Translations under genes and position numbers: made by a program
Origin: an uncultured Actinomycetes bacterium
GTDB taxonomy: Bacteria; Actinomycetota; Thermoleophilia; UBA2241
DNA: 64,000 nt
Direction of reading: 5' to 3'
NCBI GenBank assembly: GCA_963767005.1
Contig: CAVYCN010000003.1
Coordinates: forward strand, 32,001 to 96,000
Notes under the pieces: model-generated
What the model was told of the DNA's origin: nothing
Database searches by the model: none
What the model saw: only the letters and a program-made list of their open reading frames with translations
Shown here: piece by piece, positions 1 to 64,000 of the stretch
Layout: every line of letters begins with the position of its first letter
Numbering within the stretch: the first letter of the stretch is position 1

Positions 1-354
1 GACCGCGCGGATGAGGCCGAGGTTGCCTTCCTGGATCAGGTCGAGGAACAGCATGCCGCGACCCACGTAGCGCTTGGCGATCGACACGACGAGGCGCAGG
101 TTGGCTTCGATCAGCTTGCGCTTGGCCTCCATGTCGCGGCGCTCGATGCGCTTGGCCAGCGAGACCTCTTCTTCGGCCGTGAGGAGCGGCACCTTGCCGA
201 TCTCCTTTAAGTACATGCGGACCGGGTCGTTGGTCTGAGTCTTCACCGAGAGGTCGAGCTTGGGGAGATCATCCCCAAGCTCGACCGAGTCTTCGGCTTG
301 ATCGGCCCAGCTTCCCGCGCCCGCAAGATGCGGTGCTGCAACACGTCGGGCCAT
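1..354 (-). CDS. RpoD-like sigma-70 factor, 5' part (runs off window); short N-terminus lacking region 1.1
   Basis: Manual translation from ATG at 354: MARRVAAPH...[38 protein letters not shown]...[38 protein letters not shown] (regions 1.2-2.2). Not in the ORF track. Confidence 0.9.
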
Positions 355-563
355 CACGCCGCTTCGGCCACCCGGGTGCCGGACTTGCCGGACCGCCGCG
401 CCGCCAACTGGCGAACCTTGCCGCGGACCCGGCGGTAGGCCGGCATCGTCCAGGTGTCGCGCTTCAGATAGGCGACGGTGGCGGCTGTCAGGGCCACCAC
501 CGGTGCGACAAGCAGCGCGGGCAGGGCCGCCAGGCCCAGGATCACCTTGGTCGTTGTGCGCAT
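354..563 (-). CDS. Small membrane protein (69 aa), translationally coupled to the sigma gene
   Basis: AAAGGAG RBS, hydrophobic segment, TGATG overlap with the sigma start; homologous to 2033-2290. Confidence 0.65.
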
Positions 564-630
564 CCGTGACTCCTTTCGTTGCGTGAGCCGGCAGCGGGGC
601 GAGCGCGCCCGGATGGCGGGCGCCCAGCCA

Positions 631-708
631 TCAGCTCGGGGACTTAAGCGCCGCGATCACCGGAATCGCGACGATGACGCAGATGACGATGGCGACCACC
701 GCGGTCAT
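631..708 (-). CDS. 25-aa hydrophobic micropeptide MTAVVAIVICVIVAIPVIAALKSPS
   Basis: Strong AAAGGAGG RBS just before ATG; single TM helix. Confidence 0.5.
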   Translation of the reverse strand: MTAVVAIVICVIVAIPVIAALKSPS

Positions 709-772
709 CACTCCTCCTTTCAAATCGGCCGCCCGGCGGCCCGAGACTGGATTCCTAGCCGCGGACCGCGGC

Positions 773-961
773 TCATGGTGCTGCCCGGTCGAGCAGCCAG
801 CGCTGGAACCGGGCTCCGCGGACGAAATCGTGGTGGAGCACGATGAGCAGACCCAGGCCGGCCAGTGCGCCGCAGTCAAGAAGCGCAAGGACGAGGCCGA
901 CACGGTTCCCACGCCACCGCGAGGGTGTGAGCGAGCGCTTCTTTCGGGCGAGGTGCTTCAT
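773..961 (-). CDS. Small putative membrane protein (62 aa)
   Basis: Basic N-terminus plus a TM-like segment; co-oriented directly after MarR. Confidence 0.4.
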   Translation of the reverse strand: MKHLARKKRSLTPSRWRGNRVGLVLALLDCGALAGLGLLIVLHHDFVRGARFQRWLLDRAAP

Positions 962-978
962 CTCGGATGCAGCCGGAG

Positions 979-1452
979 CTAATGCTCGACGGGTCCGTCC
1001 TGCGGCCCCGTACGGCCGATCAGCTCCAGGGCATGGGCGACCGTGCCGAGCTCGCTGATATCGAGCCCTTCCAGACGTGCCACCATCGCCGTGCGGCGTT
1101 GCTCGAATAGCGCGTCGATACGGCGCTCCCCTTCGCTTGTCAGCGAGCAGAGAACGGCACGGCCGTCGGTACTGTCGCGGTGACGAGAGACGAGGCCGCG
1201 GCGCCCGAGACGGTCGGCGATGCTCGTCATTGACGACAACCCGACATGGAGGCGGGCAGCCAGTACGCCCATGCGAGCCTGTCCTGTGTGCAGGTACAGC
1301 AGGGTCGCCATCTGGGCAAGAGTGAGCTCCGATAGCTCCGGGCTGGACAGCTCTTCGGCGAAGCCCGGGAAGCCGTCGGTCCCGTAGAAGATGGCTTCAA
1401 GGAGAGCTATCCCACGGTCGGCGAGTGCCGCGCGTACGTCGTCGCTCACCAT
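979..1452 (-). CDS. MarR family transcriptional regulator
   Basis: LTLAQ..L, wHTH SSMTSIADRL, D.R..L.LT..G wing; AAGGAGG RBS. Confidence 0.9.
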   Translation of the reverse strand: MVSDDVRAALADRGIALLEAIFYGTDGFPGFAEELSSPELSELTLAQMATLLYLHTGQARMGVLAARLHVGLSSMTSIADRLGRRGLVSRHRDSTDGRAVLCSLTSEGERRIDALFEQRRTAMVARLEGLDISELGTVAHALELIGRTGPQDGPVEH

Positions 1453-1561
1453 GCCTCCTTGGATCGGCCGTTCACGAACTGACTACTTCTCAGGACGCCG
1501 GAATCGCTTTTACTTACTGTAGCACGAACTATATCACACAGCAAGTTGAGTGTTGGAGTGC

Positions 1562-1589
1562 TTGACTCGCTCATGTTCCAGATTATAAT
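1562..1589 (+). promoter_or_regulatory. Sigma-70-type promoter
   Basis: TTGACT-16 bp-TATAAT in an AT-rich divergent intergenic region. Confidence 0.55.
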
Positions 1590-2032
1590 TCGCTTTGCGT
1601 TAAGTAACCATGGACTCCTCCGGAGGTGCCCTTGGTCGGATCACTGAAGCTCGTGACTTGTCTGCGCCTTTCGAGTCTCGTCGGGATTCTGTGCTTTGCG
1701 TCGGTCGTCGCTGTCCGTTGCGCCCTCCCCCGCAGTGCCAGGGGTGCGCGGCGGTCGCTTGGCTTCGCAGCGCCAAGACGAACGGATGCAGTGACCTGAA
1801 GAGTGGCCGATGTGGTCGAGATTGCCTCAACCTGGCGGGCCCGCGTGCAGCGCCGCTTTCGGCGTCTGTCCGTTTCCTGGTGCGACGTCCTGGGGCCGCG
1901 CCGCAGGACGTACGTTGCGGCCGAGTGAGCGAGATCGCCCGGAAACAAATCGGTGGGGTGCCGCCGCTGCCGGTGGGCTGTCACGGTGAGGGCATACCCG
2001 GGCCGCGGCGGTCGGAAAGAGAGGAGCCGGAA

Positions 2033-2290
2033 GGGCATTCGCAGACGAAGCTGGCCTTGGGGATGATCGCGGGGATCGTCGCGGTTCCCGCGGTGCTGGC
2101 GACTCCGCTGGCGCTGGCCGGCATTGCGTATCTCAAGCGCGATTCCCGGACCGTCCCGGCGTGGCGCTGGGTGCCCGTCCGGACGCGTTACCTAGGCAAG
2201 GTCCTCGGTGAGGTTGTCGAGACGCCGCGACGCAGCCGCGCCTGCACTGCGTGGCATAGCGCGCAGCAACAAGGCACGATCTCCCGATAG
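2033..2290 (+). pseudogene. Paralog of the 354-563 small membrane protein, start codon apparently lost
   Basis: TKLALG..VPAVLATPLALAGIAYLKRDSRTVPAWR vs [33 protein letters not shown]; GAGGAG RBS followed by GGG rather than GTG. Confidence 0.45.
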
Positions 2291-2307
2291 ATCAGTCGAG
2301 GTGGAAC

Positions 2308-3393
2308 ATGCAACAGGTCGTGGTGTTCGGCGCGGGCGTTGCCGGCGCCAGCTTCATCAAGGCTATGACGGCAGCGCCGGTCGACATCACGCTCGTCGAC
2401 CCCAAGGACTACGTGGAACTGCCCTACCCGATGCTCCGTGCGCTCACCGACTTTACGGGCCTCGCTGCGATGGTGCGCAGACCGATCTCCGACGAGCTTG
2501 GAGTGCCTCACATCCAGGCCAAGCTCGAGACGCTCTCGGGCCACACGGCACTCCTTGACGACGGGCAGGAGATCGGCTTCGACTACGCCATCCTGGCGAC
2601 AGGCTCGACCGTCCGTGGCTTCGAGAGCCTGAAGCTTGCCAGGGGACGCACACTCGAAGAGCGGGCAGCCGAATGGAGAATGCATGCCGATCTGCTGCTC
2701 CACGCCAAAGACGTGATCATCGTCGGTGGAGGGCCCGTTGGCGTCGAGCTTGCCGGTGAGATCAGGGAGGCCTACCCCGCCAAGCACGTTACCCTCATCG
2801 AGGCCGGCGATCGCCTGCTTGCGGCGCTGGGGCAGGGGGCAAGCAAGAAGGCGAGGCGCGTGCTCGAGGGACAGGGTGTCCAGGTCATGACCGGCCAGCG
2901 GACAGCGGTGGAGGCGGACGGGCACACGGTTCGACTCGAGTCAGGCGAGGCACGCCGGGCAGATCTGGTCTACGAGGCTCTTGGGATCGAAATCGATACG
3001 TCCTATCTGGAGAGTGAGTTCCGCGAGGCGCTCACTCCGATGCGAGCCGTCCGTGTCGACCGTCTTCTGCGCGTCGTGGGTAGCGAGAACATCTTCGCCC
3101 TCGGTGACATCAACGACACACCGGAGATCAAGCTGGGCGTCTTTGCGACCCGCCAGGCCAGATTGACAGCCAGGAATCTCAACTCGCTGCTGAGGGACCA
3201 AGATCTCAGGCCGTATCGACCCACCAAGGGGGCGATGGGTTTCGTCACGCTGGGCAGGGGCGCGGGCATTGCGCAGCTGCCTGTTGGTCGATTCGACCCC
3301 CTGGTGCGGATGAAGCAGAAGGATCTCTTCCTTTCCCGGTTCTTCTCCGCCGAGGTCCGTGTGCCTCGAACCGCTGAGACAGTCGCCTCGTGA
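2308..3393 (+). CDS. FAD/NAD(P)H-dependent oxidoreductase (Pyr_redox_2, AIF/FSP1-like)
   Basis: GAGVAG, LATGS, GGGPVGVELAGE, IFALGD motifs. Confidence 0.9.
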   Translation: MQQVVVFGAGVAGASFIKAMTAAPVDITLVDPKDYVELPYPMLRALTDFTGLAAMVRRPISDELGVPHIQAKLETLSGHTALLDDGQEIGFDYAILATGSTVRGFESLKLARGRTLEERAAEWRMHADLLLHAKDVIIVGGGPVGVELAGEIREAYPAKHVTLIEAGDRLLAALGQGASKKARRVLEGQGVQVMTGQRTAVEADGHTVRLESGEARRADLVYEALGIEIDTSYLESEFREALTPMRAVRVDRLLRVVGSENIFALGDINDTPEIKLGVFATRQARLTARNLNSLLRDQDLRPYRPTKGAMGFVTLGRGAGIAQLPVGRFDPLVRMKQKDLFLSRFFSAEVRVPRTAETVAS

Positions 3394-3410
3394 CGAGGCC
3401 GCCGTCATAA

Positions 3411-3833
3411 TCACCCTTCGCCTGGAGGATCTGCCCGACGACAACTGGGGCCGCTGCCTCTTTCTCCGTCGCCGCTCAGCCAGTCAATCGCATCTTCGAA
3501 GGAGGCGAACGCCTCGACCCGGAGGCCGCGGTTCTGGGCGCACAGCGCGAAGAATCCCGCGCTGTCGAAGTTCTCGACGGGACAAAGGACAGCCGTCCTT
3601 CGAGCAAACGGTTGGCGTAGCCTGCTGAGTTCAGCCGCCAGGTGCCACAAGTCCGCGTCCGACAGCTGTACCCGCGCCTCCCGAATGTCGAGGAGCACGT
3701 CAAAGTCGCCCAGTTGCGTCGAGGCCGACGCGACCTCAACGAGTACCCTTTTCGACTCCTCAAAATCCAACTGACCCTCAGGTGTGGCCTTGATGAAATC
3801 ATGCGCGTGGACGATCCTGATATCAGTCGCCAT
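3411..3833 (-). CDS. Hypothetical protein, SpoIIAA/STAS-SEC14-like
   Basis: VLLDIRE...AVL...F.SFEDAIDWL pattern; AAGGAGG RBS. Confidence 0.65.
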   Translation of the reverse strand: MATDIRIVHAHDFIKATPEGQLDFEESKRVLVEVASASTQLGDFDVLLDIREARVQLSDADLWHLAAELSRLRQPFARRTAVLCPVENFDSAGFFALCAQNRGLRVEAFASFEDAIDWLSGDGERGSGPSCRRADPPGEG

Positions 3834-4084
3834 CGCCCCCTCCTTCGCGTATCCCCCTGCATCCCCGCGTTCGCGACCAGACCTGCCCGCGGTCCCGCCG
3901 CCTTGCCCAGCCGACCACTCCAGAACATCGTAGTGCCTCTTCGGCCGGAGAGAGACACTGGCCGTTTACGAGCCCGACGCGCGCTCCCGCGAAGGCTTGC
4001 TCGGCGGCAGTCAGATGGCGGCAGGAAACGCCAGGCACCTGAGAGAAGACTTCAGAGTTACGCGGCTGTGGCCGATGGAGGGGC

Positions 4085-5935
4085 ATGGCAGTCCGACTAG
4101 CGACGGGGCGGCTTTCGCGCGAGAGACTTCGCGTCGAGCTGAGCCGCGCCCAGGAACACCTCGGCGACCTCCTGGCAAGCCGCGCGCAGAAGCGTGAGGG
4201 CGTGATCGACGGCCTCATTGAGAACCTGACGGACGGCCTCGCACTGGTGAGCCCGGACGGCCACTTCCTCGACGTCAATGCCGCCTTGTGTGTCATGACC
4301 GGGTTCTCGCACGACGAGCTCGTCGGCTGTGACGTGCCTGCCCCCTTCTGCCCGCCCGAGGAAGCGGACGCGATGCAAGATGCGTTGCGCAGGCACCTCG
4401 AGGGCCAGGCCACTTCGATCAGGGCGACGTTCATGCGCAAGAGTGGCGAGCGCTTTCCAGTGCTCATCACGCCGTCCAGCCTGCGTGATGAGCACGGTCC
4501 GCCCTTCTACGTGTTCGCGGGGTTCAGGGACCTGAGCGACGAACAGCGCACTGATCGGGCCCTGCGTGAGAGCGAGCGACGCTACCGCAGCATCTTCGCC
4601 AACGCTCCGATCGGCATCTTTCAAACGACAGCGGACGGCCGGATGGTGGCGGTCAACCCGGCCTTCGCGAGACTTCTCGGCTACGCCTCGGTTGCGGAGC
4701 TGGTCGAGGTGGTCGATCGCGAGGGTTTCGCGCAGACCATCCATGAGAACCTCGACAATCGGCGCCAGCTGCTTGAGGAGGCGCACGCCGCAGGCGGCAA
4801 GGGGGTCACCTTCGAAAGCCGCTTCCGACGCGCCGACGGCAGCCTCCTCACGGGGCTCGTCAACCTGCGTGAGGAACGCGACCCCACGACTGGCGAGCTC
4901 TGCTTGTTCGGCTTCGCTCAAGACGTCACTTCACAGAGGGAGGCCACTGAGGCTCTCGAGCACTCGACGCAGCTGCTGAACCACGGCGAGCGCCTCGCGC
5001 ATCTCGGAAGCTGGGCCTGGAACATCGTCTCCGGCACGCTGGCGGCTTCCCCCGAGTGGCAGCGCATGCACGGACTGGTCGGCGAGTGCCTCACAGACGA
5101 CGAGGTGATGGCGACCTGCCACAAAGACGACCGGCAGGCGATTTGGGCCGCGCTAGACGAAGCGCGTGCGGGGGGTGACTATCGGGTCGACCACCGCATG
5201 GTGCACCCCGAGACACACGAGGTGCGCCACCTGACGACCTTCGGCAAGCCCATCTTCAGTGACGAGGGGCGGCTCGAGTCGGTGATCGGCGCCTCGCTCG
5301 ACGTCACCGAGCGCACGAGGGCCGACCAGGCGCTGCTCGAACGCGAGGAACGGCTGCGACAGGCCCTCGCTGACACCGTCGAGGCGCTGGGCGCAACGGT
5401 GGCCATGCGTGACCCCTATACCGCACGACACGAACGGCGTGTGGCTCAGCTTGCCTGTCTGATGGCAGAACGCCTCGGGTGGAGCGAGGAGGCTATCGAG
5501 CGTCTGCGCGTGGCGGCACTGGTGCACGACGTCGGCAAGATCGCCGTGCCGGCTGAGATTCTTGCGAAGCCGTCTCGTCTGCAGCCCGCCGAGTTCGAGC
5601 TCATCAAGGGCCACGCGCAAGCTGGATATGAGATCCTCATGCCGATCGCCTTCGGCGGTCCCGTAGCCGACCTGGTTTGGCAACACCACGAACGCCTTGA
5701 CGGCTCCGGCTACCCGAGGGGGCTGCACGGTGAGGAGGTTCTGCCAGGTGCACGTGTGCTGGCCGTCGCCGACGTGGTCGAGGCAATGGTCAGTCACCGG
5801 CCCTACAGGCCGGCCCTGCCGCTTGTGGAGGCCCTCGCCGAGATCTCAAGCGGAGCCGGCGTGCGCTATGATGCAGAAGTCGTTGAGGTCTGCCGACAGC
5901 TCTTTGAGAAGGAAGGCTACAACCTTCCTGAGTAG
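4085..5935 (+). CDS. Multi-PAS HD-GYP phosphodiesterase
   Basis: Three PAS domains; HDVGK, HHERLDGSGYP, RPYR motifs. Confidence 0.93.
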   Translation: MAVRLATGRLSRERLRVELSRAQEHLGDLLASRAQKREGVIDGLIENLTDGLALVSPDGHFLDVNAALCVMTGFSHDELVGCDVPAPFCPPEEADAMQDALRRHLEGQATSIRATFMRKSGERFPVLITPSSLRDEHGPPFYVFAGFRDLSDEQRTDRALRESERRYRSIFANAPIGIFQTTADGRMVAVNPAFARLLGYASVAELVEVVDREGFAQTIHENLDNRRQLLEEAHAAGGKGVTFESRFRRADGSLLTGLVNLREERDPTTGELCLFGFAQDVTSQREATEALEHSTQLLNHGERLAHLGSWAWNIVSGTLAASPEWQRMHGLVGECLTDDEVMATCHKDDRQAIWAALDEARAGGDYRVDHRMVHPETHEVRHLTTFGKPIFSDEGRLESVIGASLDVTERTRADQALLEREERLRQALADTVEALGATVAMRDPYTARHERRVAQLACLMAERLGWSEEAIERLRVAALVHDVGKIAVPAEILAKPSRLQPAEFELIKGHAQAGYEILMPIAFGGPVADLVWQHHERLDGSGYPRGLHGEEVLPGARVLAVADVVEAMVSHRPYRPALPLVEALAEISSGAGVRYDAEVVEVCRQLFEKEGYNLPE

Positions 5936-6234
5936 TGAACCGCCCCGGCTTTCCTGGAGGCGCCAACCCTTGAGAGGGCTGGCCGTAGACGGCCAGCGGC
6001 GGCTTCCAGCACGGCCTCGTCTACCTGCTTAAAAACTTCGAAACCTCCGGGACCTGCTTCGTGGCTGCACACAGGATCGCTGCCGACGGGATGCCGACGC
6101 CAGCGCCGCCATGCTATCGGCCGTTGCTCGGCACCCGGCCGTGTGCTACTAATGCACGGCCCCCACGTCCTAGCAGACTCAGCAGCGCCTGCCGCGCCAG
6201 CGGTCGACTCACAAAGCGGTGTTCGAGTGCCTCC

Positions 6235-8307
6235 CTAGACCCTGGTGAAGTACTTGACTCCGCTCTTGCCGGCCGTGGTCACGACGTGCAGCGCCTTGCG
6301 CCCCTTACTCATCGTCGGCACCCTGACTCTGATCTTGGTGGCGCTCCAGGAGACGTACTTGGTGACGGCCTTGCTGGTGAAGAGCACCTTGGAGGCGCCG
6401 CGCTTTGCGCCGAAGTTCTTGCCGACGATGGTCACGATGGTCCCGACCTTGCCTTTGGCGGGGCTGATCTTCGAGATCGACGGCTTGGGTGGTGGACAGT
6501 CGATCGTGAAGCCGGCGGCGTTGGAGTCGAGCGTTGCGTGCACCACGACGTCCACGAGTCCCGGCGCAAGACCAAGCGGCACGGTGCAGGAAATCGCGCC
6601 GTCCGACCAGCTGCTGACCGTGGCGGTCGTGCCGGCGAAGGTCACCGTGCTTGTGCCCTGGGTGTCGCCGAATCCCAGGCCGGCGATCGTCACGGCGGCG
6701 CCTCCCAGGGCGTGGGGCGGTGTGATCGAGCTGACGATGGGCTGGCCGGGAACGGCATCGTCGACCGTGAAGGGCTGCGCATCGGAGCTCGCCTGCGAGG
6801 TCGCGACTACCACGTCGGCCTCACCGGAGGCAAGGCCGGCGGGCACGCTGCACTGGATCGCCGTGTCCGACCAGCTGCTCACCGTAGCGACGGCGCCGCC
6901 GAAGGTCACCGTGCTGGTGTCCTGGCTGGCGCCGAAGTTCCTGCCGCTGATCGTCACCGCAGCTGCCGGGACTGCGTCACCTGGGTACAGCGAAGTGATG
7001 GCCGGCTTGTTCAGCGTGAAGATGTAGGCCCCGCCCTGGGAACGGTCGAGGTCGCCCGCCGCGACGGTGTCGGCCGATATCGCCACCGAGCCGAACCTGT
7101 CCCACTGTGCGCCGTTGCTTGCCGTCAACTTGGCCTGCTGGCTCCAGGTCGTGCCGTTGTCCAGATAGAGGTAGGCCGAGCCCTGTTCGAAGTTGGTGCC
7201 GACACCGTCCATGACCGCGCCGACCACGACCGTGTCGCCGGAGATGCCGACCGAGCAGCCGAACCAGTCGTCGCTTTGGCCATCGGCGGCGCTGAGCTGT
7301 GCCTGCTGGCTCCAGGTCGTGCCGCTGCGCACAAAGACGTAGGCCGCGCCCTCATCTTCGGTGGTGCCCACGGTGGTGGCGAGGGCGCCCACCACGGCGG
7401 TGTCGCCGTAGATCGCAACCGAGTAGCCGAACTGGTCGGAGCTGGCGCCGTCCTCATCGGTCAGCTTGGCCTGCTGGCTCCAGGTCGTGCCGCTGCGCAC
7501 AAAGACGTAAGCCGCGCCCTGCTCGGGGTTGGAGCCGACGGTCTCCAGGTTGGCGCCCACCACGGCGGTGTCGCCTGAGATCGCGACCGCCGAACCGAAC
7601 TGATCGTTGCCGGAGCCATCGTCGACGGTGAGCTCGGCCTGCTGGCTCCAGCTCGTGGCGTCGCAGACGAAGACATAGGCGGCGCCCGAGGAGGCGCCTC
7701 CCCCGTGGCCGGGTGCGCCCACCACCGCGGTGTCGCCCGAGATCGCGACCGAGGTGCCGAACTGATCGCCACCGCCGCCGTCGCCGGCGGTCAACTTCGC
7801 CTGCTGGGTCCAGGTGGCGCCACTACGCACGAAGACGTACGCGGCGCCCTGGTAGGTATTGGTGCCGACCGTGGCAAAAGAAGCACCCACCACCACGGTA
7901 TCGCCCGAGATCGCGACCGAGGTGCCGAACTCGTCGCCTTCGGCGCCGTCGGCGGCGGTCAGACGCGCCTGCTGGGTCCAGGTGGCGCCACTACGCACGA
8001 AGACGTAAGCCGCGCCCTGCGACCGGTTGGCGCCCACCTTGTCGCCGGGTGCGCCCACCACGGCGATATCGCCCGAGATCGCCACCGAGTAGCCGAGCTC
8101 GGCGCCGGCGTTGGCCGGCGTCGCGGTCAGCTCCGCCTGCTGGACGGCCAACAGCGCGGACGTCGACGGCGCGCAGACTGATGTAGCGGACGGAGCGGCG
8201 TTTGCCGGGCCGCTCGTGGCCAAGGCGGCCGCACACAGCAGCAGCAGGGCGACACAGGCCACACCAAGGCGACGAGGCTTCATGAGCAGGGGACTCGGCA
8301 GGGCCAC
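6235..8307 (-). CDS. Secreted FG-GAP repeat (beta-propeller) protein with three IPT/TIG domains
   Basis: Signal peptide; repeats FG.SVAISGDT.VVGA...GAAYVF..SG.TW.QQA.L; P.I.S..P...VTI.G.NFG domains. Confidence 0.9.
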   Translation of the reverse strand: MALPSPLLMKPRRLGVACVALLLLCAAALATSGPANAAPSATSVCAPSTSALLAVQQAELTATPANAGAELGYSVAISGDIAVVGAPGDKVGANRSQGAAYVFVRSGATWTQQARLTAADGAEGDEFGTSVAISGDTVVVGASFATVGTNTYQGAAYVFVRSGATWTQQAKLTAGDGGGGDQFGTSVAISGDTAVVGAPGHGGGASSGAAYVFVCDATSWSQQAELTVDDGSGNDQFGSAVAISGDTAVVGANLETVGSNPEQGAAYVFVRSGTTWSQQAKLTDEDGASSDQFGYSVAIYGDTAVVGALATTVGTTEDEGAAYVFVRSGTTWSQQAQLSAADGQSDDWFGCSVGISGDTVVVGAVMDGVGTNFEQGSAYLYLDNGTTWSQQAKLTASNGAQWDRFGSVAISADTVAAGDLDRSQGGAYIFTLNKPAITSLYPGDAVPAAAVTISGRNFGASQDTSTVTFGGAVATVSSWSDTAIQCSVPAGLASGEADVVVATSQASSDAQPFTVDDAVPGQPIVSSITPPHALGGAAVTIAGLGFGDTQGTSTVTFAGTTATVSSWSDGAISCTVPLGLAPGLVDVVVHATLDSNAAGFTIDCPPPKPSISKISPAKGKVGTIVTIVGKNFGAKRGASKVLFTSKAVTKYVSWSATKIRVRVPTMSKGRKALHVVTTAGKSGVKYFTRV

Positions 8308-8713
8308 GGTGGTCTCCTTTCGACGGACGCTCAGTCGCGGTGCTTGCGCAGGTGCCTCATGTCCGAGAACGCCACAAGCCGCCAGGACGCAAGCGTCGGG
8401 GATGCAGCGGATGCCGCGCTATCGTGCCCGCGCCCATGCACCTCGCGATGCTAAGTACTTTCATTTTCGGCAGCGGGCATCAGTTCCTTCACAACAGGGG
8501 CATTCGAGAAGACGCCGTGGCAACACGGAAGCGGTGCGAGAGTCGAGAGTGGAGCCTGCGGGCGGACCCGCGGGGGCATCTGGTCCAGCGCCATGACCGT
8601 CGTCAGTCGGCGTTCTCGACGCGGGTCGCAGGAATGGCCCTGGGGTGTCTATCCGTGAAGGGCCCCCCAGGTCACACGAACATATGCGACCCGTGAAGCT
8701 GCAGCACACAGCC

Positions 8714-8817
8714 ATGCGCGCCGACCATTTGCCGACGCGGCGAGCGCGACCAAGGGCTGCCCTGTGTTCGCCACGGGTGGTTCGATCGAGGTCTACGAGC
8801 GACTTGCAGTCGGCTGA
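8714..8817 (+). pseudogene. Possible YciI-family C-terminal remnant
   Basis: Frame reads ADAASATKGCPVFATGGSIEVYERLAVG*, similar to YciI C-termini; no intact 5' part. Confidence 0.25.
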
Positions 8818-8897
8818 GGCGTCCAGCGGCAAAGACGGGCAGCCGGGCCATCCTCCGCCCCTCGTGCATGGCGAGCCACGAAGCCTTCGCGCCGCCC

Positions 8898-10190
8898 TCA
8901 GTCGGCGCCGGGAGAGACGCGGCTCCGCTCCTGCGTGAGCGGCAGGCAGTCGCTCACGAGCGCCTCCCCGGCAGCTGCGTCACGCGCGAGCGCGGCGCAG
9001 CTCGGCGCGCCGCACAGCCCACAGTCGAGGCCCGGCAGGGAGTGCAGCACGGCGTCGGCCTCTTTCAGGCGCCGCACGCGCTCCTTGAGGCCGCCCCCGT
9101 TGGCGACCTCCCGCGGCGCGAAGGGGTGCTGCAACGAGAAGTCCTCGCGTGGGTAGCGCCGCTTCACTTCGGCCTCGGTCTGTGGGTCGCTGTGCGGTAA
9201 GGCGGCCATCAGGGTCTGCAGCTTCGCTTGGGAGACATAGACGTTGTCCACCGTGAGGTTGCCGTTGGAGCAGCCCGCCCAGCAGGCGTAGCACTCCAGG
9301 AAATCGATGTCCCTGAGCTTGCCGCGCTCGACGTCGTCGAAGACCTGGATCACGTTGGGCAAGCCGGTGACCGGCATGTAATGGTGGCGTCGCAGGATGT
9401 GGGGAAAGACGCGCGGTGTCGCCCAGCGCAGCATGGCCGACGAGCGCACAGGGGGCGCCTGCGACGAGGTCGACTGCGCGTCCTCCGCGGCCCGCCGAGC
9501 CTCGGCAAGCACGGCGTTGTAGACCTGTGGGATGCCGAGCGTGCCGTCCAGGCTGCTGCAGCCACCGTCGGCGGGCTGCACGATCGAGATGGCACGTGCC
9601 TGACAGGGCGTCACGTAGACGGCAGCGATCTGTTCGGGGGACAGGCCGAGCTCCTGCGAGTAACGGCGCTTGACCTCGCGGCCGGCGAGCTCGCGTGGCG
9701 GCTGCATCTGCAGCAGTTGCTCGGCCATGCGCGGATAGGAGACCTGAATGAGCCGCACGATGACCGGACAGGTCATGTTGACTAGGGGACGGGGCCCCTG
9801 CCAGTGCGCGACGTAGTCGGCGATCGCCCGGGTCCCCAGGGCGAGATCGACGCCGTAGTCCCAGACGGCATCGAAGCCGGCCGCCAACAGGCCCGCGACG
9901 ACGTGCTCGGGGAGCACATCGCTTGGGAACTGGCCGAACAGGACAGGTGAGGGGATCGCCACCTTGAAGGCGTACTGAGCGAACTCCTCGAGACCCTGGG
10001 TGGCAGCCGTGATGGCGCCACGCGTGCAGGACTTCAGGCAGGAGCCGCAGTCGATGCACAGCTGCGCGCGCACGCTGGCCTTGCCGTGGCGCACACGGAT
10101 GGCCTCCGTCGGACAGGTCCGCATGCAGGCGAGACAGCCGTCGCAGAGCTGCTCGTGCAGGCGAAACCCGTGGGTGTACTCGATCATCAC
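8898..10190 (-). CDS. [FeFe]-hydrogenase-like protein (group C/D type) with N-terminal 2x[4Fe-4S] and C-terminal FeS domain
   Basis: CDGCLACMRTCP, CIDCGSCLKSC; H-cluster-like MTCP, TPCQAR, ECYACWAGCSNG; LPGLDCGLCGAPSC. Confidence 0.85.
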   Translation of the reverse strand: MMIEYTHGFRLHEQLCDGCLACMRTCPTEAIRVRHGKASVRAQLCIDCGSCLKSCTRGAITAATQGLEEFAQYAFKVAIPSPVLFGQFPSDVLPEHVVAGLLAAGFDAVWDYGVDLALGTRAIADYVAHWQGPRPLVNMTCPVIVRLIQVSYPRMAEQLLQMQPPRELAGREVKRRYSQELGLSPEQIAAVYVTPCQARAISIVQPADGGCSSLDGTLGIPQVYNAVLAEARRAAEDAQSTSSQAPPVRSSAMLRWATPRVFPHILRRHHYMPVTGLPNVIQVFDDVERGKLRDIDFLECYACWAGCSNGNLTVDNVYVSQAKLQTLMAALPHSDPQTEAEVKRRYPREDFSLQHPFAPREVANGGGLKERVRRLKEADAVLHSLPGLDCGLCGAPSCAALARDAAAGEALVSDCLPLTQERSRVSPGAD

Positions 10191-10550
10191 GCGCCGTCCC
10201 AGATGATCCGCAGTGGCGGTTTCTCACTAGCCCAATAGGGCTTACTGCTCGTCTATGAATAGCACTTTCTGTTGCCCCAGGACAATGCGAGACGTGCCCT
10301 CGCCGGGCCCAGCGTGAGGTAGATGATGGCGGTGAGTCGATTGAAGGACCTGCGACCCCATCTCGTGAGCCGTGAAGGGCGAAACACGGGCGTGGATAGA
10401 TGGCCAGCTTCATCGACTCACAGGGCACCGGTCAGCAGACATGTGCGGCGTCTAATGCTCCTGCGCAGGGCGCTGGCGCCGACGTGGCGCCGCCGGCCCG
10501 CTTGGCGCACGTGCGATGAACCAAGCAACCCCAACCCTGTGACCCACGGC

Positions 10551-11906
10551 TCAGCCTGCGAGCTGCTGCTCGGTCACTCGGGCCTTCGCCCTGAGCAGCG
10601 GGTACAGACAGGCGCCGGCCAGGCCGCAGACGATCAGCAGGCCGTAGCTTGTATGGGCTCCGAGGCGATCGAGCAGCAGGCCGCCGAGCAGCGGCCCGAG
10701 GGCGCCCTGACCGGCGATGTAGATCAATGTCCAGCTGCCCATGTAGCGTCCCCGCAGCTCAAGCGGTGCCATCTGGGCGACGATGGCCGAGGTCAGCGGG
10801 CCAAAGAGCGCCTGGGCAACGGAGAGCGCGACGACCGGCGCCAGCAGGACCGCGCCGACCGGCACGAAGGCCACCAGACCGACGCCGAGTCCGAAGAGTG
10901 TGCTGGCCAGAGCCACCGCGAGCATCGGGTCAAGCCGCTTGGCGGCACGCACGGCGGGATACTGGCTGACCACGATGACCGCCGAGCTGAAGGAGAGCAG
11001 CAGGCCCCAGCTTGAGGGCCGCAGGTGCAGGACGGTGGTGAGCAGCAACGGGAAGCTCGAGTACAGCTGGCCAAAGACAAAGAGCGGCAGCAGCGAGATG
11101 CCACAGAAGGCCAGGAAACGCCTATCACGCAGGACGTGCCCGTAACCAGTTGCCCGGCGGGCGCCGCGGCGGCCTGTCCGGCGCCGCGGCAGAAGGCTTA
11201 AGGCGAGGCTGCCGAAGACCTCGAGGGCCTCCCCCGCCGAGGCCGCCCGCCGTCGTCTGACCGGCTTGCTCTCCTTGAGCACGGCCAGGGTGAAGCCCAG
11301 GTAGATGAGGCAACCCAGGCCAGCTGCCACGAACAGCTCGGGCAGGGTAACGCCGGACGCCAGCAGCAGCGCCGCGACCAGGGGGCCGACGATCTCGCCG
11401 GCGCCGATCATGAGGCGCACGAGGCTGTAGCCGTCGGGCCGCAGGCGGGGACGCACGAGGTCGGCGACCATCGCGTTGCTGGCCGTGAGAAACAACGGCC
11501 AGCCCAGGGCGCGGTCGCAGAACAGCAGGGCGCAGAGCAGCCAGAAACCGTGGGCGAAGGCCAGGCCGCTGTACATCAGCGTCTCCATGGCGGCGCAGGT
11601 GATCATCACGGCGCGGCGCCCGAAGCGGTCGCAGAGGCTGCCGGCCAGGGGCTGCAGGGGCAGACCGCCCAGGGCGGTCAGGCCCATGATGGCCCCCACC
11701 ACGGCGACCGAGACGCCGAGCCTGCCCTTCAGCAGGATCGCGGTGTAGGGGAAGGCCAGGCCGATGAAGGTGAGGTAGAAGAGCGTGCCGCCGACCAGCA
11801 GCCAGAACTGGCCGGGAAAGAGGCGCAGCTGACGGCGCAGGCGCTTGACCTGCCTTATGTCTGTGAGATGCAGCGCAGCCGCCTCTTCCTCCGAGCCTGG
11901 TGCCAT
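10551..11906 (-). CDS. MFS transporter
   Basis: About 12 TM segments; GSLCDRFGRR motif A. Confidence 0.9.
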   Translation of the reverse strand: MAPGSEEEAAALHLTDIRQVKRLRRQLRLFPGQFWLLVGGTLFYLTFIGLAFPYTAILLKGRLGVSVAVVGAIMGLTALGGLPLQPLAGSLCDRFGRRAVMITCAAMETLMYSGLAFAHGFWLLCALLFCDRALGWPLFLTASNAMVADLVRPRLRPDGYSLVRLMIGAGEIVGPLVAALLLASGVTLPELFVAAGLGCLIYLGFTLAVLKESKPVRRRRAASAGEALEVFGSLALSLLPRRRTGRRGARRATGYGHVLRDRRFLAFCGISLLPLFVFGQLYSSFPLLLTTVLHLRPSSWGLLLSFSSAVIVVSQYPAVRAAKRLDPMLAVALASTLFGLGVGLVAFVPVGAVLLAPVVALSVAQALFGPLTSAIVAQMAPLELRGRYMGSWTLIYIAGQGALGPLLGGLLLDRLGAHTSYGLLIVCGLAGACLYPLLRAKARVTEQQLAG

Positions 11907-12334
11907 GGTAGCCGATGGGCAAGTGCGAGAAGCGGGCGGACTGGGGGACGGGCTGGCCCGAGAAGCGAGCTGGCGATGGCAGGATGGGAGAGGACGCTGT
12001 CATGCTCGGCAAGTGCCAGTTCGGGCTCTGCGTGGCAGTGGCCCGTCCTCGTCGTTGTCTATGTCCCACATGCCGGTGGCAACCAGCGCCGGTGACGTCT
12101 ACGCGAAAGAGGACTACCGCTGATTGATCGCACAGATAACCGCCGGACCTCTCCCCTCGCTGTTCCTCCTGCACAGGCGCCCGAGCGCCGCCATGTCGCC
12201 GACAGACGAGCGCACCACTGTGGTCGCCTGCGGCCGCTCGGCCGGTGCTTTGGGAGGCCCCTGCGGCGTTGAGGTGTCGTCCCCCAGAGCGAAGCTCACA
12301 GCGTCACGTACAGACGCGCGTCAAGGGGGACAGC

Positions 12335-13619
12335 ATGCGCGGTCACATCCGCAGGCGAGGCAAGGCCAGCTTCGAGTACATCGTCGATGTGGGCACAGCC
12401 CCGGCCCAGCGCTGCGCGAGTTGCAACAAGCGCTACTGGCTTGAGCGCCGGCCAAAGGACAACTGCCCGGCCTGCGGCGGCAAGCTGCGGGAGACCGAGG
12501 AGCGCCGGCGCGCCATCAAGGCCGGCTTTCACACACGCAAGGAGGCCCAGGCGGCGATGGCCAAGGTGATGGTCGCAGTCGAGGAGCGCAGTTACGTCGC
12601 GCCGAGCAGGCTGACGGTGCGCGAGTACCTCACCAAGGAGTGGCTGCCGGCAATCCGCGCGACAGTGAGACCGACGACCTACCGCTCCTACGAACAGCAC
12701 GTCAGCTTCCACATCGTGCCGCACATCGGCTCGCTGAAGCTGGAGAGGGTGACGGGCGCCGCCTTGAACGCGCTCTATGCCAAGCTCGCAGAGTCGGGCA
12801 AGTGTGACGGTGTGCGCGGCCTCTCGCCGCGCACGGTGCACCATGTCCATGTCTGCCTGCACCGCGCCTTTCGTGACGCCGTGCGCTGGGGTCGCCTTCC
12901 TCGTAACCCGGTCGATGCCGCCGACCCGCCCAAGGTGGCCGGCCCTGGATCTCGCGAGATGAAGACCTGGAGCGCCGCGCAGGTGCAGAGCCTTCCTTGA
13001 GGCCACCAAGGACGACCGCCTCCACCCGCTCTGGCGCTTGCTCTGCCTGACCGGCATGCGCCGCGGCGAGGCCCTCGGGGTGAAGTGGGACGATGTCGAT
13101 CTTGCGGCCGGCTGTCTTTGCGTACGGCGTTCACTCATCCCGCTGGGCGGTGAGGTGATCGTCTCTGAGCCCAAGACGGCGCGCGGGCGCCGTTCGATCG
13201 CCCTCGATCAAGAGACCATCGAGGTGCTCAAGGCGCAGGCGGCAAGGCAACTTGGCGAACAGGCGGGCGAGGGCCAGGCCTGGATCGACTCAGGCTACCT
13301 CTGCACCAAGGAGGACGGCAGCGCCTACCACCCCGAGGTCGTGAGCCGCTACTTCCGAGCCGCGGTCAAGGCCGCCGGGCTGCCTGCGATCAGCCCGCAT
13401 GTGCTAAGGCACACCCACGCCACCCTGGCGCTGCGCGCCGGTATCCACCCCAAGGTCATCTCGGAGCGTCTCGGACATGCGAACATCGCGATCACGCTGG
13501 ACACCTACTCGCACGCCATCCCGGCGATGCAGGAGGAAGCGGCAGTGAAGATCGCCGAGCTGATCTCAGGCGAGAGAGCTGAGCCGGCTGACGAAACGGC
13601 GACCACCTCCGCGGCCTGA
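12335..13619 (+). pseudogene. Tyrosine integrase split by a +1 frameshift near 12985-13000
   Basis: MRGHIRRRG arm domain, core-binding domain, then second frame AFLEATKDDRLHPLWRLLCLTGMRRGE..PKT..HVLRH..LGH..DTYSH with all catalytic residues. Confidence 0.88.
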
Positions 13620-13774
13620 GGGGCACTCGCTTCGCGGTCGCCGCTCAGTACTTCGGCGGCCGTTCGCCCCGTGCGTTAGCTGGACCCGTCCTCCCGAACT
13701 TCGAGCCGCGCTCTTTGATGTAGTCGCCAAGTATGCTGTAGGGCGTACTCCAACCGGCCAAGGAGGCGAACGTC

Positions 13775-14134
13775 ATGTTGTTGCTGTGGCACTGGTTCAT
13801 GCACTACAGCGGAGCCGACAACGGCAAGTGGTATCCGTGGTGGAGCGGCCCCGGCAGTGACCTCGGCGAGCTGACGTTGATCGTTGCGACAGCCGCGTAC
13901 TTCCGGGCGCACAGCTGTCACGTGAAGGGCTGCTGGCGTCATGGACGTCATCCGTACCGTCACTACATGTTGTGCGCCAAGCATCACCCCGATGTGCCCT
14001 CGGCTGGCATCACGCACGAGCACATCCGCTCATTGAGGGTCGGCGAGAAAGCCGCTGAGTGTGGCGCGGAGGCTGCCGCCGGCTCGCGGGTCGGACACGT
14101 CGAGCAGATGCAAGAGACGATGTCGCGTCGATGA
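13775..14134 (+). CDS. Hypothetical small membrane protein with Cys/His cluster
   Basis: AAGGAGG RBS; WWSGPGSDLGEL-TM-HSCHVKGCWRHGRH..CAKHHP. Confidence 0.65.
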   Translation: MLLLWHWFMHYSGADNGKWYPWWSGPGSDLGELTLIVATAAYFRAHSCHVKGCWRHGRHPYRHYMLCAKHHPDVPSAGITHEHIRSLRVGEKAAECGAEAAAGSRVGHVEQMQETMSRR

Positions 14135-14656
14135 GAGTGACCCGTTGACGCGGTGAACGACGAGGAACACGCCCTGTCGATGGCCGGTTCGCTGCCAGCC
14201 AGCAGGCCCGGGGGCAGCCCCCGCGCGATGTGCAGGAGACTGTCGCCTGAAAGGATGCGACGCAGGCGAAACGGGCCAATCTGCCCGTGATGCCCCCACA
14301 CACGACCTTCGGCAGCCACGCGACGCAGGCCCTGCACGCCGATACCCGCCCAAGATCGTCGGAGCGCTCGGACATCCCTCTGAGGCGACGTGCGAACCCA
14401 CTCGCTGTCCCGGCGCCGCGACCGTCAGGAACCGTCACCGGTTGTCATTTTGAGCCGCACAGTTCCGCCACCCTCGCCACTTTCCTCCGCTAATCGACCG
14501 CTTCCCGCCACTGGCCCCTATCGCATTCGTAGAGCCTGACCGTGAAATCGAGCGCAGAATTCGCAGAGGCGGGTCGCGGGTGACCTAAGGTCTAGCGCGC
14601 GCTCTGCGCTCAGCTCTTCGGCCCGAGCGCGAGCACGCACACGCGAGCACGCAGGT

Positions 14657-15130
14657 TGTCAAGGTTCACCACCTCTGTTCCACTTTGGCTCCAGCACCTC
14701 TGTTCCACCCGTAGCGTCGCAGTCTTCTTCTTGCGGTGAGCGCGTCCGTTCGGCGTTGAGAAGGCGCCGCGCTCCTTGCTCGGGTCGTGCCGCGCGGGCT
14801 GTGTGCGCAGAAGCACGTCTGCCTGCCAGATCTCGACCGTGTCGCCCTCAAGGCGCACCTCAACCTGCTTGCGGCGGTGAGTGGTCCCGACCCAGTAGTC
14901 GGTGCCGGCGAAGCTCACGTGGCCACGCGCCTGGACCAGGCGCCGCACCGAGGAGCCGGCCCCCAAGGTGAGGCGTGGACGCGCCTGGGGCAGCCGTTCG
15001 CGGGCGCGGCTCGTCCGGGCCGGGTGACGGCGGGCGAAGCTGGCGACGAGCACGCCACGGCAGCTGACCTGCACGAGTCCGCTCGCGCTGAACTCGACGG
15101 AGCGGCGCCGTGGTCACGCGTCGAGGGCGA
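14657..15130 (-). mobile_element. IS481-family remnant (transposase C-terminus and right end)
   Basis: GLVQVSCRGVLVASFARRH..GHVSFAGTDYWVG..RHDPSKERGAF; end begins TGT at 14657 with repeated CACCTCTGTTCCAC (14670, 14695). Confidence 0.7.
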
Positions 15131-15149
15131 CTGACGAAGCTCATAGTCT

Positions 15150-15806
15150 TTGCTCCGTACGCGCAGTATCATCGATGCGGCGCAAGAGGAGGGTCAGTTG
15201 GGCTTGGGTTACAGCGGCCCCACGGTCAACTTCCCTGAAGATGTGCATCCCGAGAAGCCCGAGGGTCTTGCTCCTTGGCAGGCAGGCGAGGCGAGGCGCC
15301 GGGAACGCACGGCTCCCTCGGCGCGATTCGGGGACGTCCTCCTGCGAGTCGCCTTGGCGCTGCCGCTCGTCTACCTCGTCGACCACGTTCGAGGAATCTT
15401 CGGATTCGGCCCCTACTTCCTGTTCACGGGCGGTGACCCGTGGCAGTTCACCGTCGGCCTCAAGCTCCCTGCCGTCGGCCTTTCGTTCGGCTGCGTCCTT
15501 GTGCTCTCTGGCTGGCGCGCCCGCTGGCCCTGGCTCATCGTGGCTGCCAGCGCCCTGTGGTTGCCGTTCGGCACGAACTTGGTCGCCATGAATCGCCTCG
15601 CATATCCCTGGCCGCTGGGAAATCCAGTGTTCTTGCCCGGCGCGACGTTCGCTTACTGGGACACTGTGTTCAGCTTCACGGCCCTGTGGGTCTACGCACT
15701 TCTCCTTGCCCTCGCCATGCTGCTCGGCTCGGGGCCGCTCAGGCGCGGCGGCGCCGCGGTCGCTCCGCGTTCGCCGGCCCCTCCGAGTACATCGCAGCAG
15801 CCTTGA
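15150..15806 (+). CDS. Hypothetical membrane protein
   Basis: Several hydrophobic segments; start uncertain. Confidence 0.55.
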   Translation: MLRTRSIIDAAQEEGQLGLGYSGPTVNFPEDVHPEKPEGLAPWQAGEARRRERTAPSARFGDVLLRVALALPLVYLVDHVRGIFGFGPYFLFTGGDPWQFTVGLKLPAVGLSFGCVLVLSGWRARWPWLIVAASALWLPFGTNLVAMNRLAYPWPLGNPVFLPGATFAYWDTVFSFTALWVYALLLALAMLLGSGPLRRGGAAVAPRSPAPPSTSQQP

Positions 15807-15956
15807 CAAGCGATGGCCCTGACCCTGGCGCTGTTTCAGTCGCCTTTCACGAGCTCGTCCTCGCCGTGTCCTCGCCGTCGGATGTCGGCGCGAATGTCGG
15901 CATCGAGCGTTCAAAGGAGCCCGGACGAATCCGAGAAAGTGGCCGATTGCAGGAAA

Positions 15957-16014
15957 GTCTTCTGGAGGCGGCGACCGGAGTCGAACCGGTGATTAAGGTT
16001 TTGCAGTCAGTCTC
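15957..16014 (-). repeat. att-like 58-bp repeat copy 1 containing the 3' half of tRNA-Cys(GCA)
   Basis: Reverse complement contains CTGCAAA-ACCTT-AATC-ACCGG-TTCGACT-CCGGT-CGCCGCC-TCCA; 5' half absent; identical to 53188-53245. Confidence 0.92.
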
Positions 16015-16516
16015 GGGGCAGGCGGCCGCAAGCCGTATTGTGCAGTATGGCGCAGCAGGGCACCCCCCTGCGGACCAGCCATTATGCTGATTTGCAGCAT
16101 CTTTGTGTCGCGCAGGCCACCAGAGCACTGCACAATACGAGCCCTTTTTGGCGCCGCAGAGTCGCCCGCATCCGCGATCTGGCAGCGAAGCGATACCAGA
16201 TGTCGGCGTTCTCGTCGGCGCAGCGCGCTCCAGCCCGCAACCTGTGCCCCGCCATGCGGCTTGCGGGGCTTAAAGGAGAAGCGCCCTTCGCGGCGAATAT
16301 TCATTGTCACCTAGGAATCCTCGCCACCCGCGCGAGAGAGAGAGGAGGTCACCAGGTGACCCGGGCGCTACCGCGCTCGGGTCGGCAAGCGAAGAGGAAG
16401 AGCGTCATGATCGAACACCGTAGAGGCCCGGCGGCCAGTGCCGCGACGGGCCTTTGTCCGTTCCGGGACCGCCTCCCAAGCGGCCCTCACCCCGCCCGTC
16501 AAGAAGGTGAACGATC

Positions 16517-17839
16517 ATGACCCCGCCCGCCGACACCAACCCCTGCCCGACCCCACCGACCGAGGCACAACCACCGAGACGCCGCCGGCCCGCCAAACCC
16601 GCCCCCGACGGCCTGCGACTGGACCCCGCCAACGCCAACCGCGGCACCGAGCGCGGCCGCGAGCTCGTCAAGGCCTCGCTTGCCGAGTGCGGCGCCGGTC
16701 GCTCGATCGTGGTCGACAGAAGCGGCACCACAATCGGCGGTGCCAAGACCCTCGAGGCGGCCCGTGCCCTGGGTCTGCCCGTCAAGATCGTCGAGAGCAC
16801 AGGCGATGAGCTGATCGCCATCCAGCGCACCGACTTAGACCTCGGCGCAGACGAGCGTGCCCGCAGACTGGCCTACCTCGACAACCGCGCCTCCGAACTC
16901 GGTCTGGAGTGGGACCGCGAGCAGCTTCTGCGCGACCTGAGCGCCGGCCTCGATCTTGCCGGCATCTTCACGCCGCTTGAGCTTGACGACCTGCTCGGCT
17001 CCCGGCCGCTCCTGGCCGACCCCGACGAGCTGCCCGAGATGCCCGAGCAGGTCGACGTAGGACGCGGCGACATCTATCGCTGCGGCGCCTCGCGCGTGAT
17101 GTGCGGCGATGCCACGAAGCCGGACGAGGTCGCCCACCTGCTGGACGGCGCCCGACCGCGCCTGCTCATCACCGACCCGCCCTACGGCGTCGGGCTCGAC
17201 ATGGAGTGGCGCGACCGCGCCGGCCTCAACCAGCTCGGGGCGGCGGAGAAGAGCTACATGAAGAAAAGGCGCGGCGGGCGTTCGATCTCAAACGACACGA
17301 TCGCCGACTGGTCGGCCGCCTTCGAGCTCGTGCCAAGCCTGCAGGTCGCCTACGTCTGGCACGCCACCGTCCACATGCGCGCGGTGGCAGACGGCCTGGA
17401 GCGCATCGGCTTTGCGCTGCGTCAGCAAATCATTTGGGTGAAGCCCTATGCGGTGATCAGCCGCTCCGCCTACAACTGGCGCCACGAACCCTGCTGGTAT
17501 GCGGTCAAGAAGGGCTCAACGGCACACTGGACCGGCGGCCGTAAGCAGGACACGGTCTGGGAGTGCGCCTCGCCCAAGCAGCTCATGGCCGCTGGCTCGG
17601 AGGAGCCACTGCCCCATCCGGCCCAGAAGCCCTGCGAATGCATGGCCCGCCCCGTACGCAACCACTCAGGCGATGTCTATGACCCCTTCCTCGGTTCCGG
17701 CACCACCTTGATCGCCGCAACTCAGGAGGGCCGCGCCTGTTACGGCATGGAGCTTGAGCCGCGCTACGTCGCCCTGGCCGTGCGCCGCTGGGAGCTCTAC
17801 AGCGGCAAGACGGCGCTGCGCGAGGCCCACCATGGCTAA
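16517..17839 (+). CDS. Phage-type ParB-like + amino DNA methyltransferase
   Basis: DPANANRG..GRSIVVD N-terminus; ITDPPY; HPAQKP; DPFLGSGTT. Confidence 0.92.
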   Translation: MTPPADTNPCPTPPTEAQPPRRRRPAKPAPDGLRLDPANANRGTERGRELVKASLAECGAGRSIVVDRSGTTIGGAKTLEAARALGLPVKIVESTGDELIAIQRTDLDLGADERARRLAYLDNRASELGLEWDREQLLRDLSAGLDLAGIFTPLELDDLLGSRPLLADPDELPEMPEQVDVGRGDIYRCGASRVMCGDATKPDEVAHLLDGARPRLLITDPPYGVGLDMEWRDRAGLNQLGAAEKSYMKKRRGGRSISNDTIADWSAAFELVPSLQVAYVWHATVHMRAVADGLERIGFALRQQIIWVKPYAVISRSAYNWRHEPCWYAVKKGSTAHWTGGRKQDTVWECASPKQLMAAGSEEPLPHPAQKPCECMARPVRNHSGDVYDPFLGSGTTLIAATQEGRACYGMELEPRYVALAVRRWELYSGKTALREAHHG

Positions 17840-18215
17840 GGCAGGTAAGGCCGAGGTCGAACGCCGAGTCGATGAGCTCTACGAACTGGTCGTCAACCGC
17901 ATCAGCTACCGCCAGATCGTCACCTACTGCGAGGGCAAGTGGGGCATCGGTGAGCGCCAGGTCTCGGTCTATATCGCAAAGGTGCGGGCCCGCATGGCCG
18001 AGCGGGCCGCCGAGAACCAGACAACCGAGCTCGCCCGCGCCCTGGCAGGCTACGAGGCGATCTTCGCCCGTCAGATGGCGGCCGCTCACTACGCAGGGGC
18101 GCGCGAGACCCTGGACTCGATCGTGCGCCTGCGCGGCCTGGCGGCCCCCGAACAGCGCAGCTTCGAGGGTGTCATGAACGTCATCCAGCTGCCCCCGGGC
18201 AGCGAGCTACCATGA
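17832..18215 (+). CDS. Putative terminase small subunit (HTH)
   Basis: HTH SYRQIV..WGIGERQVSVYI; coupled between MTase and TerL; similar to 56245-56760. Confidence 0.7.
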   Translation: MAKAGKAEVERRVDELYELVVNRISYRQIVTYCEGKWGIGERQVSVYIAKVRARMAERAAENQTTELARALAGYEAIFARQMAAAHYAGARETLDSIVRLRGLAAPEQRSFEGVMNVIQLPPGSELP

Positions 18216-19813
18216 GCGCCGACGTCCTGGCCGGCACGCCCTACCGTCCGCTGGGCGGGGCACTTGCGCTCTTCTTGGCCCGCGAGGGTGAGCTCCTGCT
18301 GGCCGGGCCCTCGGGCACCGGCAAAAGCCGCGCCTGTTTGGAGAAGCTCCACTACCAGGCCCTCGAGCATCCCGGCTTTCGTGCCCTGGTGGTGCGCAAG
18401 ACGCGCGAGAGCCTGACCCACGCCGGCCAGCTCACCTACGAACGGGCGGTGCTGGCCCGCACGCCCGGGGCGGCCCGCCGCTACGCCCGCGGCGATGAGT
18501 ATCGCTATACAAACGGCTCGCTTGTTGTGATCGGCGGCATGGATCGCGTCTCGAAGATCATGAGCTCCGAGTACGATGCGATCTACGTGCAGGAGGCAAC
18601 CGAACTCTCACTGGATGAGTGGGAGCACCTCACCACACGGCTGCGCGGTGCGGCGCTCGGCTCCTGCCAGATTCTCGCCTGCGCCAACCCGGCCGGCCCC
18701 AACCACTGGCTCAAGCAGCGCGCCGAGGTCGGGAGGCTGCGTCTGATCGAGAGCCGCCACGAGGACAACCCGCTGCTCTGCGACCCCGATACGGGCACCT
18801 ACAGCGCCTTCGGAGCACGCTACCTGGCCAAGCTCGACGCCCTCACCGGGGTGCGCTACCAACGTCTGCGTAAGGGCCTCTGGGTGGCCGCCGAGGGCAT
18901 GGTCTACGACGAGTTCGAGGCCGCCCTTCATCTGCGCGACGCGCGCGAGCTATTCGGGACGGCGCGTCGTCCGCCGGCGTCCTGGCGGCGCTTCTGGGCG
19001 ATCGACTTCGGCTATACCCATCCGTTGTGCTGGCAGGCCTGGGCTCAAGACCCCGCCTCGGGCACCCTTGTGCGCTACGCCGAGCTCTACCACAGCCATC
19101 TGCTGGTCGAGCAGGCGGCCGCCAAGATCCTTGCCTGGATGCAGAAGACCGGCGAGGACTTTCCCGCGGCGATCGTCTGCGACCACGACGCCGAGGGCCG
19201 GGCGACGCTGCAAGCCAAGCTCGGCGTGCCGACCGTCTCGGCGCGCAAGAGCGTCGCTGTGGGCATCCAGGCGGTCAAGCAGCGCCTGGCGCGCGGCAAG
19301 GGCGAGGGCGGGCTTGTGCTACTGCGTAACTGCGGCATCGCCGCCGACCGCGAGCTGGCCGAGGCCAAGCAGCCGACCTGCACCGAGGAAGAGGTCGAGC
19401 TCTACGTCTGGCGCGAGGGCATCAAGGACTCAGAGCCCTTGAAGGAGCATGACCACGGCCTCGATGCTCTGCGCTACCTGATCATGCACGTCGACCGCGC
19501 CAGTGTTTGGAGTCCTGAGGATATCGCCGCCCTGGGACGGCGCTGGCGCGGTGAGCAGGTCGGCGGCGGCGAGACCGACCTGGAACGCGAGCGCCGTCTG
19601 CGCCGCGAACGGGCCGAGGAGGCCGCCCGCCCGCAAGCCGAACCCAGCAAAGCGCGATCCGAAGAACCGGAGCCCACCCCCGAGCAGCTGACCGAGGAAT
19701 GCCGCGGCCAGTATCTAGCCGAGGTCGAGGAGATCAACCGTCAGGCGCTGCTGCGGGCGCAACGTGGCGCGGGACGGCCGCAGCGGGGGCTGAACGGACC
19801 GGGTCGACGCTGA
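18212..19813 (+). CDS. Terminase large subunit (PBSX-like) with extra C-terminal tail
   Basis: GPSGTGKS Walker A, YVQEATE Walker B, ANP, IDFGYTHP, DHGLDALRY. Confidence 0.92.
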   Translation: MSADVLAGTPYRPLGGALALFLAREGELLLAGPSGTGKSRACLEKLHYQALEHPGFRALVVRKTRESLTHAGQLTYERAVLARTPGAARRYARGDEYRYTNGSLVVIGGMDRVSKIMSSEYDAIYVQEATELSLDEWEHLTTRLRGAALGSCQILACANPAGPNHWLKQRAEVGRLRLIESRHEDNPLLCDPDTGTYSAFGARYLAKLDALTGVRYQRLRKGLWVAAEGMVYDEFEAALHLRDARELFGTARRPPASWRRFWAIDFGYTHPLCWQAWAQDPASGTLVRYAELYHSHLLVEQAAAKILAWMQKTGEDFPAAIVCDHDAEGRATLQAKLGVPTVSARKSVAVGIQAVKQRLARGKGEGGLVLLRNCGIAADRELAEAKQPTCTEEEVELYVWREGIKDSEPLKEHDHGLDALRYLIMHVDRASVWSPEDIAALGRRWRGEQVGGGETDLERERRLRRERAEEAARPQAEPSKARSEEPEPTPEQLTEECRGQYLAEVEEINRQALLRAQRGAGRPQRGLNGPGRR

Positions 19814-20141
19814 GCAGGTGAAAGCAACGAGTCCCGCCACGGCGAGCCAGAAAGCTGACGACATTGTCGGTGCGGACGCAATGATAGGCGTGGACGAGCC
19901 TGAGCAACTGCGCAGACGTTGCCGACCGTCATCATTGTCTTGGATGCGCGCTCCGGCCACGGTCACGTGTTGAGCGCAGGCGCTACGCTGCTCCTTCGTC
20001 GACTTGCCGAGCATCGAGCACTCGGCGCAGAAGTGGACCAGCGACTGGGGTCAGACCGAGGGCCGCCAGAGCGACCATGCCGAATGCATCACCGAATGCA
20101 TCACGAAGATCTGGCCGGCGTCTTCGGGCAGGACCGAACGA

Positions 20142-20855
20142 TTACGATCTCGCCTGGGCAAGGTTGACGTTCTCCAGATCCGGGTGCCGCAGCAGTACGA
20201 CCTCGACCATTCTCTCCGCTGCGGCTACCTGCTCACGAGCAGCGTCAGCTGCCGCTGAAGAATCTTGACGTAGTAGTGCCTCCACCAGGGCGCCGTGCTC
20301 CTGGTTCATTTCCAATCCACGCCTTGTCGAGGAAAGACCAAAATGCAGCATCCTCTCCATTTCGGCGAGTATCTCCTCCAGCAGCTGCGCGATTCGCGCG
20401 TTGCCAGACGCGGCCGCGATTGCCACGTGAAATCTCGTGTTGGCCTCCAGAAAGACACTGATTGCCTCATAGCCAAGCTCGTCATGGGTCGTAGCCATGC
20501 GAGCCAGGTCACTGATTCGCACCAGCTCCGATTGGCTGGCATTGCGCGCAGCCATCTCCGCAGCCGCCGGTTCCAAGAGCGCCCGTACGGCAAACAAGTC
20601 TCGAATGTCTTTGAGGGTGAGCGGGCGCACGACATAGCCCCTTCGGGGACTGGCCTCAATCCAACGTTGCTGTCTCAGCCTGCCTAGCGCGGCACGTACT
20701 GCTGCACGCGTCAGGCCATAACGCTCGACTAGAAAGGCCTCGGTCACCTGGCTACCGGGCGTCACCTCGCAAACTACAAATGCTCTGCGTAGAACATCGT
20801 AGGCTCGGCGTGAGCTGGAGATACGCACTTCGCTCGAACCATCCGGCGGCATCAT
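20142..20855 (-). CDS. GntR/FCD family regulator
   Basis: N-terminal GntR wHTH, R..LE, N..FH..I...SGN, EH FCD motifs. Confidence 0.9.
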   Translation of the reverse strand: MMPPDGSSEVRISSSRRAYDVLRRAFVVCEVTPGSQVTEAFLVERYGLTRAAVRAALGRLRQQRWIEASPRRGYVVRPLTLKDIRDLFAVRALLEPAAAEMAARNASQSELVRISDLARMATTHDELGYEAISVFLEANTRFHVAIAAASGNARIAQLLEEILAEMERMLHFGLSSTRRGLEMNQEHGALVEALLRQDSSAAADAAREQVAAAERMVEVVLLRHPDLENVNLAQARS

Positions 20856-20944
20856 AGAGCTCCTCGCATTTCGATCTCCGGCCGAACCCTTACCATAAGC
20901 CAAGGCACGACTCCATAGCAGGCGTGAGATGCCAAGCCTCGGGA

Positions 20945-22711
20945 CTAGGTCGACAGCCACCCGGGGTCATCACGGGGAACGCTTCGTATGAGGGCCTTGG
21001 TGTACTCATGGCGTGGCGTCGATAGGACATCGGCAGCCTCCCCATATTCGACAATCGCGCCGCGTTCCATGACGTAGACGTAGTCACAGACCTGCCGCAC
21101 GACGGCCAGGTCGTGGGCGATGAACAGCAATGCCATTCGCATCTGCTGGCGAAGCTCGCGCAGCAGGTCGATGATCTGGGCCTGCACGGAGACATCGAGC
21201 GCGGAAACGGACTCATCGCAGACGAGCAAACGGGGGTTGCCGGCGAGGGCGCGAGCGATGGCGACCCGCTGCCGCTCGCCGCCGCTGAGTGCGGGAGGGC
21301 GCTTTTCAGCCATCTCCTGCGGCAGCTGCACCAGCTCGAGAAGACGTTTCGCCGCGTCCTTCCCGGAGGGCTCGTCCACCGCCGCAAGCGCCTCCCTGAG
21401 GGTATTGCCGACGGTGCGCATAGGGTTCAGAGACGAGTACGGATCTTGAAAGACCATCTGCACGGTCCTGCGCAGTGGCCGGCGCTGGGCCCTGCTCAGT
21501 CTCATCCAGGATGTGACATCGACGCCGTCCAGCTCGATCCCGCCCCTCGATGGTATCTCGAGGCCCACCACGCACCGCGCAAGCGTGGTCTTGCCCGATC
21601 CCGATCCTCCGACCAGCCCCACGGACTCGCCCTCACGGACCTCCAGGGTCGCGTCCGCTATGGCCGCTTGCGAAGCTCCGCCGAAGGTCTTCCCGAGATG
21701 GTTCACCGACAGGAGAGCGGGCGCGGACTTCCTCGTCGATCCGGCCTCTTCCGCGGGCGCGATGCTCCGGCCGAGCATGGCGTCGGCGGGCCGCAGGCAC
21801 GCCGTCCAGTGGGCCTCCTCGACCTGGCGGAGCTCGACGGGTCCTGCCCAGCACTCCTCGATTGCAAGCGAACAGCGGGGGGCGAAGGGGCACTGGCCCA
21901 CGACGTCGTCGTGGCGTGGCACCGCGCCCGCCACAGAGCGCAGCCCAGCGACTCGCCGATCCATCGGCGGCTCGGCCGACAGCAGAGCGTTCGTATATGG
22001 GTGGGCCGTAGCGTCACGCACCCGCTGGGCCGGCCCGGCCTCGAGCATCTTCCCGGCGTAGAGCACGACGATCCGCTGGCACACCGAGAACGCGACCCGT
22101 AGGTCGTGAGTGATAAGCAGGAAGCCCATGCCGCGCTGTCGCTGCAAGTCGGCGATCAATCGCAAGACATCCCGCTGCACCGTGACGTCCAGGGCCGTCG
22201 TCGGCTCGTCAGCGATGAGCAGTTGCGGGTCGCGCATCAGGGCAGCCGCGAGCGCGACGCGCTGGCGCATGCCGCCGGAGAGCTGGAACGGGTAGCGCGC
22301 GGCGACATCGGGCTCGAGACCCACCTCGGCCAGTCGCCGAGCGATCTCGCCGCCCGACCGCATTTGCCTGCGCTCATTGCTGGGAAAGGCGTCCGCAAGC
22401 TGGACGCCGACCCGCTTCAACGGGTTGAGCATGGTGAAGGGGTCTTGCATCAGCAGCGACACGACGGATCCGCGGATCGTCCGGGCGCGACCGGGGTCGT
22501 TCATTGCGACGCCGTTGACGGTCACCGACCCGCCGGCAGTGAGCCCCGGCGGAAGCAGACCGATGATGGCGCGACTCGTGAGGCTCTTGCCCGATCCCGA
22601 CTCCCCGACCAGCGCAAGCGACTCACCGGCAGCGAGGTCCAAGTCGATGCCGGAGACGAGCGTCCTGTCAGACAGGTGGACGGACAGGTCTCGCACCTGC
22701 AGCAGGCTCAT
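20945..22711 (-). CDS. Peptide ABC transporter, fused double ATPase (OppD/F-like)
   Basis: GESGSGKS and GGSGSGKT; LSGGMRQR, LSGGERQR; CPFAPRC. Confidence 0.95.
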   Translation of the reverse strand: MSLLQVRDLSVHLSDRTLVSGIDLDLAAGESLALVGESGSGKSLTSRAIIGLLPPGLTAGGSVTVNGVAMNDPGRARTIRGSVVSLLMQDPFTMLNPLKRVGVQLADAFPSNERRQMRSGGEIARRLAEVGLEPDVAARYPFQLSGGMRQRVALAAALMRDPQLLIADEPTTALDVTVQRDVLRLIADLQRQRGMGFLLITHDLRVAFSVCQRIVVLYAGKMLEAGPAQRVRDATAHPYTNALLSAEPPMDRRVAGLRSVAGAVPRHDDVVGQCPFAPRCSLAIEECWAGPVELRQVEEAHWTACLRPADAMLGRSIAPAEEAGSTRKSAPALLSVNHLGKTFGGASQAAIADATLEVREGESVGLVGGSGSGKTTLARCVVGLEIPSRGGIELDGVDVTSWMRLSRAQRRPLRRTVQMVFQDPYSSLNPMRTVGNTLREALAAVDEPSGKDAAKRLLELVQLPQEMAEKRPPALSGGERQRVAIARALAGNPRLLVCDESVSALDVSVQAQIIDLLRELRQQMRMALLFIAHDLAVVRQVCDYVYVMERGAIVEYGEAADVLSTPRHEYTKALIRSVPRDDPGWLST

Positions 22712-23571
22712 CGCTCCAGCCCCCGGGCCTCGAGCCGCTCGTAGACCCAGTCTCCGACGATGTTCACAGCCGCCGCGGTCAGGATGATGGCCAGGCCGGG
22801 AGCCACGACGCTCCACGGGCTGGTGAACAAGTGTTCCTTGTTGTCGGCCAGGGTGCGTCCCCAATCGGCAGATCCCGGCGAGATCCCAAGCCCCAGGAAC
22901 GACAGGCTGGCCAGCGAGACCAAGCCGAACGCGAAGTCGAGAAAGCCGTTGGCGAGAGCCACCGGGGCGATGTTAGGCCAGAGGTGTCGAGTCATCACCC
23001 GGGACGCGCGAAGATCGAGCAGTCGCGCGGCCTCGACGTAGGGGCGATGCCGCTGGTCTAGAACGGCACCGCGGACTGTGCGCGTATCACCGGGTGAGAA
23101 GAGGACGACCAGGACGGCGACGGCGACGACAAAGCTGCCGCCCGCGATCCCGGTTACAACAATCGCCACGAGCAGCGCCGGCAACGAGAACATGAGGTCG
23201 GCCCAGCGCATGACCAGGCTGTCGACCCAGCCGCCGTAGTAGCCGGCGACCAGTCCCAGGATGTTGCCGATCAACATCGACCCGACTGCGATTGCGAGCG
23301 CCCCGAACACAGAGGTGCGGGCCCCGGCGCATACCAAGGCCAGCACGTCGCGGCCGAGCTGGTCGGTGCCGAGCAGGTGGTGGAGGGACGGCCCGGTGGC
23401 GGACAGTGCCAGGTTCTGATTCGTGGCTCCCGGAACGATCAGCGGCGAGAGGATCGCCGAGCCGAACGCGAGGACAGCAATCACCAATGCGGCAAGGACC
23501 AGCGGCGCCGGACGGCCGCCTGTCCGTCGCAGCGGCTTGGTTGCAGAAACGATGTCGGCAGAGACGGTCAC
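22708..23571 (-). CDS. Peptide ABC permease (OppC/DppC-like)
   Basis: HLLGTDQLGRD, YVEAAR, LSFLGLG. Confidence 0.95.
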   Translation of the reverse strand: MTVSADIVSATKPLRRTGGRPAPLVLAALVIAVLAFGSAILSPLIVPGATNQNLALSATGPSLHHLLGTDQLGRDVLALVCAGARTSVFGALAIAVGSMLIGNILGLVAGYYGGWVDSLVMRWADLMFSLPALLVAIVVTGIAGGSFVVAVAVLVVLFSPGDTRTVRGAVLDQRHRPYVEAARLLDLRASRVMTRHLWPNIAPVALANGFLDFAFGLVSLASLSFLGLGISPGSADWGRTLADNKEHLFTSPWSVVAPGLAIILTAAAVNIVGDWVYERLEARGLER

Positions 23572-23596
23572 GTTGGCTTCCTCCCCGCGCCGACGG

Positions 23597-24550
23597 TCAT
23601 TTCGAGTAGAGGATTCGGGGGTCGACGACGGCGTAGGCCACGTCGACCAGCAGGTTGATAAGCGTGATCGCGATCGTCAGCAGAAGCGCCACCGCCTGCA
23701 CCACCGGGACGTCCTTGAACGTCACGGACTCGACGAGCAAGTTGCCCACGCCAGGTAGCGCGAACGTCACTTCCACCATGACGGTGCCGGCCAACGTCGA
23801 CGTGAGGATGAGGCCGCCGGCCGTGAGGATGGGCACGAGGGAGTTGCGCAGCGCATAGCTGATCACCTGCCCGCGGCGTAGACCCCTCGCCTGGGCGAAA
23901 AACACATAGTCCTGGTCCAGTTCCCGCAGGACCGCCGCTCGGGTAAAGCGCAGCACGAGTCCCACCCCACCGACACCCAAAGCGACGGCCGGCAGCGCCA
24001 GGTGCCACAGCGTTGAGAAGAAACCTCCGCCGGTGCCGTACGCCGGAAACCACGCAAGCTCGACGGCGAACACGAGCAGCAGCAAGATGCCGACCGCAAA
24101 CGGCGGCGCACTGAGGGCGCCCACGCTGGCTGCACTGATGATCCGGTCGGTCCGCCCTCCGCGGCGCACCGCGGCCCACGCTCCAAGCGGCACACCGACC
24201 GCGACCGCGATCACCGACCCAAGGACTGCCACCTCGAGCGTCAACGGGAAGCTGGATCGGATGTCGGGCCACACCGGCCCTCCGGATTCGATCGAAGTGC
24301 CCAGATTGCCGTGGAGCACGCCGCCCAGCCAGCGCAGATACTGAACGAAGAAGGGGTCGTTCAGGTGGTATTGGGCGCGGATCGCGGCAACGGTGGCGGG
24401 TGATACCGGCCTGGTGCCGAGCAGGGTGTGCACGATCGAGCCGGGAGCCAGGTACAGCAGGCCGAAGATGCCGAACGACACGACCAGCACGACGGCAGCG
24501 CTGGCCGCCAGGCGTCGCACGAGGAAGCGCACCCACGCGCGGGCGGTCAT
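23597..24550 (-). CDS. Peptide ABC permease (OppB/DppB-like)
   Basis: GNLGTS, DYV..A.ARG, E.TF.LPG.G. Confidence 0.95.
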   Translation of the reverse strand: MTARAWVRFLVRRLAASAAVVLVVSFGIFGLLYLAPGSIVHTLLGTRPVSPATVAAIRAQYHLNDPFFVQYLRWLGGVLHGNLGTSIESGGPVWPDIRSSFPLTLEVAVLGSVIAVAVGVPLGAWAAVRRGGRTDRIISAASVGALSAPPFAVGILLLLVFAVELAWFPAYGTGGGFFSTLWHLALPAVALGVGGVGLVLRFTRAAVLRELDQDYVFFAQARGLRRGQVISYALRNSLVPILTAGGLILTSTLAGTVMVEVTFALPGVGNLLVESVTFKDVPVVQAVALLLTIAITLINLLVDVAYAVVDPRILYSK

Positions 24551-26505
24551 GATTCCTCGTCTGGGTCGAGCTCGTCCGCCAGGACCCCGTGCGTCGTAAA
24601 CCAGGACACGACCCGTCGGGCGACGTCCCGCCGATGGTTGGCCTCCACCAGCTCATGCCCCTCGCGGGCGTAGACGACGAGCTCCGCGAGATTGCCCGCG
24701 GCGGTCCAGGCGTTGTACAGCTGCTCGGCCTGCCCGATCGGGGTGACGCGGTCCTCGAGTCCGTGAACGATCATGAGCGGCGCCGCGCCGCGCCGCACTT
24801 GGTGCGCGGGGGACCGGGCGATGAGCTGCTCACGTCCCGCTGGAGTGTGCCGATCGGCGCCGGGGTGGTACAGCGGGTCGTATCCGCCACCGAGGTTGCT
24901 GGTCTGCCCGAAGCTCAGCCAGTCGGCGACGCCGGACATCGCGACGCCAGCGCGGAAGACCCGAGTCTGGGTGAGCGCCCAAGCGGTCAGGTAGCCGCCG
25001 TAAGACAGACCCATGACGGCGATCCGCCTGGGGTTGACGACACCGTCGCGAGAAACATGCGCGACACCGGCGAGGATGTCGTCTAAGTCGATCGAGCCCA
25101 TCTGACCGATCACAGCCTCCGCATAGCCCTGCCCGCGTCCGCTGCTTCCGCGCGGGTTGGGGAGCAGGACCGCGGCACCCGCCGCCACGAGCGGCAAAGC
25201 AAGCCCTGCGGCCTCGGCCGGGGCAAAACTGTCGGGCCACAACCAGGTGGGCCCGCCATGGACCATTACGACCAGGGGAAGGTTGTGCGCGCTCTCGGGG
25301 GCGAGCAACAGGCCGTCGATCTCGTGTCCATCGGACGCCGCCCACCTGCACCGCTTACGGCGCACGTGCTCGGCAGCAGGGAGGGCGGCGGCGTTGAACG
25401 CCGTCCTTGGCTCCCACTCAGCTCCGTCGAGGCTTCTGGTGACGATCTCGGGAGCTTGCGTGCCGCTCTCGTAGAGCGCCGCGGCACACCTGCCCGTCGC
25501 GTCGAAGGAAAGCGACGGCTGGCCGTCCCGCCCGCCCAACGCTCCGGGCGACTCCCGCCGCGTCCGCACACGGCAGGCGGAATCGATCACCCCGAACTGG
25601 ACGCCCCCAGGTGTCCAGCCCGTGAACCACAGGCTGCCGCCGCCGAGGTACCCGAGGTCGGTCACGTCGTCGACCCCGTCGAGTGGCCGCTGCCGCCCGT
25701 CGACCAGATCCACGCGATGGATGCGTCCGGACACGATCGATAGCCCGCGCAGCACGTGTGCAGTCTGGGAGCCCTGCGGACCGAGCCGCGGCCGGCTGAG
25801 TTGCCGTCCGTCCCCGTCCCACAACTCACGCCACGACCCTCCGGACAGATCGGTGGCTATCAGGGAGGGCCCGTAGAAGCCGGCGGGCCGCGCATCGAGC
25901 GAGGCGACGACCAGCAGCCTGCCGGTCGCGTCGACGTCGTAATCCCAGACCGTGCGGCCGCGCAGGTCGATCGGCCGAAGCGGTCCCCCCTCGACCGTGG
26001 TGGCCAGCAACCGCCGAAGCCGCCAGCCGGGCTTCGTGACACGCGGCTCGGTCGTATCGGAGACCCGCAGTCCCAGATGCATCCCGTCGCGTTCGCTGCC
26101 CGGGTCGGCCACCCGCACGACGACGTGCTGCCCGGCCACCGCGATGTCCTCGATGCAGCCGGCGACCGGGACGTCCCACCGTGGCCGCCCGGTTTCGAGG
26201 TCGATCGCGGCAAGGACCGACGGCTCCGAGCTCTCGCCGCAGGCGGAAAATAGGGTACGCCCGTCCGCCGACCACCGTGGCAAAACGTGCGACCCCGCCG
26301 TCACGGCCGTCACGGCCCGCGGGGCCTCGTGCACGTTCGACAGGTCTACGACGTAGATCTGGCTGGGACCCACGTCGGCCGGTCCCGCCATGCAGAAAGC
26401 GGCGAGATCGCCGTCGGGCGAGATCCGGACGTCTTGCGGGGTGCGGACCGAAAGGAGCAGCTCAAGGACGGAAAGAGCGCGCTCCGCTGCGGCCGGCTCC
26501 GTCAA
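24547..26505 (-). CDS. S9 family (acylaminoacyl/prolyl oligo) peptidase
   Basis: HGGP, NPRGSSG.G, GLSYGG, HGLED, EGH triad; TTG start overlapping the upstream stop. Confidence 0.9.
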   Translation of the reverse strand: MTEPAAAERALSVLELLLSVRTPQDVRISPDGDLAAFCMAGPADVGPSQIYVVDLSNVHEAPRAVTAVTAGSHVLPRWSADGRTLFSACGESSEPSVLAAIDLETGRPRWDVPVAGCIEDIAVAGQHVVVRVADPGSERDGMHLGLRVSDTTEPRVTKPGWRLRRLLATTVEGGPLRPIDLRGRTVWDYDVDATGRLLVVASLDARPAGFYGPSLIATDLSGGSWRELWDGDGRQLSRPRLGPQGSQTAHVLRGLSIVSGRIHRVDLVDGRQRPLDGVDDVTDLGYLGGGSLWFTGWTPGGVQFGVIDSACRVRTRRESPGALGGRDGQPSLSFDATGRCAAALYESGTQAPEIVTRSLDGAEWEPRTAFNAAALPAAEHVRRKRCRWAASDGHEIDGLLLAPESAHNLPLVVMVHGGPTWLWPDSFAPAEAAGLALPLVAAGAAVLLPNPRGSSGRGQGYAEAVIGQMGSIDLDDILAGVAHVSRDGVVNPRRIAVMGLSYGGYLTAWALTQTRVFRAGVAMSGVADWLSFGQTSNLGGGYDPLYHPGADRHTPAGREQLIARSPAHQVRRGAAPLMIVHGLEDRVTPIGQAEQLYNAWTAAGNLAELVVYAREGHELVEANHRRDVARRVVSWFTTHGVLADELDPDEES

Positions 26506-28163
26506 GTGGCGTGAACCTGCGTAGCCCAGGGCCCCACGAAGAAGTAGGGCCCGTAGTTCGACGCTGCGACGTGAGGACCGAACGCCGTCGCACCCTCGCC
26601 CCACCATAGCGGCTGGTAGGGCACATCGGCTGCCGCCTGCACCAGTGCCTGGCCGATGAGCCGGGCACGAGCCGCCCCGCTGGACGCCTGCGACTCGTCG
26701 AGCGCCTTGGTCACGGCCGTGTTCTGGTACTGTGCGATGTTGGTGCCCTGGGGCCCCGCGTTTGCGCCGTTCAGCAGCTGCTGGGCGTACTCTGCCGGGT
26801 CACCGGTGACCGCGAAGTACCAGCCCGTGTAGATGCCCGAGTGATGAGCGCCAAGCTCGGCGATCCACTGTTCGAGCGTGATCTCCTTGACGGCGAGCTG
26901 GACCCCGATCTGCTTGAGGTTCTGCGACAGCGTGAGCAAGGCTTGACCGATCTGCGGGCCGCTGTTCGGGTAGGTGATCGTGTCCGAGAACCCGTTGGGC
27001 ACGCTGGACGCTGCCAGCTCCTGCTTCGCCTGAGCCATATCGAACCCGTACTGAGGGATGCTCTGATAGAGCGCATCGACCTGCGGTGCGCTGAGCAAGC
27101 CGCCCCATTCCGACTTGGTCGGGAACGTCTCCGCAACCTGGCCGTAGCCGCCGAATATGCTCTTGATGATCCCCTGGCGGTCGACCGCGTGCGCCACAGC
27201 CTTTCGCACGTGCACGTCGTTCCAGGGCGCCTTCTTGGTGTTGAACGCCAGCGTCACGAGCGAGTTGTCGGTGGCGACGTCGACCGACGCGCCATTGATC
27301 GCCCTCCACTGCGCGATCTGATCCGTCGGTACGTTCAGCGCCATCTCGATGGACCGGCTGCGCAGAGCGTATTGGCGGGTGGTGTCGTCGGCGATGAACT
27401 TGAACGTCACCTGCTCGACCGGCACCGCCCCGCCCCACCAATGCTCGTTGCGAACCATGGTCACCTGGGAGTCGGGCTGGAACGTCGCCAGCTTGTAGGG
27501 CCCGGTTCCCAGGATGCCGACGCCCGGAGTGCCGAAGGAGGAGCCGTGCTTGGCGAGGAACGCCTTGGACGTCACCTGGAGGCTCCCGGGGCTGGTCGTC
27601 CAGGCGAACATCGCGTTGGGCGAGTCCAGCTCGATAGTGACCTCTTCGGTCCCCGTCGCCTTGACCGACTTGACGCCGGCATAGGCGTAGCTCAGATCGG
27701 AGGTCGAACCCTTCTCCGAGTTCGCCTCGATCGACGCGACCACGTCGTCGACGCTCAGCGGAGTGCCGTCGGAGAACTTAACCGCGGGCCTCAGCGTGTA
27801 GACGAAGCTTTGACCACCGACTTGGCGCCACGACGCGGCCAGCGCCGGAGTCAGTGCACCGTCGGGGCCGACCCCGAGAAGCGACTCCAGGGACAGCAGG
27901 GCGATCACGTAGTTGATGATGCCAGCTTCGTGCATGAGGTTGAGCGTGCTGATCGAGTTGGGCAGGCCCACCGAGAGGTTCGCGATCTGACCGCCAGCCG
28001 AGGGGCTGGCACTCGAGCTGGGCGTTGAACCGGTAGAGCCGCAGGCCGAAAGCAGTTCCGGCACCGTCACGGCACCCACGGCGACGACCCCAAGCGCCTT
28101 CAACAACGATCGCCGAGTGAGCGTCTGTGACAGGAAGTCTGGTTGCGCGTGTAGCTCGGCCAC
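26502..28163 (-). CDS. Peptide ABC substrate-binding lipoprotein (family 5), Tat signal
   Basis: TRRSLLK twin-arginine, LSAC lipobox, P.LA.SW, LR..VKFSDG, GTGPY. Confidence 0.93.
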   Translation of the reverse strand: MAELHAQPDFLSQTLTRRSLLKALGVVAVGAVTVPELLSACGSTGSTPSSSASPSAGGQIANLSVGLPNSISTLNLMHEAGIINYVIALLSLESLLGVGPDGALTPALAASWRQVGGQSFVYTLRPAVKFSDGTPLSVDDVVASIEANSEKGSTSDLSYAYAGVKSVKATGTEEVTIELDSPNAMFAWTTSPGSLQVTSKAFLAKHGSSFGTPGVGILGTGPYKLATFQPDSQVTMVRNEHWWGGAVPVEQVTFKFIADDTTRQYALRSRSIEMALNVPTDQIAQWRAINGASVDVATDNSLVTLAFNTKKAPWNDVHVRKAVAHAVDRQGIIKSIFGGYGQVAETFPTKSEWGGLLSAPQVDALYQSIPQYGFDMAQAKQELAASSVPNGFSDTITYPNSGPQIGQALLTLSQNLKQIGVQLAVKEITLEQWIAELGAHHSGIYTGWYFAVTGDPAEYAQQLLNGANAGPQGTNIAQYQNTAVTKALDESQASSGAARARLIGQALVQAAADVPYQPLWWGEGATAFGPHVAASNYGPYFFVGPWATQVHAT

Positions 28164-28425
28164 GGATTCCCCTCCCCCAGCGCTCGATGATGGGCAAGCC
28201 ATGACATTTCATCGAGCCCCTTGTATTAGGCACTGCCGACTTGTTCAGGATGCTATGCATTGCGCTGTGAGGATGTCAAGTTGCCACTTATGACATCTCA
28301 GTAATCCCCTATGACGACCTTAGATGGTCTTGACGAACATGTCAGTTTCTGCGCGAAATCTGGCTGCGCGGAATCTGGCTGCCCGGATGTCCGGCTGTCG
28401 GTCCGCACTGCGCGAGGCTGTCTCA

Positions 28426-28833
28426 ATGAAAGGATCGCTCATGGAAATGGAGGTCTACTTTCCTGGAGGATGGCGAGTGAACGCGGACTGCGACGGCCAC
28501 ACGATCCATACCGACCATCCCATCGGCGAGGGAGGCGACGATTCGGCGCCTTCGCCGGTCGGTCTGTTCGTGGGCGCCATCGCCACGTGCGCCGGCATGT
28601 GCGCCCTGGGGTTCATGCGCCAACGCGGCATCGACGCCGGGGCCGCTAGGTTGATGGTGCATACGGATCTCAACCCGGACACCGAGTTGATCAGCACCAT
28701 CGACCTCGAGCTGGCACTCCCCCCCGACTTTCCCGAGAAGTACCGAGGTGCGGTCGTAAACGCAATGAGGCTCTGTGCCGTCAAGCAGCACCTGAGCGAT
28801 CCGCCGTCCGTTCAAATCAGCGTGACGCCTTGA
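28426..28833 (+). CDS. OsmC family protein
   Basis: TD.P...GG...APSP..LF...ATC and second CAVK cysteine. Confidence 0.85.
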   Translation: MKGSLMEMEVYFPGGWRVNADCDGHTIHTDHPIGEGGDDSAPSPVGLFVGAIATCAGMCALGFMRQRGIDAGAARLMVHTDLNPDTELISTIDLELALPPDFPEKYRGAVVNAMRLCAVKQHLSDPPSVQISVTP

Positions 28834-28899
28834 CGGCCGGCGCCCCGGTCGGAAGGTTCTGCGGTTGCAAGATGCGATGAGCGAGATGGCGTCGGACCA

Positions 28900-30381
28900 A
28901 TGAGCGGATTGCCTTTGGAACGATCCATCGCGTCCGTTGACAACGACGACCTGAAGGCCGCCGAGCAGGACTTCTTGCGCCGCTACCCCGACTACGAGAA
29001 GACGGCGCGGCTCGACGATCTGCGCCGGACCGAGTACGCGCGACTCGATCGCCTCGGGCAAGTGTACCTCGATTACACGGGGGCCGGACTCTACGCCGAA
29101 TCACAGCTGCGTGCTCACTTCGACCTGCTCAACGAGTCCGTCCTCGGCAATCCGCATTCAGACAACCCCACATCCGCCGCATCCTCCGCGCAGGTCACTG
29201 CGGCGCGCGAAGCGGTACGTGACTACTTCAACGCCTCAGACAGCGAGTACGAGGTGATCTTCTCGGCGAACGCGACCGGAGCGCTCAAGCTGCTCGGCGA
29301 GGCATATCCGTTCGGGACGGGCGGCGCCTACCTGCTCGCCTACGACAACCACAACTCGGTAAACGGCATCAGGGAGTTCGCCCGCCGCAAGGGCGCGGCT
29401 GTCCACTACGTGCCGGTACGTGCGCCCGACTTGCGCCTCGATGAGGAGCTGCTGGCGCGCGCCCTGGTCGAGGTCGGCGCAGGGGGGGACCGCCTCTTTG
29501 CCTATCCTGCACAGTCGAACTTCAGCGGCGTCCAACACTCGATGCGGCTCATCAGCGACGCACAGGCCCTGGGTTGGGACGTTCTTTTGGATTGCGCCGC
29601 CTACGTGCCGACCAACCGGCTCGATCTCGGCGTTGTGAAGCCCGACTTCGTCGCGCTCTCGTTCTACAAGATGTTCGGCTATCCGACCGGCGTGGGGGCC
29701 CTGATCGCCCGCCGCGAGAAGCTGCGGAAGCTGCGGCGCCCATGGTTTGCCGGTGGGACGATTACGGTGGTGTCCGTCCAGGACGCGAGCTGGCACCGCC
29801 TCGCGCCGGGCACTGCCGCTTTCGAAGACGGCACCGTCGATTTCCTTGCGGCGCCCGCCGTCACCATCGGTCTGCGCCACCTGCAGAGCGTCGGGATAGA
29901 AGACATTCATCGGCGCACGCAGTTGCTGACCGCGTGGCTTCTCGAGGAGCTCGGGCGCCTGCGGCATACCAATGGAGCGCACGTCGTGCGCATTCTGGGA
30001 CCACAGACCATGGACCGCCGTGGCGCTACCTTCGCCCTCCATCTGCTTGACGATGACGGGCGCCCATTCGACCTCTACGATGCAGAAGTGGCCGCAGGGC
30101 GTCAGGGCATCTCGGTCCGCACCGGGTGCTTCTGCAACCCCGGCGCCGGTGAAGTGGCGAACGACATAGCCAAGGAAGAAATGGGGCTCTGCTTCAGCGA
30201 CCTGCACCGGGAGATGAGCTTGAGGGAATGCCAGAAGGCAATCGGCGCCGCGACGGGCAAGACGCCGAACGCGATCCGCGTCTCGCTCGGGCTTGCGTCG
30301 ACCTTCTCAGACGCCTGGCGCTTCGTGCAGTTCGCGGCTTCGTACCGAGGCCGATCCGGGCCCTTACAGTGCCTCGAGTAA
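28900..30381 (+). CDS. Class V PLP enzyme, molybdenum-cofactor-sulfurase (NifS-like) domain
   Basis: YLDYTGAGLY, GNPHS, SFYKMFGYPTGVG, RTGCFCNPGA. Confidence 0.88.
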   Translation: MSGLPLERSIASVDNDDLKAAEQDFLRRYPDYEKTARLDDLRRTEYARLDRLGQVYLDYTGAGLYAESQLRAHFDLLNESVLGNPHSDNPTSAASSAQVTAAREAVRDYFNASDSEYEVIFSANATGALKLLGEAYPFGTGGAYLLAYDNHNSVNGIREFARRKGAAVHYVPVRAPDLRLDEELLARALVEVGAGGDRLFAYPAQSNFSGVQHSMRLISDAQALGWDVLLDCAAYVPTNRLDLGVVKPDFVALSFYKMFGYPTGVGALIARREKLRKLRRPWFAGGTITVVSVQDASWHRLAPGTAAFEDGTVDFLAAPAVTIGLRHLQSVGIEDIHRRTQLLTAWLLEELGRLRHTNGAHVVRILGPQTMDRRGATFALHLLDDDGRPFDLYDAEVAAGRQGISVRTGCFCNPGAGEVANDIAKEEMGLCFSDLHREMSLRECQKAIGAATGKTPNAIRVSLGLASTFSDAWRFVQFAASYRGRSGPLQCLE

Positions 30382-30826
30382 CGGCGCCGCAGGTCCAGGA
30401 AGGCGCCCCAAGCCCGCACAAGGCGTGCTAGAAGATCGTCTGCCACCTCATGACCTCCGCCCTCAGGGCGCGCAAGTCTCGGAGCTCCAGTTACCCGCCA
30501 ACTCCAAACCCCTCGCAGGCACCAACCACCGTGAACGACTGATTCCTGTGGAGGCGCATGATCACGCCGCTCTGACCCGGCTGGGGCAGCCACCTTGCCG
30601 GCTGCCACGGCCCAATCCCGACGAAGTCCGGGGGCCGAGCAGGCTGCCCTGAAGCCGCGGCTGGTGATCGGTGCTCGGCCCTCGGGAGCACAACATCGGG
30701 GAGGTGCACGATGCCGCCGCTCTCCGATTCTGCCGAACTGCGTAGCGAGGTCGAGCTGCACCGCCGCCTTGCCGGGCTCTATCGTGCCCTCGCCTCCGGA
30801 CTCATGAACGGCTCGCCTGACCGGTA

Positions 30827-30875
30827 TTGACAGCCACAGTATTCTGTTAGAGACTACCAGTAGTTAGTCTCTAAC
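30827..30875 (+). promoter_or_regulatory. TTGACA -35 element and palindromic TetR operator
   Basis: GTTAGAGACTA-N8-TAGTCTCTAAC (30846-30875) upstream of the MFS-TetR pair. Confidence 0.7.
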
Positions 30876-30883
30876 GAAGGGAT

Positions 30884-32527
30884 GTGGCTGCTATGACGAT
30901 CATCGGTGCGCGCCGCTGGTGGGCCCTGGGCGCGATCACCCTGGCGGTGCTGGCCGTCGGTATGGATGTCACGGTGCTGAGCATCGCCCTGCCCACGCTG
31001 GCCGGGGCGCTGAAGGCCAGCGAGTCTGATCTGCAGTGGTTCTCCTCGGGCTACGCCCTCGTTTTGGCCGCCGCCATGCTGCCGGCCGGGCTGCTCGGCG
31101 ACCGCTACGGACGCAAGAAGGTCCTGCTCGGTTCGCTTGGTCTCTTTGCCGTGGGTTCGCTTGCCTGTGCCCTGTCGCGCTCACCCGATCAGTTCCTCGT
31201 CAGCCGCGTGGTCTTGGGCCTGGCCGGCGCCGGGGTCATCGTCATGGCGATCTCCGCACTGACCGTGATGTTCTTAGAGGCGGAGCGCCCCCGCGCCGTG
31301 GGCATCTGGGCGGCGGCCAACTTCCTCGCCTTTCCCATCGGCCCGATCCTCGGCGGCTGGCTGCTCACCCACTTCTGGTGGGGCTGGGTGTTTCTGCTCA
31401 ACGTGCCGGTAGCGGCCATCGGCCTTGCCGCAGTCGTGGCGCTAGTACCCGAGTCGCGCGCCCCGATCCGCCCGGGTCTCGACTGGCTCGGCGTGTGTGC
31501 CTCAAGCGCCGGACTTGCCGTCATGACGTACGGCCTGATCGAGGCCGGCCAGCACGGCTGGAGCAGCGCCGGCGCCCTGCTTGCCATCGTCTGCGGGGTC
31601 GCGTTGCTGGGGGCCTTCTTTGCCTGGGAGCGACGGCTCACACGCCAGCCGGCGGGCCAGCCGCTCGTCGACCTCGGCCTCTTTGGGTCGGCCTCCTTTA
31701 CCTGGGGCGTGCTGCTCATGACGATCATGACGCTCGCCATGATCGGCATCATGTTCACCATGCCGCAGTACTTCCAGGCCGTGCTCGGGACAAGTGCTCA
31801 GGGCTCCGGCTTGCGCCTGCTGACGCTGGTCGGAGGCCTCCTGATCGGCGCCCTGCCGGCCGATCGCCTGGCGCGCCGCTTGGGCGCCAAGATCACGGTT
31901 GTGATCGGCTTTCTCGTGCTGGCCGCCGGTCTGGGTCTGGGCGCCCAGACCAGCCTCTCGTCAGGCGGCACCTTCGTCGCTGCCTGGATGGCCCTGGCCG
32001 GTGTCGGCGTGGGCATCACGATGGCGACCACCGCCTCGGCCGCCCTCTCTGAGCTCTCGGCTGACAAGGCGGGCGTGGGCTCGGGCGTCCTGCAGGCCCT
32101 CAAGAACGTGGGGGCGCCCTTCGGCGCGGCCGTGCTGGGCAGCGTGCTGGCCGCAAGCTACCGCAGCCACCTCGCTCTGCCCGGTCTGTCTGGCCCCATC
32201 GCAGGCGCAGTGCGCGGCAGCGTCTTCGCCGGCCTGGCCGTTGCCGAGAAGCTGGGCACGCCGGCGCTCGCCGTCTCGGTGCGTGGCGCCTTTGTTAGTG
32301 GTATGGATGCGGCCCTGTGGGTATCGGTAGGATTCGCTTTAGCCGGCAGCGTCCTGGCCCTGGCCTTCCTGCCCGCGCGAAACGCAGTGCGCGAGACCGC
32401 AAGCAAAGGAGCAGACTCCGAAGATGAGCTCATCGTCGCAGAGCAAGCCGACCCGCCTCAGCCTGCGCGAGCGCAAGAAGCTCAAGACCCATCTCGCCAT
32501 CCAGCGCCAGGCGCTTCGTCTCTTTAG
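30884..32527 (+). CDS. DHA2 (EmrB/QacA-like) MFS efflux protein
   Basis: D.TVL.IALP, GLLGDRYGRKK, GP.LGG, W..VFLLNVP. Confidence 0.93.
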   Translation: MAAMTIIGARRWWALGAITLAVLAVGMDVTVLSIALPTLAGALKASESDLQWFSSGYALVLAAAMLPAGLLGDRYGRKKVLLGSLGLFAVGSLACALSRSPDQFLVSRVVLGLAGAGVIVMAISALTVMFLEAERPRAVGIWAAANFLAFPIGPILGGWLLTHFWWGWVFLLNVPVAAIGLAAVVALVPESRAPIRPGLDWLGVCASSAGLAVMTYGLIEAGQHGWSSAGALLAIVCGVALLGAFFAWERRLTRQPAGQPLVDLGLFGSASFTWGVLLMTIMTLAMIGIMFTMPQYFQAVLGTSAQGSGLRLLTLVGGLLIGALPADRLARRLGAKITVVIGFLVLAAGLGLGAQTSLSSGGTFVAAWMALAGVGVGITMATTASAALSELSADKAGVGSGVLQALKNVGAPFGAAVLGSVLAASYRSHLALPGLSGPIAGAVRGSVFAGLAVAEKLGTPALAVSVRGAFVSGMDAALWVSVGFALAGSVLALAFLPARNAVRETASKGADSEDELIVAEQADPPQPARAQEAQDPSRHPAPGASSL

Positions 32528-33032
32528 AAAGCAAGGTTACGAGATGACCACGGTCGAGCAGATCGCCGCGGCCGCCGAGGTCTCACAGACCACCTTCTTT
32601 CGCTACTTCGGCAGCAAGCAGGACGTCGTGCTCCACGACGCGCTTGACCCGCTGGCGATCGCGGCTCTGGAGGCCCAGCCGGCCGAGCTCTCGCCCGTGC
32701 AGGCCCTGCGCCGCGCGGTGCGCGAGGTCTACGCTGGCCTTGACGCCCAGGAGCTTGCTTCAGAGCGCGAACGTCAGACGCTGATCCGCTCCACACCCGA
32801 GCTGTGGACCGGCATGCTGAGCGACGTCACGGGCGCACTTGGCATGTTCTGCGAGGTGATCGCGCGGCGCACCGGGCGCAAGGCAGACGACATCGCCGTG
32901 CTCACCTTGGCCGGCGCCGTCTTTGGCGCCGGCATCGCGGTCTGGCTCAGCCGCCCCGCCGAGGATGTGGATGACTTTCTCGAGCTCTTCGACGCCGCCT
33001 TAGCCCAGCTCGAGGCGGGCCTGGCCTTGTAA
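32424..33032 (+). CDS. TetR family regulator
   Basis: LRERKK, TTVEQIAAAAEVSQTTFFRYFGSK. Confidence 0.92.
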   Translation: MSSSSQSKPTRLSLRERKKLKTHLAIQRQALRLFRKQGYEMTTVEQIAAAAEVSQTTFFRYFGSKQDVVLHDALDPLAIAALEAQPAELSPVQALRRAVREVYAGLDAQELASERERQTLIRSTPELWTGMLSDVTGALGMFCEVIARRTGRKADDIAVLTLAGAVFGAGIAVWLSRPAEDVDDFLELFDAALAQLEAGLAL

Positions 33033-33225
33033 GGTAGCTCGCATGGTGGACCGCCGTCATGGGCTTGGGCGTGAGCAAGTGGGTCGGCACGCTCTTTGAC
33101 GCGACACTGGGTAACGTTGGCAGCGACGGAGACAGCGGCGCCAGTGACTCGCCGAGCGCCGTCCAGCAGCTCGCCACCGTGATCGGCGCCGCAGCGTGTA
33201 GCAGTAGGGAAGGGTCCGTGCACTC

Positions 33226-33888
33226 ATGAACGACAAGATGACGACGACCGATGGGAGCGTGTCACCCGAGCAGTTCTGGGATGCTCGCTACGGCCAATCC
33301 AACCCGATCTGGAGCGGAGAGCCCAACACTGTTCTCGTGCGTGAGGCGGCGAAGCTGTCGCCCGGAAGAGCCCTTGACCTGGGCTGCGGAGAGGGCGCCG
33401 ACGCCATCTGGCTCGCCCGGCAGGGCTGGCAGGTCACTGCCGTCGACATCTCGCAGATCGCCCTCGACCGCGCTGAGCAACACGCAGCAGCTGCCAGCGT
33501 CGGGCGTCTCATCGACTGGCAACGTTGTGACCTGGGGGCGTCCTTCCCGGCCGGCACCTTCGATCTGGTCTCCGCCCAGTTCCTGCAGTCCGAAGTCGAA
33601 CTGCCTCGCGAGGCGATCCTGAGCGCCGCCGCGGCAGCAGTGGCGCCTGGAGGCATTCTGCTCATCGTCGGGCACGCCGGGCCTCCCTCCTGGGTGAAGC
33701 CCAATCCCAACGTGCAACTGCCTACTTCGGAAGAGGTCATGGCGGCACTGGATCTGTCGATGGACCACTGGGAGCTTCTGCTCAGCGAGGAATACGAGCA
33801 GTGCCTGACGGACCCGGACGGGCAGCCCGCTACGCGCACGAACATCACTCTCGAACTGCGCCGTCTCACAATGAACCCTGTCGCGTAG
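33226..33888 (+). CDS. Class I SAM-dependent methyltransferase
   Basis: WSGEPN, ALDLGCGEGAD, VTAVDIS, FDLVSAQF. Confidence 0.92.
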   Translation: MNDKMTTTDGSVSPEQFWDARYGQSNPIWSGEPNTVLVREAAKLSPGRALDLGCGEGADAIWLARQGWQVTAVDISQIALDRAEQHAAAASVGRLIDWQRCDLGASFPAGTFDLVSAQFLQSEVELPREAILSAAAAAVAPGGILLIVGHAGPPSWVKPNPNVQLPTSEEVMAALDLSMDHWELLLSEEYEQCLTDPDGQPATRTNITLELRRLTMNPVA

Positions 33889-34109
33889 CGCAGGCGACTC
33901 CATGGACGAACGACAAGGCGGGACGCCGGACGGACGGCAAGACTTCTTGTTGAGTCCGACCGACGGGGCGTCGTTCCTTCAACCGACATCTCAGACAACG
34001 GCGACGAGATGTCATCAAGTACAGACAGCGACTCCCCTCTCTCGGTACCCGAGAAGGTGGCATCCTACGTGAGCGCACATCATCAGCTCCGCCCAATAGG
34101 TAGTCGTTC

Positions 34110-35315
34110 GTGAGCAACATGAACTGGTCTTCCCCCGCATCATCCGACTGGACAGACGACGCCTGCCGTCACTGGTTGTGGCGCACGCTCTATAGCGCAG
34201 ATGGCTCAACCTCGTACTGCCCAAGCTGCGAAACGAAGCGAACGTTTCATCGACTGCGCGGCCGGTCGGCTTACAGCTGCAGCGCCTGCGGTCATCAGAT
34301 TGCTCCGACCGCAGGAACGATCTTCCACAAGTCCAAGACCTCACTGGCACTGTGGTTTCGGGCAGTTGCGCTAGCCGCCGATAGTGACCGGCGCGTGACC
34401 GCTCGCGAACTCGCTCAGACGCTCGGCGTCAGCTACCGCACGGCGCGCAGAATGCTCGGAATCATCCGGAGTGAGCTTGCAAGGCGCGATCGAGAGGCTA
34501 ATCGCACTGGAGTCGATGATCCAGCGGGGTCGCCAGGGGCATCCGCGAGGTCTGGCAGCGATCGTGACTTGTTCGGGCTCATCTTAGACGAGTCTAGGTC
34601 TCCTGAACCATCGTGGGCGCAACGGGCAACAGGTCGCTCCGCCCCGAGTGAGCGACAGGGCAGCCCGTCGCGGTTCGCGTCAGTCCGCGACGCCACAAGA
34701 GAGCGAATCCTTGCCGCGACCTGTCGGGCGATAGTGGCAAAGGGCATGGCGGCCGTGCGCGTCAGCGATATCGCCAGGGACGCAGGACTTTCCACCGCAA
34801 CCGTTCACTACTACTTCGAGACCAGAGACGACGTCCTGTTCGCTGCAGCGAAATGGCATAACCTGCGCGAAACTCTGCGCCGTGCGGAAATCGTCGAGAG
34901 CAATCTCTCGCCTGTGGCCAAGTTGCTGTCGTTCCTTGAGGCCTCTATGCCACCAAACGGGTTCGGACGCGACGAGGCCTTGATCAGGTACGACTTGTGG
35001 GGCCGCGCGATGCGAGATGCCCGCTACCGAGAGATCCTCCAGCCCCTGCGCGAGGAGTGGCGGAGTCAGGTGGTGGCGATTCTCAACGAGGGAGTTCTCT
35101 CGGGCGACTTTCGCACAGAAGTGTCGTTTGATCTTGAAGTCGAGGAGTTCTTGGCCGTCCTTGACAGCTACTCGTTCCAGTACCTGATCGGCTACGAATG
35201 GATGACCGCCGAGCGCATGTGGGCCCTCCTCACGGACTTCACTCGTCGTCACCTTGGCATCTCAGATAGCAGGATGCGAGAGGCGAGAGCAAGCCTCGAA
35301 GACACGGACAGTTAA
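34110..35315 (+). CDS. Fusion of IS1595-type Zn-ribbon/HTH and TetR (BetI-like) regulator
   Basis: CPSC..YSCSACGHQIAPTAGTIFHKSK.SL..WF..ELAQTLGVSYRTA, then TetR HTH DIARDAGLSTATVHYYF; no DDE domain. Confidence 0.85.
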   Translation: MSNMNWSSPASSDWTDDACRHWLWRTLYSADGSTSYCPSCETKRTFHRLRGRSAYSCSACGHQIAPTAGTIFHKSKTSLALWFRAVALAADSDRRVTARELAQTLGVSYRTARRMLGIIRSELARRDREANRTGVDDPAGSPGASARSGSDRDLFGLILDESRSPEPSWAQRATGRSAPSERQGSPSRFASVRDATRERILAATCRAIVAKGMAAVRVSDIARDAGLSTATVHYYFETRDDVLFAAAKWHNLRETLRRAEIVESNLSPVAKLLSFLEASMPPNGFGRDEALIRYDLWGRAMRDARYREILQPLREEWRSQVVAILNEGVLSGDFRTEVSFDLEVEEFLAVLDSYSFQYLIGYEWMTAERMWALLTDFTRRHLGISDSRMREARASLEDTDS

Positions 35316-35425
35316 ACCAGACTCCGGCGCTCACGTGGTTTTGCCGTAACGTGGGTTAACTGTCACTCTCCCAGAATCTCCACCGGTCACTCAGACTTCG
35401 AACCGTGCACCCTGCTTCTGCCTGA

Positions 35426-35454
35426 TTGACCTTTAACCCACGTTATACTAATCT
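35426..35454 (+). promoter_or_regulatory. Promoter TTGACC-17-TAATCT with a 13-bp box in its spacer
   Basis: TTAACCCACGTTA (35433-35445) has an exact inverted copy at 35347-35359. Confidence 0.6.
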
Positions 35455-35511
35455 TCGAGTCAGTCATTGTAGCTCGGTCTGCCGGACGAACCCACATGCC
35501 AAGGAGGGGAC

Positions 35512-35709
35512 ATGTTCAGCGTCTATGACGCGCAGATCATGAAAGAGGTGAAAGAGCGTCTGAGGCCGCCGTCAGAAGCCGAATACAACCGAGTGACCGC
35601 CACCTGGCTGTTTGGCAAGAACGCGGAAAAGATGCTCCAGTACGCACCGTTCAGTTTCATTCTCACGAAGCTCATGTGGCGAAGGGGTGAAGAGCCGTGG
35701 GCGAAGTAG
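35512..35709 (+). CDS. Small hypothetical protein (65 aa)
   Basis: AAGGAGG RBS; overlaps the corrinoid gene start. Confidence 0.55.
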   Translation: MFSVYDAQIMKEVKERLRPPSEAEYNRVTATWLFGKNAEKMLQYAPFSFILTKLMWRRGEEPWAK

Positions 35710-36344
35710 CGCAGGCTATCGCGGCCCTCGACGCCGCATCCGCACGCTCCGCAACGAGACAAGCCTTGGACGCCGGCATCGACGCTATGTCGCTTCTGGA
35801 GGACGCTCGTCTCGGGCTGCAGGAAGTCGGTGATCGTTTCGACCGGGGCGAGTACTACCTGGTTGAGCTCGTGCGCGCGTCTCAAGTCTTCCAAGAGGTG
35901 GCGCAGCTCCTGAATCCGGAACTGCAGGCTCGGTACGGCAACGCAACGACTCGAGGCAAAGTGTTGCTTGGCACCGTGGCAGGCGACATCCACGACCTCG
36001 GCAAGAGCATCGTCAAGGTCTTGCTCGAGTGTCGTGGCGTCGAAGTGATGGACCTTGGCGTCGACGTGCCTGCCGAGAGGTTCATCGAAGCCGTGCGGGC
36101 GTTTCAGCCCCAGGTTGTTGGCATGTCGGCCCTTCTCACGGCGGCCATTCCCCAGTTTCGCTCGACTCTTGACGCCATGGCCGCCGCGGGAGTGCGAGAC
36201 AGCGTGAGAGTAATCGTGGGAGGGGGCACGGTCGCGGATCTCCACAAATCTGAGGTAGCTGCAGACCACGTCGCCAGTGACGCCAGCGAAGGTGTCGAGA
36301 AGATGCTGACCTGGCTCGATTCGGTACCCCCTACCGCCAGGTGA
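35697..36344 (+). CDS. Methyltransferase corrinoid protein
   Basis: GDIHDLGK B12 motif, DLGVDV, GMSALLT, VGGG. Confidence 0.92.
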   Translation: MGEVAQAIAALDAASARSATRQALDAGIDAMSLLEDARLGLQEVGDRFDRGEYYLVELVRASQVFQEVAQLLNPELQARYGNATTRGKVLLGTVAGDIHDLGKSIVKVLLECRGVEVMDLGVDVPAERFIEAVRAFQPQVVGMSALLTAAIPQFRSTLDAMAAAGVRDSVRVIVGGGTVADLHKSEVAADHVASDASEGVEKMLTWLDSVPPTAR

Positions 36345-36354
36345 GGAGGCGGTC

Positions 36355-37515
36355 ATGCCAGAAACGATGTCGCACTACGAGCGCATGCGAGCGGCCTGGA
36401 ACTGCGAGATCCCTGATCGTGTTCCCGTCATGCCCATGACGCTCTTCGTCGTCGCCCGCCAAGGCGGGATAACCATAGGTGAGTTCATCCGAGAGCCCGA
36501 GAAGTTCTTACGGGCAGCCCTGGACTGCCTGGACTTCATCGGCGACGCGCAACACCCGGGCATCAATGGCGCCAATCACATGTCACTGCTCGGCCATGCG
36601 GGCTGGGACATGACGACACTGGACTGGCGGCTCTGGGACGAGTTCCCTCCAAACGGCAACCTGCCGAGCATCTACGAGAAGATTCTCATCGACGACTACG
36701 ACGATGTCATGGACCGTGGGTTTGCCACAGTCATCTTCTCGACTGCCATAGAGAACGGTGTGCACAATCGTTCCATTGACGACTTCCTCTACTACCAGTT
36801 TGAACACACCAAGGTGATCTCTTCGCTGTGGCACCGGTTCTACCAAGAGACCGGCATCCCCATCCTCATGGGTGCCCGCGCGGAGCATCCTCTGGACATG
36901 CTGCAGTCATATCGTGGCATCAATCAGCTTGTGGAAGACATGTACACCGTCCCAGACAAGCTGCTTGATTTCATGAGCTGGCTTGCTGACTACGAGGTCA
37001 TGCAGGCCACCCGAGAAGCTCTCACCATGGGTGCCGGCGAGTTGCCGGGTGCCGAGAACGTCTTCTTCTACAACGGCGCGCCCCCTGGGCTGCCACCGGG
37101 ACTCTACGACGAGCTCTATCTCCCCATAGCACGGAAGATGATCAACGCCTGGGTCGACCGCGGATTCAACGTCTGGTGCCATTTCGACAACGACCAGACC
37201 CCTCATCTGGAGAGCATCAAGACATTCGCCGATGGCATCCCCAGGGGAAGAGTGCTGCTTGACTTCGAGAAGACCAACATGAAGCAAGCCAAGGAAGTTC
37301 TCGGCGGCACGCTGGCAATCTGTGGCAACGTGCCGTCGATGCTGCTGGTCTATGGCACACCGGACGAGGTCGACGCCTACTGCAAGAAGCTCATCGAGGA
37401 CTGTGCGCCCGGAGGCGGCTACGTGCTGGGCGTCGAATGCGAAACTCCTTGGGACGCGAAACGCGAGAACATCGTCGCGATGAAAGAGGCTGCCACCAAG
37501 TACGGAATGTACTGA
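36355..37515 (+). CDS. Uroporphyrinogen-decarboxylase-family methyltransferase (MtaA/CmuA-like)
   Basis: DRVPV, H.D, GNVP..L..GTPDEV, GGGYVL...C. Confidence 0.85.
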   Translation: MPETMSHYERMRAAWNCEIPDRVPVMPMTLFVVARQGGITIGEFIREPEKFLRAALDCLDFIGDAQHPGINGANHMSLLGHAGWDMTTLDWRLWDEFPPNGNLPSIYEKILIDDYDDVMDRGFATVIFSTAIENGVHNRSIDDFLYYQFEHTKVISSLWHRFYQETGIPILMGARAEHPLDMLQSYRGINQLVEDMYTVPDKLLDFMSWLADYEVMQATREALTMGAGELPGAENVFFYNGAPPGLPPGLYDELYLPIARKMINAWVDRGFNVWCHFDNDQTPHLESIKTFADGIPRGRVLLDFEKTNMKQAKEVLGGTLAICGNVPSMLLVYGTPDEVDAYCKKLIEDCAPGGGYVLGVECETPWDAKRENIVAMKEAATKYGMY

Positions 37516-37561
37516 GTCGCAAGTGCATGCTCACGGGCGTGAGCTCGCCTAGAACGCGGGC

Positions 37562-38653
37562 TCACGCCCGTGTCTGTGCGCCAGAAGCCCCGCTCTTCAA
37601 GAGTTGGCCACGAACGGCCGGCATCTGCGCGTGGCGATCGCGACCGGCGGCAGACCCCGCCGCTACGGCGCCGGGCACGATGCGGGTGCCCGAGCGCCCG
37701 TCCATGGCCGGCACGACCTCGGTCAGGCCGGCGATGATCGAGGTGCCGCCCTCGCGGGCGAAGCGCAGGCAGGCGTTGACCTTGGGCCCCATCGAGCCGG
37801 CCTTGAAGTGGCCGGCGGCGGCGTACTCTTCCATCTCGGCGACCGTGACCTGGTCGAGGGCACGCTGCTCGGGCGTGTTGTACCCCAGGTAGACCTTGGG
37901 CACGTCGGTCAGGATGAGCAGCACGTCGGCGCCGACCTGGCGCGCGAGCAGGGCGGCGGCGAGATCCTTGTCGATGACCGCCGCGATGCCGTGGAGCTGG
38001 CCGCCCCGCTGGCGCACGACCGGTATGCCGCCGCCGCCCGAGCAGATCACGAGGCTGCCGGCCGCGATGAGGGCTGCGATCGCCGGGCCCGGTACGATCT
38101 CGCGGGGCTCGGGGCTGGGCACCACACGACGCCAGCCGCGGCCGGCGTCCTCGCGCATGGCCAGGCCCTCTTCGATCATCATCTTCTGGGCCTCGGCGGC
38201 GGTGTAGAACGGCCCGACCGGCTTTGACGGGTCGGCGAAGGCCGGGTCGGCGGCGTCGACCGCCACCTGCGTGAGCACCGTGGCGACCGGCGCGGCGAGC
38301 CGGCGCCGCGCCAGGTGGTTGCAGAGCGCCTGCTCGAGCATGTAGCCGATCTGGCCCTGGCTCTCGGCCCCGCAGACGTCCATGGGCATGGGCGCCACGG
38401 TCGAGGCGGCCAGGGCGTTCTGGATGAGCAGGTTGCCCACCTGCGGCCCGTTGCCGTGCGTCAGCACGACCTCCCAGCCCGCTTCGACGAGCTCGGCGAT
38501 GCGGCGCATCGCGGCGTCGACGTTGACGAGCTGCTCCTCGAAGGTGCCGAGCTGGCCGGGCTGCAGGATGGCGTTGCCGCCGAGGGCCACCACCACGGTC
38601 TTGCCGGCGCCTTTGCGGGCGCGCTGCGCTGCGGCTCCGACCGGCGGCGTCAT
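37562..38653 (-). CDS. arcC: Carbamate kinase
   Basis: ALGGNAI, THGNGPQVG, KPVGPFY, RRVVPSP, VIDKD, GSMGPK. Confidence 0.96.
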   Translation of the reverse strand: MTPPVGAAAQRARKGAGKTVVVALGGNAILQPGQLGTFEEQLVNVDAAMRRIAELVEAGWEVVLTHGNGPQVGNLLIQNALAASTVAPMPMDVCGAESQGQIGYMLEQALCNHLARRRLAAPVATVLTQVAVDAADPAFADPSKPVGPFYTAAEAQKMMIEEGLAMREDAGRGWRRVVPSPEPREIVPGPAIAALIAAGSLVICSGGGGIPVVRQRGGQLHGIAAVIDKDLAAALLARQVGADVLLILTDVPKVYLGYNTPEQRALDQVTVAEMEEYAAAGHFKAGSMGPKVNACLRFAREGGTSIIAGLTEVVPAMDGRSGTRIVPGAVAAGSAAGRDRHAQMPAVRGQLLKSGASGAQTRA

Positions 38654-38720
38654 GAGACGCGCCTCGAGCCGCTGGACATCGTGCTGCGGCGGGCTGCTGC
38701 CATGGTCGCCGGCCCTGCGA

Positions 38721-38834
38721 TCAGGCGAGCAGGGCCGCGCCGACGTCGCGCAGCCGCGGGTCGGCCGGCAGCTCGTCGATGCCGATCAGCGCCAGCATGA
38801 GGCCCTTCTGGAAGTGCAGGCGGTTCTGCGCCTG
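38721..38834 (-). pseudogene. C-terminal remnant of an ornithine carbamoyltransferase
   Basis: QAQNRLHFQKGLMLALIG...* resembles the QAENRLH.QK terminus; directly upstream of arcC. Confidence 0.7.
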
Positions 38835-38863
38835 CGGACTGCTGCCCAGAAGACGCATCGTCC

Positions 38864-40366
38864 TCAGGGAAGATCGGCCGACAGCAGCGCCCGCTCATAC
38901 GGGCCCCACTCGTCCTCAGCGATCAGACCGTTGCCGCGGTAGTAATCGCGTGCCTCAGAGAGAATCTGCTCAACCTCGGCTTCTTGTTCTGCGCTAAGGG
39001 GCGCAGCTCTGTGGCTGGCCAGGATGTCCCCGGCCTTCTCCCTGGCACGTTGCACGATGTCGGTCTTGCCGCCACGGACCCAGTCAACGTGAGTGCCCCA
39101 GTCCGCCACGAACGGGTTATAGCGGTTGTACGCCCAGTACTTCCTCGTCAAGGGTCGGTTCATGAAGCTGGCCGGCGCCGTGCCGACTTCAAGCGACTCA
39201 TCAAGAGCGAGCGTCTCGTCATCGATCTCGCTTCCCTGAAGGAAGCGACCGATCGAGCCAGCGATATCCTCATCGAGAACCTGAAGAACGTTGCTATAAC
39301 CCAGTTCTCCGGCGAAGCTGCCCTGCAGAGTGTGCAGGTGGCTTCCCGTCATGACGGAGAACAGCAGACCGAGAGACTTCTCCATGCCCGCCTGGTAGTC
39401 GAACATCTTGGCCTGTCCACAGAACCCTGCAGCAGTCGTCACAGGCAGTCCGAACTCTCGACACATCTGGTTGGCCATGGCACGCGCGTACCACGTCTCC
39501 GGGGCGCACGAGAGGCCATGGGCCCACTTGGTGTGCACCACACCGTCACAGGGGTGCAGGCCAAGCGGCGTCCCTCTGTGGATGAGCTGGGTAATCACGG
39601 CGAACGCAATGGTGCCGGCCCAAGACTGGACGATGACGCTGGGAAGGGGACCTGGCGCCGTTGCACCCGCACGACCACCGGGCGAAGCCCAGACACACCA
39701 ACCCAACTCAGCGAATCGCCAAATCGCCTCGAGAGCCTCGTCTCCGAACGCCACCGGTGGGGCAACGTCGATCTCGGCATCGAGCGTGGCGCCAACCGCT
39801 TGAGCCATCCTGATCGCAAACTGATCGGCATCTTTCATGTAGCCGAAGTGCTGCGGCTTGACCGAGTAGCGTAGACCGTTGGCCAGGCCTTCGAGCTGCT
39901 GCATGATGCCCGGCACGCCCTCCAAATCGGTGAAGCTAAAGAGGGCGTCCATGACGTGGACGTTGGGCAGGGCGTCGCCGACGATCTGCACCTCGGCATG
40001 CTCACGCAAGGTTGCCGGACGAAGCTCCCAGGTGTCGGGGTCGACATAGCGCATGCCCATGCCCTGAAGGAAGTGCACTCTATCGCCGCCAACGTGGACG
40101 TCGAAGCGTCGGTCGCGTGCCTTGATGTGATAGCCAGACGGAACGGCCGCAAGACACTCCTCGGCGAGCCCCGGCTCTATGCGGACCAGATCATTGGCCT
40201 GATCAACGGCACACCCGGCCTCACGAAGCAGCTCGATCGTGCGTGCATGCCGAACAAAGACGCCACCGCTCTGCAGGAGCTCAAGAGCATCCTGATGGAT
40301 ACAAGAAACCTCTCTCTTAGAGAGAACGTCGACGGGCGCGAAACGACGTACATAGCCGGACTGCAT
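38864..40366 (-). CDS. MttB superfamily methyltransferase, non-pyrrolysine type
   Basis: LS......IH..AL.LL...GV; GFCGQAKMFDYQAGMEK region with no in-frame TAG; DETLALD. Confidence 0.88.
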   Translation of the reverse strand: MQSGYVRRFAPVDVLSKREVSCIHQDALELLQSGGVFVRHARTIELLREAGCAVDQANDLVRIEPGLAEECLAAVPSGYHIKARDRRFDVHVGGDRVHFLQGMGMRYVDPDTWELRPATLREHAEVQIVGDALPNVHVMDALFSFTDLEGVPGIMQQLEGLANGLRYSVKPQHFGYMKDADQFAIRMAQAVGATLDAEIDVAPPVAFGDEALEAIWRFAELGWCVWASPGGRAGATAPGPLPSVIVQSWAGTIAFAVITQLIHRGTPLGLHPCDGVVHTKWAHGLSCAPETWYARAMANQMCREFGLPVTTAAGFCGQAKMFDYQAGMEKSLGLLFSVMTGSHLHTLQGSFAGELGYSNVLQVLDEDIAGSIGRFLQGSEIDDETLALDESLEVGTAPASFMNRPLTRKYWAYNRYNPFVADWGTHVDWVRGGKTDIVQRAREKAGDILASHRAAPLSAEQEAEVEQILSEARDYYRGNGLIAEDEWGPYERALLSADLP

Positions 40367-40380
40367 CTTCAGGGCTCCTC

Positions 40381-41022
40381 TCAGACAGCGCCGACGAAGG
40401 ATTTGGCCAGCTCAACGGCTCCAGGTGCCGACGGTTCATAGCCGTCGGCGCCGATCTTGGCCGCGAAATCGGCGTTGATCGCACCCCCGCCCACCATGAC
40501 CTTGACCTTGTCACGCAGGCCAGCGTCCACGAGCATCTGGATCACTCGTCGGTCCTCAGCCGACGTGACGGTCAACAGTGCCGAAAGAGCCAGGACGTTG
40601 GCTTCGCCTTCACGCACCGCCTCGACGAAGCGCTCCGCGTCAACATCGATGCCGAGGTACTGCACATCGAACCCGGCGGCCAGTAGCAGCGTGCAAACCA
40701 TCTCGATGCCGATGGAGTGGATGTCGCCATGGACGGTCCCCGCGACGACCCTGCCCAGAGACTGCCTCTTGCCCCCCTCGGCCTTCAGAGCCTCTTCCAG
40801 GATGGGAGTCGCCGCCTTCATCGCATCAGCGGCTCCAATTAGATCCGGCAGCCATCGCGTCCCTGCCTCGAAGTCGTCGCCGATCGTCTTGATGGTCTGC
40901 GTCATGACGTCAAAGGCAGCGAGCGGATCGATGCCCTCGGCGATGGCGCCCTTGGCACACTCGGCAGCGGAAACCGCGTCATATTCATCTATGGCCTTTG
41001 CAAGGCCACTCAGCCTGTCCAC
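40381..41022 (-). CDS. Methyltransferase corrinoid protein
   Basis: GDIHSIG, LSALLT, VGGG. Confidence 0.92.
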   Translation of the reverse strand: MDRLSGLAKAIDEYDAVSAAECAKGAIAEGIDPLAAFDVMTQTIKTIGDDFEAGTRWLPDLIGAADAMKAATPILEEALKAEGGKRQSLGRVVAGTVHGDIHSIGIEMVCTLLLAAGFDVQYLGIDVDAERFVEAVREGEANVLALSALLTVTSAEDRRVIQMLVDAGLRDKVKVMVGGGAINADFAAKIGADGYEPSAPGAVELAKSFVGAV

Positions 41023-41178
41023 GAGGTCCCTCCACGATCAGCAGATTGGACGCCCACAATGCGTGGGGTCAGGGTGAGACGGTCTACCGCCGTGGCCCGA
41101 ATGGGCCACCTTGGCGCCGGCGGATTCGTCCAGCTGCGCCGACGAACCCAGACAGATGACTACTCGAAGGGCGCACGA

Positions 41179-41796
41179 TCAGAAGCGTCGCGCTGGTGTG
41201 TCGAAGATAAGCAGGACCGTGCGTTCACCGGAGGTGTTGGTCCAGCGGTGAGGTTCCCGCGGTTGATAGACATGGAGGTCACCGGCGCGCAGTTCCACCG
41301 TGCGTTCACCGTGATCGAACTCAATCTGCAACGCACCACGAATCACATAGACGAACGCGTAGTCGGCATCGACCGACCAGAAGCGGCGGTCTGGAGCTTG
41401 GCCTGGTTCCAGATGTTCCTCGAACACTTCGAAGCGCGACTCGTCCTTTGTGAGCAGGTAGTCAGTGACACCTTCGGCCTCGAAAGCAGGCGTGCGCGAG
41501 CTCAGGTCAGGGCCATCCAGGTCGGACTCAAACAACGACGCCACGGTCGTCTCGAGTGCCTTCGTCCATTGCAGCAGAGACGCCAACGAGGCCGACGACA
41601 GTCCGCGCTCCACCCTGCTTAGGAAGCCGCGACTGAGCCCGGTAGCCGCTCCGATGTCTGCCAGTGACATGCCGCGCTGAAGGCGAGCTTCTCTCAGACG
41701 ACTGCCGACCGATTCACCCTGATCGCCGCCACTCGGCCCAAGCTGACCGCCATCGCCGCTTGACCGCTCGTTTGGCATGTCCCCCTCGTTTACCAT
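41179..41796 (-). CDS. XRE-cupin regulator
   Basis: LREAR..MSL...TGLSRGFLSRVERG HTH plus cupin. Confidence 0.9.
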   Translation of the reverse strand: MVNEGDMPNERSSGDGGQLGPSGGDQGESVGSRLREARLQRGMSLADIGAATGLSRGFLSRVERGLSSASLASLLQWTKALETTVASLFESDLDGPDLSSRTPAFEAEGVTDYLLTKDESRFEVFEEHLEPGQAPDRRFWSVDADYAFVYVIRGALQIEFDHGERTVELRAGDLHVYQPREPHRWTNTSGERTVLLIFDTPARRF

Positions 41797-41802
41797 CGGC
41801 AG

Positions 41803-42969
41803 CTAGACTTCCGAAGTGTCTTCTTTAACTGACAAGAGGATAGCCATGAAGTCGTCTTCGGTCATCGACCTTGGATTAACCTCACATGCCAAGTTGACCA
41901 TCGCTGCCTTTGAGAGATGGCTAAGGTCTTGTTCTTGCAGGCTGACTTGATGAAGTGGCACTCCGATATCCGCGATCAGTTCGCGGATCAGAGTTCCCAC
42001 GCGACGCGCCGCCTCGATGTCCGAGATCGCCCCACGCCGGAGGCCGAGAGCCTCGGCGATGCGTGCGTACTTGGCCGGAGCCGCGATCCAGTTGAAGTCA
42101 GTCACCGCAGCCAGGAAGAAGGCGTTGGCCACACCATGGGGTGTGTCATAGGTCCCCCCGAGAGCCTCGGATAGACAGTGCACGGCAGCCGTGCTGGAGA
42201 TTCCCACGGATATGCCGGCAAGACAGCTCGCGAGCATCATGCCCTCTCGGGCACGCCGGTTGTGGCCGTTTGCGCAAGCCTCACGCAGGTTCGCGGCCAC
42301 AAGCTCAATCGCAGTTATCGAGCAGGCGTCGGTGAGCGGCTGTGCGATCGTCGCGGTGTAGCTTTCGATTGCATGTGTCAGCGCATCGATGCCGGTCGAA
42401 GCCGTAAGCCAGGGTGGCAGATCGACGGTCAACTCCGGATCCACCAAGGCGACGGTCGGGGCGATCAGCGGGCTTCCGACGGAGAACTTGAAGCGTCTCT
42501 CGGTGTCACTTATCACGGCCCAGTAGGTGACTTCAGCACCGCTGCCGGCCGTGGTGGGGACCGCAAGGACCGGCCACGATTGTCGCGCGACGCGGTCCCA
42601 GCCTTCGTAGTCGGCCACGCGGCCGCCGTTTGCCAACACGAGTGCGCTCGCCTTCGCGGCGTCCATCGAGCTGCCTCCGCCGATGCCGACTAGGCAATCA
42701 CATTCGGCAGACCTCGCCGTTTCGACCGCCGCATCAACCTGCGCGGCGCGCGGGTTCGGGCTCAACTCCGAAAAGACCGTCGAGGCTACACCGGCTTCGC
42801 CCAAACAGCTCAGCACGCCGTCCACAAGCCCAGCGGAACGGATGCCAGGATCGCACACCACAAGGGCGTGTCGTCCGCCAAGGGCCCTTAACTGCTCGCC
42901 GGCCGTCTCGGACACGCCGTGGCCGAATTCGATCCTCGTGGGCAACTGGAATGTGAAACTCATGCTCAT
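41803..42969 (-). CDS. Iron-containing alcohol dehydrogenase
   Basis: GGGSSMD, PTTAGSGAE, DALTHAIE, H...E, HG. Confidence 0.94.
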   Translation of the reverse strand: MSMSFTFQLPTRIEFGHGVSETAGEQLRALGGRHALVVCDPGIRSAGLVDGVLSCLGEAGVASTVFSELSPNPRAAQVDAAVETARSAECDCLVGIGGGSSMDAAKASALVLANGGRVADYEGWDRVARQSWPVLAVPTTAGSGAEVTYWAVISDTERRFKFSVGSPLIAPTVALVDPELTVDLPPWLTASTGIDALTHAIESYTATIAQPLTDACSITAIELVAANLREACANGHNRRAREGMMLASCLAGISVGISSTAAVHCLSEALGGTYDTPHGVANAFFLAAVTDFNWIAAPAKYARIAEALGLRRGAISDIEAARRVGTLIRELIADIGVPLHQVSLQEQDLSHLSKAAMVNLACEVNPRSMTEDDFMAILLSVKEDTSEV

Positions 42970-43101
42970 CTCGTATCACCTAGTCGGTTGTCAGCGTCTG
43001 AGTCGCGCCAACCGAGCGCGCTCCTCGAAGACCTGCGGCTTCAGTTCAGCCTCGCTCGTACTGCAGCGTCGAGACGGGAGACGCGGCCGTGCCTTGAGTC
43101 G

Positions 43102-44061
43102 CTAGCCAGAGACCAGCTGATAGCTCTTGACCTCCCCCTGCTCCAGAGCCACCACTACCCCATCCAGCACGCCATCCTGATAGCTGGATCCGGGGTTGAT
43201 GCAGACTGTCCTTCCCAACTTGCTCACGGCGCGCGACTCGTGGATGTGGCTGTGAAGCCCGAGGATCGGCTGACGGGCCTCAATTAATGAACGCACCGCG
43301 CGGCTTCCTACCGGCGCCTGCTGCGGCTGGCCACCGACCTTCTTGACTATGACCATCCCCTCCGCATCGACCCCGGCCACCTCCGGCCCGGTATCGAGGC
43401 CACTGTCAAACGGCGGAATATGCAAGTTGAACACGCTCGGTAGTTCGTCGTCGAGGCTCTCAGCGAGGCGCTCCAGCTTCTCCTGAAGCTGGTCTTCGGG
43501 CAGCTCACGAGGCGTGTTCCACGGTGACGGGTTGCCCCACGCACACGAGAGGAGCTGGTATTCCCCCATGCGCACCACTGTGCTCTCGACGTTGATCAGA
43601 TGTTCGCTGCGGAACGCATCATCGACGGCCTGCTCATCATCGTTACCTGCCATGCCGTAGACCACGACTTTGGTTCCGCTCAGCTTCTCATCGGCGATCG
43701 CCGCCCATCTGGCAGCCGTCTCGACCATGACGCCGTTCATGACCTCTTTGCGATAATCGACGTCACTATCTATCCTTGCTAGCTCATCACTTGAACAGCG
43801 GTACGGGTAGTAGCCGTTGAAGCGCAAGCGTTTCTCTAGGTCATCGAGCTGAGATCGATTCTTCGCAACTTCGATCTTACCGAATAACGATGCCAGATAA
43901 CGCCCAGGTTTATCCTCGAGAACTGGCACGAGAATCTTCCCGGTTATGTCACCACCTAGAATGAGAGCATCTACGTTGTAGAAAGACGCCGAGTTGAGGA
44001 ACTTCCGCCAGACACGCTCTGACCCATGCATGTCGGCAGCATAGAAGATCTGCACAGTCAA
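43102..44061 (-). CDS. Calcineurin-like metallophosphoesterase
   Basis: DMHGS, GGDITGK, GNDD, HIPP, HSHIHE, NPGS. Confidence 0.9.
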   Translation of the reverse strand: MTVQIFYAADMHGSERVWRKFLNSASFYNVDALILGGDITGKILVPVLEDKPGRYLASLFGKIEVAKNRSQLDDLEKRLRFNGYYPYRCSSDELARIDSDVDYRKEVMNGVMVETAARWAAIADEKLSGTKVVVYGMAGNDDEQAVDDAFRSEHLINVESTVVRMGEYQLLSCAWGNPSPWNTPRELPEDQLQEKLERLAESLDDELPSVFNLHIPPFDSGLDTGPEVAGVDAEGMVIVKKVGGQPQQAPVGSRAVRSLIEARQPILGLHSHIHESRAVSKLGRTVCINPGSSYQDGVLDGVVVALEQGEVKSYQLVSG

Positions 44062-44145
44062 CCTCCGACAGTTACGGTTGTCGCATCAGTTCAAGACCAG
44101 TACTGTCAGATGCCATCTGATGCCGTACTGTATCGATTCCCACAC

Positions 44146-45777
44146 TCATTCTGGCGGAATTTCACGATAGTTGCGGCGCAAGTCTATCCCCTGCCTGTTG
44201 CGGACCGCAGATGACACGAAATAGACGCAGATGCCTGCCGCGTAGATTGCAAAGAAGGCAATGAACTGCGGGAAGTTGTGCCGAGGCGTGACGCCCATGT
44301 TGGCGTCCATGAGTGGCCGCCAGATCCACGTCACGGCCATGGGAATGGCGAGGATCGCAAGGACCGTGAGGTCCGGGACGCCAAACCAGGTGCGTGTGCC
44401 GGGTGACGACTTCCACACGTCCTTCTGCAGGTAGGGCAGCAGGCAGGCAGCAATCATGGCGGTGACCATGGGGATCATGAAGCCCCAGTTCGCCGAGATT
44501 GCCGTGAGATGTCCGTACGTAACGAGATAGCCGTACACAATCGAGGCGGCAGCGACGAGCCACGTCGCCACCCAGGGCTGATGAGAGCGAGCCGACACCT
44601 TCGAAACGGCGTCAGGCAGGACTCTGTCGATCGACCAAGCAAAGACGCAGCGCGAGGCCATGACCATGATCGCGCCGACCATGATCAGCGGATAGGTCAT
44701 GAAGCCAAGCATGAGCGGAATAGTCACCCAGCCGTGACCGATTGAACCACAGACGAGTGCGGCATAGCTTGGTGCGGCGGCAAGCCCGAAGGTTGAACTC
44801 GACATCGTGTTGCTGAGGTTCGCAAAGAACGGCGTCCCGAACAGTGAGCACATCCCGCCTATGACCAGCAGGGCCATCGCTGTCATGAACACGAGGGCGC
44901 CCACGCCCCCCATCATCTGATTGCGACCTGGGCTCTTCACCTCACCGCCGATGTACGCGCCGTAGAACGCCACAGCCAAGAAGACCAGTGGCCAGACGGT
45001 CGAGAAGTATGTCTGCGAGAAGGAGAAGTGCGGAGAACTCCCGGCAACGAGTTTCGAAGCACTGCCGAACTTCAACTGTGCGAAGAGCGGGTTGAGATGG
45101 GAGAGCGCTCCTGAGCGAGACGCTAGGAACGCGTAGAGAGCCATGACGATGAGCGAGGCAGCTCCTGCAATGACAAACACGGTCTGAGCCCTGTAGTAGA
45201 CCTTCGTCCCGAACGTCGTCATGACGAGCGCGAACACGACAATGAGCACAACGCAGGTGAGAAACGTCGCGTTGCGACCGCCAAACCATGTGCCGGCGCT
45301 GATCATCGAATGGCTGTTTAGTTGCACGCCGGCAATCTGCAGCATCGGTGAGAGACCGTAGCCGATGACATAGGCGCCGCCGACTCCGACGTAGAAGCAC
45401 GATCCCAGGACGAAGCAGAGGTTAGCGGCAAACCCTAATGCCGGGTGCAGGACCCGGGAGGCGTAGACGTACTCGCCGCCCGATCGGGGATAGATCGTCG
45501 ACAGCTTGATGTAGGCCAAGAGCACGGGAGCCATCATCAGGGACGCGAGCAGGATACTCAGGTACATGTTCGCCCCGACGTACAGCCAAGGGACGTAGAG
45601 CAGAATCCAGGCAAGGCCGAGGCCCATGACACCGTTGCTGGAGCTGATTCCAAAGGCGTCCCAGGCAGACACACTCCGGATCAACCCGCTCGCATTGCGC
45701 TTGTACTGTTTGGGTAGTGCCGATGGCTCAGTCGAGGGCGTTTGTGTCACGTGAGTTGGGTCAATCGTGGTTCCCAT
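44146..45777 (-). CDS. APC family amino acid/amine permease
   Basis: R.ASGL.R, PRSGGEYVY, GEVK, SR..FAWS.D, C-terminal IPPE. Confidence 0.92.
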   Translation of the reverse strand: MGTTIDPTHVTQTPSTEPSALPKQYKRNASGLIRSVSAWDAFGISSSNGVMGLGLAWILLYVPWLYVGANMYLSILLASLMMAPVLLAYIKLSTIYPRSGGEYVYASRVLHPALGFAANLCFVLGSCFYVGVGGAYVIGYGLSPMLQIAGVQLNSHSMISAGTWFGGRNATFLTCVVLIVVFALVMTTFGTKVYYRAQTVFVIAGAASLIVMALYAFLASRSGALSHLNPLFAQLKFGSASKLVAGSSPHFSFSQTYFSTVWPLVFLAVAFYGAYIGGEVKSPGRNQMMGGVGALVFMTAMALLVIGGMCSLFGTPFFANLSNTMSSSTFGLAAAPSYAALVCGSIGHGWVTIPLMLGFMTYPLIMVGAIMVMASRCVFAWSIDRVLPDAVSKVSARSHQPWVATWLVAAASIVYGYLVTYGHLTAISANWGFMIPMVTAMIAACLLPYLQKDVWKSSPGTRTWFGVPDLTVLAILAIPMAVTWIWRPLMDANMGVTPRHNFPQFIAFFAIYAAGICVYFVSSAVRNRQGIDLRRNYREIPPE

Positions 45778-46296
45778 GCTCCCCTCCGGCTCAAGTGGGA
45801 CTACTTCTCGCCTGACGACGCCCCCACGACCGTCAGGCTTCAGTGAAACCGACGCGCCCCACAACTGCGTGGAGCGCCACGCTATCGTCTAAGTCGCTGG
45901 CGACATCATCCGCAATTGCTGGCCTCGCTCCGTCGCTCGTGGGTACCCCCGCTTTCTTCGGGCGCCACGACCGCCTCCCGCCGAAGTGGCCAAGTAGCCC
46001 TTTCGCTCATCGGTTGCGGCCCCCAAGTGGTCCGATAGGACTCACGAGCCGCACCCTAGCAGGTGTTGTCTATTTGTCAACAAGCGACGATGCTCTTCGC
46101 TGTCAGGCAAAGTACGACCTGAGTTTCCAAGCTAGGAAGAGGGCCGATGACCACCGGCAAATGACATAGAGTCAACACGCTGTTGCTTGTAACGAAACAC
46201 TGTCGTAGGGTAGTCGCGATATGCAGGCGCAGCGTCCCGCGCTAGCGCGCAGCGGTCGCTAGTTCGGCCTGACCAGTAGGAGAGGAGCCCCCTACC

Positions 46297-47232
46297 ATGC
46301 AGCACCACTTCCAGGGCAGAGACTTCCTGAAGCTCGCCGACTTCACCCCCGACGAGGTGCGCTTCATCGTCGACACGGCGATCGAGCTCAAGCGCAAGCG
46401 CCTGATCGGCGAGCTCTTCGAGCCGCTGCGCGGCAAGACCGTCGCCCTGATCTTCGAGAAGGCATCGACGCGCACCCGCCTGAGCTTTCAGGCGGGCATC
46501 GCCCAGCTCGGCGGCCAGACCTTCTACATGAGCCCCGACCAGATGCAGACCAGCCGCGGCGAGCCGATCTCAGACACGGCGCGCATCATCGACCGCTACT
46601 GCGAGGGCCTCTTCATCCGCACCTTCGGCCAGGAGGTCGTCGAGGAGTTCGCCCGCTACATGCTCAACCCGGTGATCAACGCGCTGACCAACGAGACCCA
46701 CCCCTGCCAAGGCCTCTGCGACCTGATGACGATCAAAGAGAAGAAGGGCCACTACAAGGGCCTCAAGGTCGCCTACCTGGGCGACATCTGGAACGTCTGC
46801 CACTCGCTCATGATGGGCTCCGCCATGCTCGGCATGGACTTCTACGCCGCCCAGCCCAACGAGAGCTATCAGCCCAACGCCGAGCAGCTCGCGATCGCCC
46901 AGAAGTGGGCCGCCCTCTCGGGGTCGAAGATCGTCTATACGCCCGACCTCGAAGAGGTCGCCGGCCAGGCCGACGTGATCTACGGCAACACCTGGCACTC
47001 GATGGCCACCGAGAACCGCGAGCAGCGCCTCAAGGACTTCGCCCCCTACCAGGTCAACATGCGCGTGATCGAGATGGCCAAGCCTGACGTGATCTACATG
47101 CACTGCCTGCCGGGCTACCGCGGCGAGGACATGGTCGACGAGGTCATCGAGAGCCCCTACTGCGCCTTCTGGGACCAGGGTGAGAACCGCATGCACACCG
47201 AGAAGGCCGTCGCCGCGCTCTTTCTCGGCTGA
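46297..47232 (+). CDS. Ornithine-carbamoyltransferase-family enzyme with atypical substrate loop
   Basis: STRTR, HPCQ, HCLP, ENRMH; NTWHSMA replaces DxxxSMG. Confidence 0.92.
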   Translation: MQHHFQGRDFLKLADFTPDEVRFIVDTAIELKRKRLIGELFEPLRGKTVALIFEKASTRTRLSFQAGIAQLGGQTFYMSPDQMQTSRGEPISDTARIIDRYCEGLFIRTFGQEVVEEFARYMLNPVINALTNETHPCQGLCDLMTIKEKKGHYKGLKVAYLGDIWNVCHSLMMGSAMLGMDFYAAQPNESYQPNAEQLAIAQKWAALSGSKIVYTPDLEEVAGQADVIYGNTWHSMATENREQRLKDFAPYQVNMRVIEMAKPDVIYMHCLPGYRGEDMVDEVIESPYCAFWDQGENRMHTEKAVAALFLG

Positions 47233-47328
47233 AGGAGCACGGCCCTTCGAATGATTCAGGGTCACCGCAGGGTCAACACGACGTCAATCACTGAAGCGCG
47301 GTCTGCTGCAAAGACGAGGAGGACAACA

Positions 47329-48252
47329 TTGGACACTCTCACAGAGTCTGCTGCATCAACACCCGTCAGCGAGCGATTCCCGGACGGATGGGGAGCATTC
47401 AGCAAGATCGGCTTGCTGCGGGACGTACTTCTCGGGGATCCAAGCTACTTCAGCTGGCACCCGACGAGCGCGATCTCACGGGCAACCCTGACCAACCTCG
47501 CAACCCGAGGCGTGGTCTACGACTCCGAGCTTGCCAAGCGACAGCACGAAGCCATGGTTCAGGTCTACCGGGAAGCCGGCGTGCGAGTTCACTTTGCCCG
47601 AGGCGACAAGGATGCTCCCTACTCGGTCTTCACCCGTGACTCAAGCGTGATGACCCCCTGGGGCCCTGTGATCATGAGCCTGCAGCCTGCGGTGCGTCGT
47701 CGCGACCACAGCACCGCGGTCGACTTCTACCACGCCGCTGGCATCCCGATCTGGAAGTGGATCACGGCTGGGCACATGGAGGGCGGCGACGTCGTCATCA
47801 TCGAGCCAGGTGTCGTGATGATCGGCTACTGCGAAGAGCGTTCACAGCAGTCTGGCGCAGAGCAGTTGGCTGGCTGGTTCAGAGAAGAGGGCTGGGAAGC
47901 TCTTGTGGTGGCCAACCCCGCCCACTTCGTTCACATGGACGCGCTCGTTCTGCCGGCCGCTCCCAAGACCGTCGTTCTCTGTCGCGATGCCCTTGAGGAC
48001 TACGTCACGGACTTCTTGAAAGCCCATGGCTATGACTTCATCGATGTGCCCTACAAGGACTGCGTTCGACTGGGTTGCAACGTCATGCCTTTGGGAAACG
48101 AGCGGATTCTCTCGCTCGAAAGCAACGACACCCTGAACAAGAAGCTGGGCGCTCTGGGTCTGAGTGTGTCTGCGGTCGACATGTCGATGTACGCCCTGGG
48201 TGGCGGCGGCGTGCATTGCCTCTCGATGGAGATCCGCCGAGAGGCAGAGTGA
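47329..48252 (+). CDS. Amidinotransferase/pentein family guanidino hydrolase (DDAH/arginine deiminase-like)
   Basis: FTRD, EGGD, HMD, GGGGVHC catalytic motifs; TTG start after AGGAGG. Confidence 0.88.
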   Translation: MDTLTESAASTPVSERFPDGWGAFSKIGLLRDVLLGDPSYFSWHPTSAISRATLTNLATRGVVYDSELAKRQHEAMVQVYREAGVRVHFARGDKDAPYSVFTRDSSVMTPWGPVIMSLQPAVRRRDHSTAVDFYHAAGIPIWKWITAGHMEGGDVVIIEPGVVMIGYCEERSQQSGAEQLAGWFREEGWEALVVANPAHFVHMDALVLPAAPKTVVLCRDALEDYVTDFLKAHGYDFIDVPYKDCVRLGCNVMPLGNERILSLESNDTLNKKLGALGLSVSAVDMSMYALGGGGVHCLSMEIRREAE

Positions 48253-48346
48253 GACCGGCTGACGATCTGCCTCTCAGATTCGGTACTGCGCCAACCGTTC
48301 GCCAGCAACTGTCGGAAAGCCAAAGTGGAAAGGGGGGAATCGAACC

Positions 48347-49765
48347 GTGAGCACCTCAGCATCCACCGTCCGGAAGACCCTGCCCGAGCGGCCGGGCGTC
48401 TTTGTGGCCTACGAGCGCGCCATGAAGGGGCCCAAGGTCGACGAGAAGGACTGGGACTATCACGTCATTCCCGAGACCGCTAAGCGCCTCAAGGAAAAGT
48501 ACGGGATCGCGATGGACAAACACGTCATGATCCCGACCGACCCCGACCTCATGAAGCGCCTCTATCAGGCCGGCCTTGAGATGCTGGTCGAGTGCGGCAT
48601 CTACTGCATCGACACGGGCCGCGTCATCAAGTGGAGCGAAGAGGAAGTGCTCTGGGGCGTCGCCCACGCTCCCAGGGCGGCAGTCATCGGCGAGGGCCTG
48701 CACGGCCGGCCGCTCGTGCCACGCCACGCAAACGACCCGCGACCGCCGCTCGTGCAGGGCGGTCCCACCGGCGCGCCCTGCAGCGAGAAGCACTTCTTCG
48801 GCATCCACTACTCCTACGCCAAGGAGGGCATCGTCGACTGCATTGTCGACGGCGTGCTGGAGACGATCGACGGCTACAACCCCGCGCCGGACAGCCCCTG
48901 GGAGGTGATGGCCGGCAAGCAGGAGGTGCTCTACGTGCGCCAGGCTCAGGCTCGAGCCAACCGCTCGGGCATGGGGTTATAGGGCCCCGAGACGCCGCTC
49001 GCCCCAGCCTCCGTCATTGCGGCGGACTTCCCCGGTGGCATGCGGGCGTCGGACAACCACGAGGTGTCGCAGCTCAATGAGCTGAAGTGCGACGCAGGGG
49101 CGTTGACCTTCACGGCTCATTACAACCAAGCGGCAGACATCATCATGGTTGAGCAGATGCCGATCTATGGCGGCTTCGCCGGTGGCCTCGAGGAGAGCAC
49201 CATCGTCGACTGCGCCACCCATCTGAACTCGTTCGTCATGTACGGCGGCACCTGGCACTTGGACGGCCCGGTCCACATGCGCTGGGGCATCACGACGACA
49301 AGAGAGGCTCTGGCCATCGCGGGCCACGCCAACCGCGCCATCGAGGAGGCCCATCCCCACTTGCTGACCGGCAACCAGTACTACACCCTGGCCGGCCCCT
49401 GCACCGTGATGTGTCTTCTGGAGACCGCCGCGCAAGCGATCACCGATACCGGCAGCGGCCGCGAGATCATGTCCGGAGTGGCAGCCGCCAAGGGCGTCAT
49501 TATCAACAAGACGACCGGCATGGAGGCACGCTTCATGGGCGAGTGCGCCCACGCCGTGGCCGGCCTGCCGATCGAGCAGGTCAACGAGATCCTCGACGCC
49601 CTGGTCGCCCGCTACGAGGGCAACTACAAGGCGGCCCCCGAAGGCAAGCCCTACGAGGACTGCTACGACACCGTCAAGGTGGTGCCCACCGACGAGTACC
49701 TCGGCGTCTACGACGCAGCCGTCACGGAGCTCGAGGGTCTCGGCGTCCACTACAAGCTCTGGTGA
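48347..49765 (+). CDS. mtmB: Monomethylamine:corrinoid methyltransferase with in-frame TAG (pyrrolysine) at 48980-48982
   Basis: Two same-frame ORFs joined via GMGL-TAG-GPET; HEVSQLNELK, EQMPIYGG, HLDGPVH.RWG, GNQYY, SGRE, KTTGMEAR match MtmB. Confidence 0.96.
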
Positions 49766-49846
49766 CGAGGGCAGGTGAGTCGACCATGGATGGCCTTGGG
49801 GCTCTACCTGTCGGACCCTGGGAGCCGTGAGGAGGACGAGCGAGCG

Positions 49847-50497
<651 letters not shown>

Positions 50498-50820
50498 GAC
50501 GACCGAAGCCCTCTAATCGGCTGGTTGCTCCACTACCACCACGATCGTCGTTCGGTCGTGCCCCCAGGGTGGTGTGTCAACCAGCGCCGGCGCCGCAGGC
50601 CCCCTGGCCTCCCAGGGGCCTGCGGCTCCCCGGCCCTTCACGCTGAGATGGCGATCGCAGCCGTCATCGGCAGACAACGGACGCCACTTCGAAGATCCAG
50701 CACGACGACCCTGCGTGGCCTTGTGCAGTCAATGAATGCGTGCGCTCTCGACCTACCGCCGGGAATCAGCTGCCCGCGTTCTCTCCGCACCGGTGCTTAA
50801 GAACTTCGAATTATGTCCTT

Positions 50821-50920
50821 GAGAAGGTCGGCCGGGCCGCGTCGCGCGACGAGACGCGGCCGATCCTCACGGGCGTGCTCGTCACGATCGGCGCCGGCAA
50901 GCTCAAGATGGTCGCCACCG
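50821..50920 (+). pseudogene. dnaN: Internal fragment of DNA polymerase III beta clamp
   Basis: EKVGRAASRDETRPILTGVLV...LKMVAT matches DnaN domain 2 up to ATD(S). Confidence 0.7.
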
Positions 50921-51296
50921 GCGCGTGAACAGCGCAACGTGCTGGCCGTTGTCCTAAGACGCCGACGCGGAGCCGACGCGACCAGACCGCGGCAGATTGG
51001 CCCTTCTTGCGGAGTCAGCTAGCGGACGTCTCGGGTCGCCCCCGCGAGAGGGAAGCAATGCGTCAGAGGTCTTCAGCCAACTTCGTAGTAGTCGCAAAAG
51101 TCGGCCTCACCTATTTCGCCTACCGGCGCGTACTTGGCCCAGAGATCGCCGCAGTCGCGACCTCCACTTCCGGTGGCGAGCAAGCGACTAGCCCTCACTG
51201 GGGCCATCATCGCCAAATCCGACGCGGTGCTTGATGTCGTAGTTGGAGTCTCCTGGCTCACGCGACTGAGACGCGGTGCGGCGCCTGCCTGATCGA

Positions 51297-51788
51297 CTAT
51301 GCGACCACCACATCCATGTACTCGACCAGACGCCGAGAGTGATCGAAGTAGCCAATCACGTCACCAATGCTAGCCGTCGGATTCCCCCCGTGCGCGAAGT
51401 CGTTCCGCGCGTCAACCAGCGACTGAAGAGAGGCCAATAGCTGGATCTTGTCTTGGTCGCCGTCAACCGTTCTCTTGAACAAGAGATGCCAATCTTCGTC
51501 GAAGTCCTTCAGATGACTGCACATGTTGGTGTAGGAAGGATTGGAGGACGACTCCCGGACCCGCACGCGAAGAAACCGCTTGACCTGCTTCTTGCTGCGA
51601 TGGGAGCAGTAGTCTGCAATCAGCGCCTTGAAGGCCTGCTCAAGAGACCCGCACGCCCTGACAATCGCGTACTTCGTCAGGTACGGCACGACTGCGCTGG
51701 CTGGACCTAGTGACTTGATGAGTATCGCGAGATCGTCGAGCTCCCTGGCGCAGTCATCCAGCCCTTGCTCGACAACCTTGTTGTTCAT
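51297..51788 (-). CDS. HEPN domain protein (putative RNase)
   Basis: G.LE motif and RNDFAH (Rx4H); ATGA-coupled to DUF262. Confidence 0.85.
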   Translation of the reverse strand: MNNKVVEQGLDDCARELDDLAILIKSLGPASAVVPYLTKYAIVRACGSLEQAFKALIADYCSHRSKKQVKRFLRVRVRESSSNPSYTNMCSHLKDFDEDWHLLFKRTVDGDQDKIQLLASLQSLVDARNDFAHGGNPTASIGDVIGYFDHSRRLVEYMDVVVA

Positions 51789-52909
51789 TCGCGGACTCCG
51801 AAGAGGTAACGGGCCGCCATGTTCACCCGCGCATCAATGCAGGTCCGCGACATGGTTTCCTTTGTGATGGCAAACCGGTATTGCTCGTTCTTCAGAAGTG
51901 CGCGGCGCTCCGACTCGGGGTGCTCCGGCATCTCGTAGCCGACGGACAGAGCGCGGTCCGCGGCGATGAGCAGCGAATCACAGAGCGTGGGGCTGAACTT
52001 GGGGACGAGCCTGTCGGGATCTGACGGCGATACGTTGTGGAAGGCAGTTCGGCCGAACTCTGCGTGTACCAGGTGGACACTCTTGAGAAAGCGTTGACGC
52101 AAATCCTCGAGCCCCGCTACGTCCGGATCGATGTGCGCCTTCATGTACGTGTCGAGGAATCGCTTCAACGACAGCCGTTCTGTCTCGCCGTCGCCATACT
52201 CTGAGGAGCTGAGAGCGAAGAACCTGAGGATGAACTCCATATCTCGCATCCGGCACTCCGGCTCGCGCAGCCCGAATAGCTCCCGCCAGTTCAAGTCGCG
52301 GTTGAGTTCGAATAGCAGTCCGTTAAGACCGCCCTGGGCGACGCAGTTCCGAATCTCCTGAGGCAACAGAGTGCGGCCGCTGGTGTTGATTCGCTCGAAG
52401 ACCTGAAAGAGGCTGGTGTCGTCATCCTCAGGATGCTTCTGCACGAAGATGATGGCGTGGATGGTGGTGTTGCGAATTCGCCGCTGCTTCTCTTCGTCTA
52501 GCTCCGCGAACGACTTACCTTGCCAGCGGGCGTTCACCTTCTGAGAACGGGAAAGGCGAAACGCACGGCCATCCCCAGAGAAGACTCCCCGGACGTAGTC
52601 GCGGACCGTCATGATCCGCTGATATCCATCGACGATCAGCAATTTCTCGTCGTCAGTCTGGGCAAGAAAGATGCTCGGCACAGGCAACCCGAGTAGGAGC
52701 GAGTCAATGAAGCGTGACGCCTCAATCCTGTCCCAGACGTAGTTTCTTTGAAGTTCGGGCTTTACGAGCTCATCGTCGTCATACCGTTGGATGAGCTCGC
52801 GAAAGGAGAGGTCGGCCCCCCACGATGAGATTCTGAAGAGGCTGTCGTCTGAGTAGCTGTCCGACTCCTCCTCCCGAATGTGTTGGATGACGTCACGCTG
52901 TTGAGCCAC
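51785..52909 (-). CDS. DUF262 (ParB-like/GmrS) domain protein
   Basis: QRNYVW, IDSLLLGLPVP, VDGYQR, FERINTSG. Confidence 0.9.
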   Translation of the reverse strand: MAQQRDVIQHIREEESDSYSDDSLFRISSWGADLSFRELIQRYDDDELVKPELQRNYVWDRIEASRFIDSLLLGLPVPSIFLAQTDDEKLLIVDGYQRIMTVRDYVRGVFSGDGRAFRLSRSQKVNARWQGKSFAELDEEKQRRIRNTTIHAIIFVQKHPEDDDTSLFQVFERINTSGRTLLPQEIRNCVAQGGLNGLLFELNRDLNWRELFGLREPECRMRDMEFILRFFALSSSEYGDGETERLSLKRFLDTYMKAHIDPDVAGLEDLRQRFLKSVHLVHAEFGRTAFHNVSPSDPDRLVPKFSPTLCDSLLIAADRALSVGYEMPEHPESERRALLKNEQYRFAITKETMSRTCIDARVNMAARYLFGVRE

Positions 52910-53187
52910 TCCCGCCTCCCCGAATACGCGCGCATGTTCAGAAGTCCACCGCCTTCTCAACCTGAGCGTACGACCGGACGGCAGTCCCGTCCAGGAACGA
53001 CCAGACGGCTCACCAATTCAGGATGACCCTTCGCACGAGAGCACTCTCGCATGCCGTGCGAACAACATTGCAGGGGCTGGTCTGGGCGACACCCAGCGCC
53101 AAGTCGCGCCGAATGTCGGCACCAATGTCGGCATCAGGCACCTACGAAAGCGATCGGAGAGAAGCGAGAGGATTGATTAGCAGGAGG

Positions 53188-53245
53188 GTCTTCTGGAGGC
53201 GGCGACCGGAGTCGAACCGGTGATTAAGGTTTTGCAGTCAGTCTC
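53188..53245 (-). repeat. att-like 58-bp repeat copy 2 containing the 3' half of tRNA-Cys
   Basis: Identical to 15957-16014. Confidence 0.92.
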
Positions 53246-53590
53246 AACCATCCAGACGATGTCCAGCACCGCAAGACCAGGCTGCACAGGGCCAGTTTCT
53301 TCCTCTAGCCGCGGATCCTAACTGGGTTAGCGGGGCGGCCGATGTCGGCAGGCATGTCGGCAAGCAGGGGGATTAACTGGCAGCAACTGGCAGGATCCGG
53401 GGCATCCGCGCCTACGTGAGCTCGCTGTCTTGCCGCGGACTCAAGCTGCGCGAGCATGACAAGCTTATGGCGCTTTGCAGGACTTCTCCACCCCCGAAGC
53501 GCCGCGTGACGGACTCCTGATGTTGCCCCTCTGCCCCGCCAGCAGCCGCCCGACTCCGCCAGTTCCAGGCTCGGGGGCTGTCGCCAGATG

Positions 53591-54847
53591 CTATGACTGT
53601 TTGTCCTGAGCAGCCGTTGTGGCCCGTAGCCTGCGCATGCGCAGCTTCGCCGCCGTCTGTTTGCGCTCGCGATAGGCGGCATCCTCGTCGAGGCGCCGCG
53701 TGCGCTTGGCGTGCTCCTGACAGGCCGTCGAGCAGTAGCGCCGGTCGGAGCGCGTCGTCGCAAACAGTCGTCCGCAACCGCAGCGCGCGCAGTGACCGAA
53801 ACGCACCCCACCCTTGATGTCGAAGAAGGCCATGGCCGCCAGCGTGGCGATCAGCGAAGGTGAGGCAAAGCGCGCGACCGGCGTCTTCTTCTCGAAGACG
53901 ATCTCGAGCGAGACCGGGGCGAGCAGCTCGTTGAGACCGTCGAGATCCTGCACTTTCTGCCCAGTGCCGCCATCCTGCAGGCCGCCCAGCGCCTCGGCCA
54001 AGGTCACAGCGTAGCGAGCAAAGCTAACGACGTCCTCCGAGTAGTCCTGCCAAAACAGCGGCGAGTGGGGCTCCGGAAAGGAGCCACCGCGTGTGTCGCC
54101 CAGATAGGCGCCCTTGACCTCGCCAAGCTCCGCAAGATCGAGAGCCGCCGGCAAGCCGGCCCTGGCCGGCAGAACGCGGTGCAGCACCGTGCCGCCTTTG
54201 AGATGTGACTCATCGAGGGGCCAGTCGCCATGCGCTACGAGCCAGTCGATCGAGCGACGCGACAGGCCCGGGCGACTGCCCTTGGGAACCTGCTCGCGCT
54301 GCCTTCGGGTGAACGTGCGCCAGTCGGAGCCGCTGCGCTCGTAGCGCACATAGCTTGAGATCAGGTCGTCTTTGGCGAGCTCGTCGGGCAGGTCGAGCAG
54401 GACCTCGGGCCGCGCTCCGGCGTTCAGCGCGAGGGTCTCCTGAGCGAAGATGCCAAGCAGACCGTAGCGCCCACAGAAGGCGAGCATAGGCTCGGCGATC
54501 TCGGCGGGCAGCTGCTGCGATGCGCTGTACCCGCCCGACAAGGCGACCTGCGCCTGAGTGGTGTAGTCGACAAGCTCGGCGAGCGTCGGATCTTGCGGTA
54601 CCGGCACCCTCTCCTGGAAGGTGGCGATGCTCTCCCTAACCTGGCGCTCGTACCAGTCGGTTATCTGTTCGCCGAGTCGGGCGAGCTCGACGTAGGGCGG
54701 CTGCCCTTTGCCTTTGTCCGCCCAGGGGTCGTATGGCGCAAGGCGCGCGCCGCGAGCCCGGCAGATGCGCCGCCCCACCAGCTGGTAGGCAGCAAAGCGC
54801 CACCAGGTCCCCGTCAGTAATCTCGCGTCGCTTCTCGCAGTTCTCAT
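53591..54847 (-). CDS. Hypothetical protein with C-terminal CGNR-type zinc finger
   Basis: CARCGCGRLF...RRYCSTAC; FC..YGLLG. Confidence 0.75.
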   Translation of the reverse strand: MRTARSDARLLTGTWWRFAAYQLVGRRICRARGARLAPYDPWADKGKGQPPYVELARLGEQITDWYERQVRESIATFQERVPVPQDPTLAELVDYTTQAQVALSGGYSASQQLPAEIAEPMLAFCGRYGLLGIFAQETLALNAGARPEVLLDLPDELAKDDLISSYVRYERSGSDWRTFTRRQREQVPKGSRPGLSRRSIDWLVAHGDWPLDESHLKGGTVLHRVLPARAGLPAALDLAELGEVKGAYLGDTRGGSFPEPHSPLFWQDYSEDVVSFARYAVTLAEALGGLQDGGTGQKVQDLDGLNELLAPVSLEIVFEKKTPVARFASPSLIATLAAMAFFDIKGGVRFGHCARCGCGRLFATTRSDRRYCSTACQEHAKRTRRLDEDAAYRERKQTAAKLRMRRLRATTAAQDKQS

Positions 54848-54937
54848 GTTCGCCCCCGGAAAGTTACCGAGTATTGGACATCCGGCGGGCGAACCCTGCT
54901 TGCAACGGCCTCAAAAGCAAGCAGAAGGGACAGCGCC

Positions 54938-56224
54938 ATGACCACCCACAAGCAGGTCCACGCCGACGACGGCAACAGCGCTCTCGGCATTGAGTACTGG
55001 CCGATCGACCGACCTCAGCCCTACGCCAACAACCCGCGCACGATCCCGCCAAGCGCCATCGCCAAGGTGGCGCGTAGCATCGCCGAGTTCGGCTTCCGCC
55101 AGCCGATCGTGGTCGACGACAAGGACATCGTCATCGTCGGTCATGTGCGCCTGGCAGCCGCCAAGCAGCTCGACCTGACGTCGGTCCCGGTCCATGTCGC
55201 CGGTGGCTTGAGCGCGGCCCAGGTCAAGGCCTACCGACTGGCCGACAACCGGAGTGCCCAGGAGACCGACTGGGACGCTACCCTGCTGGGGCTCGAGCTC
55301 ACAGATCTTGCGGCCCTCGGCCTGGAGTTGGACTTCACCGGCTTTGAGGCAGACGAACTGGCCGCCTACCTGGGTCCCGACAAGGTCGGCCTGACCGACC
55401 CCGACTTCGTGCCCGCCCCGCCGGCCGAGCCGCGCAGCAAGCCCGGCGACCTCTGGGGACTGGGTGAGCACCGCCTGCTCTGCGGCGACAGCACAAACCC
55501 CGATGATGTGCAGCGCCTGATGGCCGGCGAGCGCGCCACGGCCATGGTGACCGACCCGCCCTACTTAGTCGACTATCGCGGCGACAACCGCCCGCCGACC
55601 TGGGCGAACGGCGGCAAGGCCGGCCATCAGAAGGTCAGAGCCTGGGACGAATACACCGACCCCAAGACCGCCCAGGCCTTCTACGAGGGTTTCCTGCGGG
55701 CCGCCCTGGAGTGCGCCCTGGCCGAGCGCGCGCCCGTCTACCAGTTCTTCGCCGCCCTGCGGGCGCCGCTGCTCTTCGGCGCCTGGGAGCAGGTCGGGCT
55801 GCTCGCCCACGAGGTGCTGATCTGGTACAAGAGCCGGCGCCCGATCGGCCGCTCCGACTATGTGTGGACCTACGAGCCGATCGCCTACGGCTGGCGCAAG
55901 GGGTATCGTCCGCCTCCCTCGCGGCGACCCCCGGCGGGCAGCTCGGCGGTCTGGGAGATTCCCTCGGCAATCGAGGACGGTGCTGGCGGCGTGCATCCCA
56001 CGATGAAGCCGGTCGAGTGCTACCGCAGGCCGCTGCTCTATCACACACGCGCAGGTGAGGCAGTCTATGAGAGCTTCGCCGGCTCGGGAACAGCGCTGAT
56101 CGCCTGCGAGCAGCTTGGCCGGCGTTGTTACGCGATCGAGATCTCGCCCGTCTTTTGCGACGTGGTGATCCGGCGCTACGAACTGTTCGCCGGCAAGCAG
56201 GCCGTGCTGCTCGATCACGCCTGA
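54938..56224 (+). CDS. Phage-type ParB + amino DNA methyltransferase
   Basis: PYANNPR, FGFRQPIVVD, GH.R, LADN; TDPPY; HPTMKP; FAGSG. Confidence 0.93.
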   Translation: MTTHKQVHADDGNSALGIEYWPIDRPQPYANNPRTIPPSAIAKVARSIAEFGFRQPIVVDDKDIVIVGHVRLAAAKQLDLTSVPVHVAGGLSAAQVKAYRLADNRSAQETDWDATLLGLELTDLAALGLELDFTGFEADELAAYLGPDKVGLTDPDFVPAPPAEPRSKPGDLWGLGEHRLLCGDSTNPDDVQRLMAGERATAMVTDPPYLVDYRGDNRPPTWANGGKAGHQKVRAWDEYTDPKTAQAFYEGFLRAALECALAERAPVYQFFAALRAPLLFGAWEQVGLLAHEVLIWYKSRRPIGRSDYVWTYEPIAYGWRKGYRPPPSRRPPAGSSAVWEIPSAIEDGAGGVHPTMKPVECYRRPLLYHTRAGEAVYESFAGSGTALIACEQLGRRCYAIEISPVFCDVVIRRYELFAGKQAVLLDHA

Positions 56225-56244
56225 GCAGGCCCAAGGACATCGTC

Positions 56245-56760
56245 ATGGCCAAAGAACAAGAACACCTCACGCGGGCCCAACGCGAGCAACGCATCGCCGA
56301 GATCTATCCGCTCGTGGTCGACGGCTTCCACTTCGCCCAGATCAGAGAGATCGTCGCCAAGAAGTGCGACTGGTCAGTACCGGAGCGCACGCTCTGGCGC
56401 TACATCGCCGAGGCGCGCGAGCTGGTGCGCGCCCAGGCCGACTTTCGCCGCCAGGAGAAGCTCGCCGAGGCGGCCGCCTTTCTCGAGCGTCTGCGCCTGC
56501 GGGCCTCGATGGCTGGCGAGCTCGGCACCGCGCTGCGCGTGCAGTGCGAGCTCAACCGCCTCTACGACCTGCTCGCCCCGCAGAAGCTCGAGCTCTACGA
56601 CTTCTCCAACCTATCCGATCAACAGTTAGCCGCCGAGGTGGCACGTGAACTTCCCGAACTCATCAGAGAGGCAGAGCGCCTTGCGGGCGGAACTGCTCAG
56701 ACGCACACAGAACAAGACGACCGGCCTGACCCGCTGGATCCCCCACACCCCGACGCCTAA
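56245..56760 (+). CDS. Putative terminase small subunit (HTH)
   Basis: FAQI...WSVPERTLWRYI HTH, similar to 17832-18215; DFSNLSDQQL. Confidence 0.7.
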   Translation: MAKEQEHLTRAQREQRIAEIYPLVVDGFHFAQIREIVAKKCDWSVPERTLWRYIAEARELVRAQADFRRQEKLAEAAAFLERLRLRASMAGELGTALRVQCELNRLYDLLAPQKLELYDFSNLSDQQLAAEVARELPELIREAERLAGGTAQTHTEQDDRPDPLDPPHPDA

Positions 56761-58168
56761 GCAGCAACTCTTCTTAGACTGCCCCGCCAAGGAGGCCTTC
56801 TACGGCGGCGCCGCCGGCGGCGGCAAGACCGACGCCCTGCTGATGGCCGCCCTGCAGTTCGTCGATGTGCCGGGCTATGCCGCCCTGCTGTTTCGCCGCA
56901 GCTTCGCCGATTTGAACTTACCCGGCGCCCTGATGGACCGCGCCCACTCCTGGCTGGGAGCAACCGCGGCCCACTGGAACGCCCACGACCACGTCTGGAC
57001 CTTCCCCAGTGGCGCCACCTTGACCTTCGGCTATCTGGAGAGCGAGCGCGACAAGTACCGCTACCAGTCCTCGGAGGTGCAGTACATCGGCTTCGATGAG
57101 CTCACCCAGTTCGCCGAGAGCCAGTACCTCTATCTCTTCAGTCGTCTGCGCCGCCTGGCGACGAGCGAGCTGCCACTGCGCATGAGAAGCGCCTCCAACC
57201 CGGGCGGCGAGGGCCATGAGTGGGTACGGGCCCGCTTCGTCGATGAGAGGAGCAACGAGAGCCGTGTCTTTGTGCCGGCCCGCCTGGCCGACAACCCCCA
57301 CTTAGACCAGCTCGGCTATGCTGCCAATCTGGCCGAGCTTGACGCCGTGACCCGGGCCCAGCTGCTCGAAGGTGACTGGCAGGTACGACCCGAGGGGGTG
57401 ATGTTCAAAAGAGAGTGGCTGACGATCGTCGAGCAGGGACCCGCCAAGGCCAGCCGGGTGCGCTACTGGGACAAGGCGGCTACCGAGGGCGGCGGCGCGC
57501 GCACGGCCGGCGTGCTCATCGCCCGCACCCCGGAGAAGCTCTACTACGTAGAAGACGTGATCTGCGGCCACTGGTCGGCCTTACGTCGCGAACAGATCAT
57601 GCGCACCACGGCGGTGCGCGACGGTGAGGAGGTGCGGATCTGGATCGAACAGGAGCCGGGTTCCGGGGGCAAGGAGTCGGCCGAGGCCTCGATTCGCAAC
57701 CTGGCAGGCTATGTGGTGCACTCAGACCGGGTGACCGGCGACAAGGTCAGCCGGGCCCAGCCCTTGGCCGCCCAATGCGAGGCCGGTAACGTCAAGGTCG
57801 TGCGGGCTGCCTGGAACCAGGACTACCTGGAGGAACTCTGCAGCTTTCCGCTGGGCGTTCTCAAGGACCAGGTCGATGCCTCCTCGGGGGCTTTCAACAA
57901 ACTCAGCCGCGGGGCGGCCGCCGAGTGGACACCCGAAGAGATAGCGCGTGTGGGACGACGCTGGAGCGGCGAGCTACGCGGCGGCGAGAGCTATCTCGCG
58001 CAGCAGCGCCGCCTGCGTAAGGCACGCGAGGCCGAGACGGCCGGGCTGTCGGAGGAGCTGATCCCGCTCAGCGCGGAGGAGCGTGCCGTCCAGCGCTGGC
58101 GCGATTACGAGCGCGAGGTCGAGGAGATCAACCGGCGGGCCCTGCTGCGGGCACGGGGCGGTCGCTAG
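56645..58168 (+). CDS. Terminase large subunit with extra C-terminal tail
   Basis: GGAAGGGKT, GFDELTQF, SNPGG, YWDKAAT, EQEPGSGGK, DQVDA. Confidence 0.92.
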   Translation: MNFPNSSERQSALRAELLRRTQNKTTGLTRWIPHTPTPKQQLFLDCPAKEAFYGGAAGGGKTDALLMAALQFVDVPGYAALLFRRSFADLNLPGALMDRAHSWLGATAAHWNAHDHVWTFPSGATLTFGYLESERDKYRYQSSEVQYIGFDELTQFAESQYLYLFSRLRRLATSELPLRMRSASNPGGEGHEWVRARFVDERSNESRVFVPARLADNPHLDQLGYAANLAELDAVTRAQLLEGDWQVRPEGVMFKREWLTIVEQGPAKASRVRYWDKAATEGGGARTAGVLIARTPEKLYYVEDVICGHWSALRREQIMRTTAVRDGEEVRIWIEQEPGSGGKESAEASIRNLAGYVVHSDRVTGDKVSRAQPLAAQCEAGNVKVVRAAWNQDYLEELCSFPLGVLKDQVDASSGAFNKLSRGAAAEWTPEEIARVGRRWSGELRGGESYLAQQRRLRKAREAETAGLSEELIPLSAEERAVQRWRDYEREVEEINRRALLRARGGR

Positions 58169-58196
58169 GAGGGCGGTCGGTACCTCTACGATACCG

Positions 58197-58575
58197 AGTT
58201 AGGCATTGACTCGTGTGGGTTTGGCTATCCGCATGACCGTCCTGTGCGTCGGGAGCGGCGCTGCTCTAACGGCGAGCGTGACCCTCTGGGAGGGCCGCTC
58301 ATAGTGCCATCGCGCATGCTTCTCGCGCGGGCGGCCCGGCGCGCTCGTCGCGGCGTCCTTTGAAATGGGAGCTTTCAGGCGTCCATGGTCGCCAGGCTCC
58401 AGCACCAGCCGGCCAGCTCGCGGGCCACGGCCACGGCGGCCACCGGGGATCGTTTGCCGCGCGCACCGAAGGCAGCCCAGCGTCGCTGCAGGCGCCGGCC
58501 CGCCGCCTCGGCGCGCACACGCACCTCGGCCGGCTGCCCCTCCCGGCGGCGCGCCAGCTCTCGGCGCCGGCCAGG
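58197..58575 (-). mobile_element. IS110-family remnant (transposase C-terminus plus right non-coding end)
   Basis: RLQRRW...ARGKRSPVAAVAVARELAGWCWSLA* ending at 58375, typical of IS110 C-termini. Confidence 0.7.
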
Positions 58576-58892
58576 ACCTGCTGGCCGCGAGCAGCTGCCG
58601 CTGGTCATCGCTTCACGCTGCGCGGGGCTCATCCGGGTGCTACCTCAGGTGAAGCCGGCAAAGACACGACCCGAGATCTACGACACCGAGCACCATGTCT
58701 TCTCGCCCGCTCGATGCCCTGCGCTATCTGCTCGTCAACCACGTGCTGGCGCCCAACATGGACATCGTCTGCTGGGACGCCGACGCGCCGAGCCCCTGCG
58801 AGACGCGGCAACAGGCGGAGCAGCGGTCGCTGATGAGCCGCTACCGAATCGCAGGTCGCAAACGGAGTCGACTGCCATCGTCCGCCGTCTGA
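58575..58892 (+). pseudogene. Frameshifted C-terminal remnant of a third terminase large subunit
   Basis: LVIASRCAGLIRVL...IYDTEHHVFS / PLDALRYLL across two frames. Confidence 0.55.
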
Positions 58893-59217
58893 GTGGCCAA
58901 GCATCCAAGTGTAGCAAGAACACCAGCACCCTTCAGACGGAGGCGCCCGGACGATCATGGCGATTCGCGAGCTGTTCGACGAGTCGCGCCTCGGGGGAAC
59001 TGAGGCTATCGAGCCTGCGCTCGAGCCGGCAATCCGGGTCCTCGTCGTGGCCGCCGAAGGCCTAGCAGACGCAGGCATGGCCATCGACTCCTGCTGCCAG
59101 CTCTGGGGCGGGTCTCTCTACCGCCAACGCTCCACCTGCTCGCATCGTCTTGAGATGGGAAGAGTGCGCCAAGACCGTCACGTGTGTGTGGGGCGAATCG
59201 CACACAAAGGAGGGACC

Positions 59218-59559
59218 ATGGCTATTCTCAGTGGCTCGATTGAGGCAGACGTACCGATCGCCTTCGCCGACCGCGAGTGGACCGAGTTTGTGTTTCGCAA
59301 CCTCTACGGCAACTATGCCAAGGGCTTCGAGGATGTCGCCACCTCGATCAACGAGACCGACGCCGACTCCGGCACGGTGCAGTTCGAGACCGAGGGCGAG
59401 CGCCTGGTCAAGGTGTCGGTCGAGCTCGAGTACACGCCTCACGGCGCCGATTTCGAGGCCGAGGTCGTCCGCGCCCAAGCGCGCCTGAACGCAGACCTCG
59501 AGAAGTACCGCGCCTTCCTGCTCAAGCGTTGCGAGCAGGAGAGCTGCCGGCCAAGCTAG
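59218..59559 (+). CDS. Hypothetical protein (possibly SRPBCC-like)
   Basis: AAGGAGG RBS, strong codon bias. Confidence 0.7.
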   Translation: MAILSGSIEADVPIAFADREWTEFVFRNLYGNYAKGFEDVATSINETDADSGTVQFETEGERLVKVSVELEYTPHGADFEAEVVRAQARLNADLEKYRAFLLKRCEQESCRPS

Positions 59560-59592
59560 ATCTGCCGGGTTTGCGTCAACCCCGACCGCGGG

Positions 59593-60408
59593 TCAGTCCT
59601 GGTCGTCGAGCTCGCTGTGCCAGCGCTTGCGGGTACCCACGCGAGCTCGCATGCGAAAACGAAGGCTCTTGGGCGCCTCGTCGATCGCGGCAATCAGGTG
59701 CAGCACACCGCGGTGTGTGCGAGTCATCTGGGCCTCGCTTAAGTCGAAGCTGGCGGCACCTCCATCGACGCGTTGCAGGTTCAGGGCGACGTCGTAGAAG
59801 AGGCCCCAGTCGTCGCTGCAGAGTCTGCCGATGTAGCCCGCGTCAATCATCCCGGGACCGCCCTGTTCACCGACCTCGGTGTCGGCCAGGATGGTGATGA
59901 TGTCGCGCAGATCCTTCTCGTTCAGCCGGAAGATCTGTAGCTTTGTGAGGAGCAGATCGGCGAGTGAGAGTGTGTAGGGCTCGACCTCCAGGCGCTGCTC
60001 GAGCGAGATCTCGTGGTCCATGCGGAAGGTGCCCAGAAAGACGTCGATGTGGTCGTCGCCGTGGGCGCGGTCACCTTCCGGTCCGCCGCTGTGCCGGCAA
60101 GGGCGCACGAACTGCAATTCGCCGTCGGCCGTCGCCGTGCTCACCTCGTGATTCTCGGCGTAGCCGAAATCCTTGAACAACGCCACCAGGCGGCGCACCT
60201 GTTTGGCGGAGGCGACCATGTCCAGGTCGGAGTAGTCACGCGCGCAAAGCTCAAGGGTATGGCAGTGCTCACGCACGCCCAGGCCGCCGAGCAGGCGCAG
60301 CGTAAGGCCCTTGGCGCGGGCCGCATCGATCAGCCGCCGGCCCTCGTCGGCCATGTCGTGACGAACGCGCTCGGTGCCTTGCGCGACGGATGTCGGCTTA
60401 CTTGCCAT
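59593..60408 (-). CDS. Uncharacterised nucleotidyltransferase-fold protein
   Basis: RLLGGLG...RDYSDLD, IDVF, LLLTKLQI, KD..D. Confidence 0.7.
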   Translation of the reverse strand: MASKPTSVAQGTERVRHDMADEGRRLIDAARAKGLTLRLLGGLGVREHCHTLELCARDYSDLDMVASAKQVRRLVALFKDFGYAENHEVSTATADGELQFVRPCRHSGGPEGDRAHGDDHIDVFLGTFRMDHEISLEQRLEVEPYTLSLADLLLTKLQIFRLNEKDLRDIITILADTEVGEQGGPGMIDAGYIGRLCSDDWGLFYDVALNLQRVDGGAASFDLSEAQMTRTHRGVLHLIAAIDEAPKSLRFRMRARVGTRKRWHSELDDQD

Positions 60409-60615
60409 GCCCTCTTGTCACCGTCGGAGACCCGCGAGAAACTCTTCGGTCTCATTTGCACGTCGAGGGAGTGACAAGCTTCTGGGCCACTCGGTGCAAT
60501 GCTCTAGGCGGCACACGTCCGACTGACCGAGTTCGCGCCGGGACAGCGGCTGCTTTCGGTTATCCCGCGCACCGGACTGCTCGTTACCCGCTTTGGCGAT
60601 GACTGCAGTTCGCAT

Positions 60616-62100
60616 TCATGGAATCATGACGTCTGGGTCCAAGGCTCGTGTAGCCGCCACGAATGTCTTCCAGAGCTGGCGACGTTCGATTCGCTCACCC
60701 TCTTGCAGGCGGGGCTCGAAGCGCCGGCTAAAGGACGCCCGGGCAGCCAGCCCTGGAAGGTCCAATTCTCCAAGCCCAATGGCCGCCAAGCCGGCTGCGC
60801 CGGCAGCCGTCCCCTCACGCTCCGCCGAGGCAAGGATAGGTCGGCCACTTAGGTCAGCCTCAAGCTGCAGCAGGACATCGCTCGCGCTCAGCCCCCCATC
60901 GACACGAATCTCCGTCGGCAAAGCCTGCACCTCGCCAATCGCGTCCAATACGTCCACCACCCGATGGGCAATCCCCTCCAACACGGCGAAGGCCAAGTCA
61001 CTCTTCTGACTGGACGCCCTCAAACCGGCGAAGACCCCAGCAGCACCTGCTCTCCACCAAGGCGCACCAACCCCACTCAAAGCTGGGAGGAAGAAGACTC
61101 TCCGCGGAATGCCCGACTCGGCCAGTTTGTCTAGGTCAGACGCAGTGTCGGCAAGCCCGAGGCCGACCGCCCAATCGACGGCCGTCCCTCCCGAAAACAC
61201 GCCACCTTCTACGGCATAGGACATCTCCCCGGAGGGCAACGCCCAAGCGAATATCGGCATCAACCCGTGCTCAGGCCGCACGGGTTCAGGGCCGGCATTC
61301 GCGTCAATGAAACAGCCTGTCCCATGCGTTACCTTCATGTCACCAGTCTTTACAGCGCCAATGGCGGCAAGTGCCGACGGTTGATCACAAATCGATGCGG
61401 CGATTGGTGCACCACACGTTGTTTTGATTGGTTCCTCCAGAACCGTCTTTCGCATGTCTGCAAGCCAGGTGATATCAATGCCGAAGATTTCAGCACACGA
61501 TTCCTCGAACTGCAGACTGTCTAGACTCATCAACTGGGTGCGACAGGCTGTCGAAGGATCGGTCGCAAATTCCTTTCCATCGCTCAAGCGAAAAGTGAAG
61601 TAGCTATCAAGAGTGCCAACCGCTAATGTACCATTCTTTGACGCATCACTCACAGCATCGATATTGCGAAGCATCCACGCCATCTTACCAGCTGAATAGT
61701 ATGGGTCAAGAGGCAAACCGGTTACTTGCTCAACCAATCTCTGGTCAGATGTACCGGCCATGCTCTCAATGATATCTGTTGATCGTCGATCCGACCACAA
61801 TACTACGGGAGATAATGGGGCACCGCTAATGCGGTCAAAAGCGACGACGCTCTCGCCTTGATTTGCAAGACCAATCCCGGCGAGTTCTGCTCCGTCAGCA
61901 TGATTGAGCGCCTCCGCAAGCGTCACCTCGATTGACTGGACGAGCTCCTCTGCGTCCTGTTCATTCCAGCCAGGAGCCGGATGCTGCGTCCGGGTACGGC
62001 GGTAGCTGGTGGTGATGAACCGTCCCTTGGTATCGTACAGATTGGTCCTAGTGCCGGTCGTTCCCTGGTCTATTCCGGCAAACACACGGGACACGCTCAT
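60616..62100 (-). CDS. FGGY family kinase, glycerol-kinase-like
   Basis: GIDQGTTGTR, PGWNEQD, NQGE, W.D.R, DQ, GTG, VDGG. Confidence 0.9.
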   Translation of the reverse strand: MSVSRVFAGIDQGTTGTRTNLYDTKGRFITTSYRRTRTQHPAPGWNEQDAEELVQSIEVTLAEALNHADGAELAGIGLANQGESVVAFDRISGAPLSPVVLWSDRRSTDIIESMAGTSDQRLVEQVTGLPLDPYYSAGKMAWMLRNIDAVSDASKNGTLAVGTLDSYFTFRLSDGKEFATDPSTACRTQLMSLDSLQFEESCAEIFGIDITWLADMRKTVLEEPIKTTCGAPIAASICDQPSALAAIGAVKTGDMKVTHGTGCFIDANAGPEPVRPEHGLMPIFAWALPSGEMSYAVEGGVFSGGTAVDWAVGLGLADTASDLDKLAESGIPRRVFFLPALSGVGAPWWRAGAAGVFAGLRASSQKSDLAFAVLEGIAHRVVDVLDAIGEVQALPTEIRVDGGLSASDVLLQLEADLSGRPILASAEREGTAAGAAGLAAIGLGELDLPGLAARASFSRRFEPRLQEGERIERRQLWKTFVAATRALDPDVMIP

Positions 62101-62573
62101 CAGTTCCTCCTGCTTGCTAGATGGACATGAGATCGCTCTTGTGGCAACGCCCGACCGATGAGGGCACATTGCCCATGTGGCCCCCGGGACCGCTACCTAG
62201 ACCACTCCGCTTCAGAATTCAGCGAATACGCTCAGGGAGGTGTTCGCTGGATCACTGCTGAACCCGAGCGCGAGCGACGTGCAGGCCAGACTGAACATCA
62301 GAAGTGCATCCAGGCTCCGTGGTGGTCCGAGCGACCGCCACGCCGGTACCTTCGCGAACCGCGGTGCTCCGCGAAGACTGACGCGGCGGCTAGGCATGGT
62401 ACGACGCAGTGTTGATCAAATACGTCTGGCTCGTGGGCAACAAATCGCCACTAGCTGGAGAAACTTGAGCTCCGGCTGCGCGAACGGCACGAAGGGTACG
62501 CGAGCGGCAGATGTCCTTGCCGCTCGCGCACCCAGAGTCGTTAAGCTCTGCTCAATTGCCTGCTATCGCTGCT

Positions 62574-64000
62574 TCACTCAGGCGGTACCTCAAGGAACGC
62601 ATAGGAAAGGTCGATTCCTTTGCCCTTCTGATACCACCGTTGAATTACATAGTACACAAGGACGACGACAAACACGCCAGACACGATCAGGTACGGTGTT
62701 GTGCCAGTAAGGCCGTAGCCCTTCTTCAGCAAGAAGGCGACCTCAGCAGACGTAGCAAACACCGCACCGATGACTCCGAATATGGTCACGAGCGGCACTC
62801 CGAAGAGCTTGTACTGCGCCCCTGGGGCAGCCTCGTAGAGGGCCTTGGCACGGTAAGGCAGCAGGGCTGCGGCGAGCGCGCTGAAGACGAAGACGTAGCC
62901 GCCAGCGAACGTCACGCCCAACGTTATCGTGGCCCACTTATGGAGATATGTGTAGCCGAAGATGACCGGCAAAGTCGCGAGGAAGTAGACGACCTGGACG
63001 TTGACGGGGGTGCGAAACCGCCCATTGATCTTCGATAGCCAAGCCGGCAGGGTGCGGTCGAGCGACATGCCAATCATGATGCGGGTGCAACCAATGTAGC
63101 CGTTAGCCATGAGCTGAAACGAGGCGAGCATGAACCCCACGGAAGCGAGGACGACGATGATTGGGTTGGGCGAGATGATGATGGCGAACATGCCCGGGAA
63201 CGGCAGCACGGCGCCTATGCCTTTGCCCGAGGCGCTCACGCCGCCATAGTACGACGCCGACGCAGCATTGAAGAAGCCTGTGCCGATCGCGTGCTGCTCG
63301 GTCCACGCGATGAGGGCGAGGGTGACACCGACAGCGATAAGCGCGCCCACGATGATGAACATTTGGTTCCTGAAGACGCGAGCGCCCTTGATTTCGCCGC
63401 CCTGCTCCACAGAGTAAGTCGCCCACATCGTGCTAGTCCAGGCAATCGGGGCGGCGAGCAGCGTGGCGCCCAGCGCGAACTTCGGGAAGAGGTTCCAGCC
63501 CGTCGAGCTCACGTCATGCTGCAGCCACGTGTAGTAGTGCGGGTTGCTGTCGACGATGCCGTTGAAGTGGTTGATGGCGGTGGCGAAGGACGCCGGGCTC
63601 GTGCGCAAGAACTGGACCAGCATGATGATGACGAGGATCGCGGTGCCGGCGAATATCGCGTGTTGCAGGCGGACGTAATTCTTGAAGCCGGTAATAAGCA
63701 AGAACGCCGCGGCTCCACAGGCGATCGTGCTCACGATGACGACGCCCTGATGGCTCTCGGACCAGATGCCGGCGTTGATCAGGCTGGTGCTGTGGTAGTG
63801 CACGCCGAGGCCCATGAAGAGCGGAACAAGACCGAGATTGCAGAAGAGCCAGCCTGACAGGCCACCAATCCACTGAAGCATCCACACCACGAAACCGCTC
63901 ATCACGATCGGAAAGCCGATTGCGCCCCCGAGCATGCGGCTCTGAAACACGTAGTCGCCGCCGCTTCTCGGCATTCCGCTTGCCATCCAGACGTAGGCGA
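62574..64000 (-). CDS. APC family permease (5' end beyond window)
   Basis: MPRSGGDYVF, GEIK, C-terminal VPPE; homologous to 44146-45777. Confidence 0.9.
   Translation of the reverse strand, partial: AYVWMASGMPRSGGDYVFQSRMLGGAIGFPIVMSGFVVWMLQWIGGLSGWLFCNLGLVPLFMGLGVHYHSTSLINAGIWSESHQGVVIVSTIACGAAAFLLITGFKNYVRLQHAIFAGTAILVIIMLVQFLRTSPASFATAINHFNGIVDSNPHYYTWLQHDVSSTGWNLFPKFALGATLLAAPIAWTSTMWATYSVEQGGEIKGARVFRNQMFIIVGALIAVGVTLALIAWTEQHAIGTGFFNAASASYYGGVSASGKGIGAVLPFPGMFAIIISPNPIIVVLASVGFMLASFQLMANGYIGCTRIMIGMSLDRTLPAWLSKINGRFRTPVNVQVVYFLATLPVIFGYTYLHKWATITLGVTFAGGYVFVFSALAAALLPYRAKALYEAAPGAQYKLFGVPLVTIFGVIGAVFATSAEVAFLLKKGYGLTGTTPYLIVSGVFVVVLVYYVIQRWYQKGKGIDLSYAFLEVPPE

Follow-up and report, generated by a model that had tools for sequence, protein, structure and literature searches.

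To our knowledge, the described satellites either borrow the large terminase subunit (TerL) of their helper phage or make heads of their own. A gap between these kinds would be filled by an element that owns the small subunit (TerS) as well as TerL and takes just the head from its helper. PICIs and SaPIs with their own TerS are described as combining a tRNA-type att site, a tyrosine integrase, a divergent regulator and cargo, with no lysis or tail genes; their median size is 9.5 kb and their maximum 28 kb (PMC10085698). The cf-PICIs, as portrayed in the cited accounts, depend on a helper and encode both terminase subunits together with portal, capsid, protease and head-tail connectors (PMC10085698, PMC10690885). 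Our literature search returned no description of capsid-less islands with their own terminase and a TerL tail serving as portal address.

Tandem cargo islands at tRNA-Cys

The window, i.e., the whole 64,000-nt stretch analysed here, belongs to an array of three tandem cargo islands of 37.1, 37.2 and 40.8 kb at tRNA-Cys, two of which start with a terminase module. The complete tRNA-Cys gene lies outside the window on the minus strand of the source genome (G000:C3:125958-126031). The att repeat reported to the left of each module is genuine, the 44-nt copies being identical and equal to the 3' end of the tRNA. The island features are:

12335..13619, plus strand: tyrosine integrase of the left island in two frames, with a frameshift near 12985 (PF14659/PF00589; 59-61% identity to the intact integrase L004:8375-9607)
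15963..16006, minus strand: att copy, 3' 44 nt of tRNA-Cys, at the boundary of the left and middle islands
20142..52960, unstranded: middle-island cargo, including a peptide ABC transporter, MttB/MtmB methylamine methyltransferases, corrinoid proteins, OTCase/ADI/kinase, and a GmrSD-N + HEPN pair
53194..53237, minus strand: att copy, 3' 44 nt of tRNA-Cys, at the boundary of the middle and tRNA-proximal islands
53591..54847, minus strand: divergent 418-aa ORF with a C-terminal Cys cluster, likely a regulator, between att and module 2; homologue in the same place in L054 (E=4e-82)
58378..58539, minus strand: 3' scrap of an IS110-family transposase, 3' of module 2 (98% identity to L005:4154-5173)
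58598..58844, plus strand: 3' remnant of a third TerL type (type 4), 3' of module 2 (53-54% identity to the L072 TerL C-terminus, E=2e-17)

The integrase, TerS and TerL of the left island are all frameshifted; as these assemblies show frameshifts elsewhere too, some of them may well be assembly errors. The tRNA-proximal island has an intact integrase, and no integrase match was obtained in the middle island. Cargo genes recur between islands. No replication or virion gene was found in the middle-island cargo region, and scans of called genes and gap ORFs in the three islands against Pfam and PHROG detected no primase, replicase or helicase-loader besides one UvrD helicase; the identical scan found primase or replication genes in the TerS-only family members L060, L063 and L068. 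Four DNA sequencing runs contained short contig pieces only, in which no att junction was readable.

A portal or capsid gene was not found anywhere in the source genome: PF04860, PF05133 and PF05065, 39 virion probes, and the portal profile A11 (L096 portal family) all gave no match, and the null of the PF06074 portal profile is uninformative, since this profile is silent also in control genomes. Three further TerL genes are present in this genome, none with the tail described below.

Two terminase modules with different motors

The earlier note described a ParB-MTase/TerS/TerL module that occurs twice, and ORFs, family matches and reading frames agree with this at both positions, each module being intact:

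16517..17839, plus strand: ParB-like/N6-N4 DNA methyltransferase fusion of module 1 (phrog_498, E=4e-89; PF01555)
17832..18215, plus strand: likely small terminase of module 1, 127 aa, island family (by synteny and model topology)
18212..19813, plus strand: TerL of module 1 (TerL1), core type 1, Walker A/B and nuclease motifs intact (PF04466, phrog_2)
19508..19813, plus strand: TerL1 tail, 101 aa; model with helix 435-445, helix 456-472, flexible linker and helix 495-520
54938..56224, plus strand: ParB-like/DNA methyltransferase fusion of module 2 (phrog_498, E=8e-112; 34% identity to module 1)
56245..56760, plus strand: likely small terminase of module 2, with a C-terminus common to all three type-2 modules
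56645..58168, plus strand: TerL of module 2 (TerL2), core type 2, motifs intact (PF03237+PF17289; phrog_979, E=2e-116)
57926..58168, plus strand: TerL2 tail, 80 aa, of the same subtype as the TerL1 tail

All motifs that had been quoted are present, and the two TerL cores are indeed dissimilar (27% identity over 500 aligned columns; best local core alignment 61/194). An assembly duplicate is ruled out by the merely 27-34% identity of the modules, and a recent DNA duplication by similarity that stops at the stop codons. The predicted structure of TerL1 (pLDDT 87.5) has the D6E TerL as its best structural match (E=1e-24). The module 1 TerS is modelled as a helix-turn-helix followed by two long helices, and its homologues stand between ParB-MTase and TerL in complete prophages; a Foldseek search with this fold returned nothing significant, with G20c/P74-26 TerS at ranks 3, 4, 7 and 8, and the window TerS had no PHROG match, one island homologue reaching only E=3e-4. 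Across the family, TerS C-termini track the TerL type. No sigma-70 promoter or terminator above chance was detected around module 1. Pfam/PHROG scans with gap ORFs found no portal, head or tail genes 3' of either module, as had been reported. The modules are not free-standing units; each forms the tRNA-distal end of a cargo island of 37-41 kb.

A C-terminal tail that follows the portal

The proposed homology of the two TerL tails is well supported, with 42/77 residues identical and a Smith-Waterman score of 159 versus a maximum of 75 in 10,000 shuffles; chance likeness of E/R-rich helices is ruled out, as 0/10,000 shuffles reach the tail score. The tails fall into subtypes a and b, and both subtypes are found on type-1 as well as type-2 cores. 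A word-index search with the tail alone gave no match, nor did a two-row tail profile in 60 related genomes or in a first viral scan, the profile being insensitive, since G019 carries a tail; atlas matches to unnamed small viral proteins at 0.89-0.91 are a lead only.

The helix-1 pattern of the tail ends nine of the ten TerLs, with four or more core types, that stand upstream of an L096-type portal, and none of 57 TerLs with other portals; this pattern was written post hoc, after the sequences had been seen, and the loci are not independent. A score matrix made from island tails alone gave p=6e-7 when limited to the post-nuclease position and p=0.0013 without that limit. The helix-1 motif is missing from 10 other island TerLs. 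Since the tail adjoins the portal gene in phages, linkage adds to the covariation of tail and portal. A phage contig binned in G015, and tied to the same host family by this binning only, carries an L096-type portal and a type-5 TerL whose tail is nearly identical to that of islands L052/L053 (0/10,000 shuffles). Co-folding tail 1 and the L096 portal core, the latter in two copies, scored 0.17 (mark 0.32), which speaks neither for nor against contact. The tail, located C-terminal to the nuclease domain, derives from phages and goes with a single portal family rather than with the motor. The earlier suggestion of an adaptor tail conserved within an element family is supported insofar as the tail behaves as a portal-family address, but the tail is not specific to islands.

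A family of portal-less terminase loci

TerS matches in 15 related genomes define 25 loci, namely eight with TerL and no portal, six prophages with another TerL clade, and 11 without TerL. The portal-less TerL loci number 19 and represent four TerL types, with a portal remnant behind none of them in a search that was positive in 4/4 controls; six loci from a TerL2 scan of genome contigs are left out of all counts. The family islands are 20-41 kb long and form tandem arrays at a tRNA-Cys or tRNA-Phe gene; ParB-MTase/TerS/TerL occupies the tRNA-distal end of an island, and a tyrosine integrase usually lies near the opposite end. These loci support the expected element family, which is integrated at tRNA genes and carries both terminase subunits but no head genes. 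The type-4 TerL has no relative in the viral contigs. A 224-aa extension present on the L157-type TerLs has no match in Pfam or PHROG, and its reading as a second nuclease domain is unsupported.

An alternative that we regard as unlikely is that each module is what remains of the left end of a prophage or satellite after loss of all genes 3' of terL, in which case the tail would be inherited and the islands passive cargo. The earlier note had taken tails found mainly in complete prophages as a sign of such deletion, and the tail does occur in portal-bearing phages (L096, L149, L243 and seven more). The window itself may hold relics, since replication genes were not found, the middle island has no integrase match and neighbours are broken; the left-island frameshifts, the IS110 scrap and the TerL remnant point the same way, as do the 11/25 family loci with TerS and no TerL. 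Complete prophages share the ParB-MTase/TerS family (L065-type), so that unsampled prophages could be direct parents of the islands. However, random deletion ends would be expected to leave portal remnants, and the 19 loci show none; the family prophages use another TerL clade; and the TerS of L096, L149 and L243 belongs to another family (phrog_645 at E<=4e-20), which the window TerS does not match. Among 80 metagenome loci, seven have an island-type TerS and no portal found (four of these end too early to tell), and this TerS occurs in none of the loci with a portal. The portal-less type-1 subclade (seven rows; SH-aLRT 100 in a quick tree) has a depth of about 0.2-0.3 changes per site, and eight of its pairs still show a dN/dS of 0.15-0.25, with 0.19-0.24 in two close phage pairs as control, which argues for purifying selection. 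TerL1 of the window falls among phage and island rows without firm placement in this quick tree, and its sole pair gives 0.44. For these reasons (another TerS family, no portal remnants, purifying selection), we do not read the tails of portal-bearing phages as refuting the satellite interpretation.

Proposed packaging model

The islands are, with somewhat better than even probability in our judgment, satellite-like tRNA-integrated cargo elements with their own TerS and TerL and no recognisable head genes, whose tail likely docks on the portal of one helper phage family, so that island DNA would be loaded into the empty heads of that helper. The TerS N-terminus would pick the element's own pac site, by analogy with lambda and P22 TerS. 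The TerS C-terminus and TerL core move as one cassette, which has undergone several replacements, as the four TerL types, the displaced remnant and the C-termini tracking TerL type show. The tail, which covaries with L096-type portals across phages with different motors, may be a prohead-binding domain, as in lambda gpA. On infection by a phage with an L096-type portal, the island would excise, replicate with help in trans, and be packaged, presumably in heads of full size, given that the phage contigs, at 42-60 kb, are longer than the islands.

Packaging may instead begin in situ at a pac site close to terS and proceed inward, with the 35-kb cargo as a headful that is transferred by homologous recombination without excision, as in lateral transduction. 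Most modules point from the distal att toward the cargo, most islands, at 35.5-40.8 kb, come close to a headful, the same cargo genes are met in several islands, and neither a replication gene nor an integrase in the middle island would be needed. This mode is nevertheless rather improbable, because one island spans 20.0 kb, two type-5 modules face outward to att, and other islands keep integrases and perfect att copies. About equally improbable is phage interference, in which the terminase would reduce phage yield, by occupying the helper portal or by cutting DNA, while the island is not moved: satellites often block packaging in the account of PMC11417361, a defence-like GmrSD-N/HEPN pair flanks att 2 and portal matching would be needed here too, but the ATPase and nuclease motifs and the matched TerS are all kept, which is more than a blocker needs.

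A broader version of the helper-head model, which we advance tentatively, sees the islands as a class of large cargo satellites with a complete packaging motor of their own, which would select a helper by swapping a short TerL C-terminal address. The pac reader, motor and portal address would be three exchangeable modules, and 35-40 kb of anaerobic metabolism, including pyrrolysine methyltransferases, could be moved in unmodified helper heads. Natural tail swaps would provide a short sequence that predicts the helper phage family, so that the helper link and TerL-portal specificity become testable. Annotation tools would count such islands as dead prophages, although their cargo includes extensive sets of genes for methylamine and arginine metabolism.

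Comparison with known systems

With PICIs and SaPIs that have their own TerS, the islands share att repeats of tRNA type, a likely divergent regulator, a likely TerS, accessory cargo and the lack of lysis or tail genes, while the integrase is intact, frameshifted or not found, depending on the island. The TerS-only members L060, L063 and L068 have a PICI layout with primase or replication genes. In contrast to PICIs, the islands have their own intact TerL, are 35-41 kb long, and yielded neither a primase-replicase nor a capsid-size gene. Both terminase subunits and a putative helper dependence are common to islands and cf-PICIs; however, no head genes of the cf-PICI kind were found in the islands, so the islands would borrow the head as well as the tail. 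From L096-portal-family prophages, the islands differ by having no portal or head genes after terL and no phrog_645-type TerS.

Tycheposons, which belong to another phylum, are likewise cargo-carrying integrative elements in tandem at tRNA genes with partial tRNA copies between them, some with TerS; their hallmark genes, as given in a figure legend, are terS and MCP among others, not TerL (bioRxiv 10.1101/2020.12.28.424599). The PLEs of Vibrio cholerae also take control at the TerL step, but as characterized in PMC11417361 they bind and redirect the helper TerL, whereas the islands bring their own. The tail resembles the prohead/portal-binding domain of lambda gpA, as described, in being a post-nuclease segment that goes with the portal while the TerS C-terminus goes with TerL (PMC9026076, PMC4856287). 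Unlike that domain, the segment described here, 23-101 aa long, has been exchanged in nature among distantly related TerL cores, and elements that have no portal retain it.

Two Terminase Modules with Unlike Cores and a Common Tail

The window carries two intact ParB-methyltransferase/TerS/TerL modules, as the earlier note had read it:

16517-19813: module 1, encoding TerL1
54938-58168: module 2, encoding TerL2

The ParB-methyltransferases and the small ORFs of the two modules share 34 and 31% identity, respectively. The small ORF was called TerS from its position between the ParB-methyltransferase and TerL in complete same-family prophages and from its predicted model, for which a fold search gave no significant match. 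The TerL cores are indeed unlike (27% identity over 500 columns): TerL1 matches PF04466 and phrog_2, whereas TerL2 matches PF03237+PF17289 and phrog_979. The Walker A and B sequences and the nuclease motifs occur in both. The proposed common C-terminal tail was confirmed by 42 of 77 aligned residues and a score of 159 versus a shuffled maximum of 75 (0 of 10,000). In the TerL1 model (pLDDT 87.5; best match among solved large terminases D6E, E=1e-24), the tail is predicted to form three helices and a flexible linker beyond the nuclease domain.

Tandem Islands in the Source Genome

The window covers C3:32001-96000 of the source genome G000. A minus-strand tRNA-Cys gene lies at C3:125958-126031, and its 3' 44 nt are repeated at 85.2, 48.0, and 10.9 kb of this contig, in agreement with the att repeats reported beside the modules. 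Contig C3 holds three tandem islands of 40.8, 37.2, and 37.1 kb (G+C 0.645-0.672 vs. 0.713 for the genome), each with a terminase module directly inside its tRNA-distal att and with metabolic and regulatory cargo. The tRNA-proximal island (module 2) has an intact tyrosine integrase close to the tRNA, the integrase of the left island is frameshifted, and none was found in the middle island (module 1). Other features of the window are:

6235-8307 (-): surface protein with FG-GAP repeat and IPT/TIG, the origin of the 168-nt repeats
12335-13619: frameshifted tyrosine integrase, left island
38864-50497: cargo recurring between neighbouring islands
48347-49765 (+): MtmB methyltransferase, one frame with a single TAG at codon 212
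51297-52960 (-): defence-like gene pair beside att 2, GmrSD N-terminal domain and RiboL-PSP-HEPN

The recurring cargo types (OTCase, ADI/DDAH, amino-acid permease, metallophosphoesterase, MtmB, SRPBCC, and molybdopterin oxidoreductase) are also found at the fetched loci L001:3450-9750, L003:1-11324, and L004:55-6055. Since G000 encodes a tRNA-Pyl (C3:242986-243058), the single TAG of MtmB is likely read through as pyrrolysine.

Contig C2 carries a fourth module at a tRNA-Phe att, and a fifth TerL opens contig C16; like the TerL of the left island, the TerLs at both places are type 4 and have no tail. The C16 TerL is followed by five small co-oriented genes (L235:164-4070), one endonuclease-VII-like and none recognisable as a head gene; the contig begins just upstream. 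The region behind TerL2 contains a scrap of IS110 and a type-4 TerL 3' end. These mark a cassette replacement, probably of a former terminase at this site by module 2. The reported lack of portal, capsid and tail genes behind the modules extends to all of G000 (rated 100% complete, 19 contigs), where PF04860, PF05133, PF05065, and 39 probes (33 portal and 6 head/tail) found no match, although a very divergent head gene could escape the probes.

A Family of Portal-Less Terminase Loci

The TerS profile matches 16 of 89 genomes of the host family, G000 counted, and 1 of 321 sampled genomes from other families of the class. Among 25 loci fetched around TerS matches outside G000, eight encode TerL and no portal (four in G011, two in G019, one each in G003 and G014), six are prophages that have genes for head and tail and whose TerL belongs to a separate clade, and 11 yielded no TerL; among the latter, three are laid out like PICIs and carry primase or replication genes. 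Most portal-less modules adjoin an att copy of tRNA-Cys or tRNA-Phe, and the postulated family of tRNA-adjoining elements with TerS, TerL and no portal is thereby found in host-family genomes. The measurable G011 islands are 35.5 and 20.0 kb long. A metagenome scan with type-1 TerL, from which the best 80 of 94 loci were kept, added further portal-less members.

The type-5 modules of L064 and L069 face outward toward the att copy, unlike other modules. A different C-terminal extension of ~220 aa, of no known family, is present on the portal-less type-1 TerL of L157 (4939-5610) and on those of L160-L162, L187, L132, and L199. In the compact prophages L065 and L071, the genes for ParB-methyltransferase, TerS, TerL, head, and tail directly follow a tRNA-adjoining integrase, without an intervening replication module.

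Tail Subtypes and the Matching Portal Family

A five-row tail profile searched against 1.84 billion representatives gave seven matches, six of them true tails. The tail tree, which excluded L149, L052, and L053, contains two subtypes, each of them on type-1 as well as type-2 cores: subtype a (support 95) comprises window TerL1 and TerL2, database protein P0005, and phage L096, and subtype b comprises L054, L219, P0003, P0004, P0006, and the type-2 protein P0007. TerL2 of L052 and L053 end in short tail forms. The expectation that tail homologues lack a portal held for the islands and failed for the phage loci L096 (IMG/VR) and L149, where a full tail on a type-1 TerL has the portal directly downstream; the tail is phage-derived. 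The head morphogenesis gene of L096 (10683-12338; phrog_15127) contains a long insert, which looks like an intein on visual inspection, and within it an ORF on the opposite strand.

The L096-type portal profile matches 1 of 88 host-family genomes, on a 12-kb phage contig of G015 whose TerL combines a type-5 core with a tail nearly the same as in L052/L053 (0 of 10,000 shuffles). The gene order there is TerL, a separate 76-aa tail-like ORF, and portal. This ORF (L243:1755-1982, minus strand, G015:C118) contains the tail motif again and is similar to the long tail of subtype b; it may be left over from a displaced TerL or may act as a portal-binding protein in its own right. A viral scan with this portal returned 14 loci, namely L096, one duplicate, five in which no TerL was found, and seven new ones with TerLs of other core types.

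The tail covaries with the portal family: a post-nuclease helix-1 pattern, defined after the sequences had been inspected, occurs in 9 of 10 distinct, non-independent L096-type-portal loci versus 0 of 57 TerLs preceding other portals, a set that includes L151 and L152, the nearest relatives among type-1 phages. A matrix built from island tails alone gave p=6e-7 with fixed and p=0.0013 with free position, with four phage tails scoring strongly and the remainder weakly. The pattern is present in six of seven tailed island TerLs and absent in 10 other island TerLs. Linkage helps this covariation, as the tail adjoins the portal gene; in-frame crossovers at the core-tail border within terL argue for selection on the tail-portal match.

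The TerSs of the three type-2 modules share a C-terminus (60-63%) and have N-termini of two different types, and those of type-1, type-4, and type-5 modules each have their own ending, a pattern that could partly be due to terL adjacency. It fits the contacts in lambda (PMC9026076; PMC4856287), in which TerL is bound by the C-terminus of TerS and docks on the portal through its own C-terminus.

Possible Role of the Islands

We lean, by a modest degree, toward satellite-like islands that have a pac reader and a motor of their own and whose tail is addressed to the L096-type portal. The putative steps are portal binding, excision, replication in trans, and packaging, the last presumably at full helper head size, since contigs with this portal reach 42-60 kb. 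What this reading chiefly lacks is a replication gene and, for the middle island, an integrase. Replication in trans might come from a PICI-like element at tRNA-Thr (L238, G000:C18:61844-72479) that carries an integrase gene, HTH genes, and one for an AAA_25/DnaB-like helicase.

That the modules are truncated relics, as the phages with tail and portal might suggest, is rather unlikely. Across 19 portal-less loci of four TerL types, the 1.7-3 kb downstream contained no portal remnant except one 31-residue match (E=0.023), and the controls were 4/4 positive. The quick tree built from 37 type-1 TerL cores contains a 14-row clade (support 100) that intermixes island and phage rows and includes window TerL1, without firm placement there. 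Seven rows with island-type context, three of which end before a portal could show, form a subclade (support 100) under purifying selection. By the Nei-Gojobori method, dN/dS lies at 0.15-0.25 in eight pairs drawn from this subclade and near relatives; two close phage pairs give 0.19 and 0.24. Window TerL1 against L054 gives 0.44, compared with 0.42 in a phage pair at equal distance. The ranges for types 2, 4, and 5 are 0.20-0.49, 0.21-0.66, and 0.29-0.49, respectively. All these values are rough because high G+C compresses dS. In-place headful transfer of the cargo is improbable, and packaging interference marginally more so.

Comparison with Known Satellites

Taken as satellite-like, the islands differ from PICIs, as defined in PMC10085698, by their own TerL, the lack of a primase-replicase, and the size of 37-41 kb, and from cf-PICIs, defined there as well, by the absent portal and capsid. 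According to PMC11417361, most satellites are without their own motor, and the three strategies given there include none like these islands. TerS+TerL elements without portal and capsid are not described in the full-text literature searched, which covers few subscription papers; SatelliteFinder variants could include such elements. The tandem tRNA layout is common to the islands and Tycheposons (10.1101/2020.12.28.424599). What is new here is the natural swapping of tails across cores, the 10 versus 57 portal test, a large cargo form arranged in tandem, and a phage family that is a candidate helper.
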